Positions 1-56,012 of a DNA stretch of 56,012 nucleotides are shown here, one piece after another; positions within the stretch are counted from its first letter, which is position 1, and the number at the start of each line of letters is the position of its first letter. Both the position numbers and the translations under genes were made by a program. This DNA is from Betaproteobacteria bacterium (GTDB lineage Bacteria > Pseudomonadota > Gammaproteobacteria > Burkholderiales > SG8-41), in NCBI GenBank assembly GCA_031399805.1, contig JANNPG010000153.1, positions 1 through 56,012 of the forward strand, in the 5' to 3' direction. The notes beneath the pieces were generated by a model, which saw only the letters and a program-made list of their open reading frames with translations, was not told where the DNA came from and did not search any database.

Positions 1-77
1 ACACCGCATCCAGCAAAATCTTCAGGTAGTGGCTCGCCGTCGGGTCGCAGTGCAGATAGAGGCTGCCGGTGGGCTTC
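1..77 (-). pseudogene. Fragment of an N6/N4-type DNA methyltransferase; continues off the window edge and has lost its N-terminal part
   Basis: The minus-strand translation of nt 1-77 reads [28 protein letters not shown] recognise this as the conserved block that follows the DPPY motif in N6_N4_Mtase-family enzymes. Above about nt 77 the reading frame becomes antisense of galU and loses all similarity. Confidence 0.5.
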
Positions 78-896
78 AGTCTGCCGGCGACCAAGGCAAG
101 TCCCAAGGAAATGCTGCCGGTCGTCGACAAGCCGCTCATTCAGTACGCGGTGGAGGAAGCCGTCGCCGCGGGGATTACCGAACTGGTATTCATCACCGGC
201 CGCAGCAAGCGCGCGATCGAAGATCATTTCGACAAAGCATTTGAAGTGGAATCCGAGCTGACCACGCGCGGCAAGCACGCCATGCTGGCCATGGTGCGCG
301 ATGTCGTGCCGCGCCACGTTAAATGCATCTACGTACGCCAGCAGGAAACACTCGGGCTGGGACATGCCGTGCTGTGCGCACAGCCGGTGGTCGGCGAGCA
401 TCCGTTCGCAGTCATCCTCGCCGATGATCTGATCGACGCGAAGCCTTCCGTCATGAAGCAGATGGTCGAGGTTTACCGGCGTGAACGCTGCACCCTGCTC
501 GGCGTGCAGAAGGTCGCGCGCGCAGAAACCCGCCAGTATGGGATCGTCAAGCCGGGACGCCGCAACGGAAAACTGCATCAGGTGGCAGGGATCGTCGAAA
601 AGCCGCGGCCGGCAGCCGCGCCGTCGCGACTGGGCGTGGTAGGGCGTTATATCCTCACGCCGCGAATATTTCATCATCTGCGGCACGCGCGGCCGGGTGC
701 CGGGGGCGAGATCCAGCTCACGGACGGTATCGCCGCGCTGCTTGCCGACGAACCGGTGACGGCATATGAATTCGACGGCGTGCGTTACGATTGCGGCAGC
801 AAGCTGGGCTATCTCAAAGCGAACGTTGCTTACGGGCTCAAGCATCCGGAAGTGGCGCGCGAATTCGCGAAGCACCTGGCGAAATTGCGTCTCTGA
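69..896 (+). CDS. galU: UTP--glucose-1-phosphate uridylyltransferase (GalU), 5'-truncated and possibly non-functional
   Basis: [27 protein letters not shown] and the rest of the protein are typical GalU. The N-terminal AGLGTRF nucleotide-binding loop is missing: an in-frame TAG lies at 57-59, and only GTG 69 (MGFSLPATK) is available as a start. Confidence 0.75.
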
Positions 897-925
897 GCGG
901 CCGGCACGATGCGGGAGACACGTTG

Positions 926-1480
926 ATGTTGGCAGCGGCCGATGCAGAGGAATTACTGAAGACCGCGGAGCCTGTATGTTCGGCGGCGGTCGTGGACCGC
1001 ACGGTGCGGCGCATGGCGGCGGAGATTTCCGCCGCGTTTGCGACCCTGAATCCGCTGGTGTTGAGCGTAATGAGCGGGGCGGTCGTGTTCAGCGGGCAGT
1101 TATTGCCCCTGCTGAAGTTCCCGCTGGCTTTCGATTACATACACCTGACGCGTTACGGCAACGCCACCCGCGGCGGCCGCATCGAGTGGAAGGTATTTCC
1201 GGCCGACGCGGTTGCGGGACGCGTGGTACTGGTACTCGATGACATTCTCGACGAAGGGCATACCCTGCTCGAAATCCGGCGGCGGGTGCTGGAAGCCGGT
1301 GCCAGCCGGTTTTATGCAGCGGTGTTTGCCGACAAGGAGATCGGCAGACCCAAGCCGATTGCCGCCGATTTTGTGGGCATCCGGCTGCCGAACCGTTATG
1401 TCTTCGGCTTCGGCATGGACGTCAAAGGCGCATGGCGGAATTTACCTGACATCTACGCACTTAAGAACGGTAAGGAGTGA
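926..1480 (+). CDS. Hypoxanthine/guanine phosphoribosyltransferase-family protein
   Basis: PRPP-binding motif VVLVLDDILDEGHTL. The size (184 aa) and the ATG at 926 fit the family. The longer ORF from 791 overlaps the end of galU. Confidence 0.8.
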   Translation: MLAAADAEELLKTAEPVCSAAVVDRTVRRMAAEISAAFATLNPLVLSVMSGAVVFSGQLLPLLKFPLAFDYIHLTRYGNATRGGRIEWKVFPADAVAGRVVLVLDDILDEGHTLLEIRRRVLEAGASRFYAAVFADKEIGRPKPIAADFVGIRLPNRYVFGFGMDVKGAWRNLPDIYALKNGKE

Positions 1481-1624
1481 GGCGTGAGGAGCGAGGCGGC
1501 AACAAACGCGTTGTGGCATAACAAACTTTATTTCGGTTTCTGGTGGTTGCAAGGCCCGACCGCGGGCATGGCGCGCGCTGTCCGCAGTTTTGCATTTTTT
1601 TTCACTTCACGCGTCGCGCCTCAC
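1477..1624. repeat. Intergenic element: three direct heptamers GTGAGGC-GTGAGGA-GCGAGGC (1477-1497), a 106-nt spacer, then three inverted heptamers ACTTCAC-GCGTCGC-GCCTCAC (1604-1624)
   Basis: Read directly from the sequence. The first heptamer contains the upstream TGA stop (1478-1480). The last heptamer ends 11 nt before ATG 1636. A second copy with the same architecture lies at 28577-28724. Confidence 0.7.
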
Positions 1625-1635
1625 GCCTTTCTGCC

Positions 1636-2382
1636 ATGTTAGCGATCATCGGCGGCAGCGGCTTTGCGCACATGTCCAACCTCGAGTCGATTCGACGCGA
1701 AGTGGTGCGCACCCCCTATGGCGAGCCGTCGGGCGCGCTCACTTTCGGCAGCATCGCCGGGCATGCGGTCGTTTTTCTGGCGCGTCACGGCTACGGTCAT
1801 ACGATACCGCCGCACCAGATCAATTACCGCGCGAATATCTGGGCCTTGCACGCGCGCGGCGCAAAAAAAGTGGTGGCGATCGCGGCAGTCGGCGGTATAC
1901 GCAGCGGCCTCGAACCCGGCGCCGTCGTGGTTCCTGATCAGATCATCGACTATACGCACGGTCGGGCCGGCACTTTTTTTGAATTGGAAGGCCGCGGCGT
2001 GCAGCACATCGACTTCACTCTGCCGTATTCGCCGAAGCTCCGCGCGGCGTGTCTGGAAGCGGCGCGGCAGGCCGGCGAGCCGGTGGTCGACGGCGGAGTT
2101 TATGCCGCGACCCAGGGTCCGCGCCTTGAAACCGCGGCCGAAATCAATCGGCTCGAGCGCGATGGTGCCGACGTGGTTGGCATGACCGGCATGCCGGAAG
2201 CAGTACTCGCGCGGGAAATTGGCCTGTCTTACGCAACGTTGGCCATCGTTGTCAATCATGCGGCGGGACGCGGTGCCAGCCATACGGGGATCGCCTTGGA
2301 CGCGATGGCGGTGATCCTGCAGCAGGCCATAGGCCGCGTGCAGCGCATCATCGAACACATCGTGAAATTGAATGGCGGTTAG
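1636..2382 (+). CDS. mtnP: S-methyl-5'-thioadenosine/thioinosine phosphorylase (PNP/MTAP family)
   Basis: [10 protein letters not shown]-terminus, [22 protein letters not shown], and [14 protein letters not shown]. Confidence 0.85.
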
Positions 2383-2905
2383 AGACGTATTGAGAATGGG
2401 CGACCCGCGGCTGCTCGAACGCGCGAATCCGGTCGAGAAATTCGGCACGCCGGAATTGCAGGCATTGCTTGCCGACATGCAGGATACGATGGCTGCGCTC
2501 GATGGCGCGGGGCTCGCGGCGCCGCAGATCGGCGTTGGATTGCAGGTGGTCATTTTCGGTATCGAGAACAACCCGCGCTATCGTGATGCCGAGGTGGTGC
2601 CGTACACCGTATTGATCAATCCGGCGTTGACGCCGCTGGGCGACGAAATGGAGGACGGCTGGGAGGGTTGTTTATCCGTGCCGGGCATGCGTGGCGTGGT
2701 GCCGCGCTTCAGGCGCCTGCGCTACCAGGGCTGCGACCAGCACGGCCAGCCGATCGATCGCAGCGTCGATGGATTTCATGCCCGCGTGGTGCAGCACGAA
2801 TGCGATCATCTGATCGGCGTGCTGTATCCAATGCGCATTCGCGACTTCAGCCGCTTCGGTTTTACCGACGTATTGTTTCCCGGCGAAGAGGTCCTTGACG
2901 AGTGA
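2372..2905 (+). CDS. def: Peptide deformylase
   Basis: Motifs [16 protein letters not shown] and QHECDHLIG. Confidence 0.95.
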
Positions 2906-2922
2906 GAGGCAGGATTCCTGCC

Positions 2923-5517
2923 TTAGGTTTGCATTTCGCGTATCAGGTCGCTTTCGAGCCTGATGACTTGTTTCGGATCGCTGAGCGCGGCGCCGCTGAT
3001 CAGGAACACGTCCTCAGCGCGGTCGCCGAGCGTATTGACCTTGGCGGTGTACAGATTGATCTGGTAATCGACCAGGCAGCGCGCGATGCGCGACAGCAAC
3101 CCCGGCCGGTCGCCGGCGATGATCTGCAGCACCTTGAACTGTCCGCGCTCGTCCGCGTCGATACGGACTTCGGGGGTGATCGGGAAGTGTTTGAGCTGGC
3201 GACTCAGGCGACCCCGTGTCGGCGGTTCAAGCGGTGTTTGCTCGAGCAGGCGTTGCCCGAGTTCGTATTCGATGTAGCCGATCAAATCGCGGTATTGCGG
3301 ATTTTTGTTGGTCGGATCGAGAATCTGGAAGCTGTCGAGCGCATAGCCGTGGCGCGTGGTGTAGATTTTTGCCTCGACTATCGAATAACTGATGCGTTCG
3401 AAGAAGCCGCAGATCCGCGCGAAGAGATCTTTCTGGTCGCGCACGTAAATCATGACCTGCAGCCCTTCGCCGGCCGGTGACAGGCGTGTCTTGACGACCG
3501 GCGCCGGCGTATCGACGCGGTAGTTCAGCAGCCGTGTGTGCCACGCGATTTCATCCACACCGTGGCGCAGAAAGTAGGCAATGTCCAGCTGCGACCACAA
3601 TTTTTCGGTGGCGTCATCCTTGATCGCATACAGCCGCAGTTTGGCCTTGACCGCATCCTGCCGCAGTTGCAGGCTGCTTTCGAGTGAGCGCGTATCTCCG
3701 GTGAGGCGGCGACGGGTCACGCGGAACAGATCTTCCAGCAGCTTTGCCTTCCATCCGTTCCATACTTTTGGACTGGTGCCGCGTATGTCAGCAACCGTCA
3801 GGAGGTAAAGCGCGACAAGATGGCGGTCGTCGCCAACGCGTGTTGCGAAAGCGTCGATGACGGCGGGATCCGAGAGATCCTGTTTTTGTGCGGTGGCCGA
3901 CATCACGAGATGACTTTCCACGAGCCATGCCACGAGTTCAGCATCGGCATGCGACAGGCCGTGTTCGCGGCAGAATCTGAGCGCATCGACCTTGCCGAGC
4001 GCAGAGTGGTCGCCGCCGCGTCCCTTCGCGATGTCGTGGAACAAACCCGCCAGATACAACAGCTCGGGACGGTCGAAATCGCTCATGAGACGGCTGCTCA
4101 GGGGGAATTCGTGCGCGAGTTCGGGCACCGCGAACCGTCGCAGGTTGCGCACGACATTCAGAATGTGCTCGTCAACGGTGTAGACATGATAGAGATCGTG
4201 CTGCATCTGGCCGACGATCCGTCCGAATGCCGGAATATAACGGCCGAGAATGCCGTATTGATTCATGCGCTTTAATTCGCGCACGACGCGCGACGGGCTG
4301 CACAGAATCTGCATGAACAGCTTGCGGTTCGCCGGGTCGCGCCGGAATTCGGGATTGATCTGGCTGCCGGCGCGCCACAATGCGCGCAGCGTCGCGGCCG
4401 CCATGCCTTTCAAATCGTGGCGCTGCTGCAAAATGAAAAAGGCTTCGAGCATGGCGCCCGGCTCCCGTCTGAACAATCCTTCGTCGCAGGCTTCGAGCAG
4501 CTCGTTGCGGGCAAAGAAACGATCGTTAATTTTCCGGATGGCGCGATTGCGCGACGGAAAAATAAGGGTTCCAAGGTTCTGCAGCACTATCGTGTTCAAC
4601 TGGCTGATTTCAATTGCAGTGCGGTAAAAGCGCTGCATCAGGTGCTCGCTGGCGCGGCGATGCGCCGTATCGCGAAGGCCCATTTGTGTTGCCAGTTCAG
4701 TCTGCACGTCGAATACGAGGCGCTCTTCGCGCCGTCCCGCCAGGTAATGCAGCCGGATGCGCAGATTTTGCAGAAATGCCTCGTGCTTCCGGAGCAGTGC
4801 GGCTTCGCGCCGGGTGATGATTTCGCGTTTGACGAGATCCGACCAGCGTGTGCCGACTCCCGCCGCCTTGCCGATCCAGATTATGGTCTGCAGATCGCGC
4901 AGGCCGCCGGCGGTTTCCTTTATGTTGGGTTCGAGATTGGTGTCGTGATAGCGCACATGGCGCTGTTCCTGTTCGAGGCGTTTGGCTTTGGTGAATTGCT
5001 GCGGGTCGAGCGCGCGCAGGAATTCTTTTTCAAACCGGCGATAGAGCTTGCGCTCGCCGACGAGCAGGCGCGCTTCGAGCAGGCTCGTCTGTATGGTCAC
5101 ATCGTTGGCCGCGAGTTCTATGCATTCGGCCACGGTACGCACGCTGTGCCCCACGTCGAGCCCGATATCCCACAGCAGACTGATAAATTGTTCGAGATTC
5201 TGCGTTAGCGCTTCATCGGCGGCGCGCGGGAGCAGGATCAGGAGGTCGATGTCTGAATACGGAAATAGCTGGCCGCGACCATAACCGCCGACCGCCGCCA
5301 ACGCGACACCGGCGGGCATTCCGACCTGCTGCCATACGGATTTTAGCGTGGCGTCGATGAGCTTGCGCTGCTCGCGCAGCAACTCCGGCGCCGAGTTGTT
5401 GTTGCGGTAGCGCTCGCGCAGCGCCGCGCGGTGTTCGGCGAGCCGTTGTTTTAAGCGCGCGCCAGGCGGCTGAAGCGTGGCTGATTGCGCTGGCAGCAGC
5501 TGCGATGCGCTAACCAT
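2923..5517 (-). CDS. glnD: Bifunctional [protein-PII] uridylyltransferase/uridylyl-removing enzyme
   Basis: Nucleotidyltransferase (GGYGRGQLFPYSDIDLLIL), an HD domain (HDIAKGRGGDHS) and two C-terminal ACT-like regions. I chose start ATG 5517 because the longer ORF would run into map. Confidence 0.9.
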   Translation of the reverse strand: MVSASQLLPAQSATLQPPGARLKQRLAEHRAALRERYRNNNSAPELLREQRKLIDATLKSVWQQVGMPAGVALAAVGGYGRGQLFPYSDIDLLILLPRAADEALTQNLEQFISLLWDIGLDVGHSVRTVAECIELAANDVTIQTSLLEARLLVGERKLYRRFEKEFLRALDPQQFTKAKRLEQEQRHVRYHDTNLEPNIKETAGGLRDLQTIIWIGKAAGVGTRWSDLVKREIITRREAALLRKHEAFLQNLRIRLHYLAGRREERLVFDVQTELATQMGLRDTAHRRASEHLMQRFYRTAIEISQLNTIVLQNLGTLIFPSRNRAIRKINDRFFARNELLEACDEGLFRREPGAMLEAFFILQQRHDLKGMAAATLRALWRAGSQINPEFRRDPANRKLFMQILCSPSRVVRELKRMNQYGILGRYIPAFGRIVGQMQHDLYHVYTVDEHILNVVRNLRRFAVPELAHEFPLSSRLMSDFDRPELLYLAGLFHDIAKGRGGDHSALGKVDALRFCREHGLSHADAELVAWLVESHLVMSATAQKQDLSDPAVIDAFATRVGDDRHLVALYLLTVADIRGTSPKVWNGWKAKLLEDLFRVTRRRLTGDTRSLESSLQLRQDAVKAKLRLYAIKDDATEKLWSQLDIAYFLRHGVDEIAWHTRLLNYRVDTPAPVVKTRLSPAGEGLQVMIYVRDQKDLFARICGFFERISYSIVEAKIYTTRHGYALDSFQILDPTNKNPQYRDLIGYIEYELGQRLLEQTPLEPPTRGRLSRQLKHFPITPEVRIDADERGQFKVLQIIAGDRPGLLSRIARCLVDYQINLYTAKVNTLGDRAEDVFLISGAALSDPKQVIRLESDLIREMQT

Positions 5518-6322
5518 GCCGGGTGTTAATGAAGTCCGGCGGTGGCGGCGCGCCCGCGGATACCGTGAGTACTTCGAAACCGTCATCGGTGACCAGCACG
5601 GTGTGCTCCCACTGTGCGGACAGGCTGTGATCCTTGGTCACGATCGTCCACCCGTCGGCCAGTTGGCGAATGTCGGCGCGCCCGGCGTTGATCATGGGCT
5701 CGATGGTAAACGTCATGCCCGCCGCGAGCTGCATGCCGGAGCCCGCGCGGCCATAATGCAGCACCTGGGGTTCTTCGTGAAATTTGCGGCCGATACCGTG
5801 ACCGCAGAATTCACGTACCACACTGCAGCCGTAATCTTCGGCGCAGGTCTGGATGGTGTGGCCGATATCGCCCAGATGCGTGCCCGCACGCACTTCGGCG
5901 ATCCCGCGCCACATGCATTCGTAGGTGATCTCGCACAGACGGCGCGCCTGCACGGCGGGCTGGGCGACGAAAAACATGCGGCTGGTGTCGCCGTGATAAC
6001 CGTCTTTGATCACCGTAACGTCGATATTGACGATATCTCCGGCCTTGAGTTTCTTGCCGCCCGGCACGCCGTGGCAGACGACGTGGTTGACCGAAGTGCA
6101 AACCGATTTCGGGTACGGCTGATAACCGGGCGGCGCATAGTTAAGCGGGGCGGGTATCGTATGTTGCACGTTCACCATGTAATCGTGACACAGACGGTCT
6201 ATGCCGTCGGTCGTGATGCCGGGCTTGACGTGCGGCGCGATAAAATCGAGCACTTCGGAGGCGAGATGACCCGCCACGCGCATTTTCACTATTTCTTCGG
6301 GCGTCTTGGCGGGCACAGTCAT
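5510..6322 (-). CDS. map: Type I methionine aminopeptidase
   Basis: MTVPAKTPEEIVKMRVAG aligns with the E. coli Map N-terminus. The metal ligands are in the expected context (VCHGVP, NIDVTV, GHGIG). Confidence 0.93.
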   Translation of the reverse strand: MTVPAKTPEEIVKMRVAGHLASEVLDFIAPHVKPGITTDGIDRLCHDYMVNVQHTIPAPLNYAPPGYQPYPKSVCTSVNHVVCHGVPGGKKLKAGDIVNIDVTVIKDGYHGDTSRMFFVAQPAVQARRLCEITYECMWRGIAEVRAGTHLGDIGHTIQTCAEDYGCSVVREFCGHGIGRKFHEEPQVLHYGRAGSGMQLAAGMTFTIEPMINAGRADIRQLADGWTIVTKDHSLSAQWEHTVLVTDDGFEVLTVSAGAPPPPDFINTRHG

Positions 6323-6467
6323 GTGAGGCGGGCGGCTATACATCGGGATTTATGCAATCAAATCAAAAGGAGCCGGATTCTAGTCCAGTTTTAACGCGGC
6401 TCCAAACGCGGCGGCTGCAAGCTCAACCCTGCAATTGTCTACGGGTCGACTCGCCGGTTACCACCGG

Positions 6468-6497
6468 TTGAGCAAAAGTCATTAAGGATGATATAAT
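6468..6497 (+). promoter_or_regulatory. Candidate sigma-70 promoter for rpsB-tsf
   Basis: TTGAGC (6468-6473), an 18-nt spacer, then TATAAT (6492-6497), about 135 nt upstream of the rpsB ATG. Confidence 0.5.
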
Positions 6498-6633
6498 TAC
6501 AAGCTGGTCTGAAACAAGCTCTGGAGTCAAATTCAGGAGCTTTTCAGTCTTAATTCGCACATCCGCCATGGTCAGGGTGCTCGGCAACGAGTGTACGTGG
6601 GTGGATGGAGGCTTAACCCTAACTGGAGATTGT

Positions 6634-7377
6634 ATGGCAACTAGCATGCGTGAAATGCTGGAGTGTGGTGTGCATTTCGGACACCAGACCCGCTACTGGA
6701 ACCCCAAGATGGCCCCGTTTATCTTCGGCCATCGCAATAAAATTCACATTATCAACCTCGAAAAGACACTGGCGCTGTACCAGGATGCGCTGAAATTCGT
6801 GCGCCAGATGACTTCGAACAAGGGCGTGATCCTGTTCGTCGGCACCAAACGGCAGGCGCGCGAGATCGTGAAGGAGGAGGCGCAACGTTGCGGTTCCCCG
6901 TACGTCGATCATCGCTGGCTTGGCGGCATGCTGACCAATTACAAGACGGTCAAGGCATCCATCAAGCGCCTGAAGGACATGGAAGGAATGGCGCAGGACG
7001 GCACGCTCGAGAAGCTGCTCAAGAAGGAAGCGCTTAACTATCAGCGCGAAATCGTCAAACTCGAGCGTAGTCTTGGCGGCATCAAGGACATGAACGGATT
7101 GCCGGATGCCCTGTTCGTGATCGACGTCGGTTATCACAAGGGCGCGGTTGCCGAGGCCAAAAAGCTCGGTATACCGATCATCGCCGTGGTCGACACGAAC
7201 CACAATCCTGAAGGTGTCGATTACGTGATTCCGGGCAACGACGATTCCAGCCGCGCAATCCAGCTTTACGCGCGCGGCGTTGCGGACGCCGTGATGGAAG
7301 GCCGCAACCAGGTGGTGCAGGAAATCATCAGTGACGAAGAGTTCGTCGAGGTCGACGACGCCGCGCCAGCGAAGTAA
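6634..7377 (+). CDS. rpsB: 30S ribosomal protein S2
   Basis: [22 protein letters not shown], with a GGAG ribosome-binding site upstream of ATG 6634. Confidence 0.96.
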
Positions 7378-7391
7378 CGGATGCCAACCGG

Positions 7392-7418
7392 AAAAGGGGC
7401 GTCAGCCCCTTTTTTTTA
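7392..7418 (+). terminator. Rho-independent terminator/attenuator between rpsB and tsf
   Basis: AAAAGGGGC-GTCA-GCCCCTTTT hairpin followed by a T-run. Confidence 0.75.
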
Positions 7419-7516
7419 AGCAGGAAAATGGGCAGACGTGCGTCACCCTGTCGAGATCCGGGGCAGGGGCGGAACGGATGAAGTTTAAGTCGGTTTATTA
7501 AAAGCTTGGAGTGGCA

Positions 7517-8419
7517 ATGGCGGAAATTACCGCGGGTATGGTCAGGGAATTGCGCGACAAGACCGACGCGCCCATGATGGAATGCAAAAAAGCGCTTACC
7601 GAAGCCAATGGCGATCTCTCCAGGGCCGAGGAAGTGCTGCGCATCAAACTCGGTAACAAGGCGAGCAAGGCATCGGCGCGGGTTACGGCCGAAGGCGTCG
7701 TTGCGGCATTCGTGTCGCCGGATGGTAAGCAGGGCGCGATTCTCGAAGTCAATTGCGAGACCGATTTTGTCGCCAAGAATGAGGATTTTCTCGGCTTCGC
7801 GAAGAAAGCCGCGGAACTTATCGCGACCAGAAATCCGGCTGATGTCGCCGCGCTGTCGGCCTCGTCGCTCGACGGTTCGACGGTTGACGAGGTGCGCAAA
7901 GCGCTGGTCGGCAAAATCGGTGAAAACGTATCGCTGCGGCGTTTCGCGCGCGTGGCGGCCGCGGGTCGCCTCGCGACTTATATTCACGGCGGAGCGAAGG
8001 TAGGCGTGCTTATCGACGTGGCGGGCGGCGATGAGACGCTGGCGAAAGACATCGCCATGCATGTCGCGGCGCTCAAGCCGGTCGCGCTGTCCAAAGACCA
8101 GATCCCGGCTGAACTGATCAGGCGCGAGCGCGATATCGCGCAGGCTAAAGCCGCCGAATCGGGCAAGCCGGCGAATATCGTGGAGAAGATGGTCGACGGC
8201 AGCGTGCAGAAATTTCTGAAGGAAGTAACCTTGCTCGGCCAGCCATTCGTAAAGGATGACAAGCAGACCGTCGAGCAACTGCTGAAGAGCAAAAGCGCGC
8301 AAGTCCACGCGTTTCATCTGTTTGTCGTCGGTGAAGGCCTGGAAAAACGCAAGGATGACTTCGCCGCCGAGGTCATGGCGCAGGCCAAACAGGCCAGCAA
8401 GGAAGCGCAGCCCAACTGA
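7517..8419 (+). CDS. tsf: Elongation factor Ts
   Basis: [27 protein letters not shown] and [16 protein letters not shown]. Confidence 0.96.
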
Positions 8420-8423
8420 CGCC

Positions 8424-9143
8424 ATGGTCGATCAACCCGCATATAAACGCGTTTTGCTCAAGTTGAGCGGCGAAGCGCTGATGGGCGAAGACAGTTATGG
8501 CATCAATCGGGCCACCATCGAACGCATTATTTCGGAAATAGCCGATGTCGTGGCGTTGGGCGTGGAAGTCGCGGTTGTGATCGGCGGCGGCAATATTTTT
8601 CGGGGCATGGCGCCTGCGGCGGCGGGCATGGACCGCGCCACCGCGGACTACATGGGCATGCTGGCGACCATCATGAACGCACTCGCCCTGCAGGACGCGA
8701 TGCGGCGGATGAACCTCGTCAGCCGCGTGCAGTCCGCGCTCAATATCGAGCAGGTGGTCGAGCCGTATATTCGGGGTAAAGCGATGCGTTACCTGGAAGA
8801 GGGCAAAGTGGTGATCTTCGCCGCCGGCACCGGCAATCCGTTTTTCACGACCGACACGGCGGCCGCGCTGCGCGGGATGGAGATGAATGTGAGTCTGGTA
8901 CTCAAGGCGACCAAGGTCGACGGCGTCTATACGGAAGATCCGAAAACCCACGCCGACGCCATGCGCTACAAAAGCCTTACCTTTGACGAGGCCATCATCA
9001 AGAATCTGAAAGTGATGGATGCGACAGCGCTGACGCTGTGCCGAGACCAGAAGCTGCCCATCAATGTTTTCAGCATTTTCAAGCCGGGCGCGTTCAAGCG
9101 TGTCGTTACCGGCGAGGACGAAGGCACGCTCGTGCACTGCTAG
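8424..9143 (+). CDS. pyrH: UMP kinase
   Basis: [23 protein letters not shown], and [14 protein letters not shown]. Confidence 0.95.
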
Positions 9144-9155
9144 CGGGGAGCTCAT

Positions 9156-9713
9156 ATGATCGCCGACATCAAGAAATCCGCCGAAGAGAAAATGAAGAAA
9201 ACCCTGGAGACGCTAAAAGCCGATCTCGGGAAGGTTCGCACCGGCCGCGCGCACACCGGCCTGCTTGATCACGTGATGGTCGACTATTACGGCACGCCGA
9301 CGCCGATCAACGGCGTTGCGAACGTGACTTTACTCGATGCGCGCACGATCGCCGTCACGCCATGGGAAAAGAAAATGGTGGCGGCAGTGGACAAGGCGAT
9401 CCGCGAATCCGACTTGGGCCTTAATCCCGCGACGATGGGCGAGACGGTGCGCGTGCCGATGCCTGCGCTGACCGAGGAGCGCCGCAAGGACCTGATCAAG
9501 GTTGTTCACAAGGAAGCCGAAAGCGCGCGCGTTGCAGTGCGCAACATCCGGCGCGACGCGAACAATCATCTCAAGGATCTGCTCAAGCAGAAGAAGGTCG
9601 CCGAGGACGACGAGCGCCGCGCGCAGGACGACGTGCAGAAGCTGACCGACCGCCACGTTGCTGAAATCGACAAAGCGCTGGCTGCCAAAGAAGCCGATTT
9701 GATGGCGGTGTAG
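9156..9713 (+). CDS. frr: Ribosome recycling factor
   Basis: Typical Frr sequence ([20 protein letters not shown]), 185 aa. Confidence 0.95.
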
Positions 9714-9720
9714 GGTACGC

Positions 9721-10509
9721 GTGGCTAACGACAGTTCCACCCTCGCAATTCCCGCCACGGGCGCCGTCCCGCGCCATATTGCTATCATCATGGACGGCAA
9801 TGGCCGCTGGGCCAGGCAGCGTTTCCTGCCGCGCATTGCCGGACACCGCCGGGGTGTTGAAAACGTGCGCAGCACGGTGCGGGCGTGCGTCGAAAACGGG
9901 GTGGAATTTCTGACTCTGTTTGCATTCAGCAGCGAGAACTGGCGTCGCCCCGCGGAAGAAGTTTCATTCCTGATGCAAATGTTCATCGCGGCGCTCGAGC
10001 AGGAAATCGCAAAACTGCACGACAACGGCGTGCGCTTCAAGGCCATCGGCGATTTATCGCGCTTTGAGCGGCCGCTGCGGCAACTGGTCGGCGAAGCCGA
10101 GGAGTTGACGCACGACAACACGCGGCTGACGCTGACGGTGGCCGCCAATTACGGGGGGCGCTGGGACATGATCCAGGCGGTGACCCGTATGCTGGAGGCG
10201 AAGCCGCAATTGGCAGCCGGTTTTTCTGAAACCGATCTGCTGCCCTACCTGTCGCTTGCTTATGCACCGGAACCGGATCTGTTCATACGCACCGGGGGCG
10301 AACAGCGGATGAGTAATTTCCTGCTGTGGCAACTCGCTTACACGGAGCTGTATTTCACCGAAACGTTATGGCCTGATTTCGATATCGCGGCATTCGATCT
10401 GGCTATCGCATCCTATCAACAACGCGAGCGCCGCTTCGGACGTACCAGCGAGCAGTTACGCGAAGACGGGTCGAAAAATAAGTTGCGCCACGCGTCCGAC
10501 GTCCGCTAG
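9721..10509 (+). CDS. uppS: Di-trans,poly-cis-undecaprenyl-diphosphate synthase
   Basis: [13 protein letters not shown] and [11 protein letters not shown] motifs; GTG start. Confidence 0.93.
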
Positions 10510-10533
10510 CCGCGACCGGGCAACCGGCTTGCT

Positions 10534-11337
10534 ATGCTCAAACTGCGTATCCTGACCGTTGCGTGCGCATTGCCGCTGGTGTTGGCGGCGATGTTTCTGC
10601 TGCCTCGCGCCTGGTGGCAGTTCGGGCTGCTGGTACCCGTGCTGGTTGCTGCACACGAATGGTCTAAGCTCGCCGGCTTTGGCCGCGTAACGAAAGCCGT
10701 GTTTCTGTTCACTGTTGTCGCGGGAACGGCATTGCTGTCGCTGATAGCAAATCCGGAGGCGACAGGCAAAGTGTGCGCGACGCTCGTCGCGCATGCCGTT
10801 TATGTATTCAGCGCGGGCTTCTGGCTCGTCATCGCGCCCTGCTGGTTATGGCTCAAATTAAGGGTGCGCAATCACCTTGCGCTGGCCGTTGCCGGTATCG
10901 TGGTGTTGCTGCCAACCTGGCTAGCGCTGGCGCAGCTGCAGAGCAATGCGTTCATGTTATTGCTGTTGCTGGGCGTGGTGTGGATCGCGGACACCGCGGC
11001 GTATGCCGCGGGGTGGGCGGTCGGCAAGCACAAGCTCGCACCGGCGATCAGTCCGGGCAAGACCTGGGAAGGAGTAGTCGGTGCGCTGGTTGCCGTCACG
11101 GTGTATGCTCTCGTCCTGAGTCTCACATGGTTTACCGTACAGGATTTTATTTTTATTTTGGTTGCATGTTTGGGTATGACGGTATTCAGTGTCGTTGGCG
11201 ATTTGTTCGAGTCGTGGCTCAAACGCTGCGCCGGGGTCAAGGACAGCGGCGCCATTCTGCCGGGACATGGCGGCATGCTCGATCGCATAGATGGTCTGGT
11301 GGCGGCAGTGCCGCTGGCGGCGCTGCTTTTTATTTGA
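10534..11337 (+). CDS. cdsA: Phosphatidate cytidylyltransferase
   Basis: Polytopic membrane protein with the C-terminal signature SxLKRxxGVKDSGxxLPGHGGxLDRID. Confidence 0.92.
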
Positions 11338-11347
11338 TGTCTGGCGC

Positions 11348-12571
11348 ATGAACAAACTACGGCATCTGGCGATTCTCGGTTCGACCGGCAGCGTCGGCGT
11401 GAATACGCTCGATGTCGTCGCCCGTCATCGCGACCGGTTTCAGGTCGTCGCGCTAACTGCGCATCATCAGATCGACCTGCTGTTCCGCCAGTGCATCGCA
11501 TTCGAACCGCAGTACGCGGTGATCGGCGAGGCACACGATGCGGAGCAGTTGCAGACCCGGTTACGCGCGCACGGCAACGCGACTGTGGTGCTCCATGGCG
11601 CACAGGCGCTTGAGGAGGTGGCCGGATTGCCGCAAGTCGATACGGTCATGGCGGCGATCGTCGGTATTGCAGGATTGCGCTCAAGTTTCGCCGCCGTGCA
11701 GGCCGGCAAACGCGTTTTACTGGCGAACAAGGAGGCGTTGGTCACGGCCGGTCCCGTATTCATGCACGCAGTGCGCAACTGCGGGGCGACTTTGCTGCCG
11801 ATCGACAGCGAGCACAATGCGGTGTTTCAGGCGTTGCCGCGGAGTTTTTCCGGCGATCTTGGCGAGATCGGCGTGCGCCGGATCATACTCACGGCGTCGG
11901 GTGGGCCGTTTCGCACCACACCCATTGAACGATTGCGAAATGTGACGCCCGCCGAAGCCTGCGCCCATCCCAACTGGGTGATGGGGCGCAAGATATCCGT
12001 CGATTCGGCGACGATGATGAACAAAGGGCTCGAAGTCATCGAGGCCAGCTGGCTGTTCAACGCCGACGACGCGAAAATCAATGTCGTCGTCCACCCCGAA
12101 AGCGTGATCCATTCGCTGGTCGAATATATTGACGGCTCGTTGCTCGCTCAACTCGGCAATCCCGATATGCGCACGCCGATCGCGTTTGCGCTTGGCTTTC
12201 CGGACCGCATCGATGCGGGGGTGGACGTCCTCGATCTGGCGATCTTGAACCAGCTCAATTTCTCGGCGCCGGATGCGGCGCGATTTCCGTGTCTGCGGCT
12301 GGCGCGCGAGGCGCTGCGTGCCGGCGGCAGCGCTCCGGCAGTGCTGAACGCAGCGAACGAGGTTGCAGTTGCGGCGTTTCTTGGTTGCAGGCTGCGATTT
12401 GACCAGATTCCCGAACTGATAGAGCACACCCTGGCGGGCGTCGCGGTAGTACCGTTGCGGGAAATCGACGACGTGTTCGCGGCCGACCTCACCGCGCGCG
12501 AGTGCGCGCACGCCTGGCTCGCGCGCCATGCGGCCGGCAGCGCCGGACGCCCGCTGCGCGCCTCCGCATAG
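11348..12571 (+). CDS. dxr: 1-deoxy-D-xylulose-5-phosphate reductoisomerase
   Basis: [29 protein letters not shown], and [27 protein letters not shown]. Confidence 0.95.
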
Positions 12572-12592
12572 ACACCGGATAGACCCATTACG

Positions 12593-13957
12593 ATGAATTT
12601 ACTGATCACCATAGCGGCGTTTGCATTTGCACTGGGTTCGCTGATTGTCGTGCATGAATTCGGTCACTATCTCGCGGCGAGACTGTGCAATGTCAAGGTG
12701 TTGCGATTTTCAGTGGGTTTCGGACGCGTGGTCGCAAGCCGCCGCTATGGCAAAGATGATACGGAGTGGGCGATTGCGGTGTTCCCGCTGGGTGGTTACG
12801 TAAAAATGCTCGACGAGCGTGAGGGCGAAGTCGCGGAACACGATTTTCCACGCGCCTTTAACCGGCAATCCGTATTCCGGCGATTCGTAATCGTGCTGGC
12901 GGGGCCGCTCGCCAATTTCCTGCTGGCGATTTTCCTGTACTGGATCTTATTTATGCACGGGGTGCCGGGAATAAAGCCGGTGATCGGCGCAGTGGCGCCG
13001 GATTCGCCTGCCGCCCACGCCCAATTCGCCGTCGGCGAATCCATCACGAGAATCGGCCCGGAAGCGGTCGCCACCTGGCAGGATGCGCGCTGGATATTGC
13101 TCAGGCACGCTGTTGATCGCGGCTCTGTCGCAATTGAAGTTCAAAACGAGCGCGCTGAAATCCATTTGCGCAAACTCGACTTGTCGCGTCTGCAGGCGGC
13201 TGATCTGGACGGAGACTTCCTGCGGGCATTGGGCTTCGCGCGATTCCAGCCGCCACTGCTGCCCGTCATCGGACGCGTGATACCGGGTGGCGCCGCGGAA
13301 CGCAGCGGATTGCTCGCCGGGGACGAAATCACCGCCATCGACCACACGCCGGTGAAGCGTTGGGACCAGGTGGTTGCCGTCATCGGCGCGAGCCCGCAGC
13401 GTCCGCTCATGCTCGATATCAGGCGCGCGAATGCGACATTGCAGGTGACGGTTACACCCGACGCGGTCATCGAAAATGCGGGCCGTATAGGTCGCATCGG
13501 CGTGGCTGCGCGCGTCGATGCCGATGCGATGCGGCCGTACCTAGTGGAAGTGCGGTATTCGCCGTGGGCAAGTTTCGGCAAGGCACTGGAGCGCACCTGG
13601 GATACTTCGATCTTCAGCTTGCGTATGCTGGGGAAAATGATGCTCGGCGAGGTTTCGCTCAAAAATCTGAGCGGCCCGATTACGATCGCCGATTATGCCG
13701 GCCAGTCGGCGCAGATCGGGTGGATTTCGTATCTCGTTTTTCTCGCCCTGATCAGCATCAGTCTGGGCGTGCTCAATTTATTGCCGATACCCTTATTGGA
13801 TGGCGGCCATTTGATGTATTATATACTTGAAATTGTTAAGGGAAGTCCGGTTTCGATCAAGACAATGGAAATCGGCCAGCAGATCGGTATGGGATTGTTA
13901 TTTCTGCTCATGGCTTTTGCGCTGTATAACGATATCACCAGGTTATTTAACGGTTGA
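12593..13957 (+). CDS. rseP: RIP zinc metalloprotease RseP
   Basis: HEFGHY zinc motif, PDZ region, and the C-terminal NLLPIPxLDGGH motif. Confidence 0.93.
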   Translation: MNLLITIAAFAFALGSLIVVHEFGHYLAARLCNVKVLRFSVGFGRVVASRRYGKDDTEWAIAVFPLGGYVKMLDEREGEVAEHDFPRAFNRQSVFRRFVIVLAGPLANFLLAIFLYWILFMHGVPGIKPVIGAVAPDSPAAHAQFAVGESITRIGPEAVATWQDARWILLRHAVDRGSVAIEVQNERAEIHLRKLDLSRLQAADLDGDFLRALGFARFQPPLLPVIGRVIPGGAAERSGLLAGDEITAIDHTPVKRWDQVVAVIGASPQRPLMLDIRRANATLQVTVTPDAVIENAGRIGRIGVAARVDADAMRPYLVEVRYSPWASFGKALERTWDTSIFSLRMLGKMMLGEVSLKNLSGPITIADYAGQSAQIGWISYLVFLALISISLGVLNLLPIPLLDGGHLMYYILEIVKGSPVSIKTMEIGQQIGMGLLFLLMAFALYNDITRLFNG

Positions 13958-13961
13958 CGCA

Positions 13962-16229
13962 ATGCGCTGCTACAAACACCTACTGTTCGTTCTCGCCACC
14001 GTCGTGGCATTGAGTGCCCAGGCTTTCGATCCTTTTGTGGTCAAGGATATCCGCATCGAAGGTATTCAGCGCACCGAAGCAGGAACCATATTCAGCTATC
14101 TGCCGGTCAAGGTCGGCGAAACCATGACCGACGACAAGGCCGCCCAGGCCATCCGTTCCTTGTATGCGACGGGTTTTTTCAAGGACGTCAGCCTTGAAGT
14201 TGATAATGGCGTGCTCATCGTGTCGGTGCAGGAACGGCCGTCGGTCGCGCAAATAGAAATCGTGGGGGCCAAGGAATTCAGCAAAGAGGATTTGTTGAAG
14301 GGGCTGCGCTCGATCGGGCTTGCGGACGGCCGCATTTTCGATCGCGGGCTGCTGGATAAATCCGAGCAGGAATTGAAACGGCAATATATCAGCCGGGGAA
14401 AATACTCGGCACAGATCACGACCACGACGACCCCGCTCGAGCGCAATCGAGTCGCCGTGCGCTTCGATATTATCGAAGGCGAGGTCGCAAAAATTCGCCA
14501 GATCAGTGTCGTCGGCAATCAGGTGTTCAAGGAAAAGGATCTGCTCGGACTATTCAAGCTGCGCACGCCGGGGCTGCTGACGTGGTTCAGCAAGGACGAT
14601 CAATACTCCAAACAGAAACTGGCGGCCGATCTCGAAACGCTGCGCTCGTATTATCTCGATCGCGGGTATCTCGAGTTCAATGTCGACTCGACCCAGGTGT
14701 CGATCACGCCCGACAAGAAGGACGTTTACATTACCATCGGCGTAACCGAGGGTGCGCAATACACCGTGTCGGATGTCAAGCTGGCGGGAGAAACGCTGAT
14801 CCCGCAAACCGAGGCGCGCGCGCTGATCAAACTCAAGGCCGGCGAAATTTTCTCGCGTAACAAGCTCACCGAATCGACCAAGCTCCTGAGCGACCGCATC
14901 GGTAACGAGGGCTACGCGTTCGCGAACGTTAATGCAGTGCCGGAACTCGACAAGGAAAAGCGCAAGGTCGCCTTTACGTTCTTCGTCGATCCGGGGCGGC
15001 GCGTTTACATCAGGCGCATCAACGTTACGGGCAACACCCGCACGCGGGACGAAGTGATACGGCGCGAGATGCGTCAGCTCGAGGGCGGTTGGTATTCGGC
15101 TGAAAAGATCACGAAGTCCAAGCAGCGCATCGACCGGCTGGGATATTTTTCCGACGTAAACGTCGAAACGCCGAGCGTTCCCGGCACCACAGACCAGGTC
15201 GATCTCAATATCAATGTTACGGAGAAGCCGACCGGTAATATCCTGTTGGGCGCGGGGTTCGGCAGCGAAGGTATCGTGCTGAGCGGCGGCATCACGCAAC
15301 AAAACGTGTTCGGATCGGGTAACCATCTGGGGCTGCAAATTAATTCGAGCAAGCTCAATACGCTTTATTCGCTGTCGTTTACCCAGCCGTACTGGACCGT
15401 CGACGGTGTGAGCCGGGGATTCGATGTTTATTATCGCAAGACCAATCCCGAATCGCTTGGACTCGGGTTGTATACAACGTCGACTGCGGGCGGCATGCTG
15501 CGCTTCGGCGTGCCGTTCACCGACATCGACACCGTCACTTTCGGGCTGGGCTATGAAGGCACCAGTATCACGGCTCTTGACGGCGCGCCGCTGCGGATTA
15601 CCAGCTACATAAGTACTTTCGGTACTTCCAATACCACTGCAATGGGCACCGTGGGCTGGGGCCGGGATACGCGGGACAGCGCGATTTATCCCACTTCGGG
15701 CGCCGTTACGCGCGCCAATCTCGATTCGGGTTTGCCCGGGGGCACGCTGCGCTTTTACAAGCTGAGTGCGGAGCATAAAAGATATATTCCGCTGAGTTCC
15801 AATTTCACGTTTTACTACAACGCCGAGGCCGGCTACGGTAACGGCTACAATGGTTTGCCGTTGCCGTTTTTCCGGAATTTCTATGCCGGCGGTCCGAATT
15901 CAGTGCGCGGTTTTTCCCCGGGCACCATCGGACCAAAAGATGCGAATGGCGATCCCACCGGCGGCAACACCAAGCTGGTCGGCAATGTGGAACTGCTGTT
16001 TCCGTTCCCCGGCCTGCCGAACGACAAGTCGATCCGCGTTTCCGCATTCGTGGATGGCGGCATAATCGGTTCTAATTATTCGTTCGCTGATGGCAACGCT
16101 TCCGCCGGCATCGCCGTGCTCTACGTATCGGCGTTCGGGCCTTTAAAAGTCAGCTTTGCGCAGCCGCTCAAATCGCAAGTCGGCGACCGGCCGCAAAAAA
16201 TCCAGTTCCAGTTCGGGCAGCAGTTTTAG
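13962..16229 (+). CDS. bamA: Outer membrane protein assembly factor BamA
   Basis: Signal peptide, POTRA repeats (VKDIRIEGIQRT...), and a C-terminal beta-barrel ending in QFQFGQQF. ATG 13962 follows the rseP stop. Confidence 0.93.
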   Translation: MRCYKHLLFVLATVVALSAQAFDPFVVKDIRIEGIQRTEAGTIFSYLPVKVGETMTDDKAAQAIRSLYATGFFKDVSLEVDNGVLIVSVQERPSVAQIEIVGAKEFSKEDLLKGLRSIGLADGRIFDRGLLDKSEQELKRQYISRGKYSAQITTTTTPLERNRVAVRFDIIEGEVAKIRQISVVGNQVFKEKDLLGLFKLRTPGLLTWFSKDDQYSKQKLAADLETLRSYYLDRGYLEFNVDSTQVSITPDKKDVYITIGVTEGAQYTVSDVKLAGETLIPQTEARALIKLKAGEIFSRNKLTESTKLLSDRIGNEGYAFANVNAVPELDKEKRKVAFTFFVDPGRRVYIRRINVTGNTRTRDEVIRREMRQLEGGWYSAEKITKSKQRIDRLGYFSDVNVETPSVPGTTDQVDLNINVTEKPTGNILLGAGFGSEGIVLSGGITQQNVFGSGNHLGLQINSSKLNTLYSLSFTQPYWTVDGVSRGFDVYYRKTNPESLGLGLYTTSTAGGMLRFGVPFTDIDTVTFGLGYEGTSITALDGAPLRITSYISTFGTSNTTAMGTVGWGRDTRDSAIYPTSGAVTRANLDSGLPGGTLRFYKLSAEHKRYIPLSSNFTFYYNAEAGYGNGYNGLPLPFFRNFYAGGPNSVRGFSPGTIGPKDANGDPTGGNTKLVGNVELLFPFPGLPNDKSIRVSAFVDGGIIGSNYSFADGNASAGIAVLYVSAFGPLKVSFAQPLKSQVGDRPQKIQFQFGQQF

Positions 16230-16282
16230 CGCGATGGCCGGCGCCCGGACGAACCGGTTAATGCAAGCGTAAGGAGACGACG

Positions 16283-16792
16283 TTGAAGCAATTACACTCT
16301 TTCGTATTGGCGGCTGCGCTGGCGGCCGCCAGTTTATTGGCGCACGCACAGGCGGCGGACCTCAAGGTCGGATTTATCGATGCCGATCGCATCAACCGGG
16401 AATCGGTACCGGCGGAGCGTGCGACCAAAAAGCTCGAGAAGGAATTCGCTCCGCGCGAGCAGGAGCTGCGGAAAATGGAAACGCAGATCAAGAACCTTCA
16501 GGGACAGCTCGAAAAAGACGGCCTGACCATGAGCGAGTCCGACCGGCGAAGCAAGGAGACCGAGCTCGGCCGTCAGACGCGCGAGTTTCAGCGCCTGCAG
16601 CGCGAGTTTCGTGAAGATCTGAATCTGCGCCGCAACGAAGAGCTTGCATCGCTGTTCGAGCGCGCGAACAAGGTTATCAGGGGTATTGCCGAGTCGGAAA
16701 AATTCGACCTTATCCTGCAGGAAGCGGTCTACCGCAGCCCGCGTATCGACATTACCGAAAAGGTCCTCAAAGCGCTCGCCGCCGAGAAATAG
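16283..16792 (+). CDS. skp: OmpH/Skp periplasmic chaperone
   Basis: Signal peptide ...LLAHAQA followed by a coiled-coil-rich 170-aa protein. It sits in the conserved position between bamA and lpxD. AGGAG lies upstream of TTG 16283. Confidence 0.85.
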
Positions 16793-16850
16793 TCATGCCA
16801 CATCGCTGCATGGACTGAATACAGGCACGGATGCGCTGTCGGGACGGAAA

Positions 16851-17903
16851 GTGAAATTGACCAGGCGCAAGTCCTACAGACTTGGTGACATCGTCAGCAA
16901 GTTGGGTGGTGAACTATATGGCGATCCCGGCATCCGCATCAGACAGGTAGCGACGCTGGAATCGGCGGGCGCCGGAGATATCACCTTCGTTTCCCAATCC
17001 CGTTATCTTACCCGGCTTGATCAATCCCTGGCGGCCGCCGTCATACTCGGCACCGACGCGCGTGCCGCCACCGTCCTGCCGCGGATAATTTGCGATAATC
17101 CCTACGCCTATTTCGCAAAAGTCTCGAGCCTGCTCAATCCGCCGCCGCCAGTTACGCCGGGCATACACAAGCGCGCGGTGGTGGATCGCTCGGCACGCGT
17201 GTCAAAATCGGCCAGCGTCGGTGCGGGTGCGGTTATCGGCAAGCGCGCGCACATTGCACAGCGCGCGGAAATCGGTGCGGGCTGCTTTATTGGAGATGAC
17301 GCGACGATCGGCGCGGGCACCCGCTTGCATGCGAATGTTACGGTATATCACGAGTGCCGGATCGGCGCGCGTTGCATCGTGCACAGCGGGGCGGTGATAG
17401 GTGCCGACGGATTTGGCATCGCAAAGGAGGATGGGGTCTGGATGAAAATCCCGCAGATCGGGCGTGTCGTGATCGGTGAGGATGTGGAAATCGGGGCCAA
17501 TACCACGATAGACAGAGGAGCGCTGGACGATACCGTCATTGAGGACGGCGTCAAGCTCGACAACCAGATACAGATCGCGCATAACGTCACCATCGGCGCC
17601 TACACGGCGATTGCGGCATGCGTGGGTATTGCGGGAAGCGCAACAATCGGCCGCAACTGTGCGCTCGGCGGTGCGGCTATGATCTACGGACACATCACGA
17701 TTGCCGACAACATAAACATATCAGCGGGCACGCTCATCATGAAATCGCTGGATGAGCCCGGCACGTATACGGGCGTCTATCCGTTCTCAACCCATCAGCG
17801 CTGGCTCAGGAACGCCGCTCAACTGCGCCAGCTTGATGATCTCGCACAGCGGGTGCGAGAACTTGAAGGCAGGCTCGGCAAGGAAAAAAGGAATAAGCCG
17901 TGA
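16851..17903 (+). CDS. lpxD: UDP-3-O-acylglucosamine N-acyltransferase
   Basis: [18 protein letters not shown]-terminus and hexapeptide left-handed beta-helix repeats. GTG 16851 is chosen to avoid overlap with skp. Confidence 0.9.
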
Positions 17904-18358
17904 ACAGCATGGACATCCACCAGATACTCGAATTGCTTCCGCATCGATACCCGTTGTTGCTGGTGGACAAGGTGCTGACTTGCGAACCGGGCAAGCGCAT
18001 CGTCGCCATCAAGAACGTCACGATCAACGAGCATTATTTTGCCGGCCATTTTCCGCATCACCCGGTCATGCCGGGCGTGCTGATCATAGAAGCGCTTGCG
18101 CAAGCCGCCGCGATCCTGACTTTCAAGACCCACGATCACAAGGCGGACGACAACTCGGTCTATTATTTCGTGGGAATCGACAAGGCGCGCTTCAAGAAAC
18201 CGGTGCTGCCGGGAGACACGCTTGAGCTCCACGCCGAGATCAGGCGTTTTGCGCGCGGCATCTGGTGGTTTTCGGCGCGCGCGAAGGTTAAGGACCAGGT
18301 GGTGACCACGGCCGATCTCATGTGCACGCTGCGCCCGATCGACGGCAAGATTGCGTAG
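17900..18358 (+). CDS. fabZ: 3-hydroxyacyl-ACP dehydratase FabZ
   Basis: [11 protein letters not shown] and [19 protein letters not shown]. Confidence 0.95.
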
Positions 18359-18371
18359 CCGATAGTCGATC

Positions 18372-19148
18372 TTGGCGGCGATACATCCCACGGCCATCGT
18401 CCACCCCGGCGCGCGTCTTGCAGACGACGTTGAAATCGGCGCCTATACGCTGATCGGCGAGTACGTCGAGATCGGCAACAGGTGCCGCATCGGACCGCAT
18501 GCGGTCATTACCGGGCACACCCGCATCGGTTGCGATAACCGGATCTTCCAGTTCGTGTCGCTCGGCGAGGCGCCGCAGGACAAGAAGTACGCCGGCGAGC
18601 CGACGCGGCTCGAAATCGGCGATCGCAACACGATACGCGAGTTCTGCACCTTCAATTGCGGTACCGTGCAGGATGCCGGCGTGACGCGGCTCGGCAGCGA
18701 CAACTGGGTCATGGCTTACGTGCATCTCGCGCACGATTGTCAGGTTGGAAATCACGCCATATTCGCCAACAATTCGCAGCTCGCCGGCCACGTGCGGGTC
18801 GACGATTACGCGATACTCGGCGGCTTTACCGCCGTGCATCAGTTCTGCCATATCGGCGCGCACAGCATCACGGCCATTGGCACTGTCGTGCTGCAGGACG
18901 TGCCGCCGTTTGTCACTGCATCCGGCAATACGGCGCAACCGTATGGAATCAATGCTGAAGGCCTGAAGCGCCGCGGCTTTTCAGCGCCGACCATCGCGCT
19001 GATCAAGCGTGCTTACAAAACGCTGTACAAAGCCGGGCTGAGCCTGGAAGACGCGAAGCGTGAGATCGGCGCGCAGGTCGGCGATTGCCGCGAGTTGCAA
19101 TTATTGCTGGATTTTCTCGATAATTCCACGCGTGGCATTATCCGCTGA
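18372..19148 (+). CDS. lpxA: Acyl-ACP--UDP-N-acetylglucosamine O-acyltransferase
   Basis: IHPTAIV, hexapeptide repeats, and a C-terminal helical domain. Confidence 0.93.
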   Translation: MAAIHPTAIVHPGARLADDVEIGAYTLIGEYVEIGNRCRIGPHAVITGHTRIGCDNRIFQFVSLGEAPQDKKYAGEPTRLEIGDRNTIREFCTFNCGTVQDAGVTRLGSDNWVMAYVHLAHDCQVGNHAIFANNSQLAGHVRVDDYAILGGFTAVHQFCHIGAHSITAIGTVVLQDVPPFVTASGNTAQPYGINAEGLKRRGFSAPTIALIKRAYKTLYKAGLSLEDAKREIGAQVGDCRELQLLLDFLDNSTRGIIR

Positions 19149-20301
19149 GCATCCGGCGCGCCCGCGCACCATCGCTATCGTCGCGGGGGAGGCGTCAGGC
19201 GACCTGCTCGGCAGCCAGTTGATCGGTGCGCTGCGCGAATTGCTGCCGCAGTTGCGGGTAGTCGGTATCGGCGGGCCGCGCATGGAGTCCGCGGGCATGG
19301 ATGTCTGGTTCCCGCTGGAAAAACTCGCCGTGCGCGGTTATTTTGAAGTCATTCGGCATTTTGCGGAAATTGTCGGCATACGCCGCAAATTACGCCGCCG
19401 CCTGCTCGCGAATCCGCCCGATGTCTTCATCGGTATCGATGCGCCTGATTTCAATCTGGATCTCGAGCGCAGCCTGAAGGCGCGCGGCATTCCAACGGTG
19501 CATTACGTCAGTCCCGCGATCTGGATGTGGCGCAAGGAGCGGTTACAGAAAATAAAGCGCGCAGTCACCAAGATGCTGACGTTGTTTCCGTTTGAAGAGG
19601 CGCTGTATAAAGACGCCGGCGTAGACGTTGCGTTTGTCGGCCACCCGCTTACCGATTTGCTGGACGATCTGCCGCGCGGGGCCGCTGCACGCGAGCAACT
19701 CAAATTGCCGCCGTTGCTGCCGATATTCGCACTATTGCCGGGAAGCCGGCAAAGCGAACTCCAGCATATGGCTGATTTGTTCATTCAGACGGCGAAATTG
19801 ATACATGCGCGCGTGCCGCAGGTCCTGTTCCTGGCGCCGCTCACGACCCGCGAAACGCGCGCGATGTTCGAGACCGCGCTGTATCGCAACGATGCGGCCG
19901 ATCTGCCGCTGACCATCATGTTCGGCCACGCCCAGGACGCGATAGCCGCTGCCGACGTCGTGCTCGTCGCCTCGGGAACGGCCACGCTGGAGGCGGCGTT
20001 ACTCTGCAAGCCGATGGTGATCACGTATAAAATGCCGCGCGCCAGCTACTGGCTGCTGCAGGGAAAGGGCTATTTGCCGTATTACGGCCTGCCCAATATC
20101 CTCGCGAAAGAATTCGTGGTGCCGGAAATCATCCAGGACGATGCGACGCCGCAAAATCTGGCGCAGGCATTGCTCAATATTCTGGCTGACGTCCCGCTGC
20201 GCGCGCGGCTCGCGCGCAAGTTCGCGGCGATGAGCGCGAGCCTGAGCCGCGGCGCAGCCCGTCAGGCGGCGCTCGCCGTGCTGCCCTTGCTGCGCAATTG
20301 A
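19132..20301 (+). CDS. lpxB: Lipid-A-disaccharide synthase
   Basis: [18 protein letters not shown] and DAPDFNL. The start is uncertain: GTG 19132 is the only in-frame start near the lpxA stop, and it overlaps lpxA by 17 nt. Confidence 0.88.
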
Positions 20302-20302
20302 T

Positions 20303-20866
20303 ATGATCTGCGGCGTGGACGAGGCGGGGCGCGGCCCCCTCGCAGGCCCCGTGTTCGCCGCGGCGGTTATGCTGGGGCCGGCCCACGGTATTGTCGGGCT
20401 GGCGGATTCGAAAAAACTCAGCGCCCGGCAGCGCACGGCGCTCGCCGCGCGGATCAGGCAATCTGCGGTCGCATGGGCGGTGGCCAGCGCGTCGGTAGAC
20501 GAAATCGATACGCTCAATATTCTGCAGGCGACCCTGCTCGCGATGCGGCGCGCGGTGGAGTCCTTGCAATCGACGCCGACCGAGGTGCTGGTCGACGGGC
20601 TTTACTGTCCGGCTATTGCGCAACCGGTACGCGCGATTGTGCGGGGTGACAGCTCGGTGGCGGAAATTTCCGCAGCGTCGATACTCGCAAAAACGGCACG
20701 CGACGCGCTAATGCTTGAGCTGCACGTGCAATACCCGGACTACGGGTTCGACCGCCACAAGGGCTATCCAACGCCGGAGCACCTGCGGGCATTGCGTGCT
20801 CATGGCGCGTCAGCCGTGCATAGACGCTCGTTCGCGCCCGTCAGGTCATTGCTCGGTGGCGGCTGA
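20303..20866 (+). CDS. rnhB: Ribonuclease HII
   Basis: [16 protein letters not shown] and DSKKLS. Confidence 0.94.
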
Positions 20867-20875
20867 GGTTGTTTT

Positions 20876-20918
20876 CTAAGCGCCTGTTTCAGAATGATCT
20901 TAAGCAGGCGCCGCTTAG
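20876..20918. terminator. Imperfect hairpin between the convergent rnhB and glycosyltransferase genes; possible bidirectional terminator
   Basis: CTAAGCGCCTG ... CAGGCGCCGCTTAG, with a 3-nt bulge and an 18-nt loop. There is no clear T-run. Confidence 0.35.
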
Positions 20919-20958
20919 CGGAGTATGAAGGGATGTGTTCCCTTATTTTGCAACGCCC

Positions 20959-21909
20959 CTAAGGCTGCAGTTCCTGCAAAAGTTGGCGCAATGCCCGCTT
21001 TTCGCGTGTCGTGCGAGTCAACCCCCGGCGTGCGGTGCACTGGCGCTTGAGCCGGCGATAGAATTCCGGGTCGGACTCGGCCCGTGCGAGCAGGCGCGCC
21101 AGCGCGCGTTCGTTGCCGAGCGGATAGTAGCCCGCGTAGCCGCGGCCGAGCATGCCGATATTGCCGGGAACGCGCGACGCGATCACCGGCACGCCCGCCG
21201 CCAGCGCCTCCGTAACGACGTTGGCGCCGCCCTCCATGCGCGAACTGATGACCATCAGGCGCGCGCGCGCCAATTGCCGCAACGCGGCGCCGTGCGGCAA
21301 TTCGCCGATCCAGCGGTAGCGCGGCTCGCGATTCGTCCAGCGGCGTGCTTCGCGCGTCATCGCAGCGCTCATCGCGCCGCCAATTTGCACTGCGCGTATG
21401 CGGCTTTGCGCGGGCAGATACTGCAATGAGGCCACCAGCCTGAACGGATCCTTGACCTCGCGCAGATGGCCGCTGGTGCATACTTCGAAACAGGAGGTGA
21501 GAGGCGCCCCGCACTTGACCGGCTGTGCCGACTGGTAGATGACACGGGTTTTCCTGCGCAGTGCCGGGGTAAGCTCGGCCAGCCCCTGCTCCTGCAATAC
21601 GACCAGGCGCGTCGCCAGCCGTAGCGACCGCTTTGCCGCCGCATCAATACGGATATCGTGATAGAGGTCGGTACCGGTGAGCATCAGCACCAGCGGGCGC
21701 TGCGGGTACACACCGGCGAAGTCTGCAATCGAGGCGTGGCTGCGCCGCGCGTGCAGTGCGATCATGAGATCCGCGGGTTTGCCGTCCCAGCGTGTTTGCA
21801 CGTGAACGCTGTGACCCAGTGCACGCAGCAATTGCGCCCAGCGCACGGCGGTATTGCGATTGCCGGAATGGGCGACGGGTCGCGCCGGTGTGACGAGGAC
21901 GATTTTCAT
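20959..21909 (-). CDS. Family-1-like glycosyltransferase resembling the SenB (selenosugar synthase, TIGR04348-type) family
   Basis: A 316-aa GT-B-like protein with the C-terminal SRMEGGANVVTEALAAGVPVIAS motif. It sits head-to-head with an EgtB/SenA-like gene. The family assignment is from memory of that gene pairing, not from a search. Confidence 0.6.
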   Translation of the reverse strand: MKIVLVTPARPVAHSGNRNTAVRWAQLLRALGHSVHVQTRWDGKPADLMIALHARRSHASIADFAGVYPQRPLVLMLTGTDLYHDIRIDAAAKRSLRLATRLVVLQEQGLAELTPALRRKTRVIYQSAQPVKCGAPLTSCFEVCTSGHLREVKDPFRLVASLQYLPAQSRIRAVQIGGAMSAAMTREARRWTNREPRYRWIGELPHGAALRQLARARLMVISSRMEGGANVVTEALAAGVPVIASRVPGNIGMLGRGYAGYYPLGNERALARLLARAESDPEFYRRLKRQCTARRGLTRTTREKRALRQLLQELQP

Positions 21910-21936
21910 GCGCTGCCGATAAGTTAGAATGCTTGC

Positions 21937-23274
21937 ATGCCAGCAGCGCAAACTATAGCAGACCGCGGCACACGTCTACTGTCGACGAATTCATCGGCGC
22001 ACGCGCTTGCACAGCGGCTGCGTGATGCGCGCGCACGCACGTTGTCGCTGGCGTCCGCTCTCACGAACGAACAATTGCTGGGCCCCCGACTGGTCATCGT
22101 CAACCCTCCATTGTGGGAATTCGCGCACGTCGCCTGGTTTCAGGAGTACTGGTGCCTGCGTTACCGCGGCGACGACGATGTTGCGGCGTCCGCGGTCAGC
22201 GGCGCGGACACGCTGTACGACTCGGCGCTGGTGGCGCATGCCGCGCGCTGGAACTTGCCGCTATTGCCTTTCAATGCGGTCCTGCGCTTTCTCGATGCCG
22301 TGTTGCAGCGCGTGCTGGAGCGGCTCGCGCGCGAGCCCGGCAATCCGGCGCTGCGTTACTTTGCCGAACTGGCTGCGGCGCACGAAGAAATGCACTGCGA
22401 GGCGTTTACCTATACGCGCCAGACGCTAGGCTACGCGGGGCTGCGCGCAGGCGGTGCAGTTGCCGCTGCCGGCAGTGCGTGCACGGGCGACGTTACGCTC
22501 GACGGGGGCGAGTTTCTGCTGGGTACGCGGCGCGACGGGAGTTTCGTCTTTGACAATGAAAAATGGGCGCATCGCGTAATGCTCAAGCCCTATTCGCTTG
22601 CGCGCGCAGTGGTGACTAATGATGAATTCGGCGCGTTTGTCGATGATGGCGGTTACCGGCGGCGCGATTTGTGGTGCGCCGATGGCTGGCAATGGCGGGA
22701 GAATGCCGGTGCTGAAGCGCCGGTATACTGGATAAAGCAGGGCGCGCTATGGCTGCATCGCGTCTACGCTGAAGTCGTGCCGCTGCCGCCACATGCGGCG
22801 ACAGTCCACGTCAACTGGTATGAAGCCGATGCCTGGTGCCGCTGGGCGGACCGCCGCCTGCCCACCGAGGCGGAATGGGAATACGCGGCCGCCGCGTCTC
22901 CCGGCACTGCGCGCGACGACATTAAACGCGTTTTTCCGTGGGGTGACGAAATTCCCGGCATGACGCACGCTAATCTGTACGGCGTGTGCGATGCGGTCGC
23001 GCCCGTCTCGGCATTCGCGGCGGGCGACAGCGCGTGGGGTTGCCGCCAGATGATGGGTAATGTATGGGAATGGACCGCGGACTGGTTCAAGCCGTATCCT
23101 GGTTTCGAGCGCGATGCCTACAAGGAATACTCGGAGCCGTGGTTCGGCGATCACAAAGTCCTGCGCGGCGGATGTTACGCGACGAGCGCGGCATTGCTGC
23201 GCAACACTTGGCGCAATTTCTATACGCCCGACCGGCGCGACGTATTCGCCGGTTTCCGGAGCTGCGCGCCATGA
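21937..23274 (+). CDS. EgtB/SenA-like non-heme-iron sulfoxide/selenoxide synthase (DinB-like N-domain plus FGE-sulfatase C-domain)
   Basis: The metal triad context is present (WEFAHVAWFQEYW and AAHEEMHCEAFTYTRQTLG). The C-terminal GNVWEWTADWFKPYPGF...VLRGGCYAT...RNFYTPDRRDVFAGFRSC is typical of this family. Confidence 0.8.
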   Translation: MPAAQTIADRGTRLLSTNSSAHALAQRLRDARARTLSLASALTNEQLLGPRLVIVNPPLWEFAHVAWFQEYWCLRYRGDDDVAASAVSGADTLYDSALVAHAARWNLPLLPFNAVLRFLDAVLQRVLERLAREPGNPALRYFAELAAAHEEMHCEAFTYTRQTLGYAGLRAGGAVAAAGSACTGDVTLDGGEFLLGTRRDGSFVFDNEKWAHRVMLKPYSLARAVVTNDEFGAFVDDGGYRRRDLWCADGWQWRENAGAEAPVYWIKQGALWLHRVYAEVVPLPPHAATVHVNWYEADAWCRWADRRLPTEAEWEYAAAASPGTARDDIKRVFPWGDEIPGMTHANLYGVCDAVAPVSAFAAGDSAWGCRQMMGNVWEWTADWFKPYPGFERDAYKEYSEPWFGDHKVLRGGCYATSAALLRNTWRNFYTPDRRDVFAGFRSCAP

Positions 23275-24062
23275 AGCAGGTATCCTCGACCGACAACGTT
23301 CATTTCAAGTCACTGCTGGCGCTTGCGCATTCGTCGCGCGAACGCCGGGAACGCGGGCTGTCATTGCTCGACGGGATCCATCTGGTCGCCGCGTATCGCG
23401 CTCACGTCGGTGCGCCTGCCGAGATCGTTGTCAGCAAATCGGGTCTCGACAATGCTGAAATAAAGACCTTGCTCGCGGCGCTTGCGCCGCGCGATCCGCT
23501 GGTGTTGAGCGACGCGTTATTCAAGCAATTGTCGACAGTCGAGACGCCTACCGGCGTGCTCGCCACGGTGGCGACGCCGCGCCCGCTCGCGGCGCCTTCG
23601 CGCATGGATGCATGCGTCATGCTCGAAGACATCCAGGACCCGGGAAATCTGGGCTCCATACTGCGCTCGGCGGCCGCAGCCGGGGTGAAACACGTAATAC
23701 TTTCAAAGCATTCCGTTCATGCGTGGTCGCCGCGAGTGCTGCGCGCGGGCATGGGCGCGCATTTCATGCTGCAGATTTACGAACAGTGCGATCTATTGGC
23801 GCTCGCGCGCGATTTCAAGGGGAAAGTCGTCGCGACCCGTCAGCGTGCGAAAAGCACGGTTTTCGATACGGACGTTACCGGCAGCGTGGCATTCGTTTTC
23901 GGCAATGAGGGGGCGGGACTGTCGCTGGCCCTTGCCGACGCAGCGCACCAGCTTGTGGCCATCCCGATGCCGGGGAAAGTCGAATCGCTGAATGTCGCCG
24001 CCGCCGCCGCAATCTGCCTGTTCGAGCGCGTGCGTCAGCAGTACGCGGCAACTGGCAGCTAG
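23271..24062 (+). CDS. TrmH/SpoU-family RNA 2'-O-methyltransferase
   Basis: SPOUT motifs [30 protein letters not shown] and [20 protein letters not shown] overlap with the upstream stop codon. Confidence 0.85.
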
Positions 24063-24097
24063 GGAAGCTGTGGGCAAGGTTTTCGGTCTCCTCTGAA

Positions 24098-24673
24098 GTG
24101 GGGAATATACAAGGGGGCGTAGCCCGCTTGTTCAGAGGCGGCCTAGTAAACGCGGCCGGCGAGTCGGTGCGCATGGACGCGGTGCCGGAAGTTGAACGAC
24201 AGCGTTTTTCGATCGGCGACGCGGATATTGAAGAACTCGCGCGCTACGCGCTGATCATCGAGCAGCATGCGGCGGGCTATGCGAATCCGGTAACGTTTTA
24301 TGTCAAAAAGCTGGTCGAAGGTGTCGCGACGCTGGGTGCGGCGTTCTGGCCGAAGCCGGTGATCGTGCGCCTGTCGGATTTCAAATCGAACGAATATTCG
24401 AGCCTCACCGGCGGGTCAAAGTACGCGCCGCACGAAGAAAACCCGATGCTCGGCTTTCGCGGCGCGTCGCGCTATATCGCGGCCGGTTTCCGTGACTGCT
24501 TCGAGGCAGGCAAGTACGTCGGCATCTGCGGGCAGGGGCCGTCGGATCATCCGGATCTCGCGAAGTGGCTCATGGAGGAGGGCATCGGCAGCCTGTCGCG
24601 GAATCCCGATACCGTGGTCGAAACGTGGCTCTACCTCGCGGGTGAGGTCAAGAATGCCGCTGTGGCGGGCTAA
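24098..24673 (+). pseudogene. ppsA: Relic of phosphoenolpyruvate synthase (ppsA): three in-frame fragments of a roughly 790-aa enzyme
   Basis: [22 protein letters not shown] matches the end of the ATP-grasp domain. [38 protein letters not shown]...[14 protein letters not shown] matches the start of the PEP-utilising domain. [39 protein letters not shown] matches the extreme C-terminus. The phosphohistidine domain and about 150 aa of the TIM barrel are absent. Confidence 0.8.
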
Positions 24674-24723
24674 TCCGGCTGGCAGCCGCGCGCGAATTTC
24701 ATTGAGTGCGCGGGCGGAATTGA

Positions 24724-26439
<1,716 letters not shown>

Positions 26440-26445
26440 CGCGCC

Positions 26446-28724
<2,279 letters not shown>

Positions 28725-28734
28725 GCTTTCCAGC

Positions 28735-29034
28735 ATGAAACTGCTCGCCCTTGCGCTGCTGGTTCTCATCGCGCTCGTGCAGCACCCGCTTTGGCTGGGC
28801 AAGGGCAGCTGGTTGCGCGTATGGGACATCGATCGGCAGGTGAGGACACAGCGTGATACCAACCAGACGCTCAGCATGCGCAATGCGGCGCTCGATGCCG
28901 AAGTGCGGGATCTCAAGCAGGGGCTGGATGCCATCGAAGAGCGGGCGCGCAGCGAGCTTGGCATGATCAAGCGCGATGAAATCTTCTTCCAGGTGCTAGA
29001 AGCGGGGCGGGGCGGACCGGCCTCCCGGCCGTAG
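28735..29034 (+). CDS. ftsB: Cell division protein FtsB
   Basis: [27 protein letters not shown]-terminal transmembrane segment plus a coiled coil, in the conserved position downstream of eno. Confidence 0.88.
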
Positions 29035-29227
29035 ACCCTTCGCGTAGCGCGGATATGCGGCATTCGCCGCGCCCGCAAGACCCCGGTTGCCGGCCACTAT
29101 TCGAATAGAAGTCTTCAGTTGCGCGCCAATAACAATCGTGATTGAATGCCAATTGCAGCAATGCCATTAGACGGAAAAAATAAGACCTGTGCAGCCTGAG
29201 TTGCGGTCGATCAACGGAGGTTCCAAG

Positions 29228-30577
29228 ATGCGAACGAAACTGGGCGCTATGCCCGATGTGATGGTTGACAAGCTCGGCAATAGCAACGCAACCGCTTCGC
29301 CGCCCACTAACACCGCGGCGGGCATTCCCAACGACGCCAGTCGCCGGAATTTTCTCCGCCGCAGCAGTACTTTAGCGGGCAGCGCTCTTGCCGCAGGCGC
29401 GGCGGGTGTATCGCTTTCGCATGCGGCGCCGCTGGCGATACCGGACAGCAACAAAGGCTATGGCAAGCCGATTCCTGCGGACGATTACGGCATGCCGTCC
29501 AAGTTTGAATCGAAGGTACGCCGCCGCCGCACCGATGTCTTCGTAAATCGCCAGAATTTCTCGGACTGGAGCATGACGCCGCTGCAACACCAGCACGGTA
29601 TTGTCACGCCGAACGGGCTCATATTCGAGCGCCATCATAACGGCACGCCCGACATCGATCCGTCCACGCACAAGCTGGTGATCCACGGCATGGTGCGCCA
29701 GCCGCTGGAATTCAGCATGGACGACCTGATGCGCTATCCGGCGGTATCCAGGTTTCATTTCATGGAGTGCTCGGGTAACGGACTGGCCGACTGGTTAAAG
29801 AATGCTTCCACCACCGTTCAGCAGACCCATGGACTACTGTCCGGCGGCCAATGGACCGGCATCCCGGTGTCGTGGCTGCTCGATGAAGCCGGCTTGCAGG
29901 CCGGCGCGACGTGGGCGCTATTCGAAGGCGCCGACGGCTCGGGCCATGTGCGCAGCATGCCCATGAAAAAACTTCTGGATGACTGCCTGCTCGTCTATGC
30001 TCTGAACGGGGAAATGTTGCGGCCCGAGAATGGCTATCCGCTGCGCCTGTTCGTGCCTGGCTGGGAAGGTAACGTCAGCGTGAAATGGTTGCGCCGCATC
30101 AAGGTGGGCGACCAGCCGTGGCACGCCCGCAGCGAGACCGCGCGCTATACGGACCCCATGCCGGACGGCAAATGGCGCCAGTTCAGCTTCGAAATGGAGT
30201 GCAAATCGGTGATTACGCGCCCCTCCGGCGGTATGCACATAGCCCGTGGCATGCATGAGATTCAGGGCTTCGCATGGTCGGGCAATGGCAAAATCAAGGC
30301 GGTCGACGTGACCACCGATGGCGGAAAAAACTGGCAGGAGGCGGTGCTCGAAGAACCGGTCATGGACAAGTGCCTGACGCGCTTTCGTTATCGCTGGGAA
30401 TGGCAGGGCGGGCCCGCCACGATTGCCAGCCGCGCGGTGGACAGCACCGGCTATGTTCAACCGAGCGTGCAGGAACTCCAGAAGCCGCGCGCGATTGTCG
30501 GTTTTGTGCAGCACCATAATGGAATTTTCCCGTGGTCGGTCAGTGCATCCGGTGAGGTGAAAAATGCGATTGCTTAA
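29228..30577 (+). CDS. Molybdopterin sulfite dehydrogenase catalytic subunit (SoxC/SorA, sulfite-oxidase family), Tat-exported
   Basis: Twin-arginine signal SRRNFLRRSSTLAGSALAAGAAG. Sulfite-oxidase-family core (FERHHNGTP, FMECSGNG, YALNGEMLRPENGYPLRLFVPGWEGNVSVKWL). GGAGG ribosome-binding site 8 nt before ATG 29228. Confidence 0.85.
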   Translation: MRTKLGAMPDVMVDKLGNSNATASPPTNTAAGIPNDASRRNFLRRSSTLAGSALAAGAAGVSLSHAAPLAIPDSNKGYGKPIPADDYGMPSKFESKVRRRRTDVFVNRQNFSDWSMTPLQHQHGIVTPNGLIFERHHNGTPDIDPSTHKLVIHGMVRQPLEFSMDDLMRYPAVSRFHFMECSGNGLADWLKNASTTVQQTHGLLSGGQWTGIPVSWLLDEAGLQAGATWALFEGADGSGHVRSMPMKKLLDDCLLVYALNGEMLRPENGYPLRLFVPGWEGNVSVKWLRRIKVGDQPWHARSETARYTDPMPDGKWRQFSFEMECKSVITRPSGGMHIARGMHEIQGFAWSGNGKIKAVDVTTDGGKNWQEAVLEEPVMDKCLTRFRYRWEWQGGPATIASRAVDSTGYVQPSVQELQKPRAIVGFVQHHNGIFPWSVSASGEVKNAIA

Positions 30578-31151
30578 GCTTGTTTTGACGGTAACGGGAG
30601 CCCTCGTGGTCGCCGGCTGCGCGACACAGGAAATGTCGCAGCCGGTTGCCAAACCAAACGTCGCATACGGCAAGCCCATAGCCGAGGCGGATATCGCCGC
30701 GTGGAACATCGACATTCGCACGCCTGACGGTAAGGGGCTGCCGGCGGGGCGCGGCACGGTGGCGGAGGGCAAGGCAGTCTACGATGCCAAGTGCGCGGTG
30801 TGCCACGGCGCGGAGGCCAAAGGGGGTCCCGTCTATGGCACGATGGTCGGCGGTATAGGCTCGTTCAAGACCAATGCTCGCGTCCTCACGCCGGGCAGCA
30901 TGTATCCGTATGCGCCCATATTGTTCGACTACATCCGCCGCTCAATGCCGATGGACCGGCCGCAATCGATGACCGTAAACGAGGTTTACGCGGTGTCAGC
31001 GTATATCTTGCAACTTAACGGCCTGATTCCGGACAGTGCAGTAATGGACCAGAATTCTCTGGCCAGGGTGCAGATGCCTAATCGGGATGGTTTTATCGTG
31101 GATGACCGTCCGGACACGAAAGCGGTCCGTTGCATGACAAACTGCAAGTAA
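30564..31151 (+). CDS. Monoheme c-type cytochrome partner (SoxD/SorB-like), predicted lipoprotein
   Basis: Lipobox LVVAGC and a single CAVCH heme site. It overlaps the upstream gene by 14 nt. Confidence 0.8.
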   Translation: MRLLKLVLTVTGALVVAGCATQEMSQPVAKPNVAYGKPIAEADIAAWNIDIRTPDGKGLPAGRGTVAEGKAVYDAKCAVCHGAEAKGGPVYGTMVGGIGSFKTNARVLTPGSMYPYAPILFDYIRRSMPMDRPQSMTVNEVYAVSAYILQLNGLIPDSAVMDQNSLARVQMPNRDGFIVDDRPDTKAVRCMTNCK

Positions 31152-31565
31152 TCATCGATCCTGACCTGCAAGCTGGCGCGACGGTGGCCGATCAATTGCT
31201 GACGAACAGAATACCTGATCGTATGTTCGCCGCGGCCATTCTTGCGGGCGGGATGATGTCGGCATTGCTTGCGGTCGCGGCCGAGCGCAATCCGGCTTTG
31301 GAGGTCGTGCAGGCGCATCCAGGAGGCCATGCTGCGGGGCCACTCGGGTGAGTCACGAAGGGGTACGTTAACGCCTGCGTTAAGGTAAACCGCAATCCTC
31401 CGCCGCCCGATCTCAGGCAATTTTTCGCGGAGCCCGCCGCGTGCTAGACAACCTGCTCGCAGTGCCGCAAATCGCATAACGTTTGTCGTGCATCCGGCGG
31501 ACCGGTGGGCGTCCTTGCCGTGTTCTCAAATATTTTTCGCCATGTTTCTTCGCGGACTAGCCGTA

Positions 31566-31580
31566 GTTTCTTTTCGAAAC
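31566..31580 (+). promoter_or_regulatory. Palindrome GTTTC-N5-GAAAC; candidate enhancer (UAS) for the local sigma-54 activator
   Basis: GTTTCttttcGAAAC is centred about 84 nt upstream of the -24 element. The same palindrome lies about 79 nt upstream of the second sigma-54 promoter, at 45900-45914. Confidence 0.5.
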
Positions 31581-31655
31581 GCGCGGGGTGTTCGTTTTGC
31601 ATTTTGCCGAGACGACAGGGTTGCTGCAGAGCGTTGACACCGTCTATCGCAGGGG

Positions 31656-31671
31656 TGGCATGGAATCTGCA
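31656..31671 (+). promoter_or_regulatory. Sigma-54 (-24/-12) promoter of the Rieske oxygenase / ABC / folD operon
   Basis: TGGCATG-gaat-CTGCA fits TGGCACG-N4-TTGCW. It lies about 50 nt upstream of ATG 31721. Confidence 0.7.
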
Positions 31672-31720
31672 TGAGTTCATCCGGTTTTGACCGGGTGAGT
31701 GACTTACTATTGGAGGCCCT

Positions 31721-32929
31721 ATGTCGAAGAACGCCAGTCAGTGGCATCAGCAGCCCAAGTTTCCCCCCTCGCATTTCGTCGACAGTCGCATTTATACCGA
31801 TGAGCAACTGTTTCACGAGGAGCGCGAAAAGATTTTCAATAAATGCTGGATAATCGCGTGCCACGAATCAGAAGTTCCCGCAGCATTCGATTACCGTACG
31901 TTCTATCACCCCGGCGGCACGCCGCTTATCATGGTGCGCGGCGAAGACATGCGGGTGCGCAGTTTTTATAACGTCTGTCCGCACCGGGGTAACACGCTGC
32001 TCTACGACCCGGTCGGCAACGCCAAGCGCATCACGTGCATCTTTCACGCCTGGTCGTTCGACACCCAGGGCAACTGCACCGATATTTCGCGTGAAGAGCA
32101 GGGTTTCCAGAAGCGGTTTTGCAAAGCGGATACCGGATTGCGCGAAGTGCGCACGGAGGTCGGGTTCGGCGGATTCGTGTGGGTGAATATTGACGACAAT
32201 GCGTGCACGCTCGGCGAATATCTCGGTGACTCGCTTGATATGCTGCATGACAACATGTCGATGCCGCTCGAAGTGTTCCACTATCACAGGGCGATCGTCG
32301 ATACCAATTACAAGCTGTGGCACGATACCAACAGCGAGTTCTACCACGATTACATGCATTACTTTAACCGCGTGACAGGCATGCTCCAGGCGGGCTATTT
32401 CGACCGCAAATACACTGGTTATCCGAACGGACACGCGTCCGTCGGTTCAATGGAGATCAAATACGACGCGTATGAAGGCAGTCAAAAACGCGGCGTTGGC
32501 TGGCCGGGGCTTGCGCCCGGAGGCTGGATTTTGATCGATATTTTTCCGGGTATGACTTATAACCTGCGCACTTCGGTATTGCGCATGGATACATCAATAC
32601 CGCTCGGGCCAAACAAGCTGCTCATAGAATTTCGCGGCTTGGGGTTGAAGAGCGATACGCCGGAGCAGCGCGCGGAGCGCATTCGTGATCACAACATGAT
32701 CTGGGGTCCGTTCGGGCGTAACCTGCACGAAGACCTGCTGGGTGTGCATGGGCAGGGACGCGCGATGCACCCGGGCGGCGAGTTGACCTGGGTGATACAC
32801 GGTCGTGAAGAAAACATGACGATACACGACGAGGGCGGTATGCGGCATTTCTACGCCGAATGGGGTCGTCGCATGGGACGCAAGGCGTACGATCCGTACG
32901 GCGAGCGCAAGATAACCGCAGCAGCCTGA
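31721..32929 (+). CDS. Rieske non-heme-iron oxygenase, large (alpha) subunit
   Basis: Rieske motif CPHRGNTLLYDPVGNAKRITCIFHAW (CXH-X17-CXXH). Mononuclear iron motif WHDTNSEFYHDYMH. Confidence 0.9.
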   Translation: MSKNASQWHQQPKFPPSHFVDSRIYTDEQLFHEEREKIFNKCWIIACHESEVPAAFDYRTFYHPGGTPLIMVRGEDMRVRSFYNVCPHRGNTLLYDPVGNAKRITCIFHAWSFDTQGNCTDISREEQGFQKRFCKADTGLREVRTEVGFGGFVWVNIDDNACTLGEYLGDSLDMLHDNMSMPLEVFHYHRAIVDTNYKLWHDTNSEFYHDYMHYFNRVTGMLQAGYFDRKYTGYPNGHASVGSMEIKYDAYEGSQKRGVGWPGLAPGGWILIDIFPGMTYNLRTSVLRMDTSIPLGPNKLLIEFRGLGLKSDTPEQRAERIRDHNMIWGPFGRNLHEDLLGVHGQGRAMHPGGELTWVIHGREENMTIHDEGGMRHFYAEWGRRMGRKAYDPYGERKITAAA

Positions 32930-32989
32930 ACCGTAATTCCTGTCGCACGCCCGCTCGAATCGAGCGGGCGTGCGCGGAGGAGAGTGCCT

Positions 32990-33454
32990 ATGCAGCCCGA
33001 CAGAACGGCAATTGAAGAACTGGTGTATCGGTCGTGCCTTGCCCTGGACGAGAAAAACTTCAAGGGCTATCTCGACTTGTGCGAGACGGAGTTCCAATAC
33101 CGCATAACGGCGCACAGCCCGGAAATCCGCAAGGATATGACCTGGCTCGAACATGACAAACCAGGCATGCAGCTGCTATTTACCAATCTGCCGCGCCACA
33201 ACAGCGATCATTCGCCGCTGACGCGCCACGCCACCGTTTACACGGTTGAAGTCGATGCGGCACAGCATCAAGCGACCGTGGTGTCGGCGCTGCAGGTGTT
33301 CAAAACCGATCTCGATGGCGGCGCCACTGAGTTGTTTGCGGTCGGACGCTATGTCGATACGGTAACCATCAACGCGGGCGCGCCCAAGCTCCTCAAACGG
33401 GTGGTGAAGCTCGATACCCGGCAGTTCGGAATCGGTTATCACATTCCGTTCTGA
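32990..33454 (+). CDS. Ring-hydroxylating-oxygenase small (beta) subunit (NTF2/SnoaL-like fold)
   Basis: About 155 aa, with an EELVYRSCLALDEKNFKGYLDL N-terminus typical of beta subunits. GGAGGAG ribosome-binding site before ATG 32990. Confidence 0.8.
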   Translation: MQPDRTAIEELVYRSCLALDEKNFKGYLDLCETEFQYRITAHSPEIRKDMTWLEHDKPGMQLLFTNLPRHNSDHSPLTRHATVYTVEVDAAQHQATVVSALQVFKTDLDGGATELFAVGRYVDTVTINAGAPKLLKRVVKLDTRQFGIGYHIPF

Positions 33455-33466
33455 ATCGACCGCCTA

Positions 33467-34507
33467 ATGCGAATTCAGGTCAGCGCACGCAATCGCGCCT
33501 TTCAGTTCGACACCACGCCGGGTGTGAGTGTGCTGTATGCCGGTCTTGCGGCAGGCATACACCTGCCCTATGAGTGCGGCACCGGCACCTGCGGCACCTG
33601 CAAAGCCCGGTTGATCGCGGGTGAAGTGGAGGATGCGTGGCCGCAGGCCGCCGGCCGCAAAAATCTCAAGCAGCCGGGTGAATTGCTGATGTGCCAGTGT
33701 GTGGCCAAGAGCGACTGTACGCTGGAGGTGGCCAGCTTCGTCTACAACATGGATGCGGGCGCTTGCAGGCCGGCGTTTGGGCGCGGCACGGTCACGAACG
33801 CAAAGGCATTGGCGCCCGACGTGACGGGCTTCTCGCTCGAGCTCGACGCGCCCTGCGACTTCGATGCCGGCCAATTCGTGGTGATGCAGGTGCCGGGCGT
33901 CAAGGGGTATCGCGGCTATTCCATGGTGAATTTCGAGCGCGCCGCGCGCCGACTAGATTTCGTGGTCAAGAAAAAACCGGGCGGCGGGGCTTCCGAGTGG
34001 TTATTCGGCGGCGCGATAGAGGGACGCGAGGTCGATTGGTTCGGGCCGCTTGGCGCGGCGACGTTTTATCCCACGCTTGGCAAGAACATTTTGTGCATCG
34101 CCGGCGGCAGCGGCATCGCGGGCATGCTGTCGATTTTGTCGCGGGCGCGTCAGGAACATTATTTCGACCAGTACAGCGGCCACGTGTTTTTTGGCGTGCG
34201 CACCTATGCTGATGCGTTTTATCTTGACGAATTGGCTCAACTCGCAAGCCAGTTTCCGGACAACCTGCGGGCCACCGTCGCATTCTCGGATGAAGAAGTG
34301 CCGCCGGAGGCGCGGGCTGCGCACCCCGCGCTTACCTTCGACAAGGGGCTGGTACACGAAGTCGCGGCGAAACACATGCACGGCAAGTACCAAAACCTGC
34401 GCGCCTATCTGGCAGGGCCGCCCCCCGCGGTCGATGGCGCCATTCGCATGTTGTTGCTGCAGGCCAAGCTTACCGCGGATAATATCCGCTACGACAAGTT
34501 TAGTTGA
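33467..34507 (+). CDS. Oxygenase reductase: plant-type [2Fe-2S] ferredoxin domain plus FAD/NAD(P)H ferredoxin-reductase domain
   Basis: CGTGTCGTCKARL...C cluster motif, RGYSMVN flavin motif, and CIAGGSGIAGM NAD motif. Confidence 0.88.
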   Translation: MRIQVSARNRAFQFDTTPGVSVLYAGLAAGIHLPYECGTGTCGTCKARLIAGEVEDAWPQAAGRKNLKQPGELLMCQCVAKSDCTLEVASFVYNMDAGACRPAFGRGTVTNAKALAPDVTGFSLELDAPCDFDAGQFVVMQVPGVKGYRGYSMVNFERAARRLDFVVKKKPGGGASEWLFGGAIEGREVDWFGPLGAATFYPTLGKNILCIAGGSGIAGMLSILSRARQEHYFDQYSGHVFFGVRTYADAFYLDELAQLASQFPDNLRATVAFSDEEVPPEARAAHPALTFDKGLVHEVAAKHMHGKYQNLRAYLAGPPPAVDGAIRMLLLQAKLTADNIRYDKFS

Positions 34508-35241
34508 TGAGCATGAGCAAAACATTCGTCTGTCCGCGCAGCCACGTTCCGGCCAACGGTATGGTCGAGTGCGCGGTGGAAGGCGGGTTGAAGCTGCTGG
34601 TGGCGAACACCGGCAGCGAATATTTCGCCTACCAGGCCATGTGCCCGCATCAGGATGTGGCGCTGTGCGAAGGCCTGTATGACGGGGCGGTGCTGACTTG
34701 CCATCAGCACCTGTGGCAGTGGGACATACGCACGGGGGCAGCGATCGGGCTTGCGGAAGCGCCGCTGGAAAGCTTTCCGGTGCAGGTCGAAGGGGACTCC
34801 ATCTACGTCGTCGCGCAAAGTGCGCTCAGCGCGGCGGAACTGTTCGTCGGCATTTCAGGTCAGACGCTGAAGGGCTTAACGGACTTGGCGAAAAAAGAGG
34901 AATTCGACGCCGGCCGCGCACTTTATGACGTCGGCGATCCGGCCGACGATTTCTTCATTCTCGAATCGGGGCGGGTCGAATTCCTGATCGGCCGTGATGA
35001 GCGGGTAAGTCCGGCGGGTTTCATGCTGCGCAAGGGCGAAGTGTTCGGCTGGGCGGCGCTCCTGGACAACCAGCCGCGGCGGATTGCACGCGCGACCTGT
35101 CTGGAGCGCTCCCAGGTGTTGCACATCAACGGCAAGGAGGCACTGCGGGTGCTGGAAGGCGATCCAGCGTCGGGATACGTCGTCATGCGCCGCTTGTCGT
35201 CGCTAATCGCGCGCTATCTGGTATCGTCTGGATCAAAGTAG
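34507..35241 (+). CDS. Fusion protein: Rieske-type [2Fe-2S] ferredoxin (N-terminal) plus an atypical cyclic-nucleotide-binding-like (CNB) domain (C-terminal)
   Basis: Rieske motif CPHQDVALCEGLYDGAVLTCHQH (CXH-X16-CXXH). CNB beta-roll DDFFILESGRVEFLIG...GEVFGWAALLDNQPRRIARATC. TGATG overlap with the reductase stop codon. Confidence 0.85.
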   Translation: MSMSKTFVCPRSHVPANGMVECAVEGGLKLLVANTGSEYFAYQAMCPHQDVALCEGLYDGAVLTCHQHLWQWDIRTGAAIGLAEAPLESFPVQVEGDSIYVVAQSALSAAELFVGISGQTLKGLTDLAKKEEFDAGRALYDVGDPADDFFILESGRVEFLIGRDERVSPAGFMLRKGEVFGWAALLDNQPRRIARATCLERSQVLHINGKEALRVLEGDPASGYVVMRRLSSLIARYLVSSGSK

Positions 35242-35333
35242 GGCACGGGCCGAGTCAGGCAGAGTAACAGCAGCAACCGGGATTTCGAATATTTACCGGC
35301 GGGGAAAAGTTGTTAATCACACAGGAGGATGTC

Positions 35334-36458
35334 ATGCACGCAATAAAACGCTTCATGCAGGTGTTCGCGGTAATTTCCATGCTTGCAGTTATGACGGGGC
35401 AGGGCTGGGCGTCCGATATCGATTTTGGAAAGCCGGGTCAGCCTGTCGAACTGGTAATCGGCTATCAGCCGTATTACACCGAGTCGTGGTCCGGCGTAGT
35501 GATGCGCGGCAAGAAATTTTACGAGAAATATCTGCCTAAAGGCTCGAAAGTCGAATTTCAGGTGGGCCTGCAGGGCGCGATTATCGTCAACAACATGCTC
35601 GCGGGAAAACAGCATATCGGCTACATGGGCGATATGCCGGCTATAGTCTCGACCACGAAGACCGAAACCGCTGACATTCGAATTGTCGCCACCCTGGGCC
35701 TCGGTTTCGACCAGTGCAATATTTTCCTTGCACGCAATGACGCGCCCAAGTTCGCCAATGCCAAGGAAGCGCTGAAGTGGCTGGACGGCAAGCAGGTTGC
35801 GGTTCCGAAAGGCAGCTGCACCGACCGGTTTGCGCAGGCGACGTTCAAGAAGGAAGGCGTGCAGCCCAAAGACTACCTCAATCAGAACATTGAGGTTATC
35901 ACCAGTAATTTCCGTGCGAGCAAGATCGACGCGGCGGTAATCTGGGAACCCACCGCTTCGCGTCTGGTACAGGAAGGACTGGCGCGTCGCATCGCATCCG
36001 GCGCCAGCGTCGATGAAGGCGACGGCGGCTTTCTTGCGATGCGCGCAGATTTGATCAAGCAACGGCCGGACGTGGTCAAGGCCTGGCTGAATGCCGAACT
36101 CGACGCGCAGTTATTCCTCGCCGACGAAAAGAATTCGACCGAGGTAATCAAGATGGCGAAGGAGCAGACCACCGGTTTCTCCGAACGCGCGCTGTGGTAT
36201 TCACTCTATGGCACCTATAGCGCTGAAACCGGGGGCACCAAGACACGCATTAATCTGCACTACACGATTACGCCCCAGGCGCGTGATCTGATCGCGAAAG
36301 CCACCACTTTCCTGCACTCGATCAAAAGCATCAACGTTGCAAAGTTGCGCCCGGAGGCGGTGATGGCGGAGTTTACCGAACAAGTGCTGAAGGAACGTAA
36401 CCTCAAGGCACCGATCGGCGATGTACTCGCATTGCCTGACGCACAGGCACCCAAGTAA
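35334..36458 (+). CDS. ABC transporter periplasmic substrate-binding protein (NitT/TauT, NMT1-like family)
   Basis: Signal peptide ...MTGQGWA. The family call rests on overall resemblance to sulfonate/nitrate/taurine binding proteins and on the adjacent SsuC/TauC-type permeases. GGAGG ribosome-binding site. Confidence 0.8.
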   Translation: MHAIKRFMQVFAVISMLAVMTGQGWASDIDFGKPGQPVELVIGYQPYYTESWSGVVMRGKKFYEKYLPKGSKVEFQVGLQGAIIVNNMLAGKQHIGYMGDMPAIVSTTKTETADIRIVATLGLGFDQCNIFLARNDAPKFANAKEALKWLDGKQVAVPKGSCTDRFAQATFKKEGVQPKDYLNQNIEVITSNFRASKIDAAVIWEPTASRLVQEGLARRIASGASVDEGDGGFLAMRADLIKQRPDVVKAWLNAELDAQLFLADEKNSTEVIKMAKEQTTGFSERALWYSLYGTYSAETGGTKTRINLHYTITPQARDLIAKATTFLHSIKSINVAKLRPEAVMAEFTEQVLKERNLKAPIGDVLALPDAQAPK

Positions 36459-36464
36459 CGGCCC

Positions 36465-36495
36465 ATAAGCCTGCCCGGATCCCGGGCGGGCTTAT
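36465..36495 (+). promoter_or_regulatory. 14-bp hairpin (one mismatch) just after the binding-protein gene; possible intra-operon attenuator or mRNA stabiliser
   Basis: ATAAGCCTGCCCGG-at-CCCGGGCGGGCTTAT; no T-run. Confidence 0.45.
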
Positions 36496-36544
36496 GCTGC
36501 CCGGGAAAATTAATGTGTAAAATTTTGGCGAAAAACGACCAACG

Positions 36545-37894
36545 ATGATGGAAGCGGTACAGAACACCGGCGCGCCAACGGCGGTTACGCCGGACATATT
36601 CCGGCGGACAATGCCGTTCCAGGTCGTCTCGGACGACCTGTTGGGCAAAATCGCCCTGCTCGGCAAACGCGTCTCCTACGCGAAAGATGCGGTGATTTAC
36701 AACGTAGGCGACGCCGCCGATGACATCTTCATCATCGTATCCGGACAGGTCGAGCACGCGCTCGAGCCGGGGGCGCAGGCGCGTCGCCCGGTCAAGATAC
36801 TGGGTCCCGGCGACGTTTTCGGGTGGGCGGCACTGCTTGAGAGTTATCCGCACCGTCTGGCGAAGGCCGTGTGCCATGATCCCACTCAGATCATTCGCGT
36901 TAACGGGGACAAGCTGCTGCGTTTACTGGAATCCGACCCCGACGCCGGCGACGTGGTCATGAGCCGGTTCGCAACCATGATCACCCGCGATTACACGGTG
37001 CCCGACCTGATCGCCCAGTTGCGCCAGATTCACCATAATATTCATGCCGGTGATATACAGGGCATGAATCTCACACTGTTCCGGTTCCGCCAGTGGATCA
37101 AGAGTCCGCGACCCTACCTGATGGTGATCGGTTTCGCATTATTTCTGGGATTCTGGTATCTGTCGGTGGAGGTCTGGAAACTGCCGCGGTTCCGGGATAT
37201 GCCCGGCATCACGGTGGTGGTCAAGGAGTGGCTTAACCCCGATCCGGCGTTTGGTTTGTCGATTTACACGGCGGAGTACTACACGCATATCTGGGTGAGC
37301 ATCTGGCGCGTGACGCAGGCGTTTTTTCTGGCCACCGTGCTCGGCGTGTCGGTGGGCTTGCTGCTCGGCTGGTCGAAGCAATTCAAGGAATATGTGTTCC
37401 CGGTATTTGAAACGCTGCGCCCGATTCCGATTCTCGCGTGGGTGCCGCTGGCAATCGTGATGTTCGTTGCCACCGAATCAGCGGTGATTTACCTTACCTT
37501 TCTCGCCTCGTTTTTCGCGACCGCGCTGAATACCATGCTTGGAGTCGAGTCCATTGAGGAGTCCTATGTGCGTGCGGCGTACTGCTTGGGGGCCAAGCGT
37601 TCGCAGGTGTTTCGTCACGTTATTGTGCCCGGTGCGCTTCCATTCATATTTACCGGCCTGCAGATTTCGGTCGGAGTTTCATGGTTTTCGCTGGTCGCGG
37701 CGGAAATGGTGTCCGGCCAGTACGGCCTGGGTTACGTCATTAACACTTCCTATACGATGGTGCGCTACCCGACGATCGTTATAGGCATGATCACACTCGG
37801 TTTTGTCGGCTATGTTACAAGTGCCATGGTGCGCGTTCTGGGTGATCATCTAATGCAGTGGCGCACGCGCGAACTCGCGCTGGGTGGACAATGA
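36545..37894 (+). CDS. Fusion protein: atypical CNB domain (N-terminal, about 150 aa) plus an ABC permease (BPD_transp_1, SsuC/TauC/NrtB-like)
   Basis: CNB domain DDIFIIVSGQVEH...GDVFGWAALLESYPHRLAKAVC. Then six predicted transmembrane segments with the EAA loop ESYVRAAYCLGAKRSQVFRHVIVPGALP. Confidence 0.85.
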   Translation: MMEAVQNTGAPTAVTPDIFRRTMPFQVVSDDLLGKIALLGKRVSYAKDAVIYNVGDAADDIFIIVSGQVEHALEPGAQARRPVKILGPGDVFGWAALLESYPHRLAKAVCHDPTQIIRVNGDKLLRLLESDPDAGDVVMSRFATMITRDYTVPDLIAQLRQIHHNIHAGDIQGMNLTLFRFRQWIKSPRPYLMVIGFALFLGFWYLSVEVWKLPRFRDMPGITVVVKEWLNPDPAFGLSIYTAEYYTHIWVSIWRVTQAFFLATVLGVSVGLLLGWSKQFKEYVFPVFETLRPIPILAWVPLAIVMFVATESAVIYLTFLASFFATALNTMLGVESIEESYVRAAYCLGAKRSQVFRHVIVPGALPFIFTGLQISVGVSWFSLVAAEMVSGQYGLGYVINTSYTMVRYPTIVIGMITLGFVGYVTSAMVRVLGDHLMQWRTRELALGGQ

Positions 37895-38754
37895 CGTCCG
37901 CGGTGCCGCAGCTGGCGCAAAGCGCGCGTGCGATCACGCGCGGGGCAATTAGCATAGAAGACGTGGTCAAGATTTACGATCCGGATGGTGCTGCGGTAAT
38001 GGCGGTCGACCATTGCTCGCTCGACATCAGCGCCGGCGAAATCTGCATGATTGTCGGGCCGTCCGGTTGCGGCAAGACAACGTTGCTCAACGCAATCGCG
38101 GGTTTTCACGCGATCACGTCGGGCCGCATACTCCTGGATGGCGAAGTACTGTGCAGCGCGGAGAAGCCGAAGGCCGAACCGGGCTCGGATCGCATCGTCG
38201 TGTTTCAGAACGGCGCCTTGTTCCCGTGGAAAACCAACCTCGAAAACGTCGCATTCGGTCCGGTTATGCAGGGAACCATGAGCCGTGCCGAGGCGAACGA
38301 AAAGGCTCTGGGCATGATGGCCGACGCCGGTCTGGCGGGCGTCGAACACAATTTCCCCGGCGAGGTCTCGTCCGGCACCCGTCGACGCGTCGAGATCGTG
38401 CGCGCGTTGATGAATAATCCGAAGGTATTGTTGCTCGATGAGCCGTATCGCGCGCTCGATTCGCTGACCAAATCGGTAATGCACGAAGCGCTGCTCGAAA
38501 TCTATTACAAGAACAAGGTCACGATTTTTTTCATCACCCACGATCTGGAAGAAGCAATTTTTCTCGGCCACAAGGTCGCGATCATGACGACGCGCCCGTG
38601 CAAGCCGAAAAAGATCCTTGACGTGGATATTCCGCACCCGCGTGACTATAGCGCGCTCACCTCGAAGCGATTTCGTGAATTGATGGAAGAAACCAACGAG
38701 GCGGTGCACGAAGAAGCACTCAAGGCGTTTGCCGCCGGCGAAAAGGAGGGTTAG
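37891..38754 (+). CDS. ABC ATPase 1 (degenerate signature motif)
   Basis: Walker A GPSGCGKTT, Q-loop VFQNGALFPW, Walker B LLLDEP, and H-loop ITHD. The signature reads VSSGTRRR instead of LSGGQ/M. ATGA overlap with the permease. Confidence 0.88.
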   Translation: MTSAVPQLAQSARAITRGAISIEDVVKIYDPDGAAVMAVDHCSLDISAGEICMIVGPSGCGKTTLLNAIAGFHAITSGRILLDGEVLCSAEKPKAEPGSDRIVVFQNGALFPWKTNLENVAFGPVMQGTMSRAEANEKALGMMADAGLAGVEHNFPGEVSSGTRRRVEIVRALMNNPKVLLLDEPYRALDSLTKSVMHEALLEIYYKNKVTIFFITHDLEEAIFLGHKVAIMTTRPCKPKKILDVDIPHPRDYSALTSKRFRELMEETNEAVHEEALKAFAAGEKEG

Positions 38755-38757
38755 ACC

Positions 38758-39633
38758 GTGCCCGCGCGCAAGCCTGCTTTCATAAATTCGACGTACTGGC
38801 GCGGCGCCATCTCGATTCTCGTGTTTCTTGCGCTGTGGCAGATCGGCTCGTTGTCCAAGGTCTGGATCAAGTGGGAGGCCTTTGAATGGTTGCGCTACAT
38901 GCTTACGGCGTCGGGGTTCAAGCCGGTGTATCTGCCGTGGATAGGCGCGGTGCCGGCACCGACCGAAGTGCTGCATGCCTGGCTCGGCGTTATCAATGAT
39001 CCCGGTTATTGGCAAAGCTGGTATATGAGCTTCTTTCGCGTAATGTCTGGATTTATCGCGGCGATGCTGATCGGCATACCCTTCGGGCTGATGCTTGCGG
39101 TAAGCCGCACGGCATTCGGCATCGGATTTCCGGTATTCGAGGTGCTGCGTCCGATTCCTCCGCTGGCGTGGGTGCCGGCATCGATAATTTTCTGGCCGAC
39201 CCAGGAGTTGTCGATTGCGTTCGTGACATTTCTGGGCGCGTTTTACACGATCGTCATTAACGTCGTGGGCGGTGCGCGCTCGATCGACCTGCGCTATTTC
39301 CATGCGGCGCGCTCGATGGGATCAAGTCAATGGGACATATTCTGGCGCATTACCCTGCCTGGCACGCTGCCGTCCATCATGATCGGGTCGGCGGTCGGCA
39401 TGGGCATCACGTGGGAAGTCGTCGTGGCAGCCGAAATGATTTCGGGGGGAGGCAGCCAGATCGGCGGGACCAGTGGCGGCGGACTCGGTTTTTTCATCTG
39501 GAATTCGTATATCGGCGGCTCGTACGAGCAAATCGTGGTCGGCATGATAAGCATCGGCATTGCGGGATTCGTGTCCAGCGAACTGCTGCGCGCGCTCGGC
39601 AAGCGGGTAACACCGTGGCTGCAACTCAGATGA
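38758..39633 (+). CDS. ABC permease 2 (SsuC/TauC-like)
   Basis: EAA loop RYFHAARSMGSSQWDIFWRITLPGTLP and multiple transmembrane segments. Confidence 0.88.
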   Translation: MPARKPAFINSTYWRGAISILVFLALWQIGSLSKVWIKWEAFEWLRYMLTASGFKPVYLPWIGAVPAPTEVLHAWLGVINDPGYWQSWYMSFFRVMSGFIAAMLIGIPFGLMLAVSRTAFGIGFPVFEVLRPIPPLAWVPASIIFWPTQELSIAFVTFLGAFYTIVINVVGGARSIDLRYFHAARSMGSSQWDIFWRITLPGTLPSIMIGSAVGMGITWEVVVAAEMISGGGSQIGGTSGGGLGFFIWNSYIGGSYEQIVVGMISIGIAGFVSSELLRALGKRVTPWLQLR

Positions 39634-39649
39634 TGCGCCGGCGGCGGAT

Positions 39650-40516
39650 ATGAGTGTAGCGGTGCGCAACGCGATGGAATCGGGCGAAATCGTGGCGAGC
39701 CACGTCAGCAAGAGCTATGGTGCCGCGCATTTCAGTAAAGACGTGGTCAAGGATTGTTCGTTCATCATCGAGCGCAGCAAGTTGACGGTGATGATCGGCC
39801 CTTCCGGCTGCGGCAAGAGCACTTTGATCAGGCTGCTCGCGGGATTCGAGATGCCGACCAGCGGTAATCTCACGCTTAACGGCGAGCCGATTACGGCACC
39901 GGGGCGTGACCGGCTGGTGCTGTTCCAGGAAACCGCGCTGTTTCCGTGGATGACGACTTACGACAACATACTCTACGGTCCGCGCGCGCGCGGCGAGGTT
40001 ACCCCGGAGACGCTGGAGCTTGCCGAATTCCTGCTCAATAAAGTGGGGTTGCAGGAGTTCCGGAAAAAATACCCGACCCAGCTGTCGGGCGGCATGCAGC
40101 GCCGCGCCGAACTCGCACGCGCGATGATCAATAATCCAGCGGTGATGATACTCGACGAGCCGTTTCGCGGACTCGATGCGATGACCAAGGAGCTGATGTG
40201 GGAGTATTACTCGGCGCTTTATGAAGAAAACCGCAGCACCAATTTCTTTGTGACCACGGACATTGACGAGGCGATATTCCTGGCGGACCGGTTACTGATC
40301 ATGTCCAATATCCCGACTCAGGTGCGCGCGGTGCTCGAAGTCGATGTCCCGCGCCCGCGTAAGCTGGCCGACCTGATCGAGAACGACCGTTCGAACGAGA
40401 TCAAGATGGAGGCATTGTCGATCCTGCATGACGAGGCAATGAAATCATTTTCCCGCGGCAGTAAAGCGGCCGCCGATTTCGTTGACGCCTACTCGAAACG
40501 CGTCACAAAAACCTAG
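39650..40516 (+). CDS. ABC ATPase 2 (canonical signature, degenerate H-loop)
   Basis: Walker A GPSGCGKST, signature LSGGMQRR, and Walker B MILDEP. The switch histidine is replaced (FFVTTDIDEA). Confidence 0.88.
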   Translation: MSVAVRNAMESGEIVASHVSKSYGAAHFSKDVVKDCSFIIERSKLTVMIGPSGCGKSTLIRLLAGFEMPTSGNLTLNGEPITAPGRDRLVLFQETALFPWMTTYDNILYGPRARGEVTPETLELAEFLLNKVGLQEFRKKYPTQLSGGMQRRAELARAMINNPAVMILDEPFRGLDAMTKELMWEYYSALYEENRSTNFFVTTDIDEAIFLADRLLIMSNIPTQVRAVLEVDVPRPRKLADLIENDRSNEIKMEALSILHDEAMKSFSRGSKAAADFVDAYSKRVTKT

Positions 40517-40529
40517 GGCGGATGACGGC

Positions 40530-40724
40530 ATGGACTGGATATTGACAAAGGAAACCGTGGTCGGACTGGCTGTTTTGGGAGCACTGCCGTCCATTGCAGC
40601 CAGCGTGTTGCAGGTCCGCGGCAGCATCAGTGCGCCGCGTGCGAGGCAGCTGAACATTCTAGGCTACGGTTTGATGGGGCTGAGCATGGTGTTATTCATC
40701 GTGGTCGGCTTGCGGCTGCGCTAG
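40530..40724 (+). CDS. Small two-transmembrane hypothetical membrane protein (64 aa)
   Basis: MDWILTKETVVGLAVLGALPSIAASV...LNILGYGLMGLSMVLFIVVGL. It is tightly packed between the ABC ATPase and folD genes. I recognise no homology. Confidence 0.4.
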   Translation: MDWILTKETVVGLAVLGALPSIAASVLQVRGSISAPRARQLNILGYGLMGLSMVLFIVVGLRLR

Positions 40725-40749
40725 ATTTCGAGCCGAAGCGAAAGCGCCA

Positions 40750-41634
40750 GTGTCCGCAAAGGTCATCGACGGCAACGCAGTTGCGCGCCACGTCAGAAGC
40801 GTGTGGAAGACGCGTGTGGATGTGCTCAAGGCGCGAGGCGTCACGCCGGGGCTTGCCGTCATCATTGTTGGCGACAGTCCGGCATCCCGCATCTATGTGC
40901 GCAACAAGGTCAAGGCATGCGGGGAGGTCGGGCTGCATTCGGAAACTCATGAGTTTCCCGCCAATGCGGCGGAACCGATGATCATCACCCGTATCGAGGA
41001 ACTCAACCGGAACCCGAAGATTCACGGCATTCTGGTACAACTGCCGCTGCCGCCACAGCTTGAGACGCGGCGTCTGCTCGGCGCGATTTCGATTGAAAAA
41101 GATGTCGATGGTTTCCACCTATACAACGTCGGCGGCCTGGTGGTAGGGGAGAACAACATCTTTCCGCCGTGCACGCCGTATGGAGTGCAATGCCTGCTCG
41201 AGTACGAGAAGATTCCGATCGAGGGGCAGAACGTCGTCGTGGTCGGCGCCAGCAACATCGTCGGCAAGCCGATGGCGCTGATGCTGATGGCCAAGGATGC
41301 AACCGTGAGCATCTGCCATATCAAGACGCGTGATCTCGCGCAGTACACGATACTGGCCGATATCCTGATCGTAGCGGCCGGCTGTCCCGGCCTTATCACG
41401 GCGCCGATGGTCAAGCGCGGCGCGGTAGTCATCGATGTCGGCATCAACCGGCTGCCCAATGGCACGCTCGCTGGAGACGTTGATTTCGCCGGCGTGAAGG
41501 ACAAGGCGTCTTACATCACGCCGGTGCCGGGCGGTGTCGGGCCAATGACAGTCACCATGCTCATATGCAATACTGTCGCCGCCGCCGAACGAGCCGTCGG
41601 CCGGAATGCTGAAAAAACTCCCGCATCCGCCTGA
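40750..41634 (+). CDS. folD: Bifunctional methylene-THF dehydrogenase/methenyl-THF cyclohydrolase, copy 1
   Basis: PASRIYVRNKVKAC, HGILVQLPLP, DVDGFH, and TPVPGGVGPMTV. Confidence 0.92.
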   Translation: MSAKVIDGNAVARHVRSVWKTRVDVLKARGVTPGLAVIIVGDSPASRIYVRNKVKACGEVGLHSETHEFPANAAEPMIITRIEELNRNPKIHGILVQLPLPPQLETRRLLGAISIEKDVDGFHLYNVGGLVVGENNIFPPCTPYGVQCLLEYEKIPIEGQNVVVVGASNIVGKPMALMLMAKDATVSICHIKTRDLAQYTILADILIVAAGCPGLITAPMVKRGAVVIDVGINRLPNGTLAGDVDFAGVKDKASYITPVPGGVGPMTVTMLICNTVAAAERAVGRNAEKTPASA

Positions 41635-41649
41635 TTCCAGTCATTGAAT

Positions 41650-42507
41650 ATGGCCGCGACCCTGCTTGACGGAGCGGCCATAGCCCGGCAGGTTTACTCG
41701 GGGCTCAGGCAACGCATCGGATCGCTACGCGCCGGTGGTGTCCGGCCCGGACTGGCTGCACTGCTGATCGGAGACAATCCGGCGTCACGGATATACGTCA
41801 GGAACAAAGTTCACGCTTGCAGCGAGGTTGGCGTCTACTCGGAAGTGCACCCACTCGCGGCAGATTGCACGGAGGAAGAGGTGCTTGCCACCGTGCGGCG
41901 CCTGAATGCAGATTCCGCAATTCACGGCATACTCGTACAGCTCCCGCTGCCCGCGCAGTTGCGCCCGGAGCGTGTACTGCAAGCCATTGCGCCCGCCAAG
42001 GATGTCGATGGCTTCAACTGGCTGAACCTTGGCGCGATGATTGCCGGGCATCCCCTGCTTGCGCCGTGCACGCCGCTGGGCGTGATGGCCATGCTCGATC
42101 ACGCCGGTGTTGCGATCGAAGGCCGCAGCGCAGTCGTAGTCGGGCGCAGCGCCATCGTCGGCAAGCCGCTTGCAATGATGCTGATCGCGCGTGGCGCAAC
42201 CGTAAGCGTGTGCCATTCGAAAACGGTCGACCTGCGGCAGTACACCCTGATGGCGGATATTCTGGTTATCGCGGTCGGCAGGCCCGGTCTGGTCGACGGC
42301 AGTATGATCAAACCGGGCGCAGTGGTAATCGATGTAGGTATCAACCGCATGTCCAGCGGCAAGCTGGCGGGTGATGTCGATTTTGCGTCCGGCAGCCTGA
42401 TTGCATCGAAAATTACGCCGGTGCCCGGCGGCGTTGGACCAATGACGGTTGCGATGCTGATTGCAAACACCGTGACCGCCGCCGAGCGCAGCGTCGGCGG
42501 CGGCTGA
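41650..42507 (+). CDS. folD: Bifunctional methylene-THF dehydrogenase/methenyl-THF cyclohydrolase, copy 2 (tandem paralog)
   Basis: Same motif set (PASRIYVRNKVHAC, HGILVQLPLP, DVDGFN, TPVPGGVGPMTV), but clearly diverged from copy 1. Confidence 0.92.
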   Translation: MAATLLDGAAIARQVYSGLRQRIGSLRAGGVRPGLAALLIGDNPASRIYVRNKVHACSEVGVYSEVHPLAADCTEEEVLATVRRLNADSAIHGILVQLPLPAQLRPERVLQAIAPAKDVDGFNWLNLGAMIAGHPLLAPCTPLGVMAMLDHAGVAIEGRSAVVVGRSAIVGKPLAMMLIARGATVSVCHSKTVDLRQYTLMADILVIAVGRPGLVDGSMIKPGAVVIDVGINRMSSGKLAGDVDFASGSLIASKITPVPGGVGPMTVAMLIANTVTAAERSVGGG

Positions 42508-42512
42508 AATAA

Positions 42513-43571
42513 TCAGCGCGCGTGGCGCGGCAGAAACCTGCCCGGGTCGTAAAATGGCAGCCGCGCGACATGCGCGCGCGTGCGGTCTGCAAGCATGACC
42601 GCGGATCCGGGGTATGCGTCGTCGGCATTGACGAAACCGATGCCAAGCTTGCGCCCGAACACGGGCGACCAGCAAACGCTGGTCAGCATTGCGTTGCCGG
42701 GCGCCAGGTGTTCCGGCAAGCGTGTTGCCAGGACGGAATGATTCTGCGGCAGCAATCCTGTCAAACGGCGCTGCAGCGGCCGCCAGCGGAGACTACGCAA
42801 CGCCCGTGCGCCGCGAAAATCATGGCCATGAAAATCGACCATCCGCGCCAGACCCAGCTCCAGCGGCGTTACCGGCGCGGCGAGTTCACGCATGAATAGC
42901 CAGTGGCCAGCCTCTATGCGCAGTGAATCGACCGCGTCAAAACCGCATTCCAGCAATCCGCTCTCTGCGCCGGCGTCGCACAGTGCCTGCCACAGTGCTT
43001 CGGCCGCGGCATCCGCAAGCACGAATTCATAACCCATTTCGCCGCTATAGCCGATGCGCGCAAGCCAGCAGTCGCGGTCCGCGAATTTAAGCCGCTCGAA
43101 GCCGTAGTAGGGCAGCGCGACCTGCTGCGGTGCAAAGCAGCGCTCGATAATGCGCCGGCTCGCCGGGCCTTGCAGCGCAATGACTGCATGCTGCCGCGAG
43201 ATGTCGGTCACGGTCACATTAAACTCGCGGGCGCTTTGCGCAACAGGCTCGAAATCGGCGCGCCTGCCGACGAACAGCCAGTAGTGCTCGCTGTTCAGAC
43301 GCCACACTGTCGCGTCATTCAGCACCGTGCCGTCGTCGCGCAGCAGCAACGTATAGGCGATACGCCCGGCCGGCAAGCCGTCGAGCGCGCGCGTTTGCAG
43401 TGCCTGCAGGAAAGCAGCACTCGCGGGCCCCGTAATTTCGGCGCAGCACATGAATGAAAAATCGAACAGGCCGGCCGACCGGCGCGTGGCCAGATGTTCG
43501 TGCTGCGGGTCGCTGAAGTAACGCGGCGTCGGGATGCCCGGCGCTACCGTCAGGGTTGCGGGGCAGCGCAT
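42513..43571 (-). CDS. GcvT-family folate-binding aminomethyltransferase-like protein
   Basis: RRSAGLFDFSFMCCAEITGPASAAFLQALQTRALDGLPAGRIAYTLLLRDDGTVLNDATVWRL resembles the GcvT N-terminal fold. I chose start ATG 43571 because it lies downstream of the TauE stop. Confidence 0.8.
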   Translation of the reverse strand: MRCPATLTVAPGIPTPRYFSDPQHEHLATRRSAGLFDFSFMCCAEITGPASAAFLQALQTRALDGLPAGRIAYTLLLRDDGTVLNDATVWRLNSEHYWLFVGRRADFEPVAQSAREFNVTVTDISRQHAVIALQGPASRRIIERCFAPQQVALPYYGFERLKFADRDCWLARIGYSGEMGYEFVLADAAAEALWQALCDAGAESGLLECGFDAVDSLRIEAGHWLFMRELAAPVTPLELGLARMVDFHGHDFRGARALRSLRWRPLQRRLTGLLPQNHSVLATRLPEHLAPGNAMLTSVCWSPVFGRKLGIGFVNADDAYPGSAVMLADRTRAHVARLPFYDPGRFLPRHAR

Positions 43572-43597
43572 GCTTAGAAACCTGGCCAGCGCCGTTG

Positions 43598-44335
43598 TCA
43601 CTTGAACCATCCGAGTTCGTGCCCTATCAGCGCGAATCCAACCGCAATGCATAGCACGGCGACGAATTTGCGCAACAGATCGGCGTTCACCGCATGCACG
43701 ATGCGCGCGCCAAGCACGACGCCCAGAATTTCAAGCAGGGTGACCGTGGCGGCAACGCTGAAATCGATCGTGCCATACTTGAGGTTGCCGAACGTGCCGG
43801 ATACCGCAGCGACGATCTGGATGACCTGGCTCGTACCGATCGAGGTCAGAGCCGGAAATCCGCACAGCACCATCAGCGGTACGGACAGCGCAGGGCCGCC
43901 GACACCCGTCAGTCCGGACCCGAACCCGGCAATTGCGCCCAGGGCGAGTAACAGCATGCTTTGCGCGTGCCTGCGCCCGGCAAACGCGGGTTGTGGTATG
44001 CCGTGCCACTTTGCCATGGTATAGACGCCGGCGAAAATAATGACGGCTGCGAGCAGGATTGCAAGGGCGCCGGGCCCAGTCAGCGAATTGACCCACGCGC
44101 CGATAAACGCAAAAAAAACGGCGCCCAGCAAAACCGGCTGCGTAACGGACCAGTCGATGCTGCCGCGCCGCTGGAACATGAGGGTGCCGGTGACACCGGT
44201 AAATGCGAATGTAAAAAGCGCGGTCGCCATCGCGACGTGGATTGACAGGCCGGCAAATGCGGTTAATGCCGGAATCAGCAGGATGCCACCAATGCCGACC
44301 GCGCCAATCAGCGTGCCGACGCCAAAGGCGCTCAC
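43598..44335 (-). CDS. TauE/SafE-family sulfite/organosulfonate exporter
   Basis: Eight predicted transmembrane segments with duplicated G-rich motifs (GAVGIGGILLIPAL and GLTGVGGPALSVPL). The start is uncertain: GTG 44335, or a CTG 24 nt upstream. Confidence 0.8.
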   Translation of the reverse strand: MSAFGVGTLIGAVGIGGILLIPALTAFAGLSIHVAMATALFTFAFTGVTGTLMFQRRGSIDWSVTQPVLLGAVFFAFIGAWVNSLTGPGALAILLAAVIIFAGVYTMAKWHGIPQPAFAGRRHAQSMLLLALGAIAGFGSGLTGVGGPALSVPLMVLCGFPALTSIGTSQVIQIVAAVSGTFGNLKYGTIDFSVAATVTLLEILGVVLGARIVHAVNADLLRKFVAVLCIAVGFALIGHELGWFK

Positions 44336-44380
44336 CAGCAGCCATGCGAGATCAGTCAGGCCGGTCTCCGGAAATAATCA

Positions 44381-44400
44381 GGGGCATGCTGGCATGCCCC
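44381..44400. promoter_or_regulatory. Perfect 8-bp GC-rich hairpin inside the operon, between the CNB and TauE genes
   Basis: GGGGCATG-ctgg-CATGCCCC. Confidence 0.35.
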
Positions 44401-44431
44401 GGTGTCGGTTTGCGCATGATCCCGCCGGCGG

Positions 44432-44896
44432 TCAGCCCGACGCAAACGCGGTCAGGTTGCCGGTGATCAGAATATTGAGCTGTTTCATCAAGCGAAAGCC
44501 GAGACTGTGATCGGCTTCCATCAACAGCAACAGCTGATCACCGTTGATGGCGAATACCGAACAAGGCGTAAGGCAGACCGCGGACGCAATGCGCGTGGGC
44601 GCCTGCTCGACGAGCGCGGCCCAGCCGAAAACCTCGCCGCATTGCAGTATCTGGCCGGCCGCGGTGCGTCGGCTGCCGAGCCCGATGCTGAACCGCACCA
44701 TGCCGTCGACCAGAACGTAGCAGTCGACCGCCACATCGCCGATATTGTAAATCTGGCTGTCCTGGCGATAACTGTCGATGCGACCCAGCGCCGCGATGCG
44801 TTCATGCTGCGCCGGCGCAAGCCCGGCGAAAAAACCGGCGCCGCCCACAATGTCGGCGTGTGTCGGGACGATGCCCGCGGCGGCCGGTTGCGTCAC
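44432..44896 (-). CDS. Stand-alone atypical CNB-domain protein (154 aa, no DNA-binding domain)
   Basis: VDCYVLVDGMVRFSIG...GEVFGWAALVEQAPTRIASAVC. GTGA overlap with the upstream PanB-like gene. Confidence 0.8.
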   Translation of the reverse strand: MTQPAAAGIVPTHADIVGGAGFFAGLAPAQHERIAALGRIDSYRQDSQIYNIGDVAVDCYVLVDGMVRFSIGLGSRRTAAGQILQCGEVFGWAALVEQAPTRIASAVCLTPCSVFAINGDQLLLLMEADHSLGFRLMKQLNILITGNLTAFASG

Positions 44897-45762
44897 TTCT
44901 TCCAGCCCACCTTGTCCTTGAATTTCTTGAGTTCGTCTTCTTTCATGTACACCGTGTGTTCCTTGCCTGGATAGATGCGCTTCCTGACTTCATCGCGATA
45001 GTCGGTGAGACCTTTCTCGATGATAGGCACGAGGTCGCAATAGATCTTGGAATGGCGCGGTGTGTGTTTCTCGTAGAGATGGAAGAGATCGGAGCCGATG
45101 ATATGCACACCGTCCGAGGTATTGCCCGAGCCCAGGCTTACCACCGGTACCGGCAGAGTCTCAGCAAGAAACTGCGACACTTCGGAGGTCACCACCTCGG
45201 TCATGATGGAGAAACATCCGGCATCGACAAACGCCCATGCGTCATCCACCAGTTCTTTGGCGCGGTCGGCGGTCTTGCCCTGCGCTGCGAAGCCGCCGAG
45301 TTGCGGAATGCGCATCGGGCAGATGCCGATGTGCCCCTGCACGGGAATACCTGCCTTGACGATGGCTTCGATGTATTTCGCGTGATGTTGGTTGCCCTCG
45401 CACTTCATGACTTCGGCGCCGGCCTGCGACACGTACTTGGCCGCATTGTCGACGGATTGCTGCGCTGAGAGGTGAAAGCTCATGTAGGGCATATCAACCA
45501 TGCGCAGTCCGTACTGCGACCCGCGCTTGACCGCCTGCGCCATGAACAGCACCTCTTCAAACGAGACGGAAGTGGTCGATTCGTGACCGAACAACACCAT
45601 ACCGCCGGTGTCGGACACGCACAGGATATCGATGCCCACGCGGTCGGCGACAATCGCGGTTTCGTAGTCATAGACGGCGAGTTGCACGATGGGTTCGCCT
45701 TTTTTCTTCTTTTCCATCAGCATCGGGATAGTTACCTTTTTACGCGCTGCTTGTTCGGCCAT
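44893..45762 (-). CDS. PanB-family (3-methyl-2-oxobutanoate hydroxymethyltransferase-like) methylene-THF-dependent enzyme
   Basis: KVTIPMLMEKKKKGEPIVQLAVYDYETAIVADRVGIDILCVSDTGGMVLFGHESTT and GHIGICPM are typical of the PanB TIM barrel. AAGGAGG ribosome-binding site before ATG 45762. Confidence 0.8.
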   Translation of the reverse strand: MAEQAARKKVTIPMLMEKKKKGEPIVQLAVYDYETAIVADRVGIDILCVSDTGGMVLFGHESTTSVSFEEVLFMAQAVKRGSQYGLRMVDMPYMSFHLSAQQSVDNAAKYVSQAGAEVMKCEGNQHHAKYIEAIVKAGIPVQGHIGICPMRIPQLGGFAAQGKTADRAKELVDDAWAFVDAGCFSIMTEVVTSEVSQFLAETLPVPVVSLGSGNTSDGVHIIGSDLFHLYEKHTPRHSKIYCDLVPIIEKGLTDYRDEVRKRIYPGKEHTVYMKEDELKKFKDKVGWKK

Positions 45763-45814
45763 GGCCGCCTCCTTGGTGGTTAACTCTTGAGATCGCAAAG
45801 TTTAAAAAACGTAA

Positions 45815-45829
45815 GCAAGCCTTATGCCA
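45815..45829 (-). promoter_or_regulatory. Sigma-54 (-24/-12) promoter of the PanB-like / CNB / TauE / GcvT-like operon
   Basis: The minus strand reads TGGCATA-aggc-TTGCT. It lies about 53 nt upstream of ATG 45762. Confidence 0.7.
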
Positions 45830-45899
45830 ATGGTTTGCAAGGAAAAAACGTCCCGATTACGTGGTTTGTCGCCGACAGTTCTGCGGTCGCAGTTCACTG

Positions 45900-45914
45900 G
45901 TTTCCAAATGAAAC
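45900..45914 (-). promoter_or_regulatory. Palindrome GTTTC-N5-GAAAC; candidate UAS, second copy
   Basis: GTTTCcaaatGAAAC is centred about 79 nt upstream of the -24 element. An extra GTTTC/GAAAC half-site lies at 45922-45926. Confidence 0.5.
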
Positions 45915-45963
45915 GATTGCTGTTTCCAAAGGACCGGCGATTATGTGCGAACCGGCCGCGCCA

Positions 45964-47397
45964 TCACGCGCGCGCCCCCGACCCGCCCGCGCGGCCCGAC
46001 CGTCCGCCAGACCGAAAGAGCCCCCAGCGATTGCGCCTTACCCATAGCGCCTTGCGGCCGATGCCGAGCATCGTCGCCAGTTCCTGTTCGCTGTAGCGAT
46101 CCTGATAGCGTTTGACGAATTCGGCGATGTAGTCCTCGATAGACAGCGCGGTGGCGAACGTGCCGTCCGTGCCGGCGGGTTGCAGATCAGACGTAGGTTC
46201 GTGCGTCGAAAGGTCTGAAAAATCGCGCGCCGACAGCGTCGCCCCGTCGGCCAGTATGACGGCGCGCTCGATCACGTTTTCGAGTTCGCGCACGTTGCCC
46301 GGCCAGCGGTATCGAACGAGAATATTTTTCAGATCATCGCTGATGCCGGCAATGCGTTTGCCGAGGCGGCGGCTATGTTCCGCGATGAAATGATCGGTCA
46401 GTATTTCGATATCCTTGCCGCGTTCGCGCAGAGGCGGCACGTGTATATTGATGACATTAAGCCGATAAAAAAGGTCGGCGCGGAATGCGCCTTGCTCGGT
46501 GGCGCTTTTCAGATCGCGGTTGCTGGCGGCAAGAATCCGCACATCGGTGTGAAAAATGCGGGTAGAACCCAGCGGCCGCACCTGTTTTTCCTGGATCACG
46601 CGCAGCAGTTTCACCTGTAACTGCGGTGCCAGTTCGGATATTTCGTCCAGAAACAGCGTGCCGCCGTGCGCTTCACGAATTAGTCCTTCCGTGGCGGCAA
46701 CCGCGCCGGTATACGCGCCCCTGGTGTGGCCGAACAATTCCGACTCGAGCAGTTCGGCAGGAATGGCGCCGCAGTTGATCGGCACGAACGAGCGCTCGGC
46801 GCGCGGACTCGCGTTATGTATGGCCTGCGCGACGAGCTCCTTGCCGGTCCCGCTTTCGCCCTGGATCAGCACGTTGGCATCGGTAACGGCCACCTTGTCG
46901 ATCAACTCGAATACGCGCTTGATGCCCGCGCTGTGGCCGATAATGCGCATGCTGGCGTGGGCGTTTTTCAGGTTGCGCTTGAGCAGTGCGTTCTCGCGCT
47001 GCATCCGGCGCACGCTGAGCGCGCGCTCGATCGCGAACAGCAGCGCGTCGTTGTGAAAAGGCTTGATGACATAGTCGACAGCGCCGTTTTTGAGTGCTTC
47101 GATCGCGGTATCGAGCGACGAATAACTCGTCATCAGGATGATCGGCAGGGCGGGCTGCGCCTTATGCAATGTCCGGATTACCGACATGCCGTCGCCAGCG
47201 GGCAGACGCAGGTCGGTGATGACGAGGTCGTACTCGCTGGCGGCCACTTTGTCCAGGCCCTCCTCGGCGCGCGTCGCAAACTCGACTCCGTAGCCTCGCG
47301 CCGGCAACAGCATCTCGATACTCGTGCTGACGCCGGGATCGTCCTCGATAATCAGTATGCGTTCGTTACGCGCGAATTGTGCGACGCTCGCGGTCAT
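45964..47397 (-). CDS. Sigma-54-dependent response regulator (REC, AAA+ and Fis-type HTH domains; NtrC family)
   Basis: REC domain (ILIIEDD...DLVITDLRLP). AAA+ domain (GESGTGKE, ESELFGHTRGAYTGA, a GAFTGA variant). C-terminal HTH. ATGA overlap with the kinase gene. Confidence 0.92.
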   Translation of the reverse strand: MTASVAQFARNERILIIEDDPGVSTSIEMLLPARGYGVEFATRAEEGLDKVAASEYDLVITDLRLPAGDGMSVIRTLHKAQPALPIILMTSYSSLDTAIEALKNGAVDYVIKPFHNDALLFAIERALSVRRMQRENALLKRNLKNAHASMRIIGHSAGIKRVFELIDKVAVTDANVLIQGESGTGKELVAQAIHNASPRAERSFVPINCGAIPAELLESELFGHTRGAYTGAVAATEGLIREAHGGTLFLDEISELAPQLQVKLLRVIQEKQVRPLGSTRIFHTDVRILAASNRDLKSATEQGAFRADLFYRLNVINIHVPPLRERGKDIEILTDHFIAEHSRRLGKRIAGISDDLKNILVRYRWPGNVRELENVIERAVILADGATLSARDFSDLSTHEPTSDLQPAGTDGTFATALSIEDYIAEFVKRYQDRYSEQELATMLGIGRKALWVRRNRWGLFRSGGRSGRAGGSGARA

Positions 47398-48422
47398 CGG
47401 GATACCGCCGGCAGCCGGATGTAGAAGCATGCGCCGCCCTGCGCATCGTTGGCCGCGCGCATGCTGCCGCCGTGCGAGAGCACGATTTCGCTGCTGATCG
47501 CGAGGCCGAGCCCGGTGCCGTACCCGGCGGGCTTGGTCGTAAAAAACGGCTCGAACAAGCGCGGCAGATCGCGCTCGGCAATGCCGGGTCCGGTATCACG
47601 AATCGCAATTTCCACGCTGTTCGCATCGGGTCGGGTATCGCGGATAAAGAGGCGCCCGCGGCCGCGCATGGCCTGCGCGGCGTTCGTGAATACGTTGCAG
47701 AAAACCTGCTGGAGCTGGCTGGGATCGCCGTGGATGACGATCGCATGGTCGAGCGTGCATGCGACGCTGACCTCGTGCATGAGGCTATCCTGGTGCAATA
47801 GCGACAAGGCATCGTTCACCGTGGCGAACAAATTGAGCGACGCGCGGGCATCGTTGCTCGCGCGCGAGAAGTCGTTGAGCTTGCGCGAAATATTCAGTAC
47901 GCGCTGCACGTTGGCCGCGATGTTGGCGAGACCTTTGTCCAGCAGCGCGGGCGGGCACTCGGGGGTGGCGCGCAGCAATTGAACGGTCGAACTGATCGCC
48001 GTCAGCGGATTCGCCACTTCATGGCACACACCCGCGACCATGAAGCCGAGGGATGCGAGGCGCGCGACCTGGGTATTGCCGAGACCGCCGGTGGTTTCCG
48101 GCTGCCGGATAACGAACAGGCAGGCGCCCAGCGGCAGGCGATGCAGGGTGATGTGCTCAGTTACGGCGGTACCGTGCTCGTCGCGAGTGACGACCGCCGC
48201 CTGGGGCGTCAGCCAGGGTACTTCTCCGTGCAGCGCCGCGTAATAGTACGGAAACATGCGGGCGAGCGGGACGCTGGCGGGAGCGTTCGCCGTCACGCCC
48301 GCGCGGCGCATCTCCTGATTGATAAACGTCACTGAGCCCTGCTCGTCCACCATCATTACCGGCCACGGCAGCGCGTCGAAAAACGCGGTCAGAATTTCAT
48401 GTATATCGGAGAACGCATTCAT
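47394..48422 (-). CDS. Soluble PAS-domain sensor histidine kinase
   Basis: N-terminal PAS-like region (PWPVMMVDEQGSVTFIN), H-box CHEVANPL, and HATPase N/G boxes (FTNAAQAM, DTGPGI, GTGLGLAIS). I saw no transmembrane segment. Confidence 0.88.
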   Translation of the reverse strand: MNAFSDIHEILTAFFDALPWPVMMVDEQGSVTFINQEMRRAGVTANAPASVPLARMFPYYYAALHGEVPWLTPQAAVVTRDEHGTAVTEHITLHRLPLGACLFVIRQPETTGGLGNTQVARLASLGFMVAGVCHEVANPLTAISSTVQLLRATPECPPALLDKGLANIAANVQRVLNISRKLNDFSRASNDARASLNLFATVNDALSLLHQDSLMHEVSVACTLDHAIVIHGDPSQLQQVFCNVFTNAAQAMRGRGRLFIRDTRPDANSVEIAIRDTGPGIAERDLPRLFEPFFTTKPAGYGTGLGLAISSEIVLSHGGSMRAANDAQGGACFYIRLPAVSR

Positions 48423-48456
48423 GACGGCAATGAGGCGGCTTTTAGCACGCGAACAT

Positions 48457-48591
48457 CTAGCACGAGAACATATTGGCATACCCGATCAGGAAGTCGGGAT
48501 TCAGGTAGGCCTTGAAACTCAGATAGCTCACGTAGGCGAGCAGCGTCGCCAATATCAGCCACACGAGCGGGCGGTGGGTTTGCCTGATCAT
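48457..48591 (-). CDS. 44-aa single-transmembrane protein translationally coupled to the MFS gene; possible MFS small subunit
   Basis: It is not in the ORF track because it is shorter than 60 aa. ATG 48591 overlaps the MFS TGA stop (ATGA). The sequence is MIRQTHRPLVWLILATLLAYVSYLSFKAYLNPDFLIGYANMFSC. Confidence 0.5.
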   Translation of the reverse strand: MIRQTHRPLVWLILATLLAYVSYLSFKAYLNPDFLIGYANMFSC

Positions 48592-49766
48592 GGCTTGCTC
48601 TCGGCCGCACGCAGGAGCGTAACGTCACGCTCGTCGACAGGCACGCACAGCGCGGCGGCCAATACGCTTAAGACTATACAGAATATCCATACCGTGGTGT
48701 AAGAACCAGTTAAATCAAACATCAAACCGCCGTACCATGCGCCGAGAAAGCTGCCGATCTGATGGCCGAGGAACACGATGCTGAACAGTGTGGAAAGGTA
48801 TTTTACGCCGAAAATTTGCGCGACCAGACCGTTGGTCAAAGGAACGGTGCCCAGCCACGTGATGCCCATCGTGATGCCGAATCCCCAGATCGTGAAGGTC
48901 GACAGCGGCAGAGCGATGAACAGCGAAATCGCCACCGCGCGTATGCTGTACAGCCACACCAGAAGATACTTTTTGCTGTAATGCCCGCCGAGCAGGCCGC
49001 AGCCATACGAACCGACGATGTTGAAAAAACCAATCAGCGCGAGCGCCGTCATGCCCTGGGTCGGCGACATCCCCTGATCGACCAGATAGGCCGGCAGGTG
49101 GATCATGATGAATAGGGTCTGAAATCCGCAAACCAGAAAACTGACTGTCAGCAACCAGAAGCCCTTGTGCGCCGCCGCTTCGCGGATCGCGGCGGACAGG
49201 CTCTGGCTGCCGGCATGCGCGGCGGTGTTCCTGCCGGCGAGTGCTGCTGCGAGCGGGATGATTACGAGCGACGTTGCGGCAAGCACCAGGAGCGCGCTCA
49301 ACCACCCGAAATTCGAGATCAATGACTGTCCGAACGGCAGCATGGCGAACTGACCGAACGAGCCACCGGCGCCGACCAGGCCGAGCGCCGCACTGCGTTT
49401 CGCCGGGGGTGCTGCGCGTCCGACGACGCCCATTACGACACCGAAACCGCAGCCGCTGAGTCCCAGACCGACCAAAATGCCGGCGCTTAAATCGAACGCA
49501 AGACCGGTGGTCGAGTGCGCCATCATCAGCAGTCCCAGGGCGTAGAAAATTCCGCCGGCAACGATAACCCGCGCCGCGCCGAACTTGTCGGCAATCGCGC
49601 CGGCGAAAGGCTGGCCGAGGCCCCACACGATGTTCTGCAACGCGATCGCGAAGCCGAACGTTTCGCGCGTCCAGCCCAGCTCCAGAGTCATCGGTTGCAG
49701 GAACAAGCCGAAACTCTGGCGCGTGCCGACAGAAAGCATGAGCACCATGCTGCCGCAGGCAAGCAC
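48588..49766 (-). CDS. MFS transporter (resembles the oxalate/formate-antiporter-like subfamily)
   Basis: Twelve-transmembrane pattern and GLGQPFAGAIADKFGAARV (motif A region). The start is uncertain: the frame stays open 90 nt further upstream, but with no ATG, GTG or TTG. Confidence 0.8.
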   Translation of the reverse strand: MLACGSMVLMLSVGTRQSFGLFLQPMTLELGWTRETFGFAIALQNIVWGLGQPFAGAIADKFGAARVIVAGGIFYALGLLMMAHSTTGLAFDLSAGILVGLGLSGCGFGVVMGVVGRAAPPAKRSAALGLVGAGGSFGQFAMLPFGQSLISNFGWLSALLVLAATSLVIIPLAAALAGRNTAAHAGSQSLSAAIREAAAHKGFWLLTVSFLVCGFQTLFIMIHLPAYLVDQGMSPTQGMTALALIGFFNIVGSYGCGLLGGHYSKKYLLVWLYSIRAVAISLFIALPLSTFTIWGFGITMGITWLGTVPLTNGLVAQIFGVKYLSTLFSIVFLGHQIGSFLGAWYGGLMFDLTGSYTTVWIFCIVLSVLAAALCVPVDERDVTLLRAAESKP

Positions 49767-49981
49767 TACGGCCGGCGTGCGCCAGCCCGCGACTTGCGTT
49801 TTTGCCGGGTGGATGATGGTGTATCCTCCGCTGTTGGCCAGCAGACACTGCTGGATGGGATAAAATTATTATCGCACAAAGGACTAGGCGCAGAATTGTC
49901 CCGGGCTCTTAACCGGACAGCGGCAATATTTTGTGCTAAGTTCACGCGCTTTGCGCGGCGCACCATTAGCAGTCGTTCTCC

Positions 49982-52900
49982 ATGCTGAATTTGCCATACG
50001 GGTTGTCGTTTCCCGACCTTTACCATCGCGAAGGCCTCATGCGCCTCGATGCGGCATTCGTGCGCTCGCTCGCCGCGGTCGACGGTGCGTTATGCCAGAG
50101 GCTGCGCGATGCGCGCGAGCACTGCGCAGCGCTCGCAGCGAAGCAGGAATCAGAACTGCTGATTGCGCTCGCTCCTCATCTCGACGACTTCATTGCGCAA
50201 TTGTTCGGCATCCAGTCCGAGGTCGGCGCTTTGTCTGCGCGGCACAACGAGCTCGCGCCGCTCTACAGTTGCAAGCGCCTATTCGTGCAGCGCAAAGCAC
50301 TCCACAAATTCAAGCCGGACGACGCTGCCGCCATCGAGGGCACGTCGCTACGCGCGCAGTTGACCGCGTTGTTCGGCGGCGAGTTCACTGAACTCACGTT
50401 CGCGCAACACGTGGCGCGCTGGCAGGCGGACGAGACAGCGCACGCCGCCGAACTCAATCTGGCCTTGCGGTATGCCGCATGGGCAGCACTTACGCCCGCG
50501 GGCAAATCACTGCATCGGGCAGGCGTGCTGTTCAAGGTTCCGCACAAGCTTGATTACCAGCACCTCGTGCCGCTCGTCGCGGACAGCGCCGCCGGCTATA
50601 CCGCATACACTGCCGCTGCCGCGCAGTTGCGCCGTCGAGCGGGATTCAAGCTGACGGATCCGGGCACCGATCTCGTCGGCGCGCTTGACCAGGCGCATTA
50701 CTGCATCTGGTGCCACGAGCAGGGCAAGGATTCTTGCTCGAAGGGACTTAAGGAGAAAGGCGCGAGCGGCCACGGCACGGCTTCGTTCAAGAGAAGCCCG
50801 TTCGGCGTCACGCTGGCGGGCTGCCCACTGGAGCAAAAAATTTCCGAATTCCACAAGGTGAAGACCGAAGGACTCGCGCTCGGCGCGCTGGCGATGATCG
50901 TGGTCGACAATCCGATGGTGGCGGCGACCGGGCATCGCATCTGCAACGATTGCATGAAAGCGTGCATTTATCAGAAGCAGGAGCCGGTCGATATTCCGCA
51001 GGCGGAAACCCGTACGTTGAAAGATGTGCTCGAACTGCCGTGGGGATTCGAGATCTACAGTCTCTTTACGCGCTGGAATCCGCTCAATCTGTGCACGCCA
51101 TATCCCAAGGCGGCGTCCGCCAAGCGCGTACTGGTCGCTGGCATGGGACCCGCGGGTTTTTCGCTCGCGCACTTCCTGATGAACGACGGCCATGCAGTGG
51201 TCGGCATCGATGGCTTGAAGATCGAGCCGCTGCCCGCGCATATCTCGGGCGTCGATAATCGCGGGCGGCGCGTGGCATTTAAACCGGTGCGCGACGTGCG
51301 CGAGCTTTACGAAGCGCTCGACGATCGCGTGATGGCCGGCTTTGGCGGTGTCGCCGAGTACGGCATCACCGTGAGATGGGACAAGAACTTTCTTAAAGTA
51401 GTGCGGCTCCTGGTCGAGCGGCGCAGCGAGTTCGCTTTGTTCGGCGGTGTGCGCTTCGGCGGCACGCTGACGGCGGATGAGGCATTTCAACTGGGCTTCG
51501 ACCATGTCGCGCTGGCGCTGGGCGCCGGCCGTCCCACCGTGCTCGACATGCCCAACGGACTCGCGCGGGGTGTGCGCACGGCGTCGGATTTCCTGATGGC
51601 GCTGCAATTGACCGGTGCGGCCAAAAAGGATTCGATCGCCAACATGCAGGTCCGATTGCCGGTGGTGGTCATCGGCGGCGGCCTGACCGCGATCGATACG
51701 GCGACCGAATCGCTGGCCTACTATCCGCTGCAGGTGGAAAAGTTTCTGCTGCGTTACGAGGCACTTGCGCGCGAGCACGGTGAAACCGCCGCGCGTATTG
51801 CGTGGAATGAAGAAGAGCGCACGGTGGCTGACGAATTTCTGGCTCACGCGCGCGCCATCCGCGCCGAGCGCGACGCCGCCCAACGCGACGGCCGTGAGCC
51901 GCGAATTCTCGAGCTGTTGCAGAAATGGGGCGGCGTCACTATTGCCTATCGCCGCCGCCTGATCGACAGCCCGTCCTATACGCTGAATCACGAGGAAGTG
52001 CAGAAGGCGCTCGAAGAGGGCATACGTTTTGCCGAGGGACTCACGCCACTCGGCGTTGAAATCGACATGCACGGGCATGCGCGTGCGCTGCGCGTAACGG
52101 CGCAGTCGCGCAATGAAGACGGCACGTGGACCGAGCACGCGCAAATCGAGTTGCCGGCGAAAACGGTCTTGATCGCGGCCGGAACGCAGCCGAATACGGT
52201 GCTTGCTCGCGAGGAGGCGCCAAATTTCCCGCTCGACGGCAAGTACTTCCGCGCGTGTGACGAGGATGGCAAGCCGCTGGCCGTCGAGAAAGCGATCTCG
52301 AAGCCCGAGCAAATCAGGGTTTTGTTGTCGCGGCGCGACGACGGCCGCTTCGTCAGTTACTTCGGCGACGTGCACCCGTCGTTCTTCGGCAACGTGGTGA
52401 AGGCCATCGGCAGCGCAAAGCAGGGTTATCCGGTCGTCAGTCGCGTGCTCGCCAAAGTCGGCGCCGCGTCCAACCTTGACGACGCAGACTTTTTCGCGCG
52501 GCTCAATGACAACCTGCGCGCCACCGTGCATCAAGTGATCCGCCTGACGCCGACGATCGTTGAAGTCGTCGTGCGCGCGCCGCTCGCCGCGCGGCGCTTC
52601 CGGCCAGGGCAGTTTTACCGGCTGCAGAACTATGAAAGCAGCGCGCTCACTGCGGAACACTCACGACTGGCGATGGAAGGGCTGGCGCTGACCGGCGCGT
52701 GGGTTGACGCGGATAAAGGGTTGATCTCGACCATCGTGCTCGAGATGGGCGGATCAAGCGACATGTGCGTGCTGCTCAAACCCGGGGAGCCCGTCGTGCT
52801 CATGGGGCCGACCGGCATGCCGACGGAAATCCCGTCGCATGAGACGGTGGTGCTGGTAGGCGGCGGCTTGGGCAACGCGGTGCTGTTTTCGATCGGCCAG

Positions 52901-53497
52901 GCGATGCGCCGGGCGGGCAATCGTGTGCTCTATTTTGCCGGCTACAAGCACATGATCGACCGCTACAAGGTTGCCGATATCGAAGCCGCGGCGGAGGTGG
53001 TCGTCTGGTGCTGCGACGAAGAACCCGGTTTTACGCCAAGCCGTCCGCTCGACCGCACTTTCGTCGGCAATATCGTGCAGGCGATGCATTCCTACGCCGT
53101 GGGCAATCTGGGCGTGCAGGAAATCCCGCTCAAGTCCGCCGACCGGCTGATGGCGATTGGCTCGGACCGCATGATGGCGGCGGTCGCGGCTGCGCGGCAC
53201 GCAGCATTGAAGCCTTTTCTGAAGCCGCACCATTTTGCGATCGGCTCGATCAACTCGCCGATGCAATGCATGATGAAGGAAATCTGCGCGCAATGTTTGC
53301 AGCCGCACATCGATCCAGAGACCGGCAAGACGAGCTATGTGTTCTCGTGTTTCAATCAGGACCAGCCGCTCGATAACGTCGACTGGCAGGCGCTTAACCA
53401 GCGCCTGCGGCAGAATTCAGTGCAGGAAAAGCTCACCGCCGAGTGGATCGACCATTGCCTGGTCAAGCTCGACAGGCGCACGATGCAGCGGGTGTGA
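49982..53497 (+). CDS. Large (1171 aa) multidomain Fe-S flavoprotein oxidoreductase: Cys-rich N-region, GltD-like FAD/NAD(P) domain, and PyrK-like FAD/[2Fe-2S] electron-transfer domain
   Basis: CIWCHEQGKDSC and CNDCMKAC cysteine clusters. Dinucleotide fold VLVAGMGPAGFSLA and VVVIGGGLTAIDTA. C-terminal RLTPTIVEVVV...FRPGQFYRLQ...VLVGGGLGNA...CMMKEICAQC. Confidence 0.75.
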   Translation: MLNLPYGLSFPDLYHREGLMRLDAAFVRSLAAVDGALCQRLRDAREHCAALAAKQESELLIALAPHLDDFIAQLFGIQSEVGALSARHNELAPLYSCKRLFVQRKALHKFKPDDAAAIEGTSLRAQLTALFGGEFTELTFAQHVARWQADETAHAAELNLALRYAAWAALTPAGKSLHRAGVLFKVPHKLDYQHLVPLVADSAAGYTAYTAAAAQLRRRAGFKLTDPGTDLVGALDQAHYCIWCHEQGKDSCSKGLKEKGASGHGTASFKRSPFGVTLAGCPLEQKISEFHKVKTEGLALGALAMIVVDNPMVAATGHRICNDCMKACIYQKQEPVDIPQAETRTLKDVLELPWGFEIYSLFTRWNPLNLCTPYPKAASAKRVLVAGMGPAGFSLAHFLMNDGHAVVGIDGLKIEPLPAHISGVDNRGRRVAFKPVRDVRELYEALDDRVMAGFGGVAEYGITVRWDKNFLKVVRLLVERRSEFALFGGVRFGGTLTADEAFQLGFDHVALALGAGRPTVLDMPNGLARGVRTASDFLMALQLTGAAKKDSIANMQVRLPVVVIGGGLTAIDTATESLAYYPLQVEKFLLRYEALAREHGETAARIAWNEEERTVADEFLAHARAIRAERDAAQRDGREPRILELLQKWGGVTIAYRRRLIDSPSYTLNHEEVQKALEEGIRFAEGLTPLGVEIDMHGHARALRVTAQSRNEDGTWTEHAQIELPAKTVLIAAGTQPNTVLAREEAPNFPLDGKYFRACDEDGKPLAVEKAISKPEQIRVLLSRRDDGRFVSYFGDVHPSFFGNVVKAIGSAKQGYPVVSRVLAKVGAASNLDDADFFARLNDNLRATVHQVIRLTPTIVEVVVRAPLAARRFRPGQFYRLQNYESSALTAEHSRLAMEGLALTGAWVDADKGLISTIVLEMGGSSDMCVLLKPGEPVVLMGPTGMPTEIPSHETVVLVGGGLGNAVLFSIGQAMRRAGNRVLYFAGYKHMIDRYKVADIEAAAEVVVWCCDEEPGFTPSRPLDRTFVGNIVQAMHSYAVGNLGVQEIPLKSADRLMAIGSDRMMAAVAAARHAALKPFLKPHHFAIGSINSPMQCMMKEICAQCLQPHIDPETGKTSYVFSCFNQDQPLDNVDWQALNQRLRQNSVQEKLTAEWIDHCLVKLDRRTMQRV

Positions 53498-53506
53498 CCT
53501 GCAAGT

Positions 53507-54838
53507 CTAGGTTGTTCGTCCCATTTCGCGCAGCACGCCGCCCAACGTACCCACGAGTTCGTCGATCTGCGGTTTGCTGATGACCAGCGGCGGCGACAAC
53601 GCAATGATGTCGCCGGTGGTGCGTATCAGCACGCCTTTCTCATAGCAGCGCTGAAACGCCTCGAACGCACGCGCGGTGGGTCTGCCCGTGATCGGCGCGA
53701 GCTCTATGCCCGCAACCATGCCGAGATTGCGCACGTCGATCACGTGCGGCAACTCGCGCAGGCTGTGCACCGCATCTTCAAAGTAAGGCGAGAGGTCAGC
53801 TGCGCGCTCGAACAACGCTTCCTCCTCGAATACGTCCAGGCTGGCAAGTGCTGCCGCCGATGCGAGCGGGTGGCCGGAGTAAGTGTAACCGTGGAATAGC
53901 TCGATGGTGTTCTCGGGAGCGGCCGCCATCATGTTTTCGTAGATCGCTTTGCGCACAACCACCGCACCCATCGGCACGCTGCCGTTGGTCAATCCCTTGG
54001 CGAGGCAGATGATGTCGGGAATCACGCCCAACTTCTCGCAAGCGAACGAAGCGCCCAGACGGCCGAAGCCGGTGATGACCTCGTCGAATATGAGCAGAAT
54101 GCCGTGCTTGTCGCAAATCTGGCGCAGCGTTTCGAGATATCCCTTCGGCGGCACCAGCACGCCGGCCGAGCCCGCCAGCGGTTCGACGATCACCGCCGCG
54201 ATGTTCGACGCATCGTGCAGCATGATGATGCGGTTTTCGAGCTCGTCGGCGAGGTGAGCGCCCCACGCCGGCTGGCCGCGGCTGAACGAGTTATGTTCGA
54301 GATCGTGGGTATGCTGCAAATGGTCAACCGTCGGCAACAGGCTGCCGAATGCTTTGCGGTTGGCCGGCATGCCGCCGACGGAGACGCCGCCGAAATTGCC
54401 GCCGTGATAACCGCGTTCGCGTCCGATCAGCCAGCGACGCTGGCCTTCGCCCCGCGCGCGATGATAGGCCAGCGCGATTTTGAGCGCAGTGTCGACCGCT
54501 TCAGAACCCGAGTTGGTGAAAAACGTGTAATCGAGGTCGCCCGGCAGCAGTTTTTTCAGGCGCGCCGCCACCTTGAAGGGCAGCGGATGCCCCATCTGGA
54601 ACGGCGGCGCGAAATCGAGCACGCCGGCCTGCTTCTGAATCGCCTCGACGATCTTTTTGCGGCCGTGGCCGGCGTTGACGCACCACAGCCCGGCGATGCC
54701 ATCGAGCACCTCGCGTCCGTCATCGGTGGTGAAATGCATATCCTTCGCGGAAACGAACATGCGCGGCGCCGCTTTGAACTGGCGATTCGCGGTGAACGGC
54801 ATCCAGAACGCGTCGAGGTCGAAATCGTGAGGTTGCAT
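53507..54838 (-). CDS. Class-III PLP aminotransferase (omega-amino acid/beta-alanine--pyruvate transaminase-like)
   Basis: WMPFTANRQFK, GLWCVNAGHGR, LIFDEVITGFGR, and the lysine context CLAKGLTNG. Confidence 0.88.
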   Translation of the reverse strand: MQPHDFDLDAFWMPFTANRQFKAAPRMFVSAKDMHFTTDDGREVLDGIAGLWCVNAGHGRKKIVEAIQKQAGVLDFAPPFQMGHPLPFKVAARLKKLLPGDLDYTFFTNSGSEAVDTALKIALAYHRARGEGQRRWLIGRERGYHGGNFGGVSVGGMPANRKAFGSLLPTVDHLQHTHDLEHNSFSRGQPAWGAHLADELENRIIMLHDASNIAAVIVEPLAGSAGVLVPPKGYLETLRQICDKHGILLIFDEVITGFGRLGASFACEKLGVIPDIICLAKGLTNGSVPMGAVVVRKAIYENMMAAAPENTIELFHGYTYSGHPLASAAALASLDVFEEEALFERAADLSPYFEDAVHSLRELPHVIDVRNLGMVAGIELAPITGRPTARAFEAFQRCYEKGVLIRTTGDIIALSPPLVISKPQIDELVGTLGGVLREMGRTT

Positions 54839-54878
54839 GAGGGTCTTTGCCTGAATGAGCCGGATGGAGAAGGTGCAG

Positions 54879-55874
54879 TTAATCCGCGCGTATGCCGGCC
54901 GTCTTTACAACGCGCGACCACTTGGCGACTTCCGCGATTATAAACTTTCCGAACTCGCCGGGGTTGCTCGCGACTATATCGACACCCTGGTTCGTAATGC
55001 GCGACTTCAAGGCGGGAGCCTGCAATATGCGCGCGATCGACTGTTGCACGTGCGCCACTATTGCAGGCGGCGTGCGCGCCGGGGCAAGCACGCCGTACCA
55101 CGTGCCCGTTTCAACGCCGGCAAAGCCCGCTTCGGTCATCGTCGGCACTTCCGGCAACACAGAAGATCGCCGCTGGTCGGCGATCGCCAGCGCGCGCAGC
55201 CGGCCGCTCTTGATATGCTGTTCGAGCGCCAGCGGGCCCGCGAACATCATCTGCACGTGTCCGCCAAGAAGATCGGTGACACCCGGTCCGGAGCCCTTAT
55301 ACGGAATGTGCGTGATCTGGATGCCGGCGACGAGTTTAAAGAGTTCGCCCGACAAGTGCGGCGAGCTGCCGTTGCCACCCGACGCAAAATTGAGCGTATT
55401 GGGTTTCGCTTTCGCGAGCGCGACCAGTTCCGCGACCGATCTTGCGGCGACCGACGGATGCACCACCAGGATGTTGGGTTGCGACACCACGAGTGAAACT
55501 GCCGCAAAGTCCTTGATGGTGTCGAACGGCAATTTCGCGATCAGGCTGGGATTGACCGCGTGCGTTGTCGTCACTAGCACCAGCGTGTAGCCGTCGGGCG
55601 CCGCCTTCGCCGCCAACTCGGTGCCTATCGTGCTGCTCGCGCCGGGGCGGTTATCGATCACCAGCGACTGGCCGAGCGCGTCGCTCAACGCCGGTTGCAG
55701 GGTGCGTGCGAGCGCATCGGCGCTGCCGGCGGGAGCGAACGGGACGATCAGGCGTATCGGCTTGGCGGGATAGGCGGCCTGTTCGGCGGCAGTCGCCGGC
55801 CATGCGACGACAGAACAAGCGACGAACAGTGCGGCAGCGTATCGCGCGGAAGGCCGGTTGATTTCTTCACGCAT
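54879..55874 (-). CDS. Bug/TctC-family tripartite tricarboxylate transporter substrate-binding protein
   Basis: Signal peptide ...WPATAAEQ followed by YPAKPIRLIVPFAPAGSADALAR, the hallmark of Bug proteins. The start could be 55874 or 55883. Confidence 0.85.
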   Translation of the reverse strand: MREEINRPSARYAAALFVACSVVAWPATAAEQAAYPAKPIRLIVPFAPAGSADALARTLQPALSDALGQSLVIDNRPGASSTIGTELAAKAAPDGYTLVLVTTTHAVNPSLIAKLPFDTIKDFAAVSLVVSQPNILVVHPSVAARSVAELVALAKAKPNTLNFASGGNGSSPHLSGELFKLVAGIQITHIPYKGSGPGVTDLLGGHVQMMFAGPLALEQHIKSGRLRALAIADQRRSSVLPEVPTMTEAGFAGVETGTWYGVLAPARTPPAIVAHVQQSIARILQAPALKSRITNQGVDIVASNPGEFGKFIIAEVAKWSRVVKTAGIRAD

Positions 55875-56012
55875 GGGACGCATCGTAGCAAAACCCCGCC
55901 AATAGACAAAACGGCGCGCCACCCGCGGGATTGGTTCATCTATAATCCAGACGGAAAACAGGCAACCACTCGCGCCTGCACCTTATCACACCGGGCGTCA
56001 CTGACAGGCTCC

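What the first reader, a model, noticed from the sequence alone, without database searches (positions are those of the whole stretch)
1477..1635. A repeated intergenic element built from inverted heptamer arrays, present at two unrelated loci
**Locus 1 (hpt-like to mtnP).** GTGAGGC GTGAGGA GCGAGGC, 106 nt, ACTTCAC GCGTCGC GCCTCAC, 11 nt (GCCTTTCTGCC), then ATG.

**Locus 2 (eno to ftsB, 28577-28734).** GTGAGGC GAGAGGT GAGAGGC GAGAGGC, 99 nt, CCCTCAC GCCTCGC TTCTCAC, 10 nt (GCTTTCCAGC), then ATG.

In both loci the first heptamer supplies the TGA stop of the upstream gene. The spacers begin similarly (ACAAACGCG versus ACAAAAACGCAG), and the tails before the ATG are alike. This is one element family with defined ends, not chance GC-rich repeats.

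It has no coding capacity that I can see. It carries no terminal features of known REP/BIME or MITE families that I can name. I found no further full copy in the window.
Basis: seen in the sequence. Interest (0 to 1): 0.65.

Follow-up and report, generated by a model that had tools for sequence, protein, structure and literature searches.

The report
Heptamer-repeat foldback inserts between operon genes
Two roughly 160-base hairpin-forming inserts, whose arms are tandem 7-base repeats, sit exactly between the stop and start codons of gene pairs that nearly touch in related bacteria; they belong to a widespread, already noticed but unexplained class of bacterial heptamer repeats.

Summary
Both loci carry four GNGAGGN units, a unique 99-106 nt interior, four NCCTCNC units, then ATG 3-4 nt later. 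The upstream TGA lies inside the left arm. Such triple-heptamer matches occur only at these two loci (8 hits against 0.21 expected).

Both are lineage-specific insertions. Relatives have 4-18 nt spacers at the same hpt-like/mtnP and eno/ftsB junctions.

It is not one homologous family. The interiors are unrelated, single-copy and evolve fast; only the arms are shared.

A pattern scan found more than 119 such elements across many phyla. The G-rich arm always comes first (16:0 in an unbiased sample). Four units is the modal arm length. Most lie between co-directional genes, about half bridging stop to start.

This matches the heptameric repeat pairs described in Xanthomonas (Rehm 2015), whose function is unknown.

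Best reading: a foldback-type insert whose mRNA hairpin loops out the interior and keeps stop and start juxtaposed, preserving translational coupling. That mechanism is inferred, and the origin is unresolved.

Verdict: new member of a known kind, of moderate interest.

The parts
926..1480 (+). Phosphoribosyltransferase (hpt-like) gene. Its last three codons and its TGA stop lie inside the left arm.
   Evidence: Pfam PF00156. Translation. Relatives end 2 codons earlier, at ...GGT TGA.
1470..1497 (+). Locus 1 left arm: GTAAGGA GTGAGGC GTGAGGA GCGAGGC. It carries a stop codon in each of the three reading frames (TAA 1471, TGA 1478, TGA 1485).
1498..1603 (+). Locus 1 interior: 106 nt, unique, 53% GC. 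It contains a hairpin followed by T8 at about 1548-1602.
   Evidence: Single-copy depth.
1604..1631 (+). Locus 1 right arm: ACTTCAC GCGTCGC GCCTCAC GCCTTTC.
   Evidence: A strain variant has GCCTCAC as the second unit.
1636..2382 (+). Methylthioadenosine/methylthioinosine phosphorylase gene. Its ATG lies 4 nt after the right arm, with no Shine-Dalgarno sequence between.
   Evidence: Homologues are 247-248 aa with 100% coverage, and the gene is called with this start in the source collection.
27294..28580 (+). Enolase gene. Its TGA stop is bases 2-4 of the first heptamer.
28577..28604 (+). Locus 2 left arm: GTGAGGC GAGAGGT GAGAGGC GAGAGGC.
28605..28703 (+). Locus 2 interior: 99 nt, unique. It contains an 11-bp perfect hairpin at 28641-28668.
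   Evidence: Single-copy depth.
28704..28731 (+). Locus 2 right arm: CCCTCAC GCCTCGC TTCTCAC GCTTTCC.
28735..29034 (+). ftsB (DivIC family) gene. Its ATG lies 3 nt after the right arm, with no Shine-Dalgarno sequence between.
   Evidence: Relatives' FtsB is 99 aa with the same start.

Best explanation
WHAT IT IS. Each locus is a roughly 160-nt foldback insert. It has four tandem G-rich heptamers (GNGAGGN), a unique and unconstrained interior of about 100 nt, and four heptamers of the complement (NCCTCNC).

Both were acquired in this Burkholderiales lineage. They landed directly at the stop codon of two operon junctions that are only 4-18 nt wide in relatives.

They are members of a widespread class of heptameric simple-sequence-repeat inverted pairs. 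In that class the unit type is genome-specific and the unit number changes by slippage.

HOW IT MOST LIKELY WORKS (inferred, not shown). In the polycistronic mRNA the two arms pair into a long imperfect stem that loops out the interior. This puts the upstream stop codon, at the 5' base of the stem, next to the downstream AUG, 3-4 nt past the 3' base.

The downstream AUG has no Shine-Dalgarno sequence of its own, and its upstream 28 nt are held in the stem. A ribosome terminating inside the G-arm would melt the lower stem and expose the start. The SD-like AAGGAG/GAGG at the 5' base might also be brought next to the AUG across the helix. Either way, the original translational coupling would survive a 150-nt insertion.

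The fixed G-first geometry has two possible benefits. GTGAGGN arrays close all three reading frames. The C-rich, G-poor arm is transcribed only after its partner exists, so it is never free.

How the insert is generated (transposition, repair-linked or other) is unknown.
For: SHOWN: INSERTION.
- The eno-ftsB spacer is 12-18 nt in three relatives with 90-94% enolase identity.
- The PRTase-MTAP spacer is 13 nt in an 89% relative and 4 nt in an 81% relative.
- Same-species contigs carry the element unchanged.
- Metagenome contigs from related populations skip it.

SHOWN: THE CLASS IS REAL.
- More than 119 loci in many phyla matched a pattern with about 0.03 chance hits expected (the expectation is my own calculation).
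- Arm unit type matches between left and right arms at unit position 2 (96/118, 45.5 expected) and unit position 7 (76/118, 32.7 expected).
- The modal arm length is 4 units.
- In an unselected sample of additional arrays, G-then-C geometry is 16 against 0.
- In viral contigs it is 6 loci against 1, and that one is two adjacent elements.

SHOWN: POSITION.
- Of 51 callable pairs, 42 are co-directional, 6 convergent and 3 divergent.
- Among the 42, the stop lies within -35 to +30 nt of the G-arm edge in 33, and inside the arm in 13.
- The start lies 0-40 nt after the C-arm in 28. Both conditions hold in 23.
- Many ATGs lie 2-12 nt after the C-arm, with no room for an SD.
- The heptamer TGA is used as the stop in unit 1, 2 or 3 in 11, 7 and 8 cases.

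SHOWN: ARMS MATTER, THE INTERIOR DOES NOT.
- In the orthologous gcvH-gcvP pair the flanks are about 94% identical (my estimate from the printed alignment) and the interior matched at 80% over 86 nt. The arm differs by exactly two units.
- The yicC-gmk junction carries elements in three MAGs. The arms are intact and the interiors cannot be aligned.

SHOWN: HAIRPIN.
- Both loci fold with the arms as the outer stem, reaching to 1-3 nt before the AUG. MFE is -67.9 and -70.0 kcal/mol, z -2.3 and -2.4.

SHOWN: SAME JUNCTION ELSEWHERE.
- Of 82 eno-ftsB junctions, 57 are 34 nt or shorter, and 13 overlap by 4 nt.
- Most of the 25 longest spacers (50 nt or more) are hairpins that start at the stop codon. 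Some are foldbacks built from other heptamers, such as GGTAATG and GAGAGGA.

LITERATURE.
- The same placement rules, convergent pairing and preference for four units are reported for GGGAATC repeats in Xanthomonas (PMC4692102).
Against: - No transcript or translation data exist for this uncultured organism. Only DNA runs were found. Hairpin formation in vivo and coupling are therefore inferred.
- The fold z-scores are modest. The stems are imperfect (71% complementarity over the full arms).
- Arm matching across elements could reflect genome-specific unit preference rather than selection for pairing.
- About 44% of elements use GAGAGG, GCGAGG or GGGAGG units, which lack TGA/GTG. The all-frame-stop argument is therefore not general.
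- Only about half of the co-directional cases bridge both codons.
- Nine of 51 elements lie between convergent or divergent genes, where coupling cannot be the point.
- The mechanism that creates the insert is not explained.
Confidence: 0.5

Rival explanations
1. It is a purely selfish foldback-type miniature mobile element. Tandem-heptamer terminal inverted repeats are the recognition sites of an unknown trans-acting enzyme. The hairpin and the stop/start bridging are only the filter that decides which insertions survive, and the element has no cis function.
For: - There are filled and empty sites among close relatives at both loci.
- The unit type is genome-specific across several copies per genome, for example RYN_577, CTOTU25577 and the Verrucomicrobia MOSS genome.
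- Some genomes have copies with homologous interiors: two copies at 92% identity in opposite orientation in Chitiniphilus, plus L013 and L086 and two copies on one viral contig.
- The geometry is strictly fixed, as expected for terminal inverted repeats.
- The inner boundary motif is conserved.
Against: - No target-site duplication is visible at either window locus when compared with the empty sites.
- Interiors are unrelated between nearly all copies and single-copy in this organism.
- Interior length ranges from 2 to 134 nt.
- No transposase was identified, and none could be searched for without the whole genome.
- In Xanthomonas the repeats were not associated with mobile elements, and 83% are positionally conserved between species.
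Confidence: 0.25
2. It is an intercistronic mRNA processing or stability element that works like REP/BIME hairpins or RNase III sites. The 20-28 bp stem would be cut by RNase III, or would block 3' exonucleases, so that upstream and downstream cistrons get different half-lives.
For: - A long outer stem is predicted at both loci.
- Elements strongly prefer co-directional gene pairs.
- Arms are maintained while interiors drift.
- Established knowledge: RNase III needs about two turns of dsRNA, and REP hairpins stabilise upstream mRNA in the E. coli malE-malF operon (from my own knowledge, not from a tool result).
Against: - No RNA data are available.
- Cleavage would leave the downstream cistron with a 5' end a few nt from an AUG that lacks an SD, which seems unfavourable.
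- This reading does not explain the G-first geometry or why stop codons lie inside the arm.
Confidence: 0.13
3. It acts at the DNA level. The arrays would be binding sites for a protein that reads 7-bp phased repeats (as ribbon-helix-helix proteins read heptads), or would form G-quadruplex, i-motif or cruciform structures that influence transcription or replication.
For: - The preference for four units, as needed for a four-tract quadruplex, is seen here and in Xanthomonas, where G4 formation was shown in vitro.
- Unit types are genome-specific.
- Heptad arrays are bound by the omega protein at pSM19035 parS (paper listed; the mechanism is from my own knowledge).
Against: - GTGAGGC and GAGAGGC units have only GG doublets, which make poor quadruplex formers.
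- This reading does not explain why elements hug stop and start codons of co-directional genes and avoid divergent promoter regions.
- No candidate binding protein is known.
Confidence: 0.08
4. It grew in situ. Ordinary replication slippage expanded short native sequences on both sides of a pre-existing spacer, with no insertion event, or the resemblance between the two loci is coincidence.
For: - Unit number does change by slippage: there is an exact 14-nt difference between orthologues.
- Period 7 dominates the tandem repeats in carrier genomes, with 447 of 945 TRF rows.
- The native enolase end, CGG TGA, resembles the start of a unit.
Against: - Relatives have only 4-18 nt at both junctions, so about 100 nt of interior has no local precursor.
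- Both loci use the same unit although their native junction sequences differ.
- The chance expectation is 0.21 hits against 8 observed.
Confidence: 0.04

Closest known systems
Heptameric G-rich simple-sequence repeats of Xanthomonas and Nostoc (GGGAATC / GGGGAYT; Rehm et al. 2015, PMC4692102). More generally, the heptanucleotide SSR over-representation noted by Mrazek et al. 2007, as cited in that paper.
   Same: - Tandem 7-nt units, with a preference for four units.
[quoted passage not shown] - 70-75 convergent inverted pairs per genome.
- Unit number varies between related species.
- Function unknown.
   Different: - A different unit (GNGAGGN, SD-like, often carrying TGA).
- Different hosts (here Burkholderiales, and by my scan many phyla).
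- The published work stressed positional conservation and G-quadruplexes. It did not show empty sites, unrelated interiors, the stop/start bridging of tight operon junctions, or copies with shared interiors.
Foldback (FB-type) transposons of eukaryotes (Drosophila FB and relatives). This comparison comes from my own knowledge and was not tested here.
   Same: Long terminal inverted repeats that are themselves built of short tandem repeats. The central loops differ between copies or are absent. The number of repeat units is variable.
   Different: - Those elements are eukaryotic and kilobase-scale, with a known associated transposase in some cases.
- Here the elements are about 150 nt, no enzyme is known and no target-site duplication is seen.
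- Homology is not implied.
REP/BIME and MITE elements of bacteria
   Same: Small, non-coding, intergenic and hairpin-forming. Often found inside operons. Present in some relatives and absent in others.
   Different: - REPs are single 20-40 nt palindromes with a conserved tetranucleotide and a cognate RAYT transposase.
- MITEs are homologous copies with terminal repeats and target-site duplications.
- Here the arms are tandem heptamers, the interiors are unrelated and no duplication is seen.
TAACTGA heptamer direct repeats of Beggiatoaceae, cyanobacteria and Bacteroidetes (MacGregor 2015, PMC4679880), and cyanobacterial STRR heptamers
   Same: - Genome-specific heptamer arrays of 2-6 units.
- Intergenic, often ending a few nt before a start codon.
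- Stop codons in all frames.
- Relatives have shorter spacers without repeats.
   Different: - Almost always single direct arrays (one inverted case in 170), not paired foldbacks.
- AT-rich unit.
Translational coupling through long-range mRNA pairing (for example rpmI-rplT in E. coli, MS2 coat-replicase) and hairpin-bridged split ribosome-binding sites (phage T4 genes 25 and 38). From my own knowledge.
   Same: The proposed mode of action is the same. The start region is paired with sequence at the end of the upstream cistron and opened by the translating ribosome, or the SD and AUG are brought together across a stem.
   Different: Those structures are unique, gene-specific sequences. They are not a repeated, insertable module made of tandem heptamers.

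Membership tests
Heptameric SSR inverted pairs (Rehm et al. 2015 class) | Tandem head-to-tail 7-nt units, at least 2-3 per array | tested here: met
   TRF reports period 7 at 1473-1496 and 28579-28604. There are four units per arm.
Heptameric SSR inverted pairs (Rehm et al. 2015 class) | Two arrays in convergent orientation, with the G-rich strand reading inward on both sides | tested here: met
   for the window. The geometry is 16:0 in unselected pairs and 6:1 in viral contigs, where the one exception is an artefact of adjacent elements.
Heptameric SSR inverted pairs (Rehm et al. 2015 class) | The G-rich array lies within 50 bp after a stop codon or overlaps it. The C-rich array lies within 50 bp upstream of a start. 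Co-directional ORFs are preferred. | tested here: met
   In the window the stops lie inside the first full unit and the ATG follows the arm by 3-4 nt. For the class.
Heptameric SSR inverted pairs (Rehm et al. 2015 class) | Preference for four units, with unit number variable between relatives | tested here: met
   The mode is 4 units: 55 of 119 left arms and 40 of 119 right arms. Orthologues differ by two units.
Heptameric SSR inverted pairs (Rehm et al. 2015 class) | High copy number over the whole genome (about 180 arrays per Xanthomonas genome) | not testable with these tools
   Only 56 kb of this genome is available, and it holds 2 elements. Raised metagenome depth over the arm at 28570-28603 (70-109 against about 6.6 in the flanks, run X21) suggests such arrays are common in the community.
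MITE | Terminal inverted repeats | tested here: met
MITE | Target-site duplication flanking the insert | tested here: not met
   Comparison of filled sites with empty sites shows no direct repeat at the boundaries.
MITE | Multiple homologous copies, including the interior, in one genome | tested here: not met
   The two window interiors are unrelated to each other and to all others and are single-copy in metagenome depth. The feature is met in other genomes: Chitiniphilus L069, plus L013, L086 and L214.
REP/BIME | A single 20-40 nt imperfect palindrome with a conserved motif, in alternating orientation, with a cognate RAYT | tested here: not met
   The arms are tandem heptamers about 100 nt apart. 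No REP-type palindrome defines the ends. RAYT presence cannot be tested without the genome.
Known structured RNA family (Rfam 15) | A match to a covariance model at gathering score | tested here: not met
   No hit at gathering score in the whole window. Only E>1 noise appears at both loci.
Intrinsic terminator or sigma-70 promoter cassette | A GC-rich stem followed by a U-run, or -35/-10 hexamers | tested here: not met
   The consensus scans find neither within the elements. The locus 1 interior has a hairpin followed by T8, but its stability equals that of shuffles.
Foldback transposon (architecture only) | Inverted repeats made of tandem short units, with heterogeneous loops | tested here: met
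Foldback transposon (architecture only) | Mobilisation by a dedicated transposase | not testable with these tools
   No whole genomes or co-occurrence statistics are available.

The most novel reading that the evidence does not exclude
Bacteria of many phyla, and some viral contigs, may harbour a so far unnamed class of foldback-type insertable elements. Their terminal inverted repeats would be genome-specific tandem heptamers and their loops arbitrary DNA.

They would be generated by an unknown trans-acting activity. One possibility is a transposase that reads 7-bp phased sites. Another is repeat addition to both 3' ends of a double-strand break followed by capture of filler DNA. The second option would by itself produce the invariant G-strand-inward geometry and the unrelated interiors.

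Such elements would preferentially survive at stop codons of tightly coupled operon junctions, because the hairpin restores coupling.

One hint of captured filler: 36 nt of the locus 2 interior resemble the reverse complement of a coding segment 22 kb away. The local alignment score is 41, against a maximum of 39 in 1500 shuffles.
Probability: 0.2. Interest if true: 0.8.

Novelty: new member of a known kind. Interest (0 to 1): 0.5.

Why it matters
Heptamer repeats are the most over-represented long simple-sequence repeats in many bacterial genomes. Their origin and role have been open since at least 2007-2015.

This window gives two unusually clean cases. The ancestral state is known (near-touching or overlapping genes), the insert boundaries can be read to within a few bases, and the consequence for the downstream gene can be stated as a testable prediction (an AUG without an SD, 3-4 nt from a 28-nt arm).

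The wider scan shows that the same architecture recurs from Proteobacteria to Cyanobacteria, Planctomycetota, Gemmatimonadota and viral contigs. It has a strictly fixed polarity. It has colonised the same eno-ftsB junction independently with different heptamer units.

If the coupling-by-hairpin idea holds, these elements show how operons tolerate, or exploit, insertions at their most sensitive points. If a dedicated generating activity exists, it would be a new kind of prokaryotic mobile or repair-linked DNA.

There is also a practical point. Gene callers may mis-place starts downstream of such elements, and assemblers may break at them.

Tried and rejected
1. Known RNA family. Rfam at gathering score on the window, and at E up to 5 on both loci, gave nothing.

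2. Promoter or terminator cassette. The consensus scans were empty inside the elements. The hairpin plus T8 in interior 1 is no more stable than shuffles.

3. Classical MITE or homologous family. All-against-all blastn of 118 interiors found almost no relationships, and none for the window copies. No target-site duplication appears against the empty sites.

4. Interior copied from nearby DNA. The locus 1 interior has no match in the window. The locus 2 interior has one 36-nt match, which I kept only as a lead. A search of each element's interior against its own 8-kb locus gave hits in only a few genomes.

5. Finding the source genome by exact protein. FtsB and enolase are not on record. MTAP found same-species contigs that are identical across the element, so they give no covariation information.

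6. Literature search for GTGAGGC, GTGAGGG, CCCTCAC or GCCTCAC repeats: nothing relevant. Later work on GGGAATC repeats: none found. General heptamer-repeat terms: nothing further.

7. RNA evidence. Only DNA metagenome runs hold these sequences.

8. Formal covariation analysis of the stem was not attempted. The only orthologous sets are pairs or triplets, and arm matching is confounded by genome-specific unit choice.

9. The idea that the GAGG core (SD / anti-SD mimicry) is essential was set aside. My pattern imposed GAGG. Carrier loci hold many other heptamer arrays (141 of 186 lack GAGG). GGTAATG foldbacks occupy the same eno-ftsB junction.
Full report
OBSERVATION.

At locus 1, the heptamers GTGAGGC GTGAGGA GCGAGGC occupy 1477-1497. 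A 106-nt interior follows. ACTTCAC GCGTCGC GCCTCAC lie at 1604-1624. An 11-nt tail precedes the ATG at 1636.

At locus 2, four heptamers lie at 28577-28604. A 99-nt interior follows. Three complementary heptamers lie at 28704-28724. A 10-nt tail precedes the ATG at 28735.

The flanking genes are a phosphoribosyltransferase and a methylthioadenosine-type phosphorylase at locus 1, and enolase and FtsB at locus 2. In both loci the upstream TGA is bases 2-4 of a GTGAGGC unit.

A search for three consecutive GNGAGGN units with up to two mismatches hits only these two loci. There are 8 hits against 0.21 expected, and none of 100 shuffles reaches 8.

I add one refinement: each arm has four units, not three. 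GTAAGGA at 1470-1476 pairs with GCCTTTC at 1625-1631. GCTTTCC at 28725-28731 is the fourth right-hand unit at locus 2. The 'tails' are therefore decayed outer units, and the start codons follow the arms by only 4 and 3 nt.

The inverted-repeat finder reports arms of 38 nt at 71% (or 19 nt at 89%) at locus 1. At locus 2 it reports 31 nt at 71% (or 20 nt at 80%). Several registers, shifted by 7 nt, can pair.

BOTH COPIES ARE INSERTIONS.

The organism is an uncultured Burkholderiales bacterium from freshwater sediment.

Three relatives with 90-94% identical enolase have eno-ftsB spacers of 12-18 nt and no element. Relatives with 89% and 81% identical MTAP have spacers of 13 and 4 nt.

Contigs of the same species (identical MTAP) carry the element unchanged. 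Contigs of related populations in the same metagenomes jump across both elements.

Alignment with the empty sites places the left boundary at the native stop codon. At locus 1 the array replaced the native stop and added two codons, Lys-Glu, before its own in-frame TGA. The right boundary lies a few bases before the start codon. I see no target-site duplication.

NOT A HOMOLOGOUS FAMILY, BUT A WIDESPREAD CLASS.

The two interiors share no significant similarity with each other or with any other interior. Both are single-copy by metagenome depth.

I scanned one genome per species with a pattern that demands three G-units, 88-118 nt, and three degenerate C-units. I calculate that about 0.03 hits would be expected by chance.

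The hosts span Beta- and Gammaproteobacteria, Gemmatimonadota, Planctomycetota, Acidobacteriota, Verrucomicrobiota, Cyanobacteria, Bacteroidota, Chloroflexota, Actinomycetota and Clostridia. Six viral contigs also carry such elements.

Several features were not imposed by the pattern:
- The free positions of the unit agree between the left and right arms. Unit position 2 agrees in 96/118 (45.5 expected) and position 7 in 76/118 (32.7 expected); no shuffle out of 5000 reaches either value.
- Four units is the modal arm length.
- The unit type is the same among several copies from one genome.
- The array ends inward with a partial unit and an A-rich stretch, G(T/A)(A/G)AA.
- Interiors are 5.6% lower in GC than their loci.

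Polarity was tested without selection bias. Among 63 additional arrays that happened to lie in the fetched loci, adjacent pairs are G-then-C 16 times and C-then-G never. With mirrored patterns on viral contigs the count is 6 loci against 1. That one is the C-arm of one element followed by the next G-array.

In that unselected sample, interior lengths run from 2 to 134 nt.

GENE CONTEXT.

Fifty-one elements have both flanks clearly coding. Of these, 42 lie between co-directional genes, 6 between convergent genes and 3 between divergent genes.

In the 42 co-directional cases:
- The upstream stop is within -35 to +30 nt of the G-arm edge in 33, and inside the arm in 13.
- A start codon lies 0-40 nt beyond the C-arm in 28.
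- Both conditions hold in 23.

The heptamer's TGA serves as the stop in the first, second or third unit in 11, 7 and 8 cases. This is what one expects if a GTGAGGN array closes whichever frame runs into it. The three TGAs of consecutive units fall in three different frames; locus 1 shows this with TAA 1471, TGA 1478 and TGA 1485.

Many downstream ATGs sit 2-12 nt from the C-arm, leaving no room for a Shine-Dalgarno sequence. So 'always bridges stop and start' is false, but bridging is the most common arrangement.

EVOLUTIONARY BEHAVIOUR.

The gcvH-gcvP junction carries orthologous elements in two genomes. I estimate from the printed alignment that the flanking genes are about 94% identical. 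The interior matched at 80% over 86 nt. One arm differs by exactly 14 nt, which is two units.

The yicC-gmk junction carries an element in three Burkholderiales MAGs. The flanks there are about 80% identical and the arms are near-perfect, but the interiors cannot be aligned.

A strain variant of locus 1 in one metagenome has GCCTCAC where the window has the decayed GCGTCGC.

So the arms are maintained or continually renewed, unit number slips, and interiors drift as neutral DNA.

In a few genomes the interior is repeated:
- Chitiniphilus shinanonensis has two copies, 92% identical and in opposite orientation, on either side of an ABC-transporter binding-protein gene.
- L013 and L086 show repeated interior segments.
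- One viral contig has two copies whose similarity extends into the flanks.

This shows that whole elements can be duplicated or moved.

THE eno-ftsB JUNCTION AS A NATURAL EXPERIMENT.

I collected 82 such junctions from metagenomes:
- 57 have spacers of 34 nt or less, and 13 of these are 4-nt overlaps. Tight coupling is therefore ancestral.
- 25 have spacers of 50-271 nt.

Most of these long spacers are hairpins that start at the stop codon. Many pair the stop-proximal end with the start-proximal end.

Some are heptamer foldbacks with other units:
- GAGAGGA/GATAGGC in L190.
- GGTAATG in L137, L187, L170 and L184.
- Decayed GAGG units in L132 and L139.

A separate low-GC lineage carries a long non-heptamer palindrome at the same place.

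The architecture therefore does not depend on the GAGG core. In carrier loci, period 7 accounts for 447 of 945 tandem-repeat rows. Of the 186 period-7 arrays outside the selected elements, 141 lack GAGG.

WHAT IS KNOWN.

Rehm et al. 2015 (PMC4692102) described GGGAATC heptamer arrays in Xanthomonas and GGGGAYT arrays in Nostoc. They reported:
- a preference for four units;
- 70-75 convergent inverted pairs per Xanthomonas genome;
- the G-rich strand within 50 bp after a stop codon, sometimes overlapping it, or on the non-coding strand just upstream of a start;
- depletion between divergent genes;
- 83% positional conservation between two species, with length variation;
- transcription of most repeats;
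- no identified function.

MacGregor 2015 (PMC4679880) described TAACTGA arrays ending just before start codons.

I found nothing on GTGAGGN-type repeats and no later mechanistic work.

The window elements meet every testable defining feature of the Rehm class. They fail the MITE criteria of target duplication and homologous copies. They fail the REP criteria and have no Rfam match.

In architecture the closest analogue I know is the eukaryotic foldback transposon, which has inverted repeats built of tandem short units and heterogeneous loops. That is a resemblance recalled from memory, not a tested membership.

MECHANISM.

Shown:
- Both elements are insertions at tightly spaced operon junctions.
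- The arms can form the outer stem of the minimum-energy fold up to 1-3 nt before the AUG. The energies are -67.9 and -70.0 kcal/mol, with z -2.3 and -2.4.
- The downstream genes keep their conserved start positions.
- No promoter-like or terminator-like site lies inside the elements.

Inferred:
- The genes remain co-transcribed.
- The hairpin loops out the interior and re-creates the ancestral stop/start proximity.
- A ribosome terminating in the G-arm opens the lower stem and exposes an otherwise masked AUG that lacks an SD. Alternatively, the SD-like AAGGAG/GAGG at the 5' base acts across the helix.

G-first polarity would be favoured for two reasons. It supplies stops, and it keeps the C-rich, G-poor arm paired from the moment it is made, which would avoid Rho loading. 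This last point is my inference.

I give this combined reading about 0.5. The main rivals are a purely selfish foldback element (0.25), an RNase III or stability element (0.13), a DNA-level structure or protein site (0.08), and in-situ growth or chance (0.04). The first two rivals are not exclusive of the best explanation.

The step that creates the insert is unexplained. One lead is that 36 nt of the locus 2 interior resemble the reverse complement of a segment inside the ORF at 49982-53497. The alignment score is 41, against at most 39 in 1500 dinucleotide shuffles. This hints that interiors may be captured filler DNA.

VERDICT.

This is a real, non-chance feature, and it is correctly described. 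The 'single family' interpretation needs correcting. It is a new member (new unit, new hosts, clean empty sites) of a described but unexplained class. Interest is moderate, 0.5. The individual finding is not unprecedented, but the class is broad, sharply patterned and mechanistically open, and these two loci make a concrete hypothesis testable.

Noticed in passing
window 28677-28710 and window about 50925-50961 (minus strand), inside the ORF at 49982-53497: A 36-nt stretch of the locus 2 interior (GCTTTCGTGCAATCGTTGC--ATGCGCTGTTCGGTC) resembles the reverse complement of a coding segment 22 kb away. The local score is 41, against a maximum of 39 in 1500 dinucleotide shuffles. The interior may be captured filler DNA, or this may be a coincidence.
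   Followed up: partly
window 1548-1602: The interior of locus 1 contains a hairpin (TTGCAAGG...CAGTTTTGCA) followed by T8. It looks like a terminator on the + strand, but its folding energy equals that of shuffled sequence (z = -0.02).
   Followed up: partly
window 28641-28668: The interior of locus 2 contains an 11-bp perfect hairpin (GCGGCGATTGC / GCAATCGTTGC) with z = -3.15. It overlaps the segment that matches the distant ORF.
   Followed up: partly
L069 6625-6765 and 7793-7910 (Chitiniphilus shinanonensis DSM 23277): Two heptamer foldbacks share a 92% identical interior of about 45 nt. They lie in opposite orientation on either side of a sugar ABC-transporter binding-protein gene. The first is composite, with an extra 3-unit G-array. 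This is a cultured organism in which the class could be studied.
   Followed up: partly
L137, L187, L170 and L184 (eno-ftsB junction, metagenome contigs): These are foldbacks built from a different heptamer, GGTAATG / CATTACC, at the same junction. The unit contains the stop-start overlap TAATG.
   Followed up: partly
L176, L178, L181, L159, L200, L210 and L167 (eno-ftsB junction, low-GC Betaproteobacteria): A conserved long palindrome that is not heptamer-based (TTTCAAATGCAATCGAGCCAA ... TTGGCTCGATTGCAAATGAAA) starts right after the enolase stop. Its folding z-scores reach -6.8. It is a different hairpin insert at the same site.
   Followed up: no
L113, L044 and L067 (yicC-gmk junction in three Burkholderiales MAGs): The same junction carries a GTGAGGN foldback in three genomes. 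The arms are intact but the interiors cannot be aligned. This could be long persistence with arm maintenance, or repeated insertion at a hot spot.
   Followed up: partly
L103, L109 and L008 interiors: A REP-like palindrome, CCCTCTCCCCCGC(A/T)(T/C)GCGGGGGAGAGGG, sits inside the interior of several foldbacks from different genomes. These look like nested small repeats.
   Followed up: no
L214 7784-7929 and 10599-10744 (IMG/VR viral contig, AT-rich): Two GTGAGGA foldbacks lie on one viral contig. The similarity extends beyond the arms into AT-rich flanks. Such elements therefore also occur on contigs classified as viral.
   Followed up: partly
849 kb of carrier loci (L006-L124): Tandem repeats of period 7 far outnumber all other periods (447 of 945 TRF rows; period 6 has 59 and period 8 has 71). 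Many unrelated units are involved, such as AAACCTT, ACTCCGC and AAGTCGT.
   Followed up: partly
window 28570-28603 and 28689-28722, in runs X21 and X22: Metagenome contig depth over the heptamer arms is 4-17 times that of the flanking single-copy sequence. GAGAGGC-type arrays therefore seem to be common in these sediment communities.
   Followed up: no

Follow-up and report, generated by a model that had tools for sequence, protein, structure and literature searches.

The window examined here, i.e., the whole 56,012-bp stretch of DNA that was analyzed, carries a chromosomal island of ~19 kb (~29035–48479), flanked by pyrG-kdsA-eno-ftsB on one side and by an MFS transporter gene on the other. 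Each gene listed in the initial annotation was found at the place and in the order given there, and the regulatory gap of ~570 bp is an intergenic region of 569 bp (31152–31720). The view that the island does not look like a recent mobile insertion is also borne out, as it contains no integrase or transposase gene and is even in GC content, and relatives keep the same junction with ftsB. The features are:

29228–30577, + strand: SoxC-type molybdenum sulfite dehydrogenase, Tat-exported (TIGR04555, 602 bits, cutoff 420)
30564–31151, + strand: SoxD-like monohaem cytochrome c partner (Cytochrom_C domain)
31566–31580, no strand: palindrome GTTTC-N5-GAAAC, candidate NtrC-type activator site, 76–90 bp upstream of the -24 element
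31656–31671, + strand: sigma-54 type -24/-12 promoter TGGCATGGAATCTGCA of the oxygenase/transporter operon (TGGCAY-N5-YTGCW match)
31721–32929, + strand: MsmA-like Rieske oxygenase alpha subunit, short-spacer (CPH-X17-CIFH) clade (Rieske, Ring_hydroxyl_A)
32984–33454, + strand: MsmB-like oxygenase beta subunit (SnoaL_4, Ring_hydroxyl_B)
33467–34507, + strand: MsmD-like NADH:ferredoxin reductase, plant-type 2Fe-2S (Fer2, FAD_binding_6, NAD_binding_1)
34504–35241, + strand (exact start codon uncertain): MsmC-like Rieske ferredoxin with a fused C-terminal atypical cNMP-binding-like domain (Rieske 7–91, cNMP_binding 132–218)
35310–36458, + strand: MsmE-like periplasmic substrate-binding protein (NMT1_2)
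36545–37894, + strand: MsmF-like permease with an N-terminal atypical cNMP-binding-like domain (cNMP_binding 43–131, BPD_transp_1 267–436)
37858–38754, + strand: MsmG-like ABC ATPase (ABC_tran; 70% identity to L081)
38758–39633, + strand: MsmH-like second permease (BPD_transp_1; 61% identity to L081)
39650–40516, + strand: second ABC ATPase, the fifth transporter gene (ABC_tran; 55% identity to L081)
40750–41634, + strand: FolD 1, methylene-THF dehydrogenase/cyclohydrolase (THF_DHG_CYH, THF_DHG_CYH_C; NF010786, 426 bits, cutoff 421)
41644–42507, + strand: FolD 2 (domain matches)
42513–43652, - strand: GcvT-like folate-binding aminomethyltransferase-family protein (GCV_T, GCV_T_C); true start probably 40–80 nt downstream of 43652
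43598–44335, - strand: TauE/SafE-family sulfite exporter (PF01925, 126 bits)
44432–44896, - strand: stand-alone atypical cNMP-binding-like protein, 154 aa (PF00027)
44893–45762, - strand: PanB-like hydroxymethyltransferase, msm-associated subfamily (Pantoate_transf, 265 bits)
45814–45829, - strand: sigma-54 type -24/-12 promoter TGGCATAAGGCTTGCT of the PanB-like operon (TGGCAY-N5-YTGCW match)
45900–45914, no strand: second palindrome GTTTC-N5-GAAAC, 71–85 bp upstream of the -24 element
45964–47430, - strand: NtrC-family response regulator/sigma-54 activator (Response_reg, Sigma54_activat, 232 bits, AAA_lid_14)
47394–48479, - strand: cytoplasmic histidine kinase with a weak PAS-like N-terminus (HisKA, HATPase_c); start probably at 48422

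The nine core proteins all are 1:1 orthologues of those of MsmABCD/MsmEFGH-type loci, compared here with L081, a locus whose alpha subunit has the long Rieske spacer. When alpha was placed in a phylogeny, as had been proposed with the initial annotation, it was found to nest in the MsmA family. In the bootstrapped NJ tree, which does not include the M. methylovora enzyme characterised by biochemistry, the whole Msm family was supported at 100%, the window clade at 98%, and a superclade of the window clade and one long-spacer group at 84%. Among 270 related genomic loci, the best 80 have alphas 75–95% identical to this one. The top homologues by name, at 85% identity, bear the JGI label ‘methanesulfonate monooxygenase large subunit’; the short-spacer clade is already labelled MsmA by annotation pipelines. 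Beyond its own clade, the nearest representative of the 50%-identity clusters is a 26-spacer MsmA (49% identity, 464 bits), and the other representatives reach at most 47%. Compared with the long-spacer loci L081 and L086, identity is 58% for alpha, 39–45% for beta (MsmB; 45% with L081), 47–49% for the reductase (MsmD; 47% with L081), and 41–45% for the ferredoxin part (MsmC).

Next to this four-component Rieske system (alpha, beta, Rieske ferredoxin and Fer2-FAD-NAD reductase) lies a five-gene NitT/TauT-family ABC importer (35310–40516), and the order E-F-G-H-ATPase is common to the island and the msm loci. The MsmE-like protein, with a Sec-type signal peptide read from its sequence, is 54% identical to the L081 binding protein and scores under the cutoff of the SsuA family model, and the membrane part of the MsmF-like permease is 61% identical to its L081 counterpart. 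The second ATPase follows msmH in L081 as well, and Table 1 for Filomicrobium Y lists a further ABC ATPase gene at this place (PMC4433239). The order A-B-reductase-ferredoxin-SBP-permease-ATPase-permease-ATPase recurs in ~80 species-level genomes, which argues that the arrangement is more than chance, and the synteny is also kept in ~40 metagenome contigs. Among the annotated but uncharacterised short-spacer clusters of the same clade are those of Methyloversatilis universalis FAM5, Methylibium spp. and Thiobacillus thioparus DSM 505 (L026, L036, L054), with alpha subunits 76–80% identical to that of the island, the same order including both cNMP fusions, and NtrC, cNMP-like and TauE genes nearby. 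Methylibium sp. Root1272 and Glaciimonas immobilis DSM 23240 are also cultured carriers of the cluster. The window and its closest relatives have soxCD ahead of the cluster and a pair of folD genes after it, and their island follows immediately on ftsB, whereas Methyloversatilis and Methylibium have the regulator-cNMP-TauE genes upstream of the oxygenase.

Among known systems, the island most resembles MsmABCD with the MsmEFGH importer of Methylosulfonomonas methylovora M2, Marinosulfonomonas methylotropha TR3 and ‘Candidatus Filomicrobium marinum’ Y. The 26-spacer MsmA proteins are 49–58% identical to the island alpha, and their conserved residues are almost the same. On the other hand, the characterised MsmA has an X26 Rieske spacer while the island enzyme has X17; msm loci are ordered A-B-ferredoxin-reductase, while the island has A-B-reductase-ferredoxin, as the initial annotation had pointed out; the oxygenase and transporter operons are divergent in msm loci and form one co-directional operon here; and msm loci have LysR-type regulators where the island has an NtrC-type/sigma-54 system. 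The gene order and the NtrC-type/sigma-54 circuit are, along with the cNMP fusions, what sets the clade apart. The initial annotation also took the built-in folate enzymes for a difference, which does not hold: Filomicrobium Y, a proven methanesulfonate (MSA) degrader, has TauE, GcvT, PanB-like and SoxCD genes beside msmEFGH-msmABCD, in a set without FolD and the cNMP protein (PMC4433239). In long-spacer alphaproteobacterial loci, SoxCD, TauE, GcvT-like, PanB-like, FolD and a small atypical cNMP protein of the island's subtype adjoin the msm genes; the last two are present in L084 and L086. Nor is the variant new to the literature, since short-spacer ‘MsmA’ was discussed for Methylibium, Methyloversatilis, Ralstonia and Thiobacillus and called unproven (PMC4433239).

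The presence of a molybdenum sulfite dehydrogenase with a cytochrome c partner and its Tat export were described correctly, but its type is SoxCD; a SorAB-type assignment was rejected on the TIGR04555 score. SoxC has Oxidored_molyb and Mo-co_dimer domains and a twin-arginine motif (SRRNFLRRS), and SoxD has CxxCH at residue 77 and a lipoprotein-like signal; they are 51 and 48% identical, respectively, to those of the long-spacer locus L086. SoxCD is adjacent to the cluster in the window and several related loci, and TauE is conserved within the PanB-like operon of relatives and in long-spacer loci.

Among the C1 genes, folD lies behind the transporter genes in many related loci; FolD 2 is 58% identical to FolD 1 and 56% to the FolD of L084. 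No gene for formyl-THF hydrolase/ligase or formate dehydrogenase was found within the island, a point against the pathway proposed below. The GcvT-like protein, whose gene always comes after TauE in the PanB-like operon, scores below the GcvT equivalog cutoffs; TMAO demethylase and dimethylglycine oxidase, through their THF domains, are among its relatives in the PDB. Of the 41 metagenome loci that are at least 6 kb long, nearly all have the operon PanB-like-(cNMP)-TauE-GcvT, with the PanB-like gene first. Its product shows full-length homology to the PanB proteins of E. coli (1M3U) and M. tuberculosis (1OY0), with phmmer E=3e-43 to 3e-44 for the two, and retains the PanB catalytic residues Asp45, Asp84, Lys112, Glu114, His136 and Glu181 (E. 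coli numbering), whereas the canonical motifs GDS, GLTPQ and DGQ are altered to SDT, GICPM and DGV. Unlike PanB, it is the most conserved protein of the msm locus, with 70–71% identity between Alpha- and Betaproteobacteria but at most 37% to plasmid-borne PanB genes, and is always in an operon with TauE and the GcvT-like gene behind a sigma-54 promoter. The condensation of formaldehyde with THF is too slow for C1 growth without a catalyst, and formaldehyde condensation is possible with PanB variants (PMC7073904).

Three island proteins carry atypical cNMP-binding-like domains. These share the Pfam cNMP_binding fold and the phosphate-binding Arg with CRP/PKA-type domains, but every copy examined has Trp in place of the Glu of the phosphate-binding cassette, and Ile or Leu at the Ser/Thr position that follows the Arg. 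The stand-alone protein has Trp and Arg-Ile, a signature also seen in L084, L086 and throughout the clade. The domains come without a DNA-binding domain, and they are fused to the Rieske ferredoxin (in 63 of 72 related loci) or to the ABC permease (47 of 56), or stand alone. The fusions named in the initial annotation as a difference from msm are real and specific to the clade, although the stand-alone protein is shared with long-spacer alphaproteobacterial loci.

Sigma-54 control had been assigned to the island as a whole; it is supported for the oxygenase and PanB-like operons, as a search of the window gave no -24/-12 promoter upstream of soxCD or folD. The motif TGGCAY-N5-YTGCW has two matches in the window against 0.33 expected. 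Of 78 loci, 60 have a comparable element 60–125 bp upstream of the start codon of alpha, compared with ~4% of random 200-nt windows, and the promoter of the PanB-like operon is conserved where the kinase-regulator pair has stayed upstream. The palindrome GTTTC-N5-GAAAC has only two exact copies in the 56 kb; a second GTTTCCAAA direct repeat lies 22 bp from the copy at 45900–45914. An exact copy with a variable centre precedes alpha in 55 of 78 related loci, where two copies 23 bp apart often stand in tandem; of 70 metagenome loci, 30 have the palindrome in front of the PanB-like gene. The conserved promoters and the palindrome upstream of both operons are new here. The NtrC-type activator has a Walker A motif, ELFGH and a GAYTGA loop and is conserved beside the cluster in relatives. 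The kinase and regulator genes are as annotated before, whereas the PAS domain of the kinase is below threshold (PAS_4, E=0.002, 18.8 bits, cutoff 23.1).

The characterised methanesulfonate monooxygenase (MSAMO) takes several short alkanesulfonates, and the island could act on another small aliphatic sulfonate, be it ethane- or propanesulfonate, isethionate or a C1 compound with a substituent, with MSA not being the physiological substrate. The different Rieske spacing noted from the start is indeed present (CXH-X17-CXXH rather than X26), and the missing 9-residue loop would then mark a functional shift. Henriques and De Marco proposed the 26-residue spacer, absent here, as the MSAMO signature, and pointed out that no member of the short-spacer clade had been shown to oxidise or grow on MSA (PMC4433239). 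The family has furthermore diversified: a second alpha/beta pair, 57% identical, lies beside the cluster in some genomes (e.g., L008 and L057), which shows substrate diversification. The ‘methanesulfonate monooxygenase’ cluster on plasmid p3 of Burkholderia sp. RPE67, whose alpha and beta are 59% and 51% identical to those of the island, is the closest sister to the window clade. It has the A-B-reductase-ferredoxin order of the island, and likewise a regulator dependent on sigma-54 and a TauE-like protein, but a 26-residue spacer, an MFS transporter instead of the ABC importer, and no cNMP domains, C1 genes or folate genes. The presence of an aldehyde dehydrogenase and PrpE as its neighbours suggests that its substrate is a longer-chain sulfonate and indicates that gene context tracks the likely product. 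For the island, another sulfonate is unlikely, since a C2 or C3 product would call for aldehyde or acyl-CoA enzymes instead of folate genes, whereas the island has C1-specific genes (two FolD, GcvT-like, PanB-like) in tight linkage and under common control, like the proven and the long-spacer msm loci. Spacer length is homoplastic, given that the sister of the X17 clade is the 26-spacer RPE67 enzyme, and the catalytic domain has no fixed difference from long-spacer MsmA: 94 of the 96 positions with a conservation of 95% or more in each clade carry the same residue, and the other two flank the Rieske loop. The 54% identity of the binding protein to that of a long-spacer locus points in the same direction.

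Alternatively, sulfite could be released from sulfonates for assimilation under sulfate limitation with no carbon or energy pathway, which we regard as improbable. Known scavenging of MSA uses FMNH2-dependent SsuD/MsuD enzymes, and these are absent from the island. Transporters of the NitT/TauT (Ssu/Tau-like) family are used in sulfur scavenging, and many bacteria take MSA as a sulfur source (PMC4433239), but TauE export with periplasmic oxidation by SoxCD points to disposal and energy conservation rather than assimilation, dedicated C1-folate enzymes imply high carbon flux, and control is of the NtrC/sigma-54 type, with no LysR-type (CysB/Cbl-like) regulator gene seen in the island. Most improbable of all is an N-/O-demethylase (GbcA/CntA/Stc2 type) or an aromatic ring-hydroxylating or aromatic-sulfonate dioxygenase beside an unrelated sulfite module: GcvT-like proteins often accompany demethylases and the database matches are generic only (HcaE, AndAc and GbcA for the Rieske half in NCBIfam; terephthalate dioxygenase, 5e-31, and carnitine monooxygenase, 1e-25, in the PDB), but these matches are far under the family cutoffs and mostly cover the N-terminal part, the island holds no ring-cleavage or amine-handling genes, TauE lies inside a co-regulated operon, SoxCD is adjacent to the cluster, and the reading is already contradicted by the phylogeny, in which alpha is monophyletic with MsmA-family proteins (49–59% identity, 100% bootstrap).

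We therefore favor the msm-type reading, in which MSA is the likely substrate. The MsmE-like protein would bind the sulfonate and a heterodimeric ABC importer with two permeases and two ATPases would take it up, and electrons would pass from NADH via the reductase and the Rieske ferredoxin to the alpha/beta oxygenase. By analogy with the characterised MSAMO, the oxygenase would hydroxylate the methyl carbon to give hydroxymethanesulfonate, which would yield formaldehyde and sulfite. The C1 unit could then be loaded onto tetrahydrofolate, with the linked GcvT-like and PanB-like proteins as likely catalysts, and the two FolD enzymes would oxidise it to formyl-THF. Judging from family functions, sulfite would leave through TauE and be oxidised to sulfate in the periplasm by the Tat-exported SoxCD, with the electrons going to cytochrome c. 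The kinase and the NtrC-type activator, presumably bound at the palindrome, would switch on both sigma-54 promoters, whose elements are phylogenetically conserved, and thereby the oxygenase/transporter and PanB-like-cNMP-TauE-GcvT operons. More speculatively, the three paralogous cNMP-like domains (ferredoxin, permease, free protein) may sense one small ligand and tune flux post-translationally.

The FAM5 cluster was silent on methanol and methylamine, which is uninformative for MSA, and Variovorax WS11, with long-spacer msmABCD, did not grow on MSA, so that the presence of msm genes alone is no guarantee of growth. In conclusion, homology, phylogeny and synteny support the initial annotation of a C1-sulfonate system of msm type, the substrate being deduced from these, and by sequence the island is a widespread betaproteobacterial version of the msm gene cluster. 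We consider it probable that it encodes a self-contained pathway by which MSA, or a very close C1 sulfonate, is turned into energy and one-carbon units.

We find that the island between ftsB and an MFS transporter gene is, judged by its predicted proteins, functionally an msm system, with counterparts of methanesulfonate monooxygenase (MSAMO, MsmABCD) and of its ABC importer (MsmEFGH), and that it probably serves the catabolism of methanesulfonate (MSA). The gene list of the initial annotation was borne out in full by ORF listing and Pfam/NCBIfam scans, and reads as follows.

29228-30577, + strand: SoxC-type molybdenum sulfite dehydrogenase (TIGR04555, 602 bits, cutoff 420; the leader SRRNFLRRS is a twin-arginine signal)
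30564-31151, + strand: SoxD-like cytochrome c (CxxCH motif)
between the SoxD-like gene and the alpha gene: gap of 569 bp
31721-32929, + strand: Rieske oxygenase alpha subunit (Pfam domains)
32984-33454, + strand: beta subunit (Pfam domains)
33467-34507, + strand: Fer2-FAD-NAD reductase (Pfam domains)
34504-35241, + strand: Rieske ferredoxin with a C-terminal cNMP-binding-like domain (Pfam domains)
35310-40516, + strand: NitT/TauT-family ABC importer, five genes, the first permease with an N-terminal cNMP-like domain
40750-42507, + strand: two folD genes, 58% identical to each other
48479-45964, - strand: histidine kinase, then NtrC-type sigma-54 activator (Pfam/NCBIfam scans)
45762-44893, - strand: PanB-like gene, heading a four-gene run
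ending at 42513, - strand: 154-residue cNMP-only protein, TauE and GcvT-like protein, in transcription order after the PanB-like gene

The flanks of the island are ordinary, with glnD, rpsB, cdsA, dxr, bamA, lpxB, rnhB, pyrG, kdsA, eno and ftsB on the upstream side and genes for the MFS transporter, a large flavoprotein, an aminotransferase and TctC on the downstream side. The nearest relatives of the window are Burkholderiales/Betaproteobacteria MAGs. A recent mobile insertion, which the initial annotation had also argued against, was rejected, as GC content is even and integrase and transposase are absent from the window. The window copy of the msm module is chromosomal and stable. In other lineages the module is mobile, since Methylobacterium nodulans ORS 2060 carries a cluster of msmABCD, TauE, Mo oxidoreductase and cytochrome c genes of the long-spacer type (X26 Rieske motif) on plasmid pMNOD01, with IS630 and IS66 elements on its flanks; formate dehydrogenase genes adjoin this cluster (L168). 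An Rfam scan of the entire window returned zero RNA families, and we therefore place no riboswitch in the 569-bp gap or ahead of folD.

Outside the island, a divergent pair at 20959-21951 (-) and 21937-23274 (+) passes the curated models for selenoneine biosynthesis, namely SenB selenosugar synthase (TIGR04348, 413 bits, cutoff 300) and SenA selenoneine synthase (NF041186, 484 bits, cutoff 420); neither selD nor senC was seen adjoining the pair. Between a TrmH-family methyltransferase gene and pyrG, a 191-residue ORF (24098-24673, +) matches only residues 543-621 of PEP synthase and looks like a gene remnant. The large flavoprotein (49982-53497, +; 1171 residues) resembles 'glutamate synthase beta / 2-polyprenylphenol hydroxylase' at a score under the cutoff (NF005128, 820 bits against 1072), and its neighbours are genes for an AptA-type omega-aminotransferase and a TctC receptor (53507-54838 and 54879-55922, both -).

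All four components of MSAMO are present at 31721-35241: alpha, beta, a Rieske-type ferredoxin and a reductase whose domains are plant-type 2Fe-2S, FAD and NAD (Pfam; Cys/His motifs read from the sequence). Alpha is 71-85% identical to its 120 closest homologues, many of which bear the JGI name 'methanesulfonate monooxygenase large subunit'. Scanning one genome per species gave 270 related loci, mostly from Burkholderiales; the best 80 of these 270 are almost all from Betaproteobacteria and include Methyloversatilis universalis FAM5, Methylibium, Thiobacillus thioparus DSM 505, Glaciimonas, Polaromonas and Polynucleobacter. The Rieske motif of the window alpha is CPH-X17-CIFH, and the signature CXH-X26-CXXH, whose 26-residue spacer has been proposed as the mark of MSAMO (PMC4433239; Henriques and De Marco, 2015), is absent from it. 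X17 occurs in 120/120 closest homologues of alpha and X26 in 112 of the 118 relatives of P0122, an MsmA-like protein with the long spacer; the short-spacer clade is also found in many soil, rhizosphere and groundwater contigs. The difference between the two is a clean 9-residue loop insertion, around which the neighbouring sequence aligns easily. In an exhaustive search of 50%-identity cluster representatives, the nearest cluster outside alpha's own was represented by P0122, whose motif is CSH-X26-CMYH (49% identity), with all remaining representatives at 47% or less, and alpha is 49-59% identical to the 26-spacer proteins.

In phylogeny, alpha and MsmA form a group that contains no other Rieske oxygenases. 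In a neighbour-joining tree (vectorised Kimura distances, 100 bootstraps), which has long-spacer proteins in place of the characterised M. methylovora MSAMO, the whole Msm family has 100% bootstrap support and the window clade 98%. A superclade that unites the window clade with paralogues of 57% identity, with a Rokuibacteriota-type group and with the 26-spacer enzyme from a Burkholderia sp. RPE67 plasmid is supported at 92%, and is sister (84%) to one of two long-spacer groups, the one with M. nodulans and Kiloniellales proteins. The long-spacer proteins form no clade in this tree that leaves the window alpha out. Because the 26-spacer RPE67 protein lies inside the short-spacer superclade, spacer length is homoplastic, and the groupings above likewise imply that it has changed more than once.

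A PDB search did not find an MsmA structure (top match terephthalate dioxygenase, 5e-31), for which reason we used clade-wise conservation in place of pocket mapping. We took the window positions with a conservation of at least 95% in each of two sets, short-spacer (n=120) and long-spacer (n=112). Of 96 such positions, 94 have an identical residue in both sets; the two exceptions, Tyr95/Arg and Ile107/Met, both lie beside the loop, and the catalytic domain holds zero fixed differences between the sets. Unchanged blocks include the EFYHDY(M/L)H iron motif, FPG.TYNLR, RGLGLK.DTPE.R, IWGPFGRNLHEDLL and REEN.TIHDE. On this comparative evidence the spacer criterion appears phylogenetically incoherent and the catalytic domain unchanged, a result that is new here.

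Two full-length MsmA-like representatives, P0125 and P0130, are without the Rieske Cys/His ligands, and P0125 falls with the window clade in the tree; 'MsmA' proteins of this kind have been reported from SAR116 and its phage (PMC4433239). In several related loci a second Rieske alpha/beta pair lies beside the cluster (L008, 4871-6085; L057, 7584-8798, -; also L012, L078 and L156). The alpha of this pair shares 57% identity with that of the window and likewise has X17. Genes for a dedicated reductase or ferredoxin are missing, and the arrangement suggests a second substrate served by shared electron carriers.

The island is orthologous to msm loci beyond the alpha subunit. Compared with L081, a long-spacer metagenomic locus with the classical divergent msmEFGH / msmABCD layout, identities are 58% for alpha, 45% for beta, 47% for the reductase, 41-45% for the ferredoxin, 54% for the binding protein, 61% for each of the two permeases, and 70% and 55% for the ATPases. 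The importer genes adjoining the oxygenase genes form a NitT/TauT-family set of binding protein, permease, ATPase and permease, orthologous to msmEFGH and in the order of L081; by this orthology and order we assign a putative MsmEFGH-type importer, its ligand likewise putative. A fifth transporter gene, for an ATPase, is common to the window and Filomicrobium strain Y (PMC4433239).

Whereas the canonical MSAMO order is msmA-B-C(ferredoxin)-D(reductase), that of the window is A-B-reductase-ferredoxin. The latter is common to the core (window-type), RPE67 and P0384-/Rokuibacteriota-type lineages, and the A-B-C-D order is found in the long-spacer loci L081-L086 (except the rearranged L084) and in M. 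nodulans; oxygenase and transporter genes of the window-type clade make up one co-directional operon. The nearest sister of the window clade is locus L167 from plasmid p3 of Burkholderia sp. RPE67 (12001-17394 in locus numbering), which has the 26-residue spacer yet the A-B-reductase-ferredoxin order. It encodes an MFS transporter, a TauE-like protein and a GAF/sigma-54 regulator, is devoid of folate genes, and has aldehyde dehydrogenase and PrpE genes as neighbours; its enzyme may act on a longer alkanesulfonate. Polynucleobacter-type and related streamlined loci (L032, L044, L048, L049) keep an alpha of 77-78% identity together with beta, reductase and transporter. In these loci the ferredoxin-sized ORF is plain and 100 residues long, and the PanB-like-TauE-GcvT set has diverged (31-44% identity); cNMP fusions, an NtrC-type regulator and a -24/-12 element are all absent.

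Control by sigma-54, as first proposed from the gene content, is supported by several conserved features. The regulator has a receiver, a Walker A motif, ELFGH-x5-GAYTGA and a C-terminal HTH. The strict consensus TGGCAC-N5-TTGC has zero matches in the window, and with two positions relaxed (TGGCAY-N5-YTGCW) there are exactly two in 56 kb (0.33 expected; two reached in 1/100 shuffles), both at operon fronts: 50 bp ahead of the alpha gene and 52 bp ahead of the ATG of the PanB-like gene, a start codon served by a good ribosome-binding site (AAGGAGG). Of 78 related loci, 60 have a similar -24/-12 element in front of their alpha gene, as do about 4% of random windows. The palindrome GTTTC-N5-GAAAC likewise has exactly two copies in the window, one lying 76-90 bp before the -24 element of the alpha gene and the other 71-85 bp before that of the PanB-like gene. 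It recurs upstream of the alpha gene in 55/78 loci, with invariant half-sites and a free centre and often as a tandem pair 23 bp apart, and upstream of the PanB-like gene wherever the regulator adjoins. We suggest that the two operons form an NtrC-type two-component sigma-54 regulon with predicted activator sites and predicted rpoN dependence. Long-spacer loci, in contrast, have LysR-type regulators. Scans of the window for sigma-70 promoters and terminators were no different from shuffled sequence. The sigma-54/NtrC circuit with its conserved palindrome is new here.

The sulfite and folate genes are not peculiar to the window. The sulfite dehydrogenase genes have the marks of SoxCD (a TIGR04555 score well over the cutoff, the RR motif and an adjoining cytochrome c with CxxCH), and a SorAB-type enzyme was rejected, the SorA and SorT models scoring far under their cutoffs. 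In Filomicrobium strain Y, a proven MSA degrader, the 20-kb msm segment encodes TauE, a GcvT-family protein, a '3-methyl-2-oxobutanoate hydroxymethyltransferase', SoxC, SoxD and a fifth ABC ATPase (PMC4433239). Among long-spacer loci, that of a Stellaceae genome (L084) has FolD, PanB-like, TauE and a 157-residue cNMP protein adjoining the reductase gene, and in that of a Kiloniellales genome (L086) msmABCD precedes genes for a 148-residue cNMP protein, SoxC, SoxD, PanB-like, GcvT-like, TauE and LysR. The PanB-like proteins of the window and of these Alphaproteobacteria are 70-71% identical, the highest of any locus protein; a plasmid search with the protein returned ordinary PanB only, at 37% identity or less.

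The PanB-like protein matches PanB from E. coli and from M. tuberculosis with phmmer E-values of 3e-43 to 3e-44, and scores narrowly above the cutoff of TIGR00222 (219 bits against 207.6) and below that of NF001452 (245 against 272); catalytic residues are kept, and several otherwise invariant motifs are altered. In 41 metagenome contigs of at least 6 kb it is followed directly by TauE in nearly all (with the CNB gene between where present), and the GcvT-like gene comes next in all but four. Genes for a kinase-regulator pair often precede it, and the PanB-like operon faces a convergent msm transporter/oxygenase operon. From these alignments and neighbourhoods we recognise here a distinct, msm-linked PanB-like subfamily, a conserved accessory component. 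A glycine-cleavage T protein was rejected for the GcvT-like product, which scores under the equivalog cutoffs (TIGR00528, 166 bits against 236; NF001567, 202 against 300) in an island holding neither gcvH nor gcvP; its PDB relatives are TMAO demethylase and dimethylglycine oxidase, and we call it a predicted folate-binding protein only. A GC-rich hairpin (GGGGCATGC-CAGC-ATGCCCC; 44381-44400, -) lies within the 96 bp that separate the cNMP-only gene from tauE; it may serve as an internal attenuator or as an mRNA-stability element.

Fusion of the cNMP-like domain to the ferredoxin is found in 63 of 72 loci and to the permease in 47 of 56. The three copies in the window are 37-42% identical among themselves and 35-45% identical to free alphaproteobacterial proteins, and a large-database search with the cNMP protein gave close stand-alone homologues only. 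A functional cNMP cassette reads Gly-Glu ... Arg-Ser/Thr/Ala-Ala; the PF00027 fold matches and the Arg is retained, and in all copies Trp replaces the canonical Glu and Ile or Leu follows the phosphate-binding Arg, as confirmed by HMMER alignment with the Thermus CRP family regulator 4EV0. This atypical cNMP-type protein, a putative sensor, is recognised here as a further conserved msm accessory component.

By analogy with characterised MSAMO as summarised in PMC4433239, we infer that the substrate is MSA and that the chemistry is the same. The sulfonate would be imported and hydroxylated by the oxygenase, the C1 unit captured on folate and then oxidised, and the sulfite exported and oxidised in the periplasm, all under sigma-54 control. 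What the analysis establishes is the set of components, their orthology to msm loci and the signals of co-regulation. Another small sulfonate as the substrate seems rather unlikely to us. Use of the same genes for sulfur scavenging seems improbable to us. A non-sulfonate oxygenase is hardly credible, as all NCBIfam oxygenase models score far under cutoff for alpha, which led us to reject a demethylase or aromatic dioxygenase (scores of 94 bits for GbcA, 118 for HcaE and 114 for AndAc, with cutoffs of 670, 830 and 750), and a CntA-type amine monooxygenase was rejected on a CntA structure match of only 1e-25.

Within MSA catabolism, the PanB-like and GcvT-like proteins would have roles in handling the C1 unit. 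Catalysed C1 capture is plausible because the spontaneous reaction of formaldehyde with THF is slow (growth of at most 0.0012 per hour in vivo) and PanB variants condense formaldehyde with 2-oxoisovalerate and could hand the unit to THF (PMC7073904). It is plausible also because GcvT-like domains do so in TMAO demethylase and dimethylglycine oxidase. Formaldehyde and bisulfite form hydroxymethanesulfonate, a fairly stable adduct, so an enzyme resolving it would be useful. We tentatively raise the possibility, which we hold to be less than even, that the two proteins are a dedicated catalyst loading oxygenase-made C1 onto THF, and that the three cNMP-like domains bind a pathway anion and not a cyclic nucleotide, gating import, electron supply and export. 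Hydroxymethanesulfonate could then be cleaved directly to methylene-THF and sulfite, or a 2-oxoacid could be the catalytic formaldehyde carrier; the pair would be a folate-linked counterpart of formaldehyde-activating enzyme, and the anion may be MSA, hydroxymethanesulfonate or sulfite.

The initial reading of an msm-like C1-sulfonate system thus stands with corrections. Its description as a distinct, uncharacterised variant holds for spacing, gene order and CNB fusions, but the clade had already been listed (PMC4433239) and built-in folate genes are also present in long-spacer loci. Two formal features of canonical MSAMO are missing in the window, the 26-residue spacer and the ABCD gene order. 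Short-spacer 'MsmA' of Methylibium, Methyloversatilis, Ralstonia and Thiobacillus were judged to be automatically annotated and unproven, and the clade was without experimental data at that time (PMC4433239); the Methyloversatilis cluster is among 'methanesulfonate utilisation' genes that are silent on methanol and methylamine (PMC5023235). Our literature search for growth of carrier genera on MSA or experiments on the short-spacer clade gave nothing newer than 2015-2016. MSAMO activity (NADH- and O2-dependent conversion of MSA to formaldehyde and sulfite) is, by analogy, putative for this clade. As short-spacer MsmA was earlier listed and so annotated, the island is a variant of a known system already under the right automatic label; it is real and well-delimited, and not surprising to a specialist.

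Oxidation of dimethylsulfide in the atmosphere yields MSA as a major product, which rain carries to soils and fresh waters (PMC4433239). Surveys that take the 26-residue spacer as an msmA marker leave out the short-spacer clade, though it is common. The locus makes it testable whether short-spacer enzymes are true MSAMOs, and gives testable leads to an enzyme that brings formaldehyde into the folate pool and to a non-canonical cNMP-type sensor on a ferredoxin and an ABC permease. If the clade oxidises MSA, terrestrial and freshwater MSA turnover would be under-counted, and the spacer criterion should go.

Follow-up and report, generated by a model that had tools for sequence, protein, structure and literature searches.

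Here, we have analysed a stretch of 56,012 nucleotides (the window) and showed that its three CNB domains, one on a Rieske ferredoxin, one on an ABC importer permease and one free-standing, are ancient paralogues within one dedicated clade of CNB-fold sensor domains, and that this clade belongs to msm-type gene clusters. What is new is that the same clade, marked by a Trp and an Arg in its cassette, is a conserved gene of classical methanesulfonate (MSA) monooxygenase (msm) operons. That the family is conserved in msm-type operons suggests direct metabolite control of the proteins of the pathway.

An msm-type locus

Judged from its sequence, the locus is a 'short-spacer' relative of the MSA monooxygenase clusters msmABCD/EFGH, a kind of msm-type cluster noted in PMC4433239. 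The four-component set, the SsuA-type importer and the neighbours for sulfite and C1 handling are all present in the window:

31721-32929 (+): oxygenase alpha subunit gene, with a 'short spacer' Rieske motif, CxH-X17-CxxH (ORF and profile searches)
32984-33454 (+): oxygenase beta subunit gene (ORF and profile searches)
33467-34507 (+): Fer2-FAD-NAD reductase gene (ORF and profile searches)
34504-35241 (+): Rieske ferredoxin-CNB fusion gene, 245 aa, MsmC-like (uninterrupted ORF; PF00355 and PF00027)
34516-34815 (+): Rieske [2Fe-2S] ferredoxin domain, residues ~5-104 (PF00355, E 2.9e-12)
34819-35232 (+): CNB domain 1, residues ~106-243, C-terminal on the ferredoxin (PF00027; domain-HMM match 106-243)
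35310-36458 (+): SsuA-family binding protein gene of the ABC importer (ORF and profile searches)
36545-37894 (+): CNB-permease fusion gene, 449 aa, MsmF/TauC/SsuC-type NitT/TauT (PF00027 and PF00528)
36593-37000 (+): CNB domain 2, residues ~17-152, N-terminal on the permease (PF00027 at residues 43-131)
37858-38754 (+): first importer ATPase gene, 298 aa (ORF)
38758-39633 (+): second importer permease gene (ORF and profile searches)
39650-40516 (+): second importer ATPase gene, 288 aa (ORF)
42513-43652 (-): GcvT-like gene (ORF and profile searches)
43598-44335 (-): TauE sulfite exporter gene (ORF and profile searches)
44432-44896 (-): free-standing CNB protein gene, 154 aa (ORF; PF00027)
44893-45798 (-): PanB-like gene (ORF and profile searches)
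45964-47430 (-): response regulator gene, sigma-54-type (ORF)
47394-48479 (-): histidine kinase gene (ORF)

The ferredoxin-CNB gene is the last in the alpha-beta-reductase-ferredoxin oxygenase set, and its orthologues begin at the position of ATG 34513. The importer carries a CNB domain on only one permease of its heterodimer. The preliminary description of this DNA placed the domains on a Rieske ferredoxin and an ABC permease; it missed the msm-type identity of the locus and the separate CNB ORF that follows msmD in other clusters.

MSA monooxygenase turns methanesulfonate into formaldehyde and sulfite. A 26-residue Rieske spacer (CxH-X26-CxxH) has been proposed as the hallmark of MsmA (PMC4433239). 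The spacer of the window alpha subunit is X17, so this hallmark is absent, and none of the short-spacer organisms has been shown to use MSA (PMC4433239). A long-spacer cluster of Variovorax supported no growth on MSA (PMC7143210). The window alpha subunit is 54-59% identical to the X26 (long-spacer) MsmA of classical clusters, and the binding protein and the membrane part of the permease are 70% and 72% identical to those of one long-spacer msm cluster (L090); the window ferredoxin shares 33-44% identity with the unfused MsmC of long-spacer clusters. Among PDB relatives of MsmA, nothing closer than generic ring-hydroxylating oxygenases was found.

Three paralogous CNB domains

The PF00027 (cNMP_binding) profile scored 54.3 bits on the ferredoxin protein, 54.6 bits on the permease and 49.7 bits on the free-standing protein (E ~1e-13 to 1e-14; gathering score 27.5 bits), and an HMM built from the three domains and run on all ORFs of the window found exactly the same three. 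Their mutual identity is ~35%, with 31 invariant columns, and their identity to canonical CNB domains is ~22%. The ORFs, the scores above threshold and the mutual identity thus bear out three paralogous domains where the preliminary description had placed them. Structure prediction, which it had proposed together with HMM searches, gave a CNB fold in AF2 models with support from Foldseek. The model of the ferredoxin-CNB protein (pLDDT 78.6) has two domains and a long C-terminal helix at residues 221-242. In the model of the free-standing protein (pLDDT 79.8), beta strands are followed by helices 119-128 and 130-153, and pLDDT is lowest in part of the cassette region, ~60 at residues 91-100. 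The best Foldseek matches of the free-standing protein are CRP-family CNB domains, and CNB domain 1 matches the CNB domains of Clr, GlxR and PKG; the matches to CRP-family proteins and PKG have a probability of 1.00 and a TM of 0.7. The closest solved structures to the CNB domains are cAMP-binding CRP-family proteins.

These CNB domains are not transcription factors, since Pfam gave no match to an HTH family in any of the three proteins, in agreement with the earlier view that they would not act as Crp/Fnr regulators. The ferredoxin and free-standing proteins terminate just past the C-helix, and the permease runs on into its membrane domain. In a neighbour-joining tree, bootstrap support for the monophyly of the classes was 98, 81 and 89 out of 100, and the whole Gly-Trp clade stood apart from canonical outgroups in 83/100. 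The highest mean identity between classes (42%) is that of the ferredoxin-fused and the msmD-linked domains; the tree left the order of duplication unsettled, with a grouping of these two classes in only 1/100 bootstraps.

The cassette departs from that of CAP

In CAP, cAMP is bound by E72, R82-S83 and T127-S128, and E72 contacts the ribose 2'-OH (PMC10187061). The R82-S83 pair reaches the phosphate, and T127-S128 the base. The cassettes of the window domains, which were found verbatim in the proteins as first quoted, are GEVFGWAALLDNQPRRIARATC in the ferredoxin-CNB protein (residues 178-199, nt 35035-35100, with W183 and R193), GDVFGWAALLESYPHRLAKAVC in the permease (residues 89-110, nt 36809-36874) and GEVFGWAALVEQAPTRIASAVC in the free-standing protein (residues 87-108, nt 44573-44638, with W92 and R102). 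All three read G-W-A-A-L…R-[IL]-A, compared with G-E-L…R-S-A in E. coli CAP. The alignment with E. coli CAP has no gaps across the cassette and pairs G71/E72/R82/S83/A84 with G/W/R/[I or L]/A. Extending it without gaps, which makes the alignment of the C-helix approximate, puts Y-L, D-Y and N-L at the positions of T127-S128 in the three domains, and the residues there differ between classes. Four of the five residues of the CAP signature (E72, S83, T127, S128) are replaced, and the Arg alone is kept. The alignment showed that the cassette retains its putative anion-binding elements: the Arg and, where its helix starts, the Gly and small residues.

The Trp and Arg are 100% conserved in 165 locus-derived domains (79 from ferredoxins, 59 from permeases and 27 free-standing) and in 120 proteins of each of three classes, the msmD-linked class included. 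The change of Glu to Trp, first noticed in the three window copies, is invariant in every orthologue examined, amounting to more than 500 sequences. The residue after the cassette Arg is Ile, Leu or Val in orthologues, and never Ser or Thr. The preliminary description took this hydrophobic residue as a second sign against a cyclic nucleotide; it is present throughout, but it is atypical only in comparison with CAP, HCN and MlotiK1, since PKA has Ala after the cassette Arg, and for that reason Ile or Leu there does not by itself exclude cNMP binding. In Epac, Gln takes the place of the cassette Glu. As the Gly and Arg are also needed by cNMP binders, and with PKA and Epac departing from the canonical cassette, the loss of cNMP binding is likely rather than proven.

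Two further observations bear on why the pocket is conserved. The CNB classes have different protein partners and share an invariant pocket, which favours a common ligand over a common protein interface. In the msmD-linked class, the acidic residue that precedes the cassette is not conserved, so a salt bridge in the structure is not simply what keeps the Arg in place. The Gly-Trp cassette is not exclusive to msm clusters, since it also occurs in a CNB protein of greater distance (P0296) whose context is not msm; two other contexts, those of P0275 and P0292, held too little sequence to inform.

A conserved CNB gene of msm operons

In classical long-spacer operons, free-standing proteins of the same Trp-Arg clade are encoded directly after msmD in 8/8 targeted look-ups and in nearly all of 80 metagenome loci. 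Their genes lie 14-72 bp past msmD, in the same orientation, or else tail-to-tail with msmC. These proteins have ~145 aa and come from metagenome-assembled genomes labelled Alpha- and Gammaproteobacteria. Classical clusters have this single free CNB domain, and their ferredoxin and permease carry none. A survey of 80 metagenome loci found msm neighbours in 39 of the 43 informative ones, and the other four, which are fragments at contig ends, still have GcvT or the binding protein; 35 alpha subunits had X26 and 11 had X17. In one locus (L135), an X26 alpha subunit and an unfused ferredoxin occur together with a free CNB protein and a CNB-permease.

Our literature search found no description of a Rieske-CNB fusion, a CNB-permease fusion or a CNB gene in msm operons, and such a gene is not mentioned in PMC5068391. 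The preliminary description had known of no sensor shared by a Rieske ferredoxin and an ABC importer. PMC4433239 names 'orfX/orfY putative regulators' of msm operons, citing Baxter 2002, and these may be the msmD-linked CNB gene.

The two fusions are real

Both the Rieske ferredoxin-CNB fusion and the CNB-permease fusion are real, and a survey of the kind first suggested for these architectures showed that both recur. In the ferredoxin-CNB protein, PF00355 matches residues 7-91 and the Rieske cluster motif is CPHQDVALCEGLYDGAVLTCHQH; the cluster ligands, C47-P-H49-X16-C66-H-Q-H69, are invariant across the orthologue alignment. Foldseek matched the ferredoxin domain to T4moC (1vm9, 37% identity), TodB (3dqy) and BphF (1fqt), and gave no PDB chain that spans both domains of the fusion. 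Homologues fall into 1310 protein clusters, the best 120 of which are all two-domain proteins of ~242 aa. At least 140 species genomes have the fusion, nearly all of them labelled Betaproteobacteria. It is in frame in the 80 genomes examined, except for two loci with obvious sequencing frameshifts, and the genomes examined include Thiobacillus denitrificans DSM 12475 and T. thioparus DSM 505. The fusion was absent from a plasmid collection, where only unfused Rieske ferredoxins were found.

The CNB-permease is found in 52 of the 62 loci having enough downstream sequence. PF00528 (BPD_transp_1) matches its residues 267-436 with 85.4 bits, and NCBIfam matches to SaoP (153.7 bits), NtrB (140.1 bits), TauC (135.3 bits) and also SsuC stay below the equivalog cut-offs. 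CNB domain 2 is followed by a linker of ~40 residues and by the first hydrophobic segment near residue 190 (nt ~37112). Lying N-terminal to that segment, the domain is predicted to be in the cytoplasm, given the membrane topology of TauC/SsuC-type permeases. Permease orthologues that are up to 91% identical, and that begin at about residue 165-170, have no CNB domain, so the domain appears from these comparisons to be a dispensable accessory to the permease rather than a core part of it. One permease (L022) has two CNB copies in tandem.

The free-standing copy and probable transcriptional control

The free-standing CNB gene starts with GTG, and this start shares 4 nt with the stop of the PanB-like gene; TauE follows directly downstream in the same orientation. 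Most loci have this order, PanB-CNB-TauE-GcvT. This copy was first described as standing alone; it has indeed no fused partner, but its context is fixed, with TauE adjacent in 27/27 loci. Fusions of PanB to CNB and of the reductase to the ferredoxin, which appeared in long stop-to-stop ORFs, proved to be mostly read-through of GC-rich DNA; one locus, L076, is the sole remaining possible PanB-CNB fusion. In one public source, free-standing CNB proteins are mislabelled 'toluene monooxygenase system ferredoxin subunit'.

The response regulator at 45964-47430 is presumably a sigma-54 activator, as recognised from GESGTGKE and GAFRADLFYRL, and response regulator and histidine kinase genes also adjoin PanB in L009, L016, L030, L033, L047, L076 and L080. 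There are -24/-12-like sites at 31656-31671 (+) and 45814-45829 (-); a scan for the sigma-54 consensus gave no overall enrichment (33 matches compared with 31.8 expected), and it is only the positions of these two sites that are suggestive. Transcription of the operon probably rests on this two-component system, which is separate from the CNB domains, and that fits a non-transcriptional role for them.

A proposed role for the CNB domains

We propose that the CNB domains are sensors of a small anion of the pathway rather than of cNMPs, and that they coordinate uptake, oxidation and sulfite disposal post-translationally; we put the chance of this at about even. The domains would have lost cAMP/cGMP binding, and their ligand would be a small cytoplasmic anion, the candidates being methanesulfonate or the products sulfite and hydroxymethanesulfonate. 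Methanesulfonate could be held with its sulfonate on the Arg and its methyl against the Trp and the Ile or Leu. We infer the choice among MSA, sulfite and another ligand by chemical reasoning on the cassette alone. Like other CNB domains, those of the window would move their C-terminal helix when a ligand binds. In the permease this helix would enter the linker to the first membrane helix and could therefore throttle import, in the manner of trans-inhibition. In the ferredoxin, the CNB domain could decide whether productive docking with the reductase or the hydroxylase takes place, so that electrons would flow only when substrate is present or when product has not accumulated. To our knowledge, no ferredoxin is regulated by a sensor domain fused to it, so that this step is without precedent. 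For the free copy, which would act in trans, TauE and the oxygenase are the most plausible targets; gene order makes TauE a possible partner. All these steps would then answer to a single metabolite after translation.

In Rieske oxygenases, electrons delivered without substrate lead to wasted NADH and reactive oxygen, and control is normally transcriptional. A sensor placed on both the electron carrier and the importer would, if our proposal is true, solve this compactly at the post-translational level and give the CNB fold a new class of output. It is possible, though in our judgement doubtful, that the family goes further and is an unrecognised fifth component of MSA monooxygenase, which binds MSA or sulfite through the Arg and Trp and gates the ferredoxin, import and sulfite export.

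The domains might instead be ligand-free protein-protein modules, whose C-helices pair as in CRP dimers. They would tether the ferredoxin to the importer, hydroxylase or TauE in a 'metabolon', or merely dimerise their carriers, and the Trp would fill the old nucleotide pocket like the intrinsic ligand of the CNB-homology domains of KCNH channels. A bulky Trp in the pocket, the long helix at the C-terminal end of each AF2 model (130-153 and 221-242) and the occurrence of three paralogues within one locus would suit such a scaffold, and the single CNB-bearing permease of the heterodimer leaves a domain unpaired. We nevertheless consider this unlikely, because the ligand cassette is the most conserved segment over four classes with different partners and its invariant Arg has no conserved acidic partner. 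Moreover, the ferredoxin and permease of classical clusters offer no domain for the single free CNB to pair with, and permease orthologues without CNB exist.

It is also conceivable, with a smaller chance, that the CNB protein acts stoichiometrically as an effector or coupling component, a fifth oxygenase subunit with a role like that of MmoB or T4moD in diiron monooxygenases. Electron transfer or coupling would need it to be efficient, whether or not it takes a small ligand, and the permease copy would be a secondary acquisition. That msmABCD-type operons have the free CNB as their fifth gene (14-72 bp past msmD or tail-to-tail with msmC), that it is fused to the ferredoxin in Betaproteobacteria and that the ferredoxin-fused class has the highest identity to the msmD-linked class would all agree with an effector. 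However, the permease fusion and the TauE-linked copy would be left unexplained, the CNB fold is typically a sensor, and an active MSA monooxygenase is described with four components only, MsmA, MsmB, MsmC and MsmD, in PMC4433239, which sums up earlier work on the purified enzyme.

That the domains are ordinary cAMP/cGMP receptors, placing the pathway under second-messenger control by, for example, carbon status, seems to us quite improbable. Such receptors would account for the PF00027 scores above threshold, for a cassette that retains Gly, Arg and Ala at CAP-like spacing, and for nearest solved structures that bind cAMP. They would not account for the invariant replacement of Glu by Trp in more than 500 sequences, nor for a clade that is tied to one catabolic gene cluster and has not spread as a general signalling module, and four of the five signature residues of CAP are replaced (PMC10187061). 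Finally, the fusions can be ruled out as assembly or frameshift artefacts by the homologue and multi-genome surveys: the window lies on a contig of a metagenome-assembled genome, but its ORFs are uninterrupted, and the separate ORF in related clusters, once offered as a sign of artefact, does exist, just past msmD in the classical operons. Given that the fusion is kept across at least 80 species genomes, this ORF speaks for a functional tie with the ferredoxin.

Comparison with known systems

The CNB domains of CRP/FNR proteins (E. coli CAP, C. glutamicum GlxR, T. thermophilus CAP 4ev0) have the same beta-roll and C-helix as the window domains, and the cassette of CAP is identical in length and spacing, with Gly, Arg and Ala in common. 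Unlike these proteins, the window domains have no HTH, have Trp for Glu72 and Ile, Leu or Val for Ser83, and lack the Thr-Ser of the C-helix; their outputs are a ferredoxin, a membrane permease or no fused output. Sensors of other ligands are known in the CRP/FNR family, such as NtcA (2-oxoglutarate), CprK (chlorophenolacetate) and CooA (haem). These likewise re-use the CNB fold for a metabolite, but they are DNA-binding regulators, and we know of no Gly-Trp cassette among them. The Arg in the cassette of NtcA holds a carboxylate, which is a precedent for an anion other than phosphate at this residue.

A CNB domain on a protein that does not bind DNA is found in the mycobacterial acetyltransferase Pat and in the family 2B encapsulin shell, to which weak NCBIfam matches were obtained. 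Pat has cAMP as its ligand and a canonical cassette. We know of no case in which a CNB domain is fused to an electron carrier or to an importer permease. In ABC importers, the trans-inhibition domains of MetN (C2) and ModC (C-terminal) have other folds and sit at the C-terminus of the ATPase. They are dispensable cytoplasmic add-ons that bind a ligand, as the window domain is proposed to do; that of the window has a CNB fold and is on the N-terminus of the permease. Judged by length alone, neither ATPase of the window (298 and 288 aa) appears to have a trans-inhibition-type domain.

MsmC and T4moC/BphF/TodB resemble the N-terminal 105 residues of the window ferredoxin, including the four cluster ligands. 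MsmC has 110-125 aa and no extra domain (PMC4433239 and the clusters compared here), and the window ferredoxin adds a sensor domain of 140 aa. The gene set of msmABCD/msmEFGH in Methylosulfonomonas methylovora and Filomicrobium (PMC4433239) is common to the window, where the gene order is A-B-D-C instead of the classical A-B-C-D. Msm clusters and the window also share TauE, SorAB-type sulfite dehydrogenase, GcvT-like and PanB-like neighbours. The msm operon may have in this conserved msmD-linked gene a piece that was missing so far, and the gene could explain open points in how MSA monooxygenase, an enzyme of the sulfur cycle of the atmosphere, is regulated and in its activity. The 154-aa soluble protein of the window, with its two invariant candidate ligand residues, is a convenient experimental handle. 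If the further, more doubtful reading of the family as a fifth component is true, no Rieske ferredoxin before that of the window would have been known to be ligand-gated and no ABC importer to be CNB-controlled, and the two would be joined in one circuit coordinated by a metabolite.

RESULTS

Three reading frames of the window carry a cyclic-nucleotide-binding (CNB) fold with an altered cassette:

34504-35241, plus strand: ferredoxin-CNB fusion, which also carries a Rieske [2Fe-2S] domain (Pfam)
36545-37894, plus strand: CNB-permease, which also carries a BPD_transp_1 ABC permease domain (Pfam)
44432-44896, minus strand: free-standing CNB protein

That these ORFs hold three paralogous domains, as the preliminary description proposed, was confirmed by PF00027 matches at about twice the gathering score in each, and the cassette strings that it quoted occur verbatim at nt 35035-35100, 36809-36874 and 44573-44638. 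It had also noted the lack of a helix-turn-helix, and Pfam found no DNA-binding domain in any of the three ORFs. A profile HMM of the three domains, run over all six frames of the window, matched only those three. Their mutual identity is 35%, with 31 invariant columns, and their identity to canonical CNB domains is about 22%.

When the domains were aligned to E. coli CAP, the phosphate-binding cassette contained no gaps, and G71/E72/R82/S83/A84 of CAP corresponded to G/W/R/I-or-L/A. The reported replacement of the cassette Glu by Trp, and the Ile or Leu after the Arg, are thus borne out in all three copies. In CAP, cAMP is contacted by E72, by R82-S83 and, on the C-helix, by T127-S128 (PMC10187061); only the Arg of these residues is kept in the window domains. 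The fold assignment, for which profile and structure prediction had been recommended, is given by both Pfam and AF2/Foldseek. Confidence in the AF2 models is fair, with pLDDT values of 79.8 (free CNB protein) and 78.6 (ferredoxin-CNB fusion). Foldseek groups the CNB parts with CRP-family, PKG and channel CNB domains and the N-terminal part of the fusion with the Rieske ferredoxins T4moC, TodB and BphF, and it returned no solved chain spanning both domains of the fusion.

We compared four classes of these domains, namely ferredoxin-fused, permease-fused, TauE-linked free and msmD-linked free, with 120 proteins each. The cassette Trp and Arg (Trp92 and Arg102 in the free copy), together with Tyr50, Gly91, Ala93, Ala104 and Gly133, vary little or not at all across the four classes; Met137 is likewise conserved in three of the four alignments and is present at 95% in the fourth. 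We searched 1.84 billion representative proteins with the three-domain profile, and a compact clade can be recognised by the Gly-Trp…Arg cassette. Most of its members are related to the three window classes; the others are some free proteins of ~145 aa and a few further architectures. Other Gly-Trp proteins contain three to five tandem CNB repeats (P0241, P0289) or two (P0339, P0344, P0373, P0383); some are tandem arrays reading LGWGAV...YTASA, with the cassette Arg absent, and others are two-domain proteins reading LGWSWL...HF. In P0292 a Gly-Trp CNB domain is joined to a 4HB_MCP module, and P0377 has two CNB domains and an acyltransferase. One public source names Rieske-less free CNB proteins (e.g. 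P0157, P0166, P0261, P0446) 'toluene monooxygenase system ferredoxin subunit', which looks like an annotation carried over from the fused form.

Database searches returned 1310 relatives of the ferredoxin-CNB protein, the best 120 of which are all two-domain proteins of ~242 aa; neither the Trp and Arg nor any of the four Rieske ligands varies in a set spread over these relatives. When one genome was scanned per species, the fusion turned up in at least 140 species, and 80 loci were retained for locus analysis. Nearly all of these are labelled Betaproteobacteria, Thiobacillus denitrificans DSM 12475 and T. thioparus DSM 505 among them. Five MAGs labelled Streptomyces, Streptomycetaceae, Anaerolineales, Rhizobium and Lysobacter (loci L003, L031, L049, L054 and L061) carry a betaproteobacterial-type cluster whose ferredoxin fusions are 64-92% identical to that of the window, which suggests mistakes in binning or labelling rather than transfers. 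Neighbour-joining trees recover every one of the three window classes as monophyletic, with support from 98, 81 and 89 of 100 bootstraps, so the duplications are older than the spread of these lineages; the same trees give no resolved branching order among the three classes.

The loci largely share a plus-strand order of alpha, beta, reductase, ferredoxin-CNB, binding protein, CNB-permease, ATPase, permease, ATPase and FolD, and an opposite-strand order of PanB-like, free CNB, TauE and GcvT-like genes, often with a response regulator and kinase as well. Of the 62 loci whose downstream sequence extends for 2 kb or more, 52 have the CNB-permease. Six loci have an orthologous permease that is cleanly without the CNB domain, its membrane part being up to 91% identical; the domain is dispensable for the permease. 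The free copy was found in 27 loci, adjoined by TauE in all 27 and co-directional with and upstream of it in 25, while its other flank is a PanB-like gene or a response regulator. Several local variants were seen. In the window, the GTG start of the free CNB gene overlaps the PanB-like stop codon by 4 nt (44893-44896), and in another locus (L076 14465-15616, minus strand) PanB-like and CNB lie in one stop-to-stop frame, through fusion or a sequencing frameshift. One permease has two tandem CNB domains, FGWSAL and FGWAAL (L022 12016-13941), and one locus has an additional free-standing CNB ORF of the permease class upstream of the oxygenase genes (L065 4335-4997). The longest ORFs of the window overlap at 43598-43652 (GcvT-like start into TauE end, 55 nt) and at 37858-37894 (first ATPase start into CNB-permease end, 37 nt), and the true starts of the GcvT-like and first ATPase genes probably lie further downstream.

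The window encodes a two-subunit Rieske oxygenase with its ferredoxin and a Fer2-FAD-NAD reductase, accompanied by an ABC importer of the SsuA type, a TauE sulfite exporter, a SorA-like molybdoenzyme plus cytochrome c, GcvT-like and PanB-like genes, and two tandem FolD paralogues after the importer genes, one or both of which are present in many related loci:

40750-41634: FolD, 294 aa
41644-42507: FolD, 287 aa

This gene set points to methanesulfonate (MSA) utilisation, and the same neighbours flank msmABCD/EFGH in Filomicrobium (PMC4433239). Similarity to long-spacer msm clusters is high, at 54-59% identity for the window alpha subunit, 70% for the binding protein and 72% for the permease. 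A 26-residue Rieske spacer is held to mark true MsmA (PMC4433239). Whereas the 54-59%-identical alphas of free-CNB clusters have this X26 spacer, the window alpha (31721-32929) has an ordinary CxH-X17-CxxH of 17 residues. 'Short-spacer' proteins are listed for Methylibium, Methyloversatilis, Ralstonia and Thiobacillus, none of them demonstrated to act on MSA (PMC4433239). Because of this and the X17 spacer, membership of the window oxygenase in MSA monooxygenase is not established.

The more distant free CNB proteins lie in classical msm clusters in 8 of 8 informative context look-ups. These clusters encode an X26 alpha, a beta, an unfused Rieske ferredoxin of 110-124 aa and a reductase, with the CNB gene on the same strand 14-72 bp after msmD; in the Bradyrhizobium-type layout, msmC and the CNB gene are tail-to-tail. 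The spacing of the CNB gene with msmD or TauE is co-transcription-like. A metagenome scan seeded with the msmD-linked class gave 80 loci, almost all with reductase followed by CNB and oxygenase genes alongside. Of the 43 with usable flanks, 39 have msm genes and the remaining four are contig-end fragments, still with GcvT or a binding protein. In the metagenome set, 35 alpha subunits have a 26-residue spacer and 11 a 17-residue one. One long-spacer locus, L135, has both a free CNB protein and a CNB-permease.

Candidate elements of transcriptional control were also located:

31656-31671, plus strand: sigma-54-type -24/-12-like site TGGCATGGAATCTGCA, 50 bp upstream of the oxygenase alpha gene
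45814-45829, minus strand: sigma-54-type -24/-12-like site TGGCATAAGGCTTGCT, just upstream of the PanB-like gene
45964-47430: sigma-54-type response regulator, beside the TGGCATAAGGCTTGCT site
47394-48479: kinase of the two-component system, beside the TGGCATAAGGCTTGCT site

As a whole, the sigma-54 consensus scan is at chance level (33 matches against 31.8 expected). This two-component system beside the operons is separate from the CNB domains.

DISCUSSION

Since the free gene sits in classical msm clusters and the classes keep the Trp and Arg, the CNB domain is an accessory that marks msm-type clusters generally, and the betaproteobacterial fusions tell us its working partners. The domain has the CNB fold with no DNA-binding output, its altered cassette is invariant across classes with different partners, and it is physically fused to a ferredoxin and, on a permease, to the cytoplasmic N-terminus. 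We consider it an even call that these domains are sensors of a small pathway anion acting on the attached proteins; were they so, MSA would be somewhat more likely as the ligand than sulfite. The cassette still provides the helix N-terminus and the Arg by which canonical domains grip the cyclic phosphate; an aromatic residue replaces the acidic ribose contact and an aliphatic one the hydroxyl residue. Such changes would be expected of a pocket for a small, partly apolar anion such as CH3-SO3-, or for one that takes sulfite or hydroxymethanesulfonate. Ligand binding could shift the C-helix and modulate whichever protein is attached. For the importer, the outcome may be trans-inhibition or activation; for the ferredoxin, docking may be permitted or blocked, and uncoupled oxygen reduction thereby kept down. 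The free copy might target TauE or the oxygenase.

A ligand-free scaffold or dimeriser is unlikely, as the pocket and the Arg are conserved and the classical clusters have a single copy. It is rather doubtful that the domain is a stoichiometric effector subunit of the oxygenase, which would leave the permease and TauE copies unexplained. Ordinary control by cAMP or cGMP is improbable, given that four of the five CAP signature residues are lost. That the fusions are frameshift artefacts, a concern of the preliminary description should the domain prove a separate ORF in related genomes, has practically nothing left in its favour: the CNB gene is indeed separate in related msm clusters, but the fusion nonetheless recurs in at least 140 species and is conserved in the 80 loci examined, and this survey and the two-domain relatives (the best 120 of 1310) refute the artefact reading.

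CNB domains on non-transcriptional partners are known from the Pat acetyltransferase and family 2B encapsulins. Within the CRP family, NtcA, CprK and CooA are known to sense non-nucleotide ligands, and MetN and ModC provide known cases of regulatory add-ons of ABC importers. The fold and family are already known, and the finding is not a new principle. Our literature search found no description of the Gly-Trp cassette variant, of its strict msm-type association, of a sensor domain on a Rieske ferredoxin, or of an importer permease bearing a CNB domain. If the CNB gene was noted before at all, it may have been only as 'orfX/orfY, putative regulators', named in a figure legend of PMC4433239. Set beside these systems, one sensor module on both an electron carrier and a transporter is a clean, testable and fairly surprising case, and the CNB protein is probably a fifth player in a biogeochemically relevant enzyme system.
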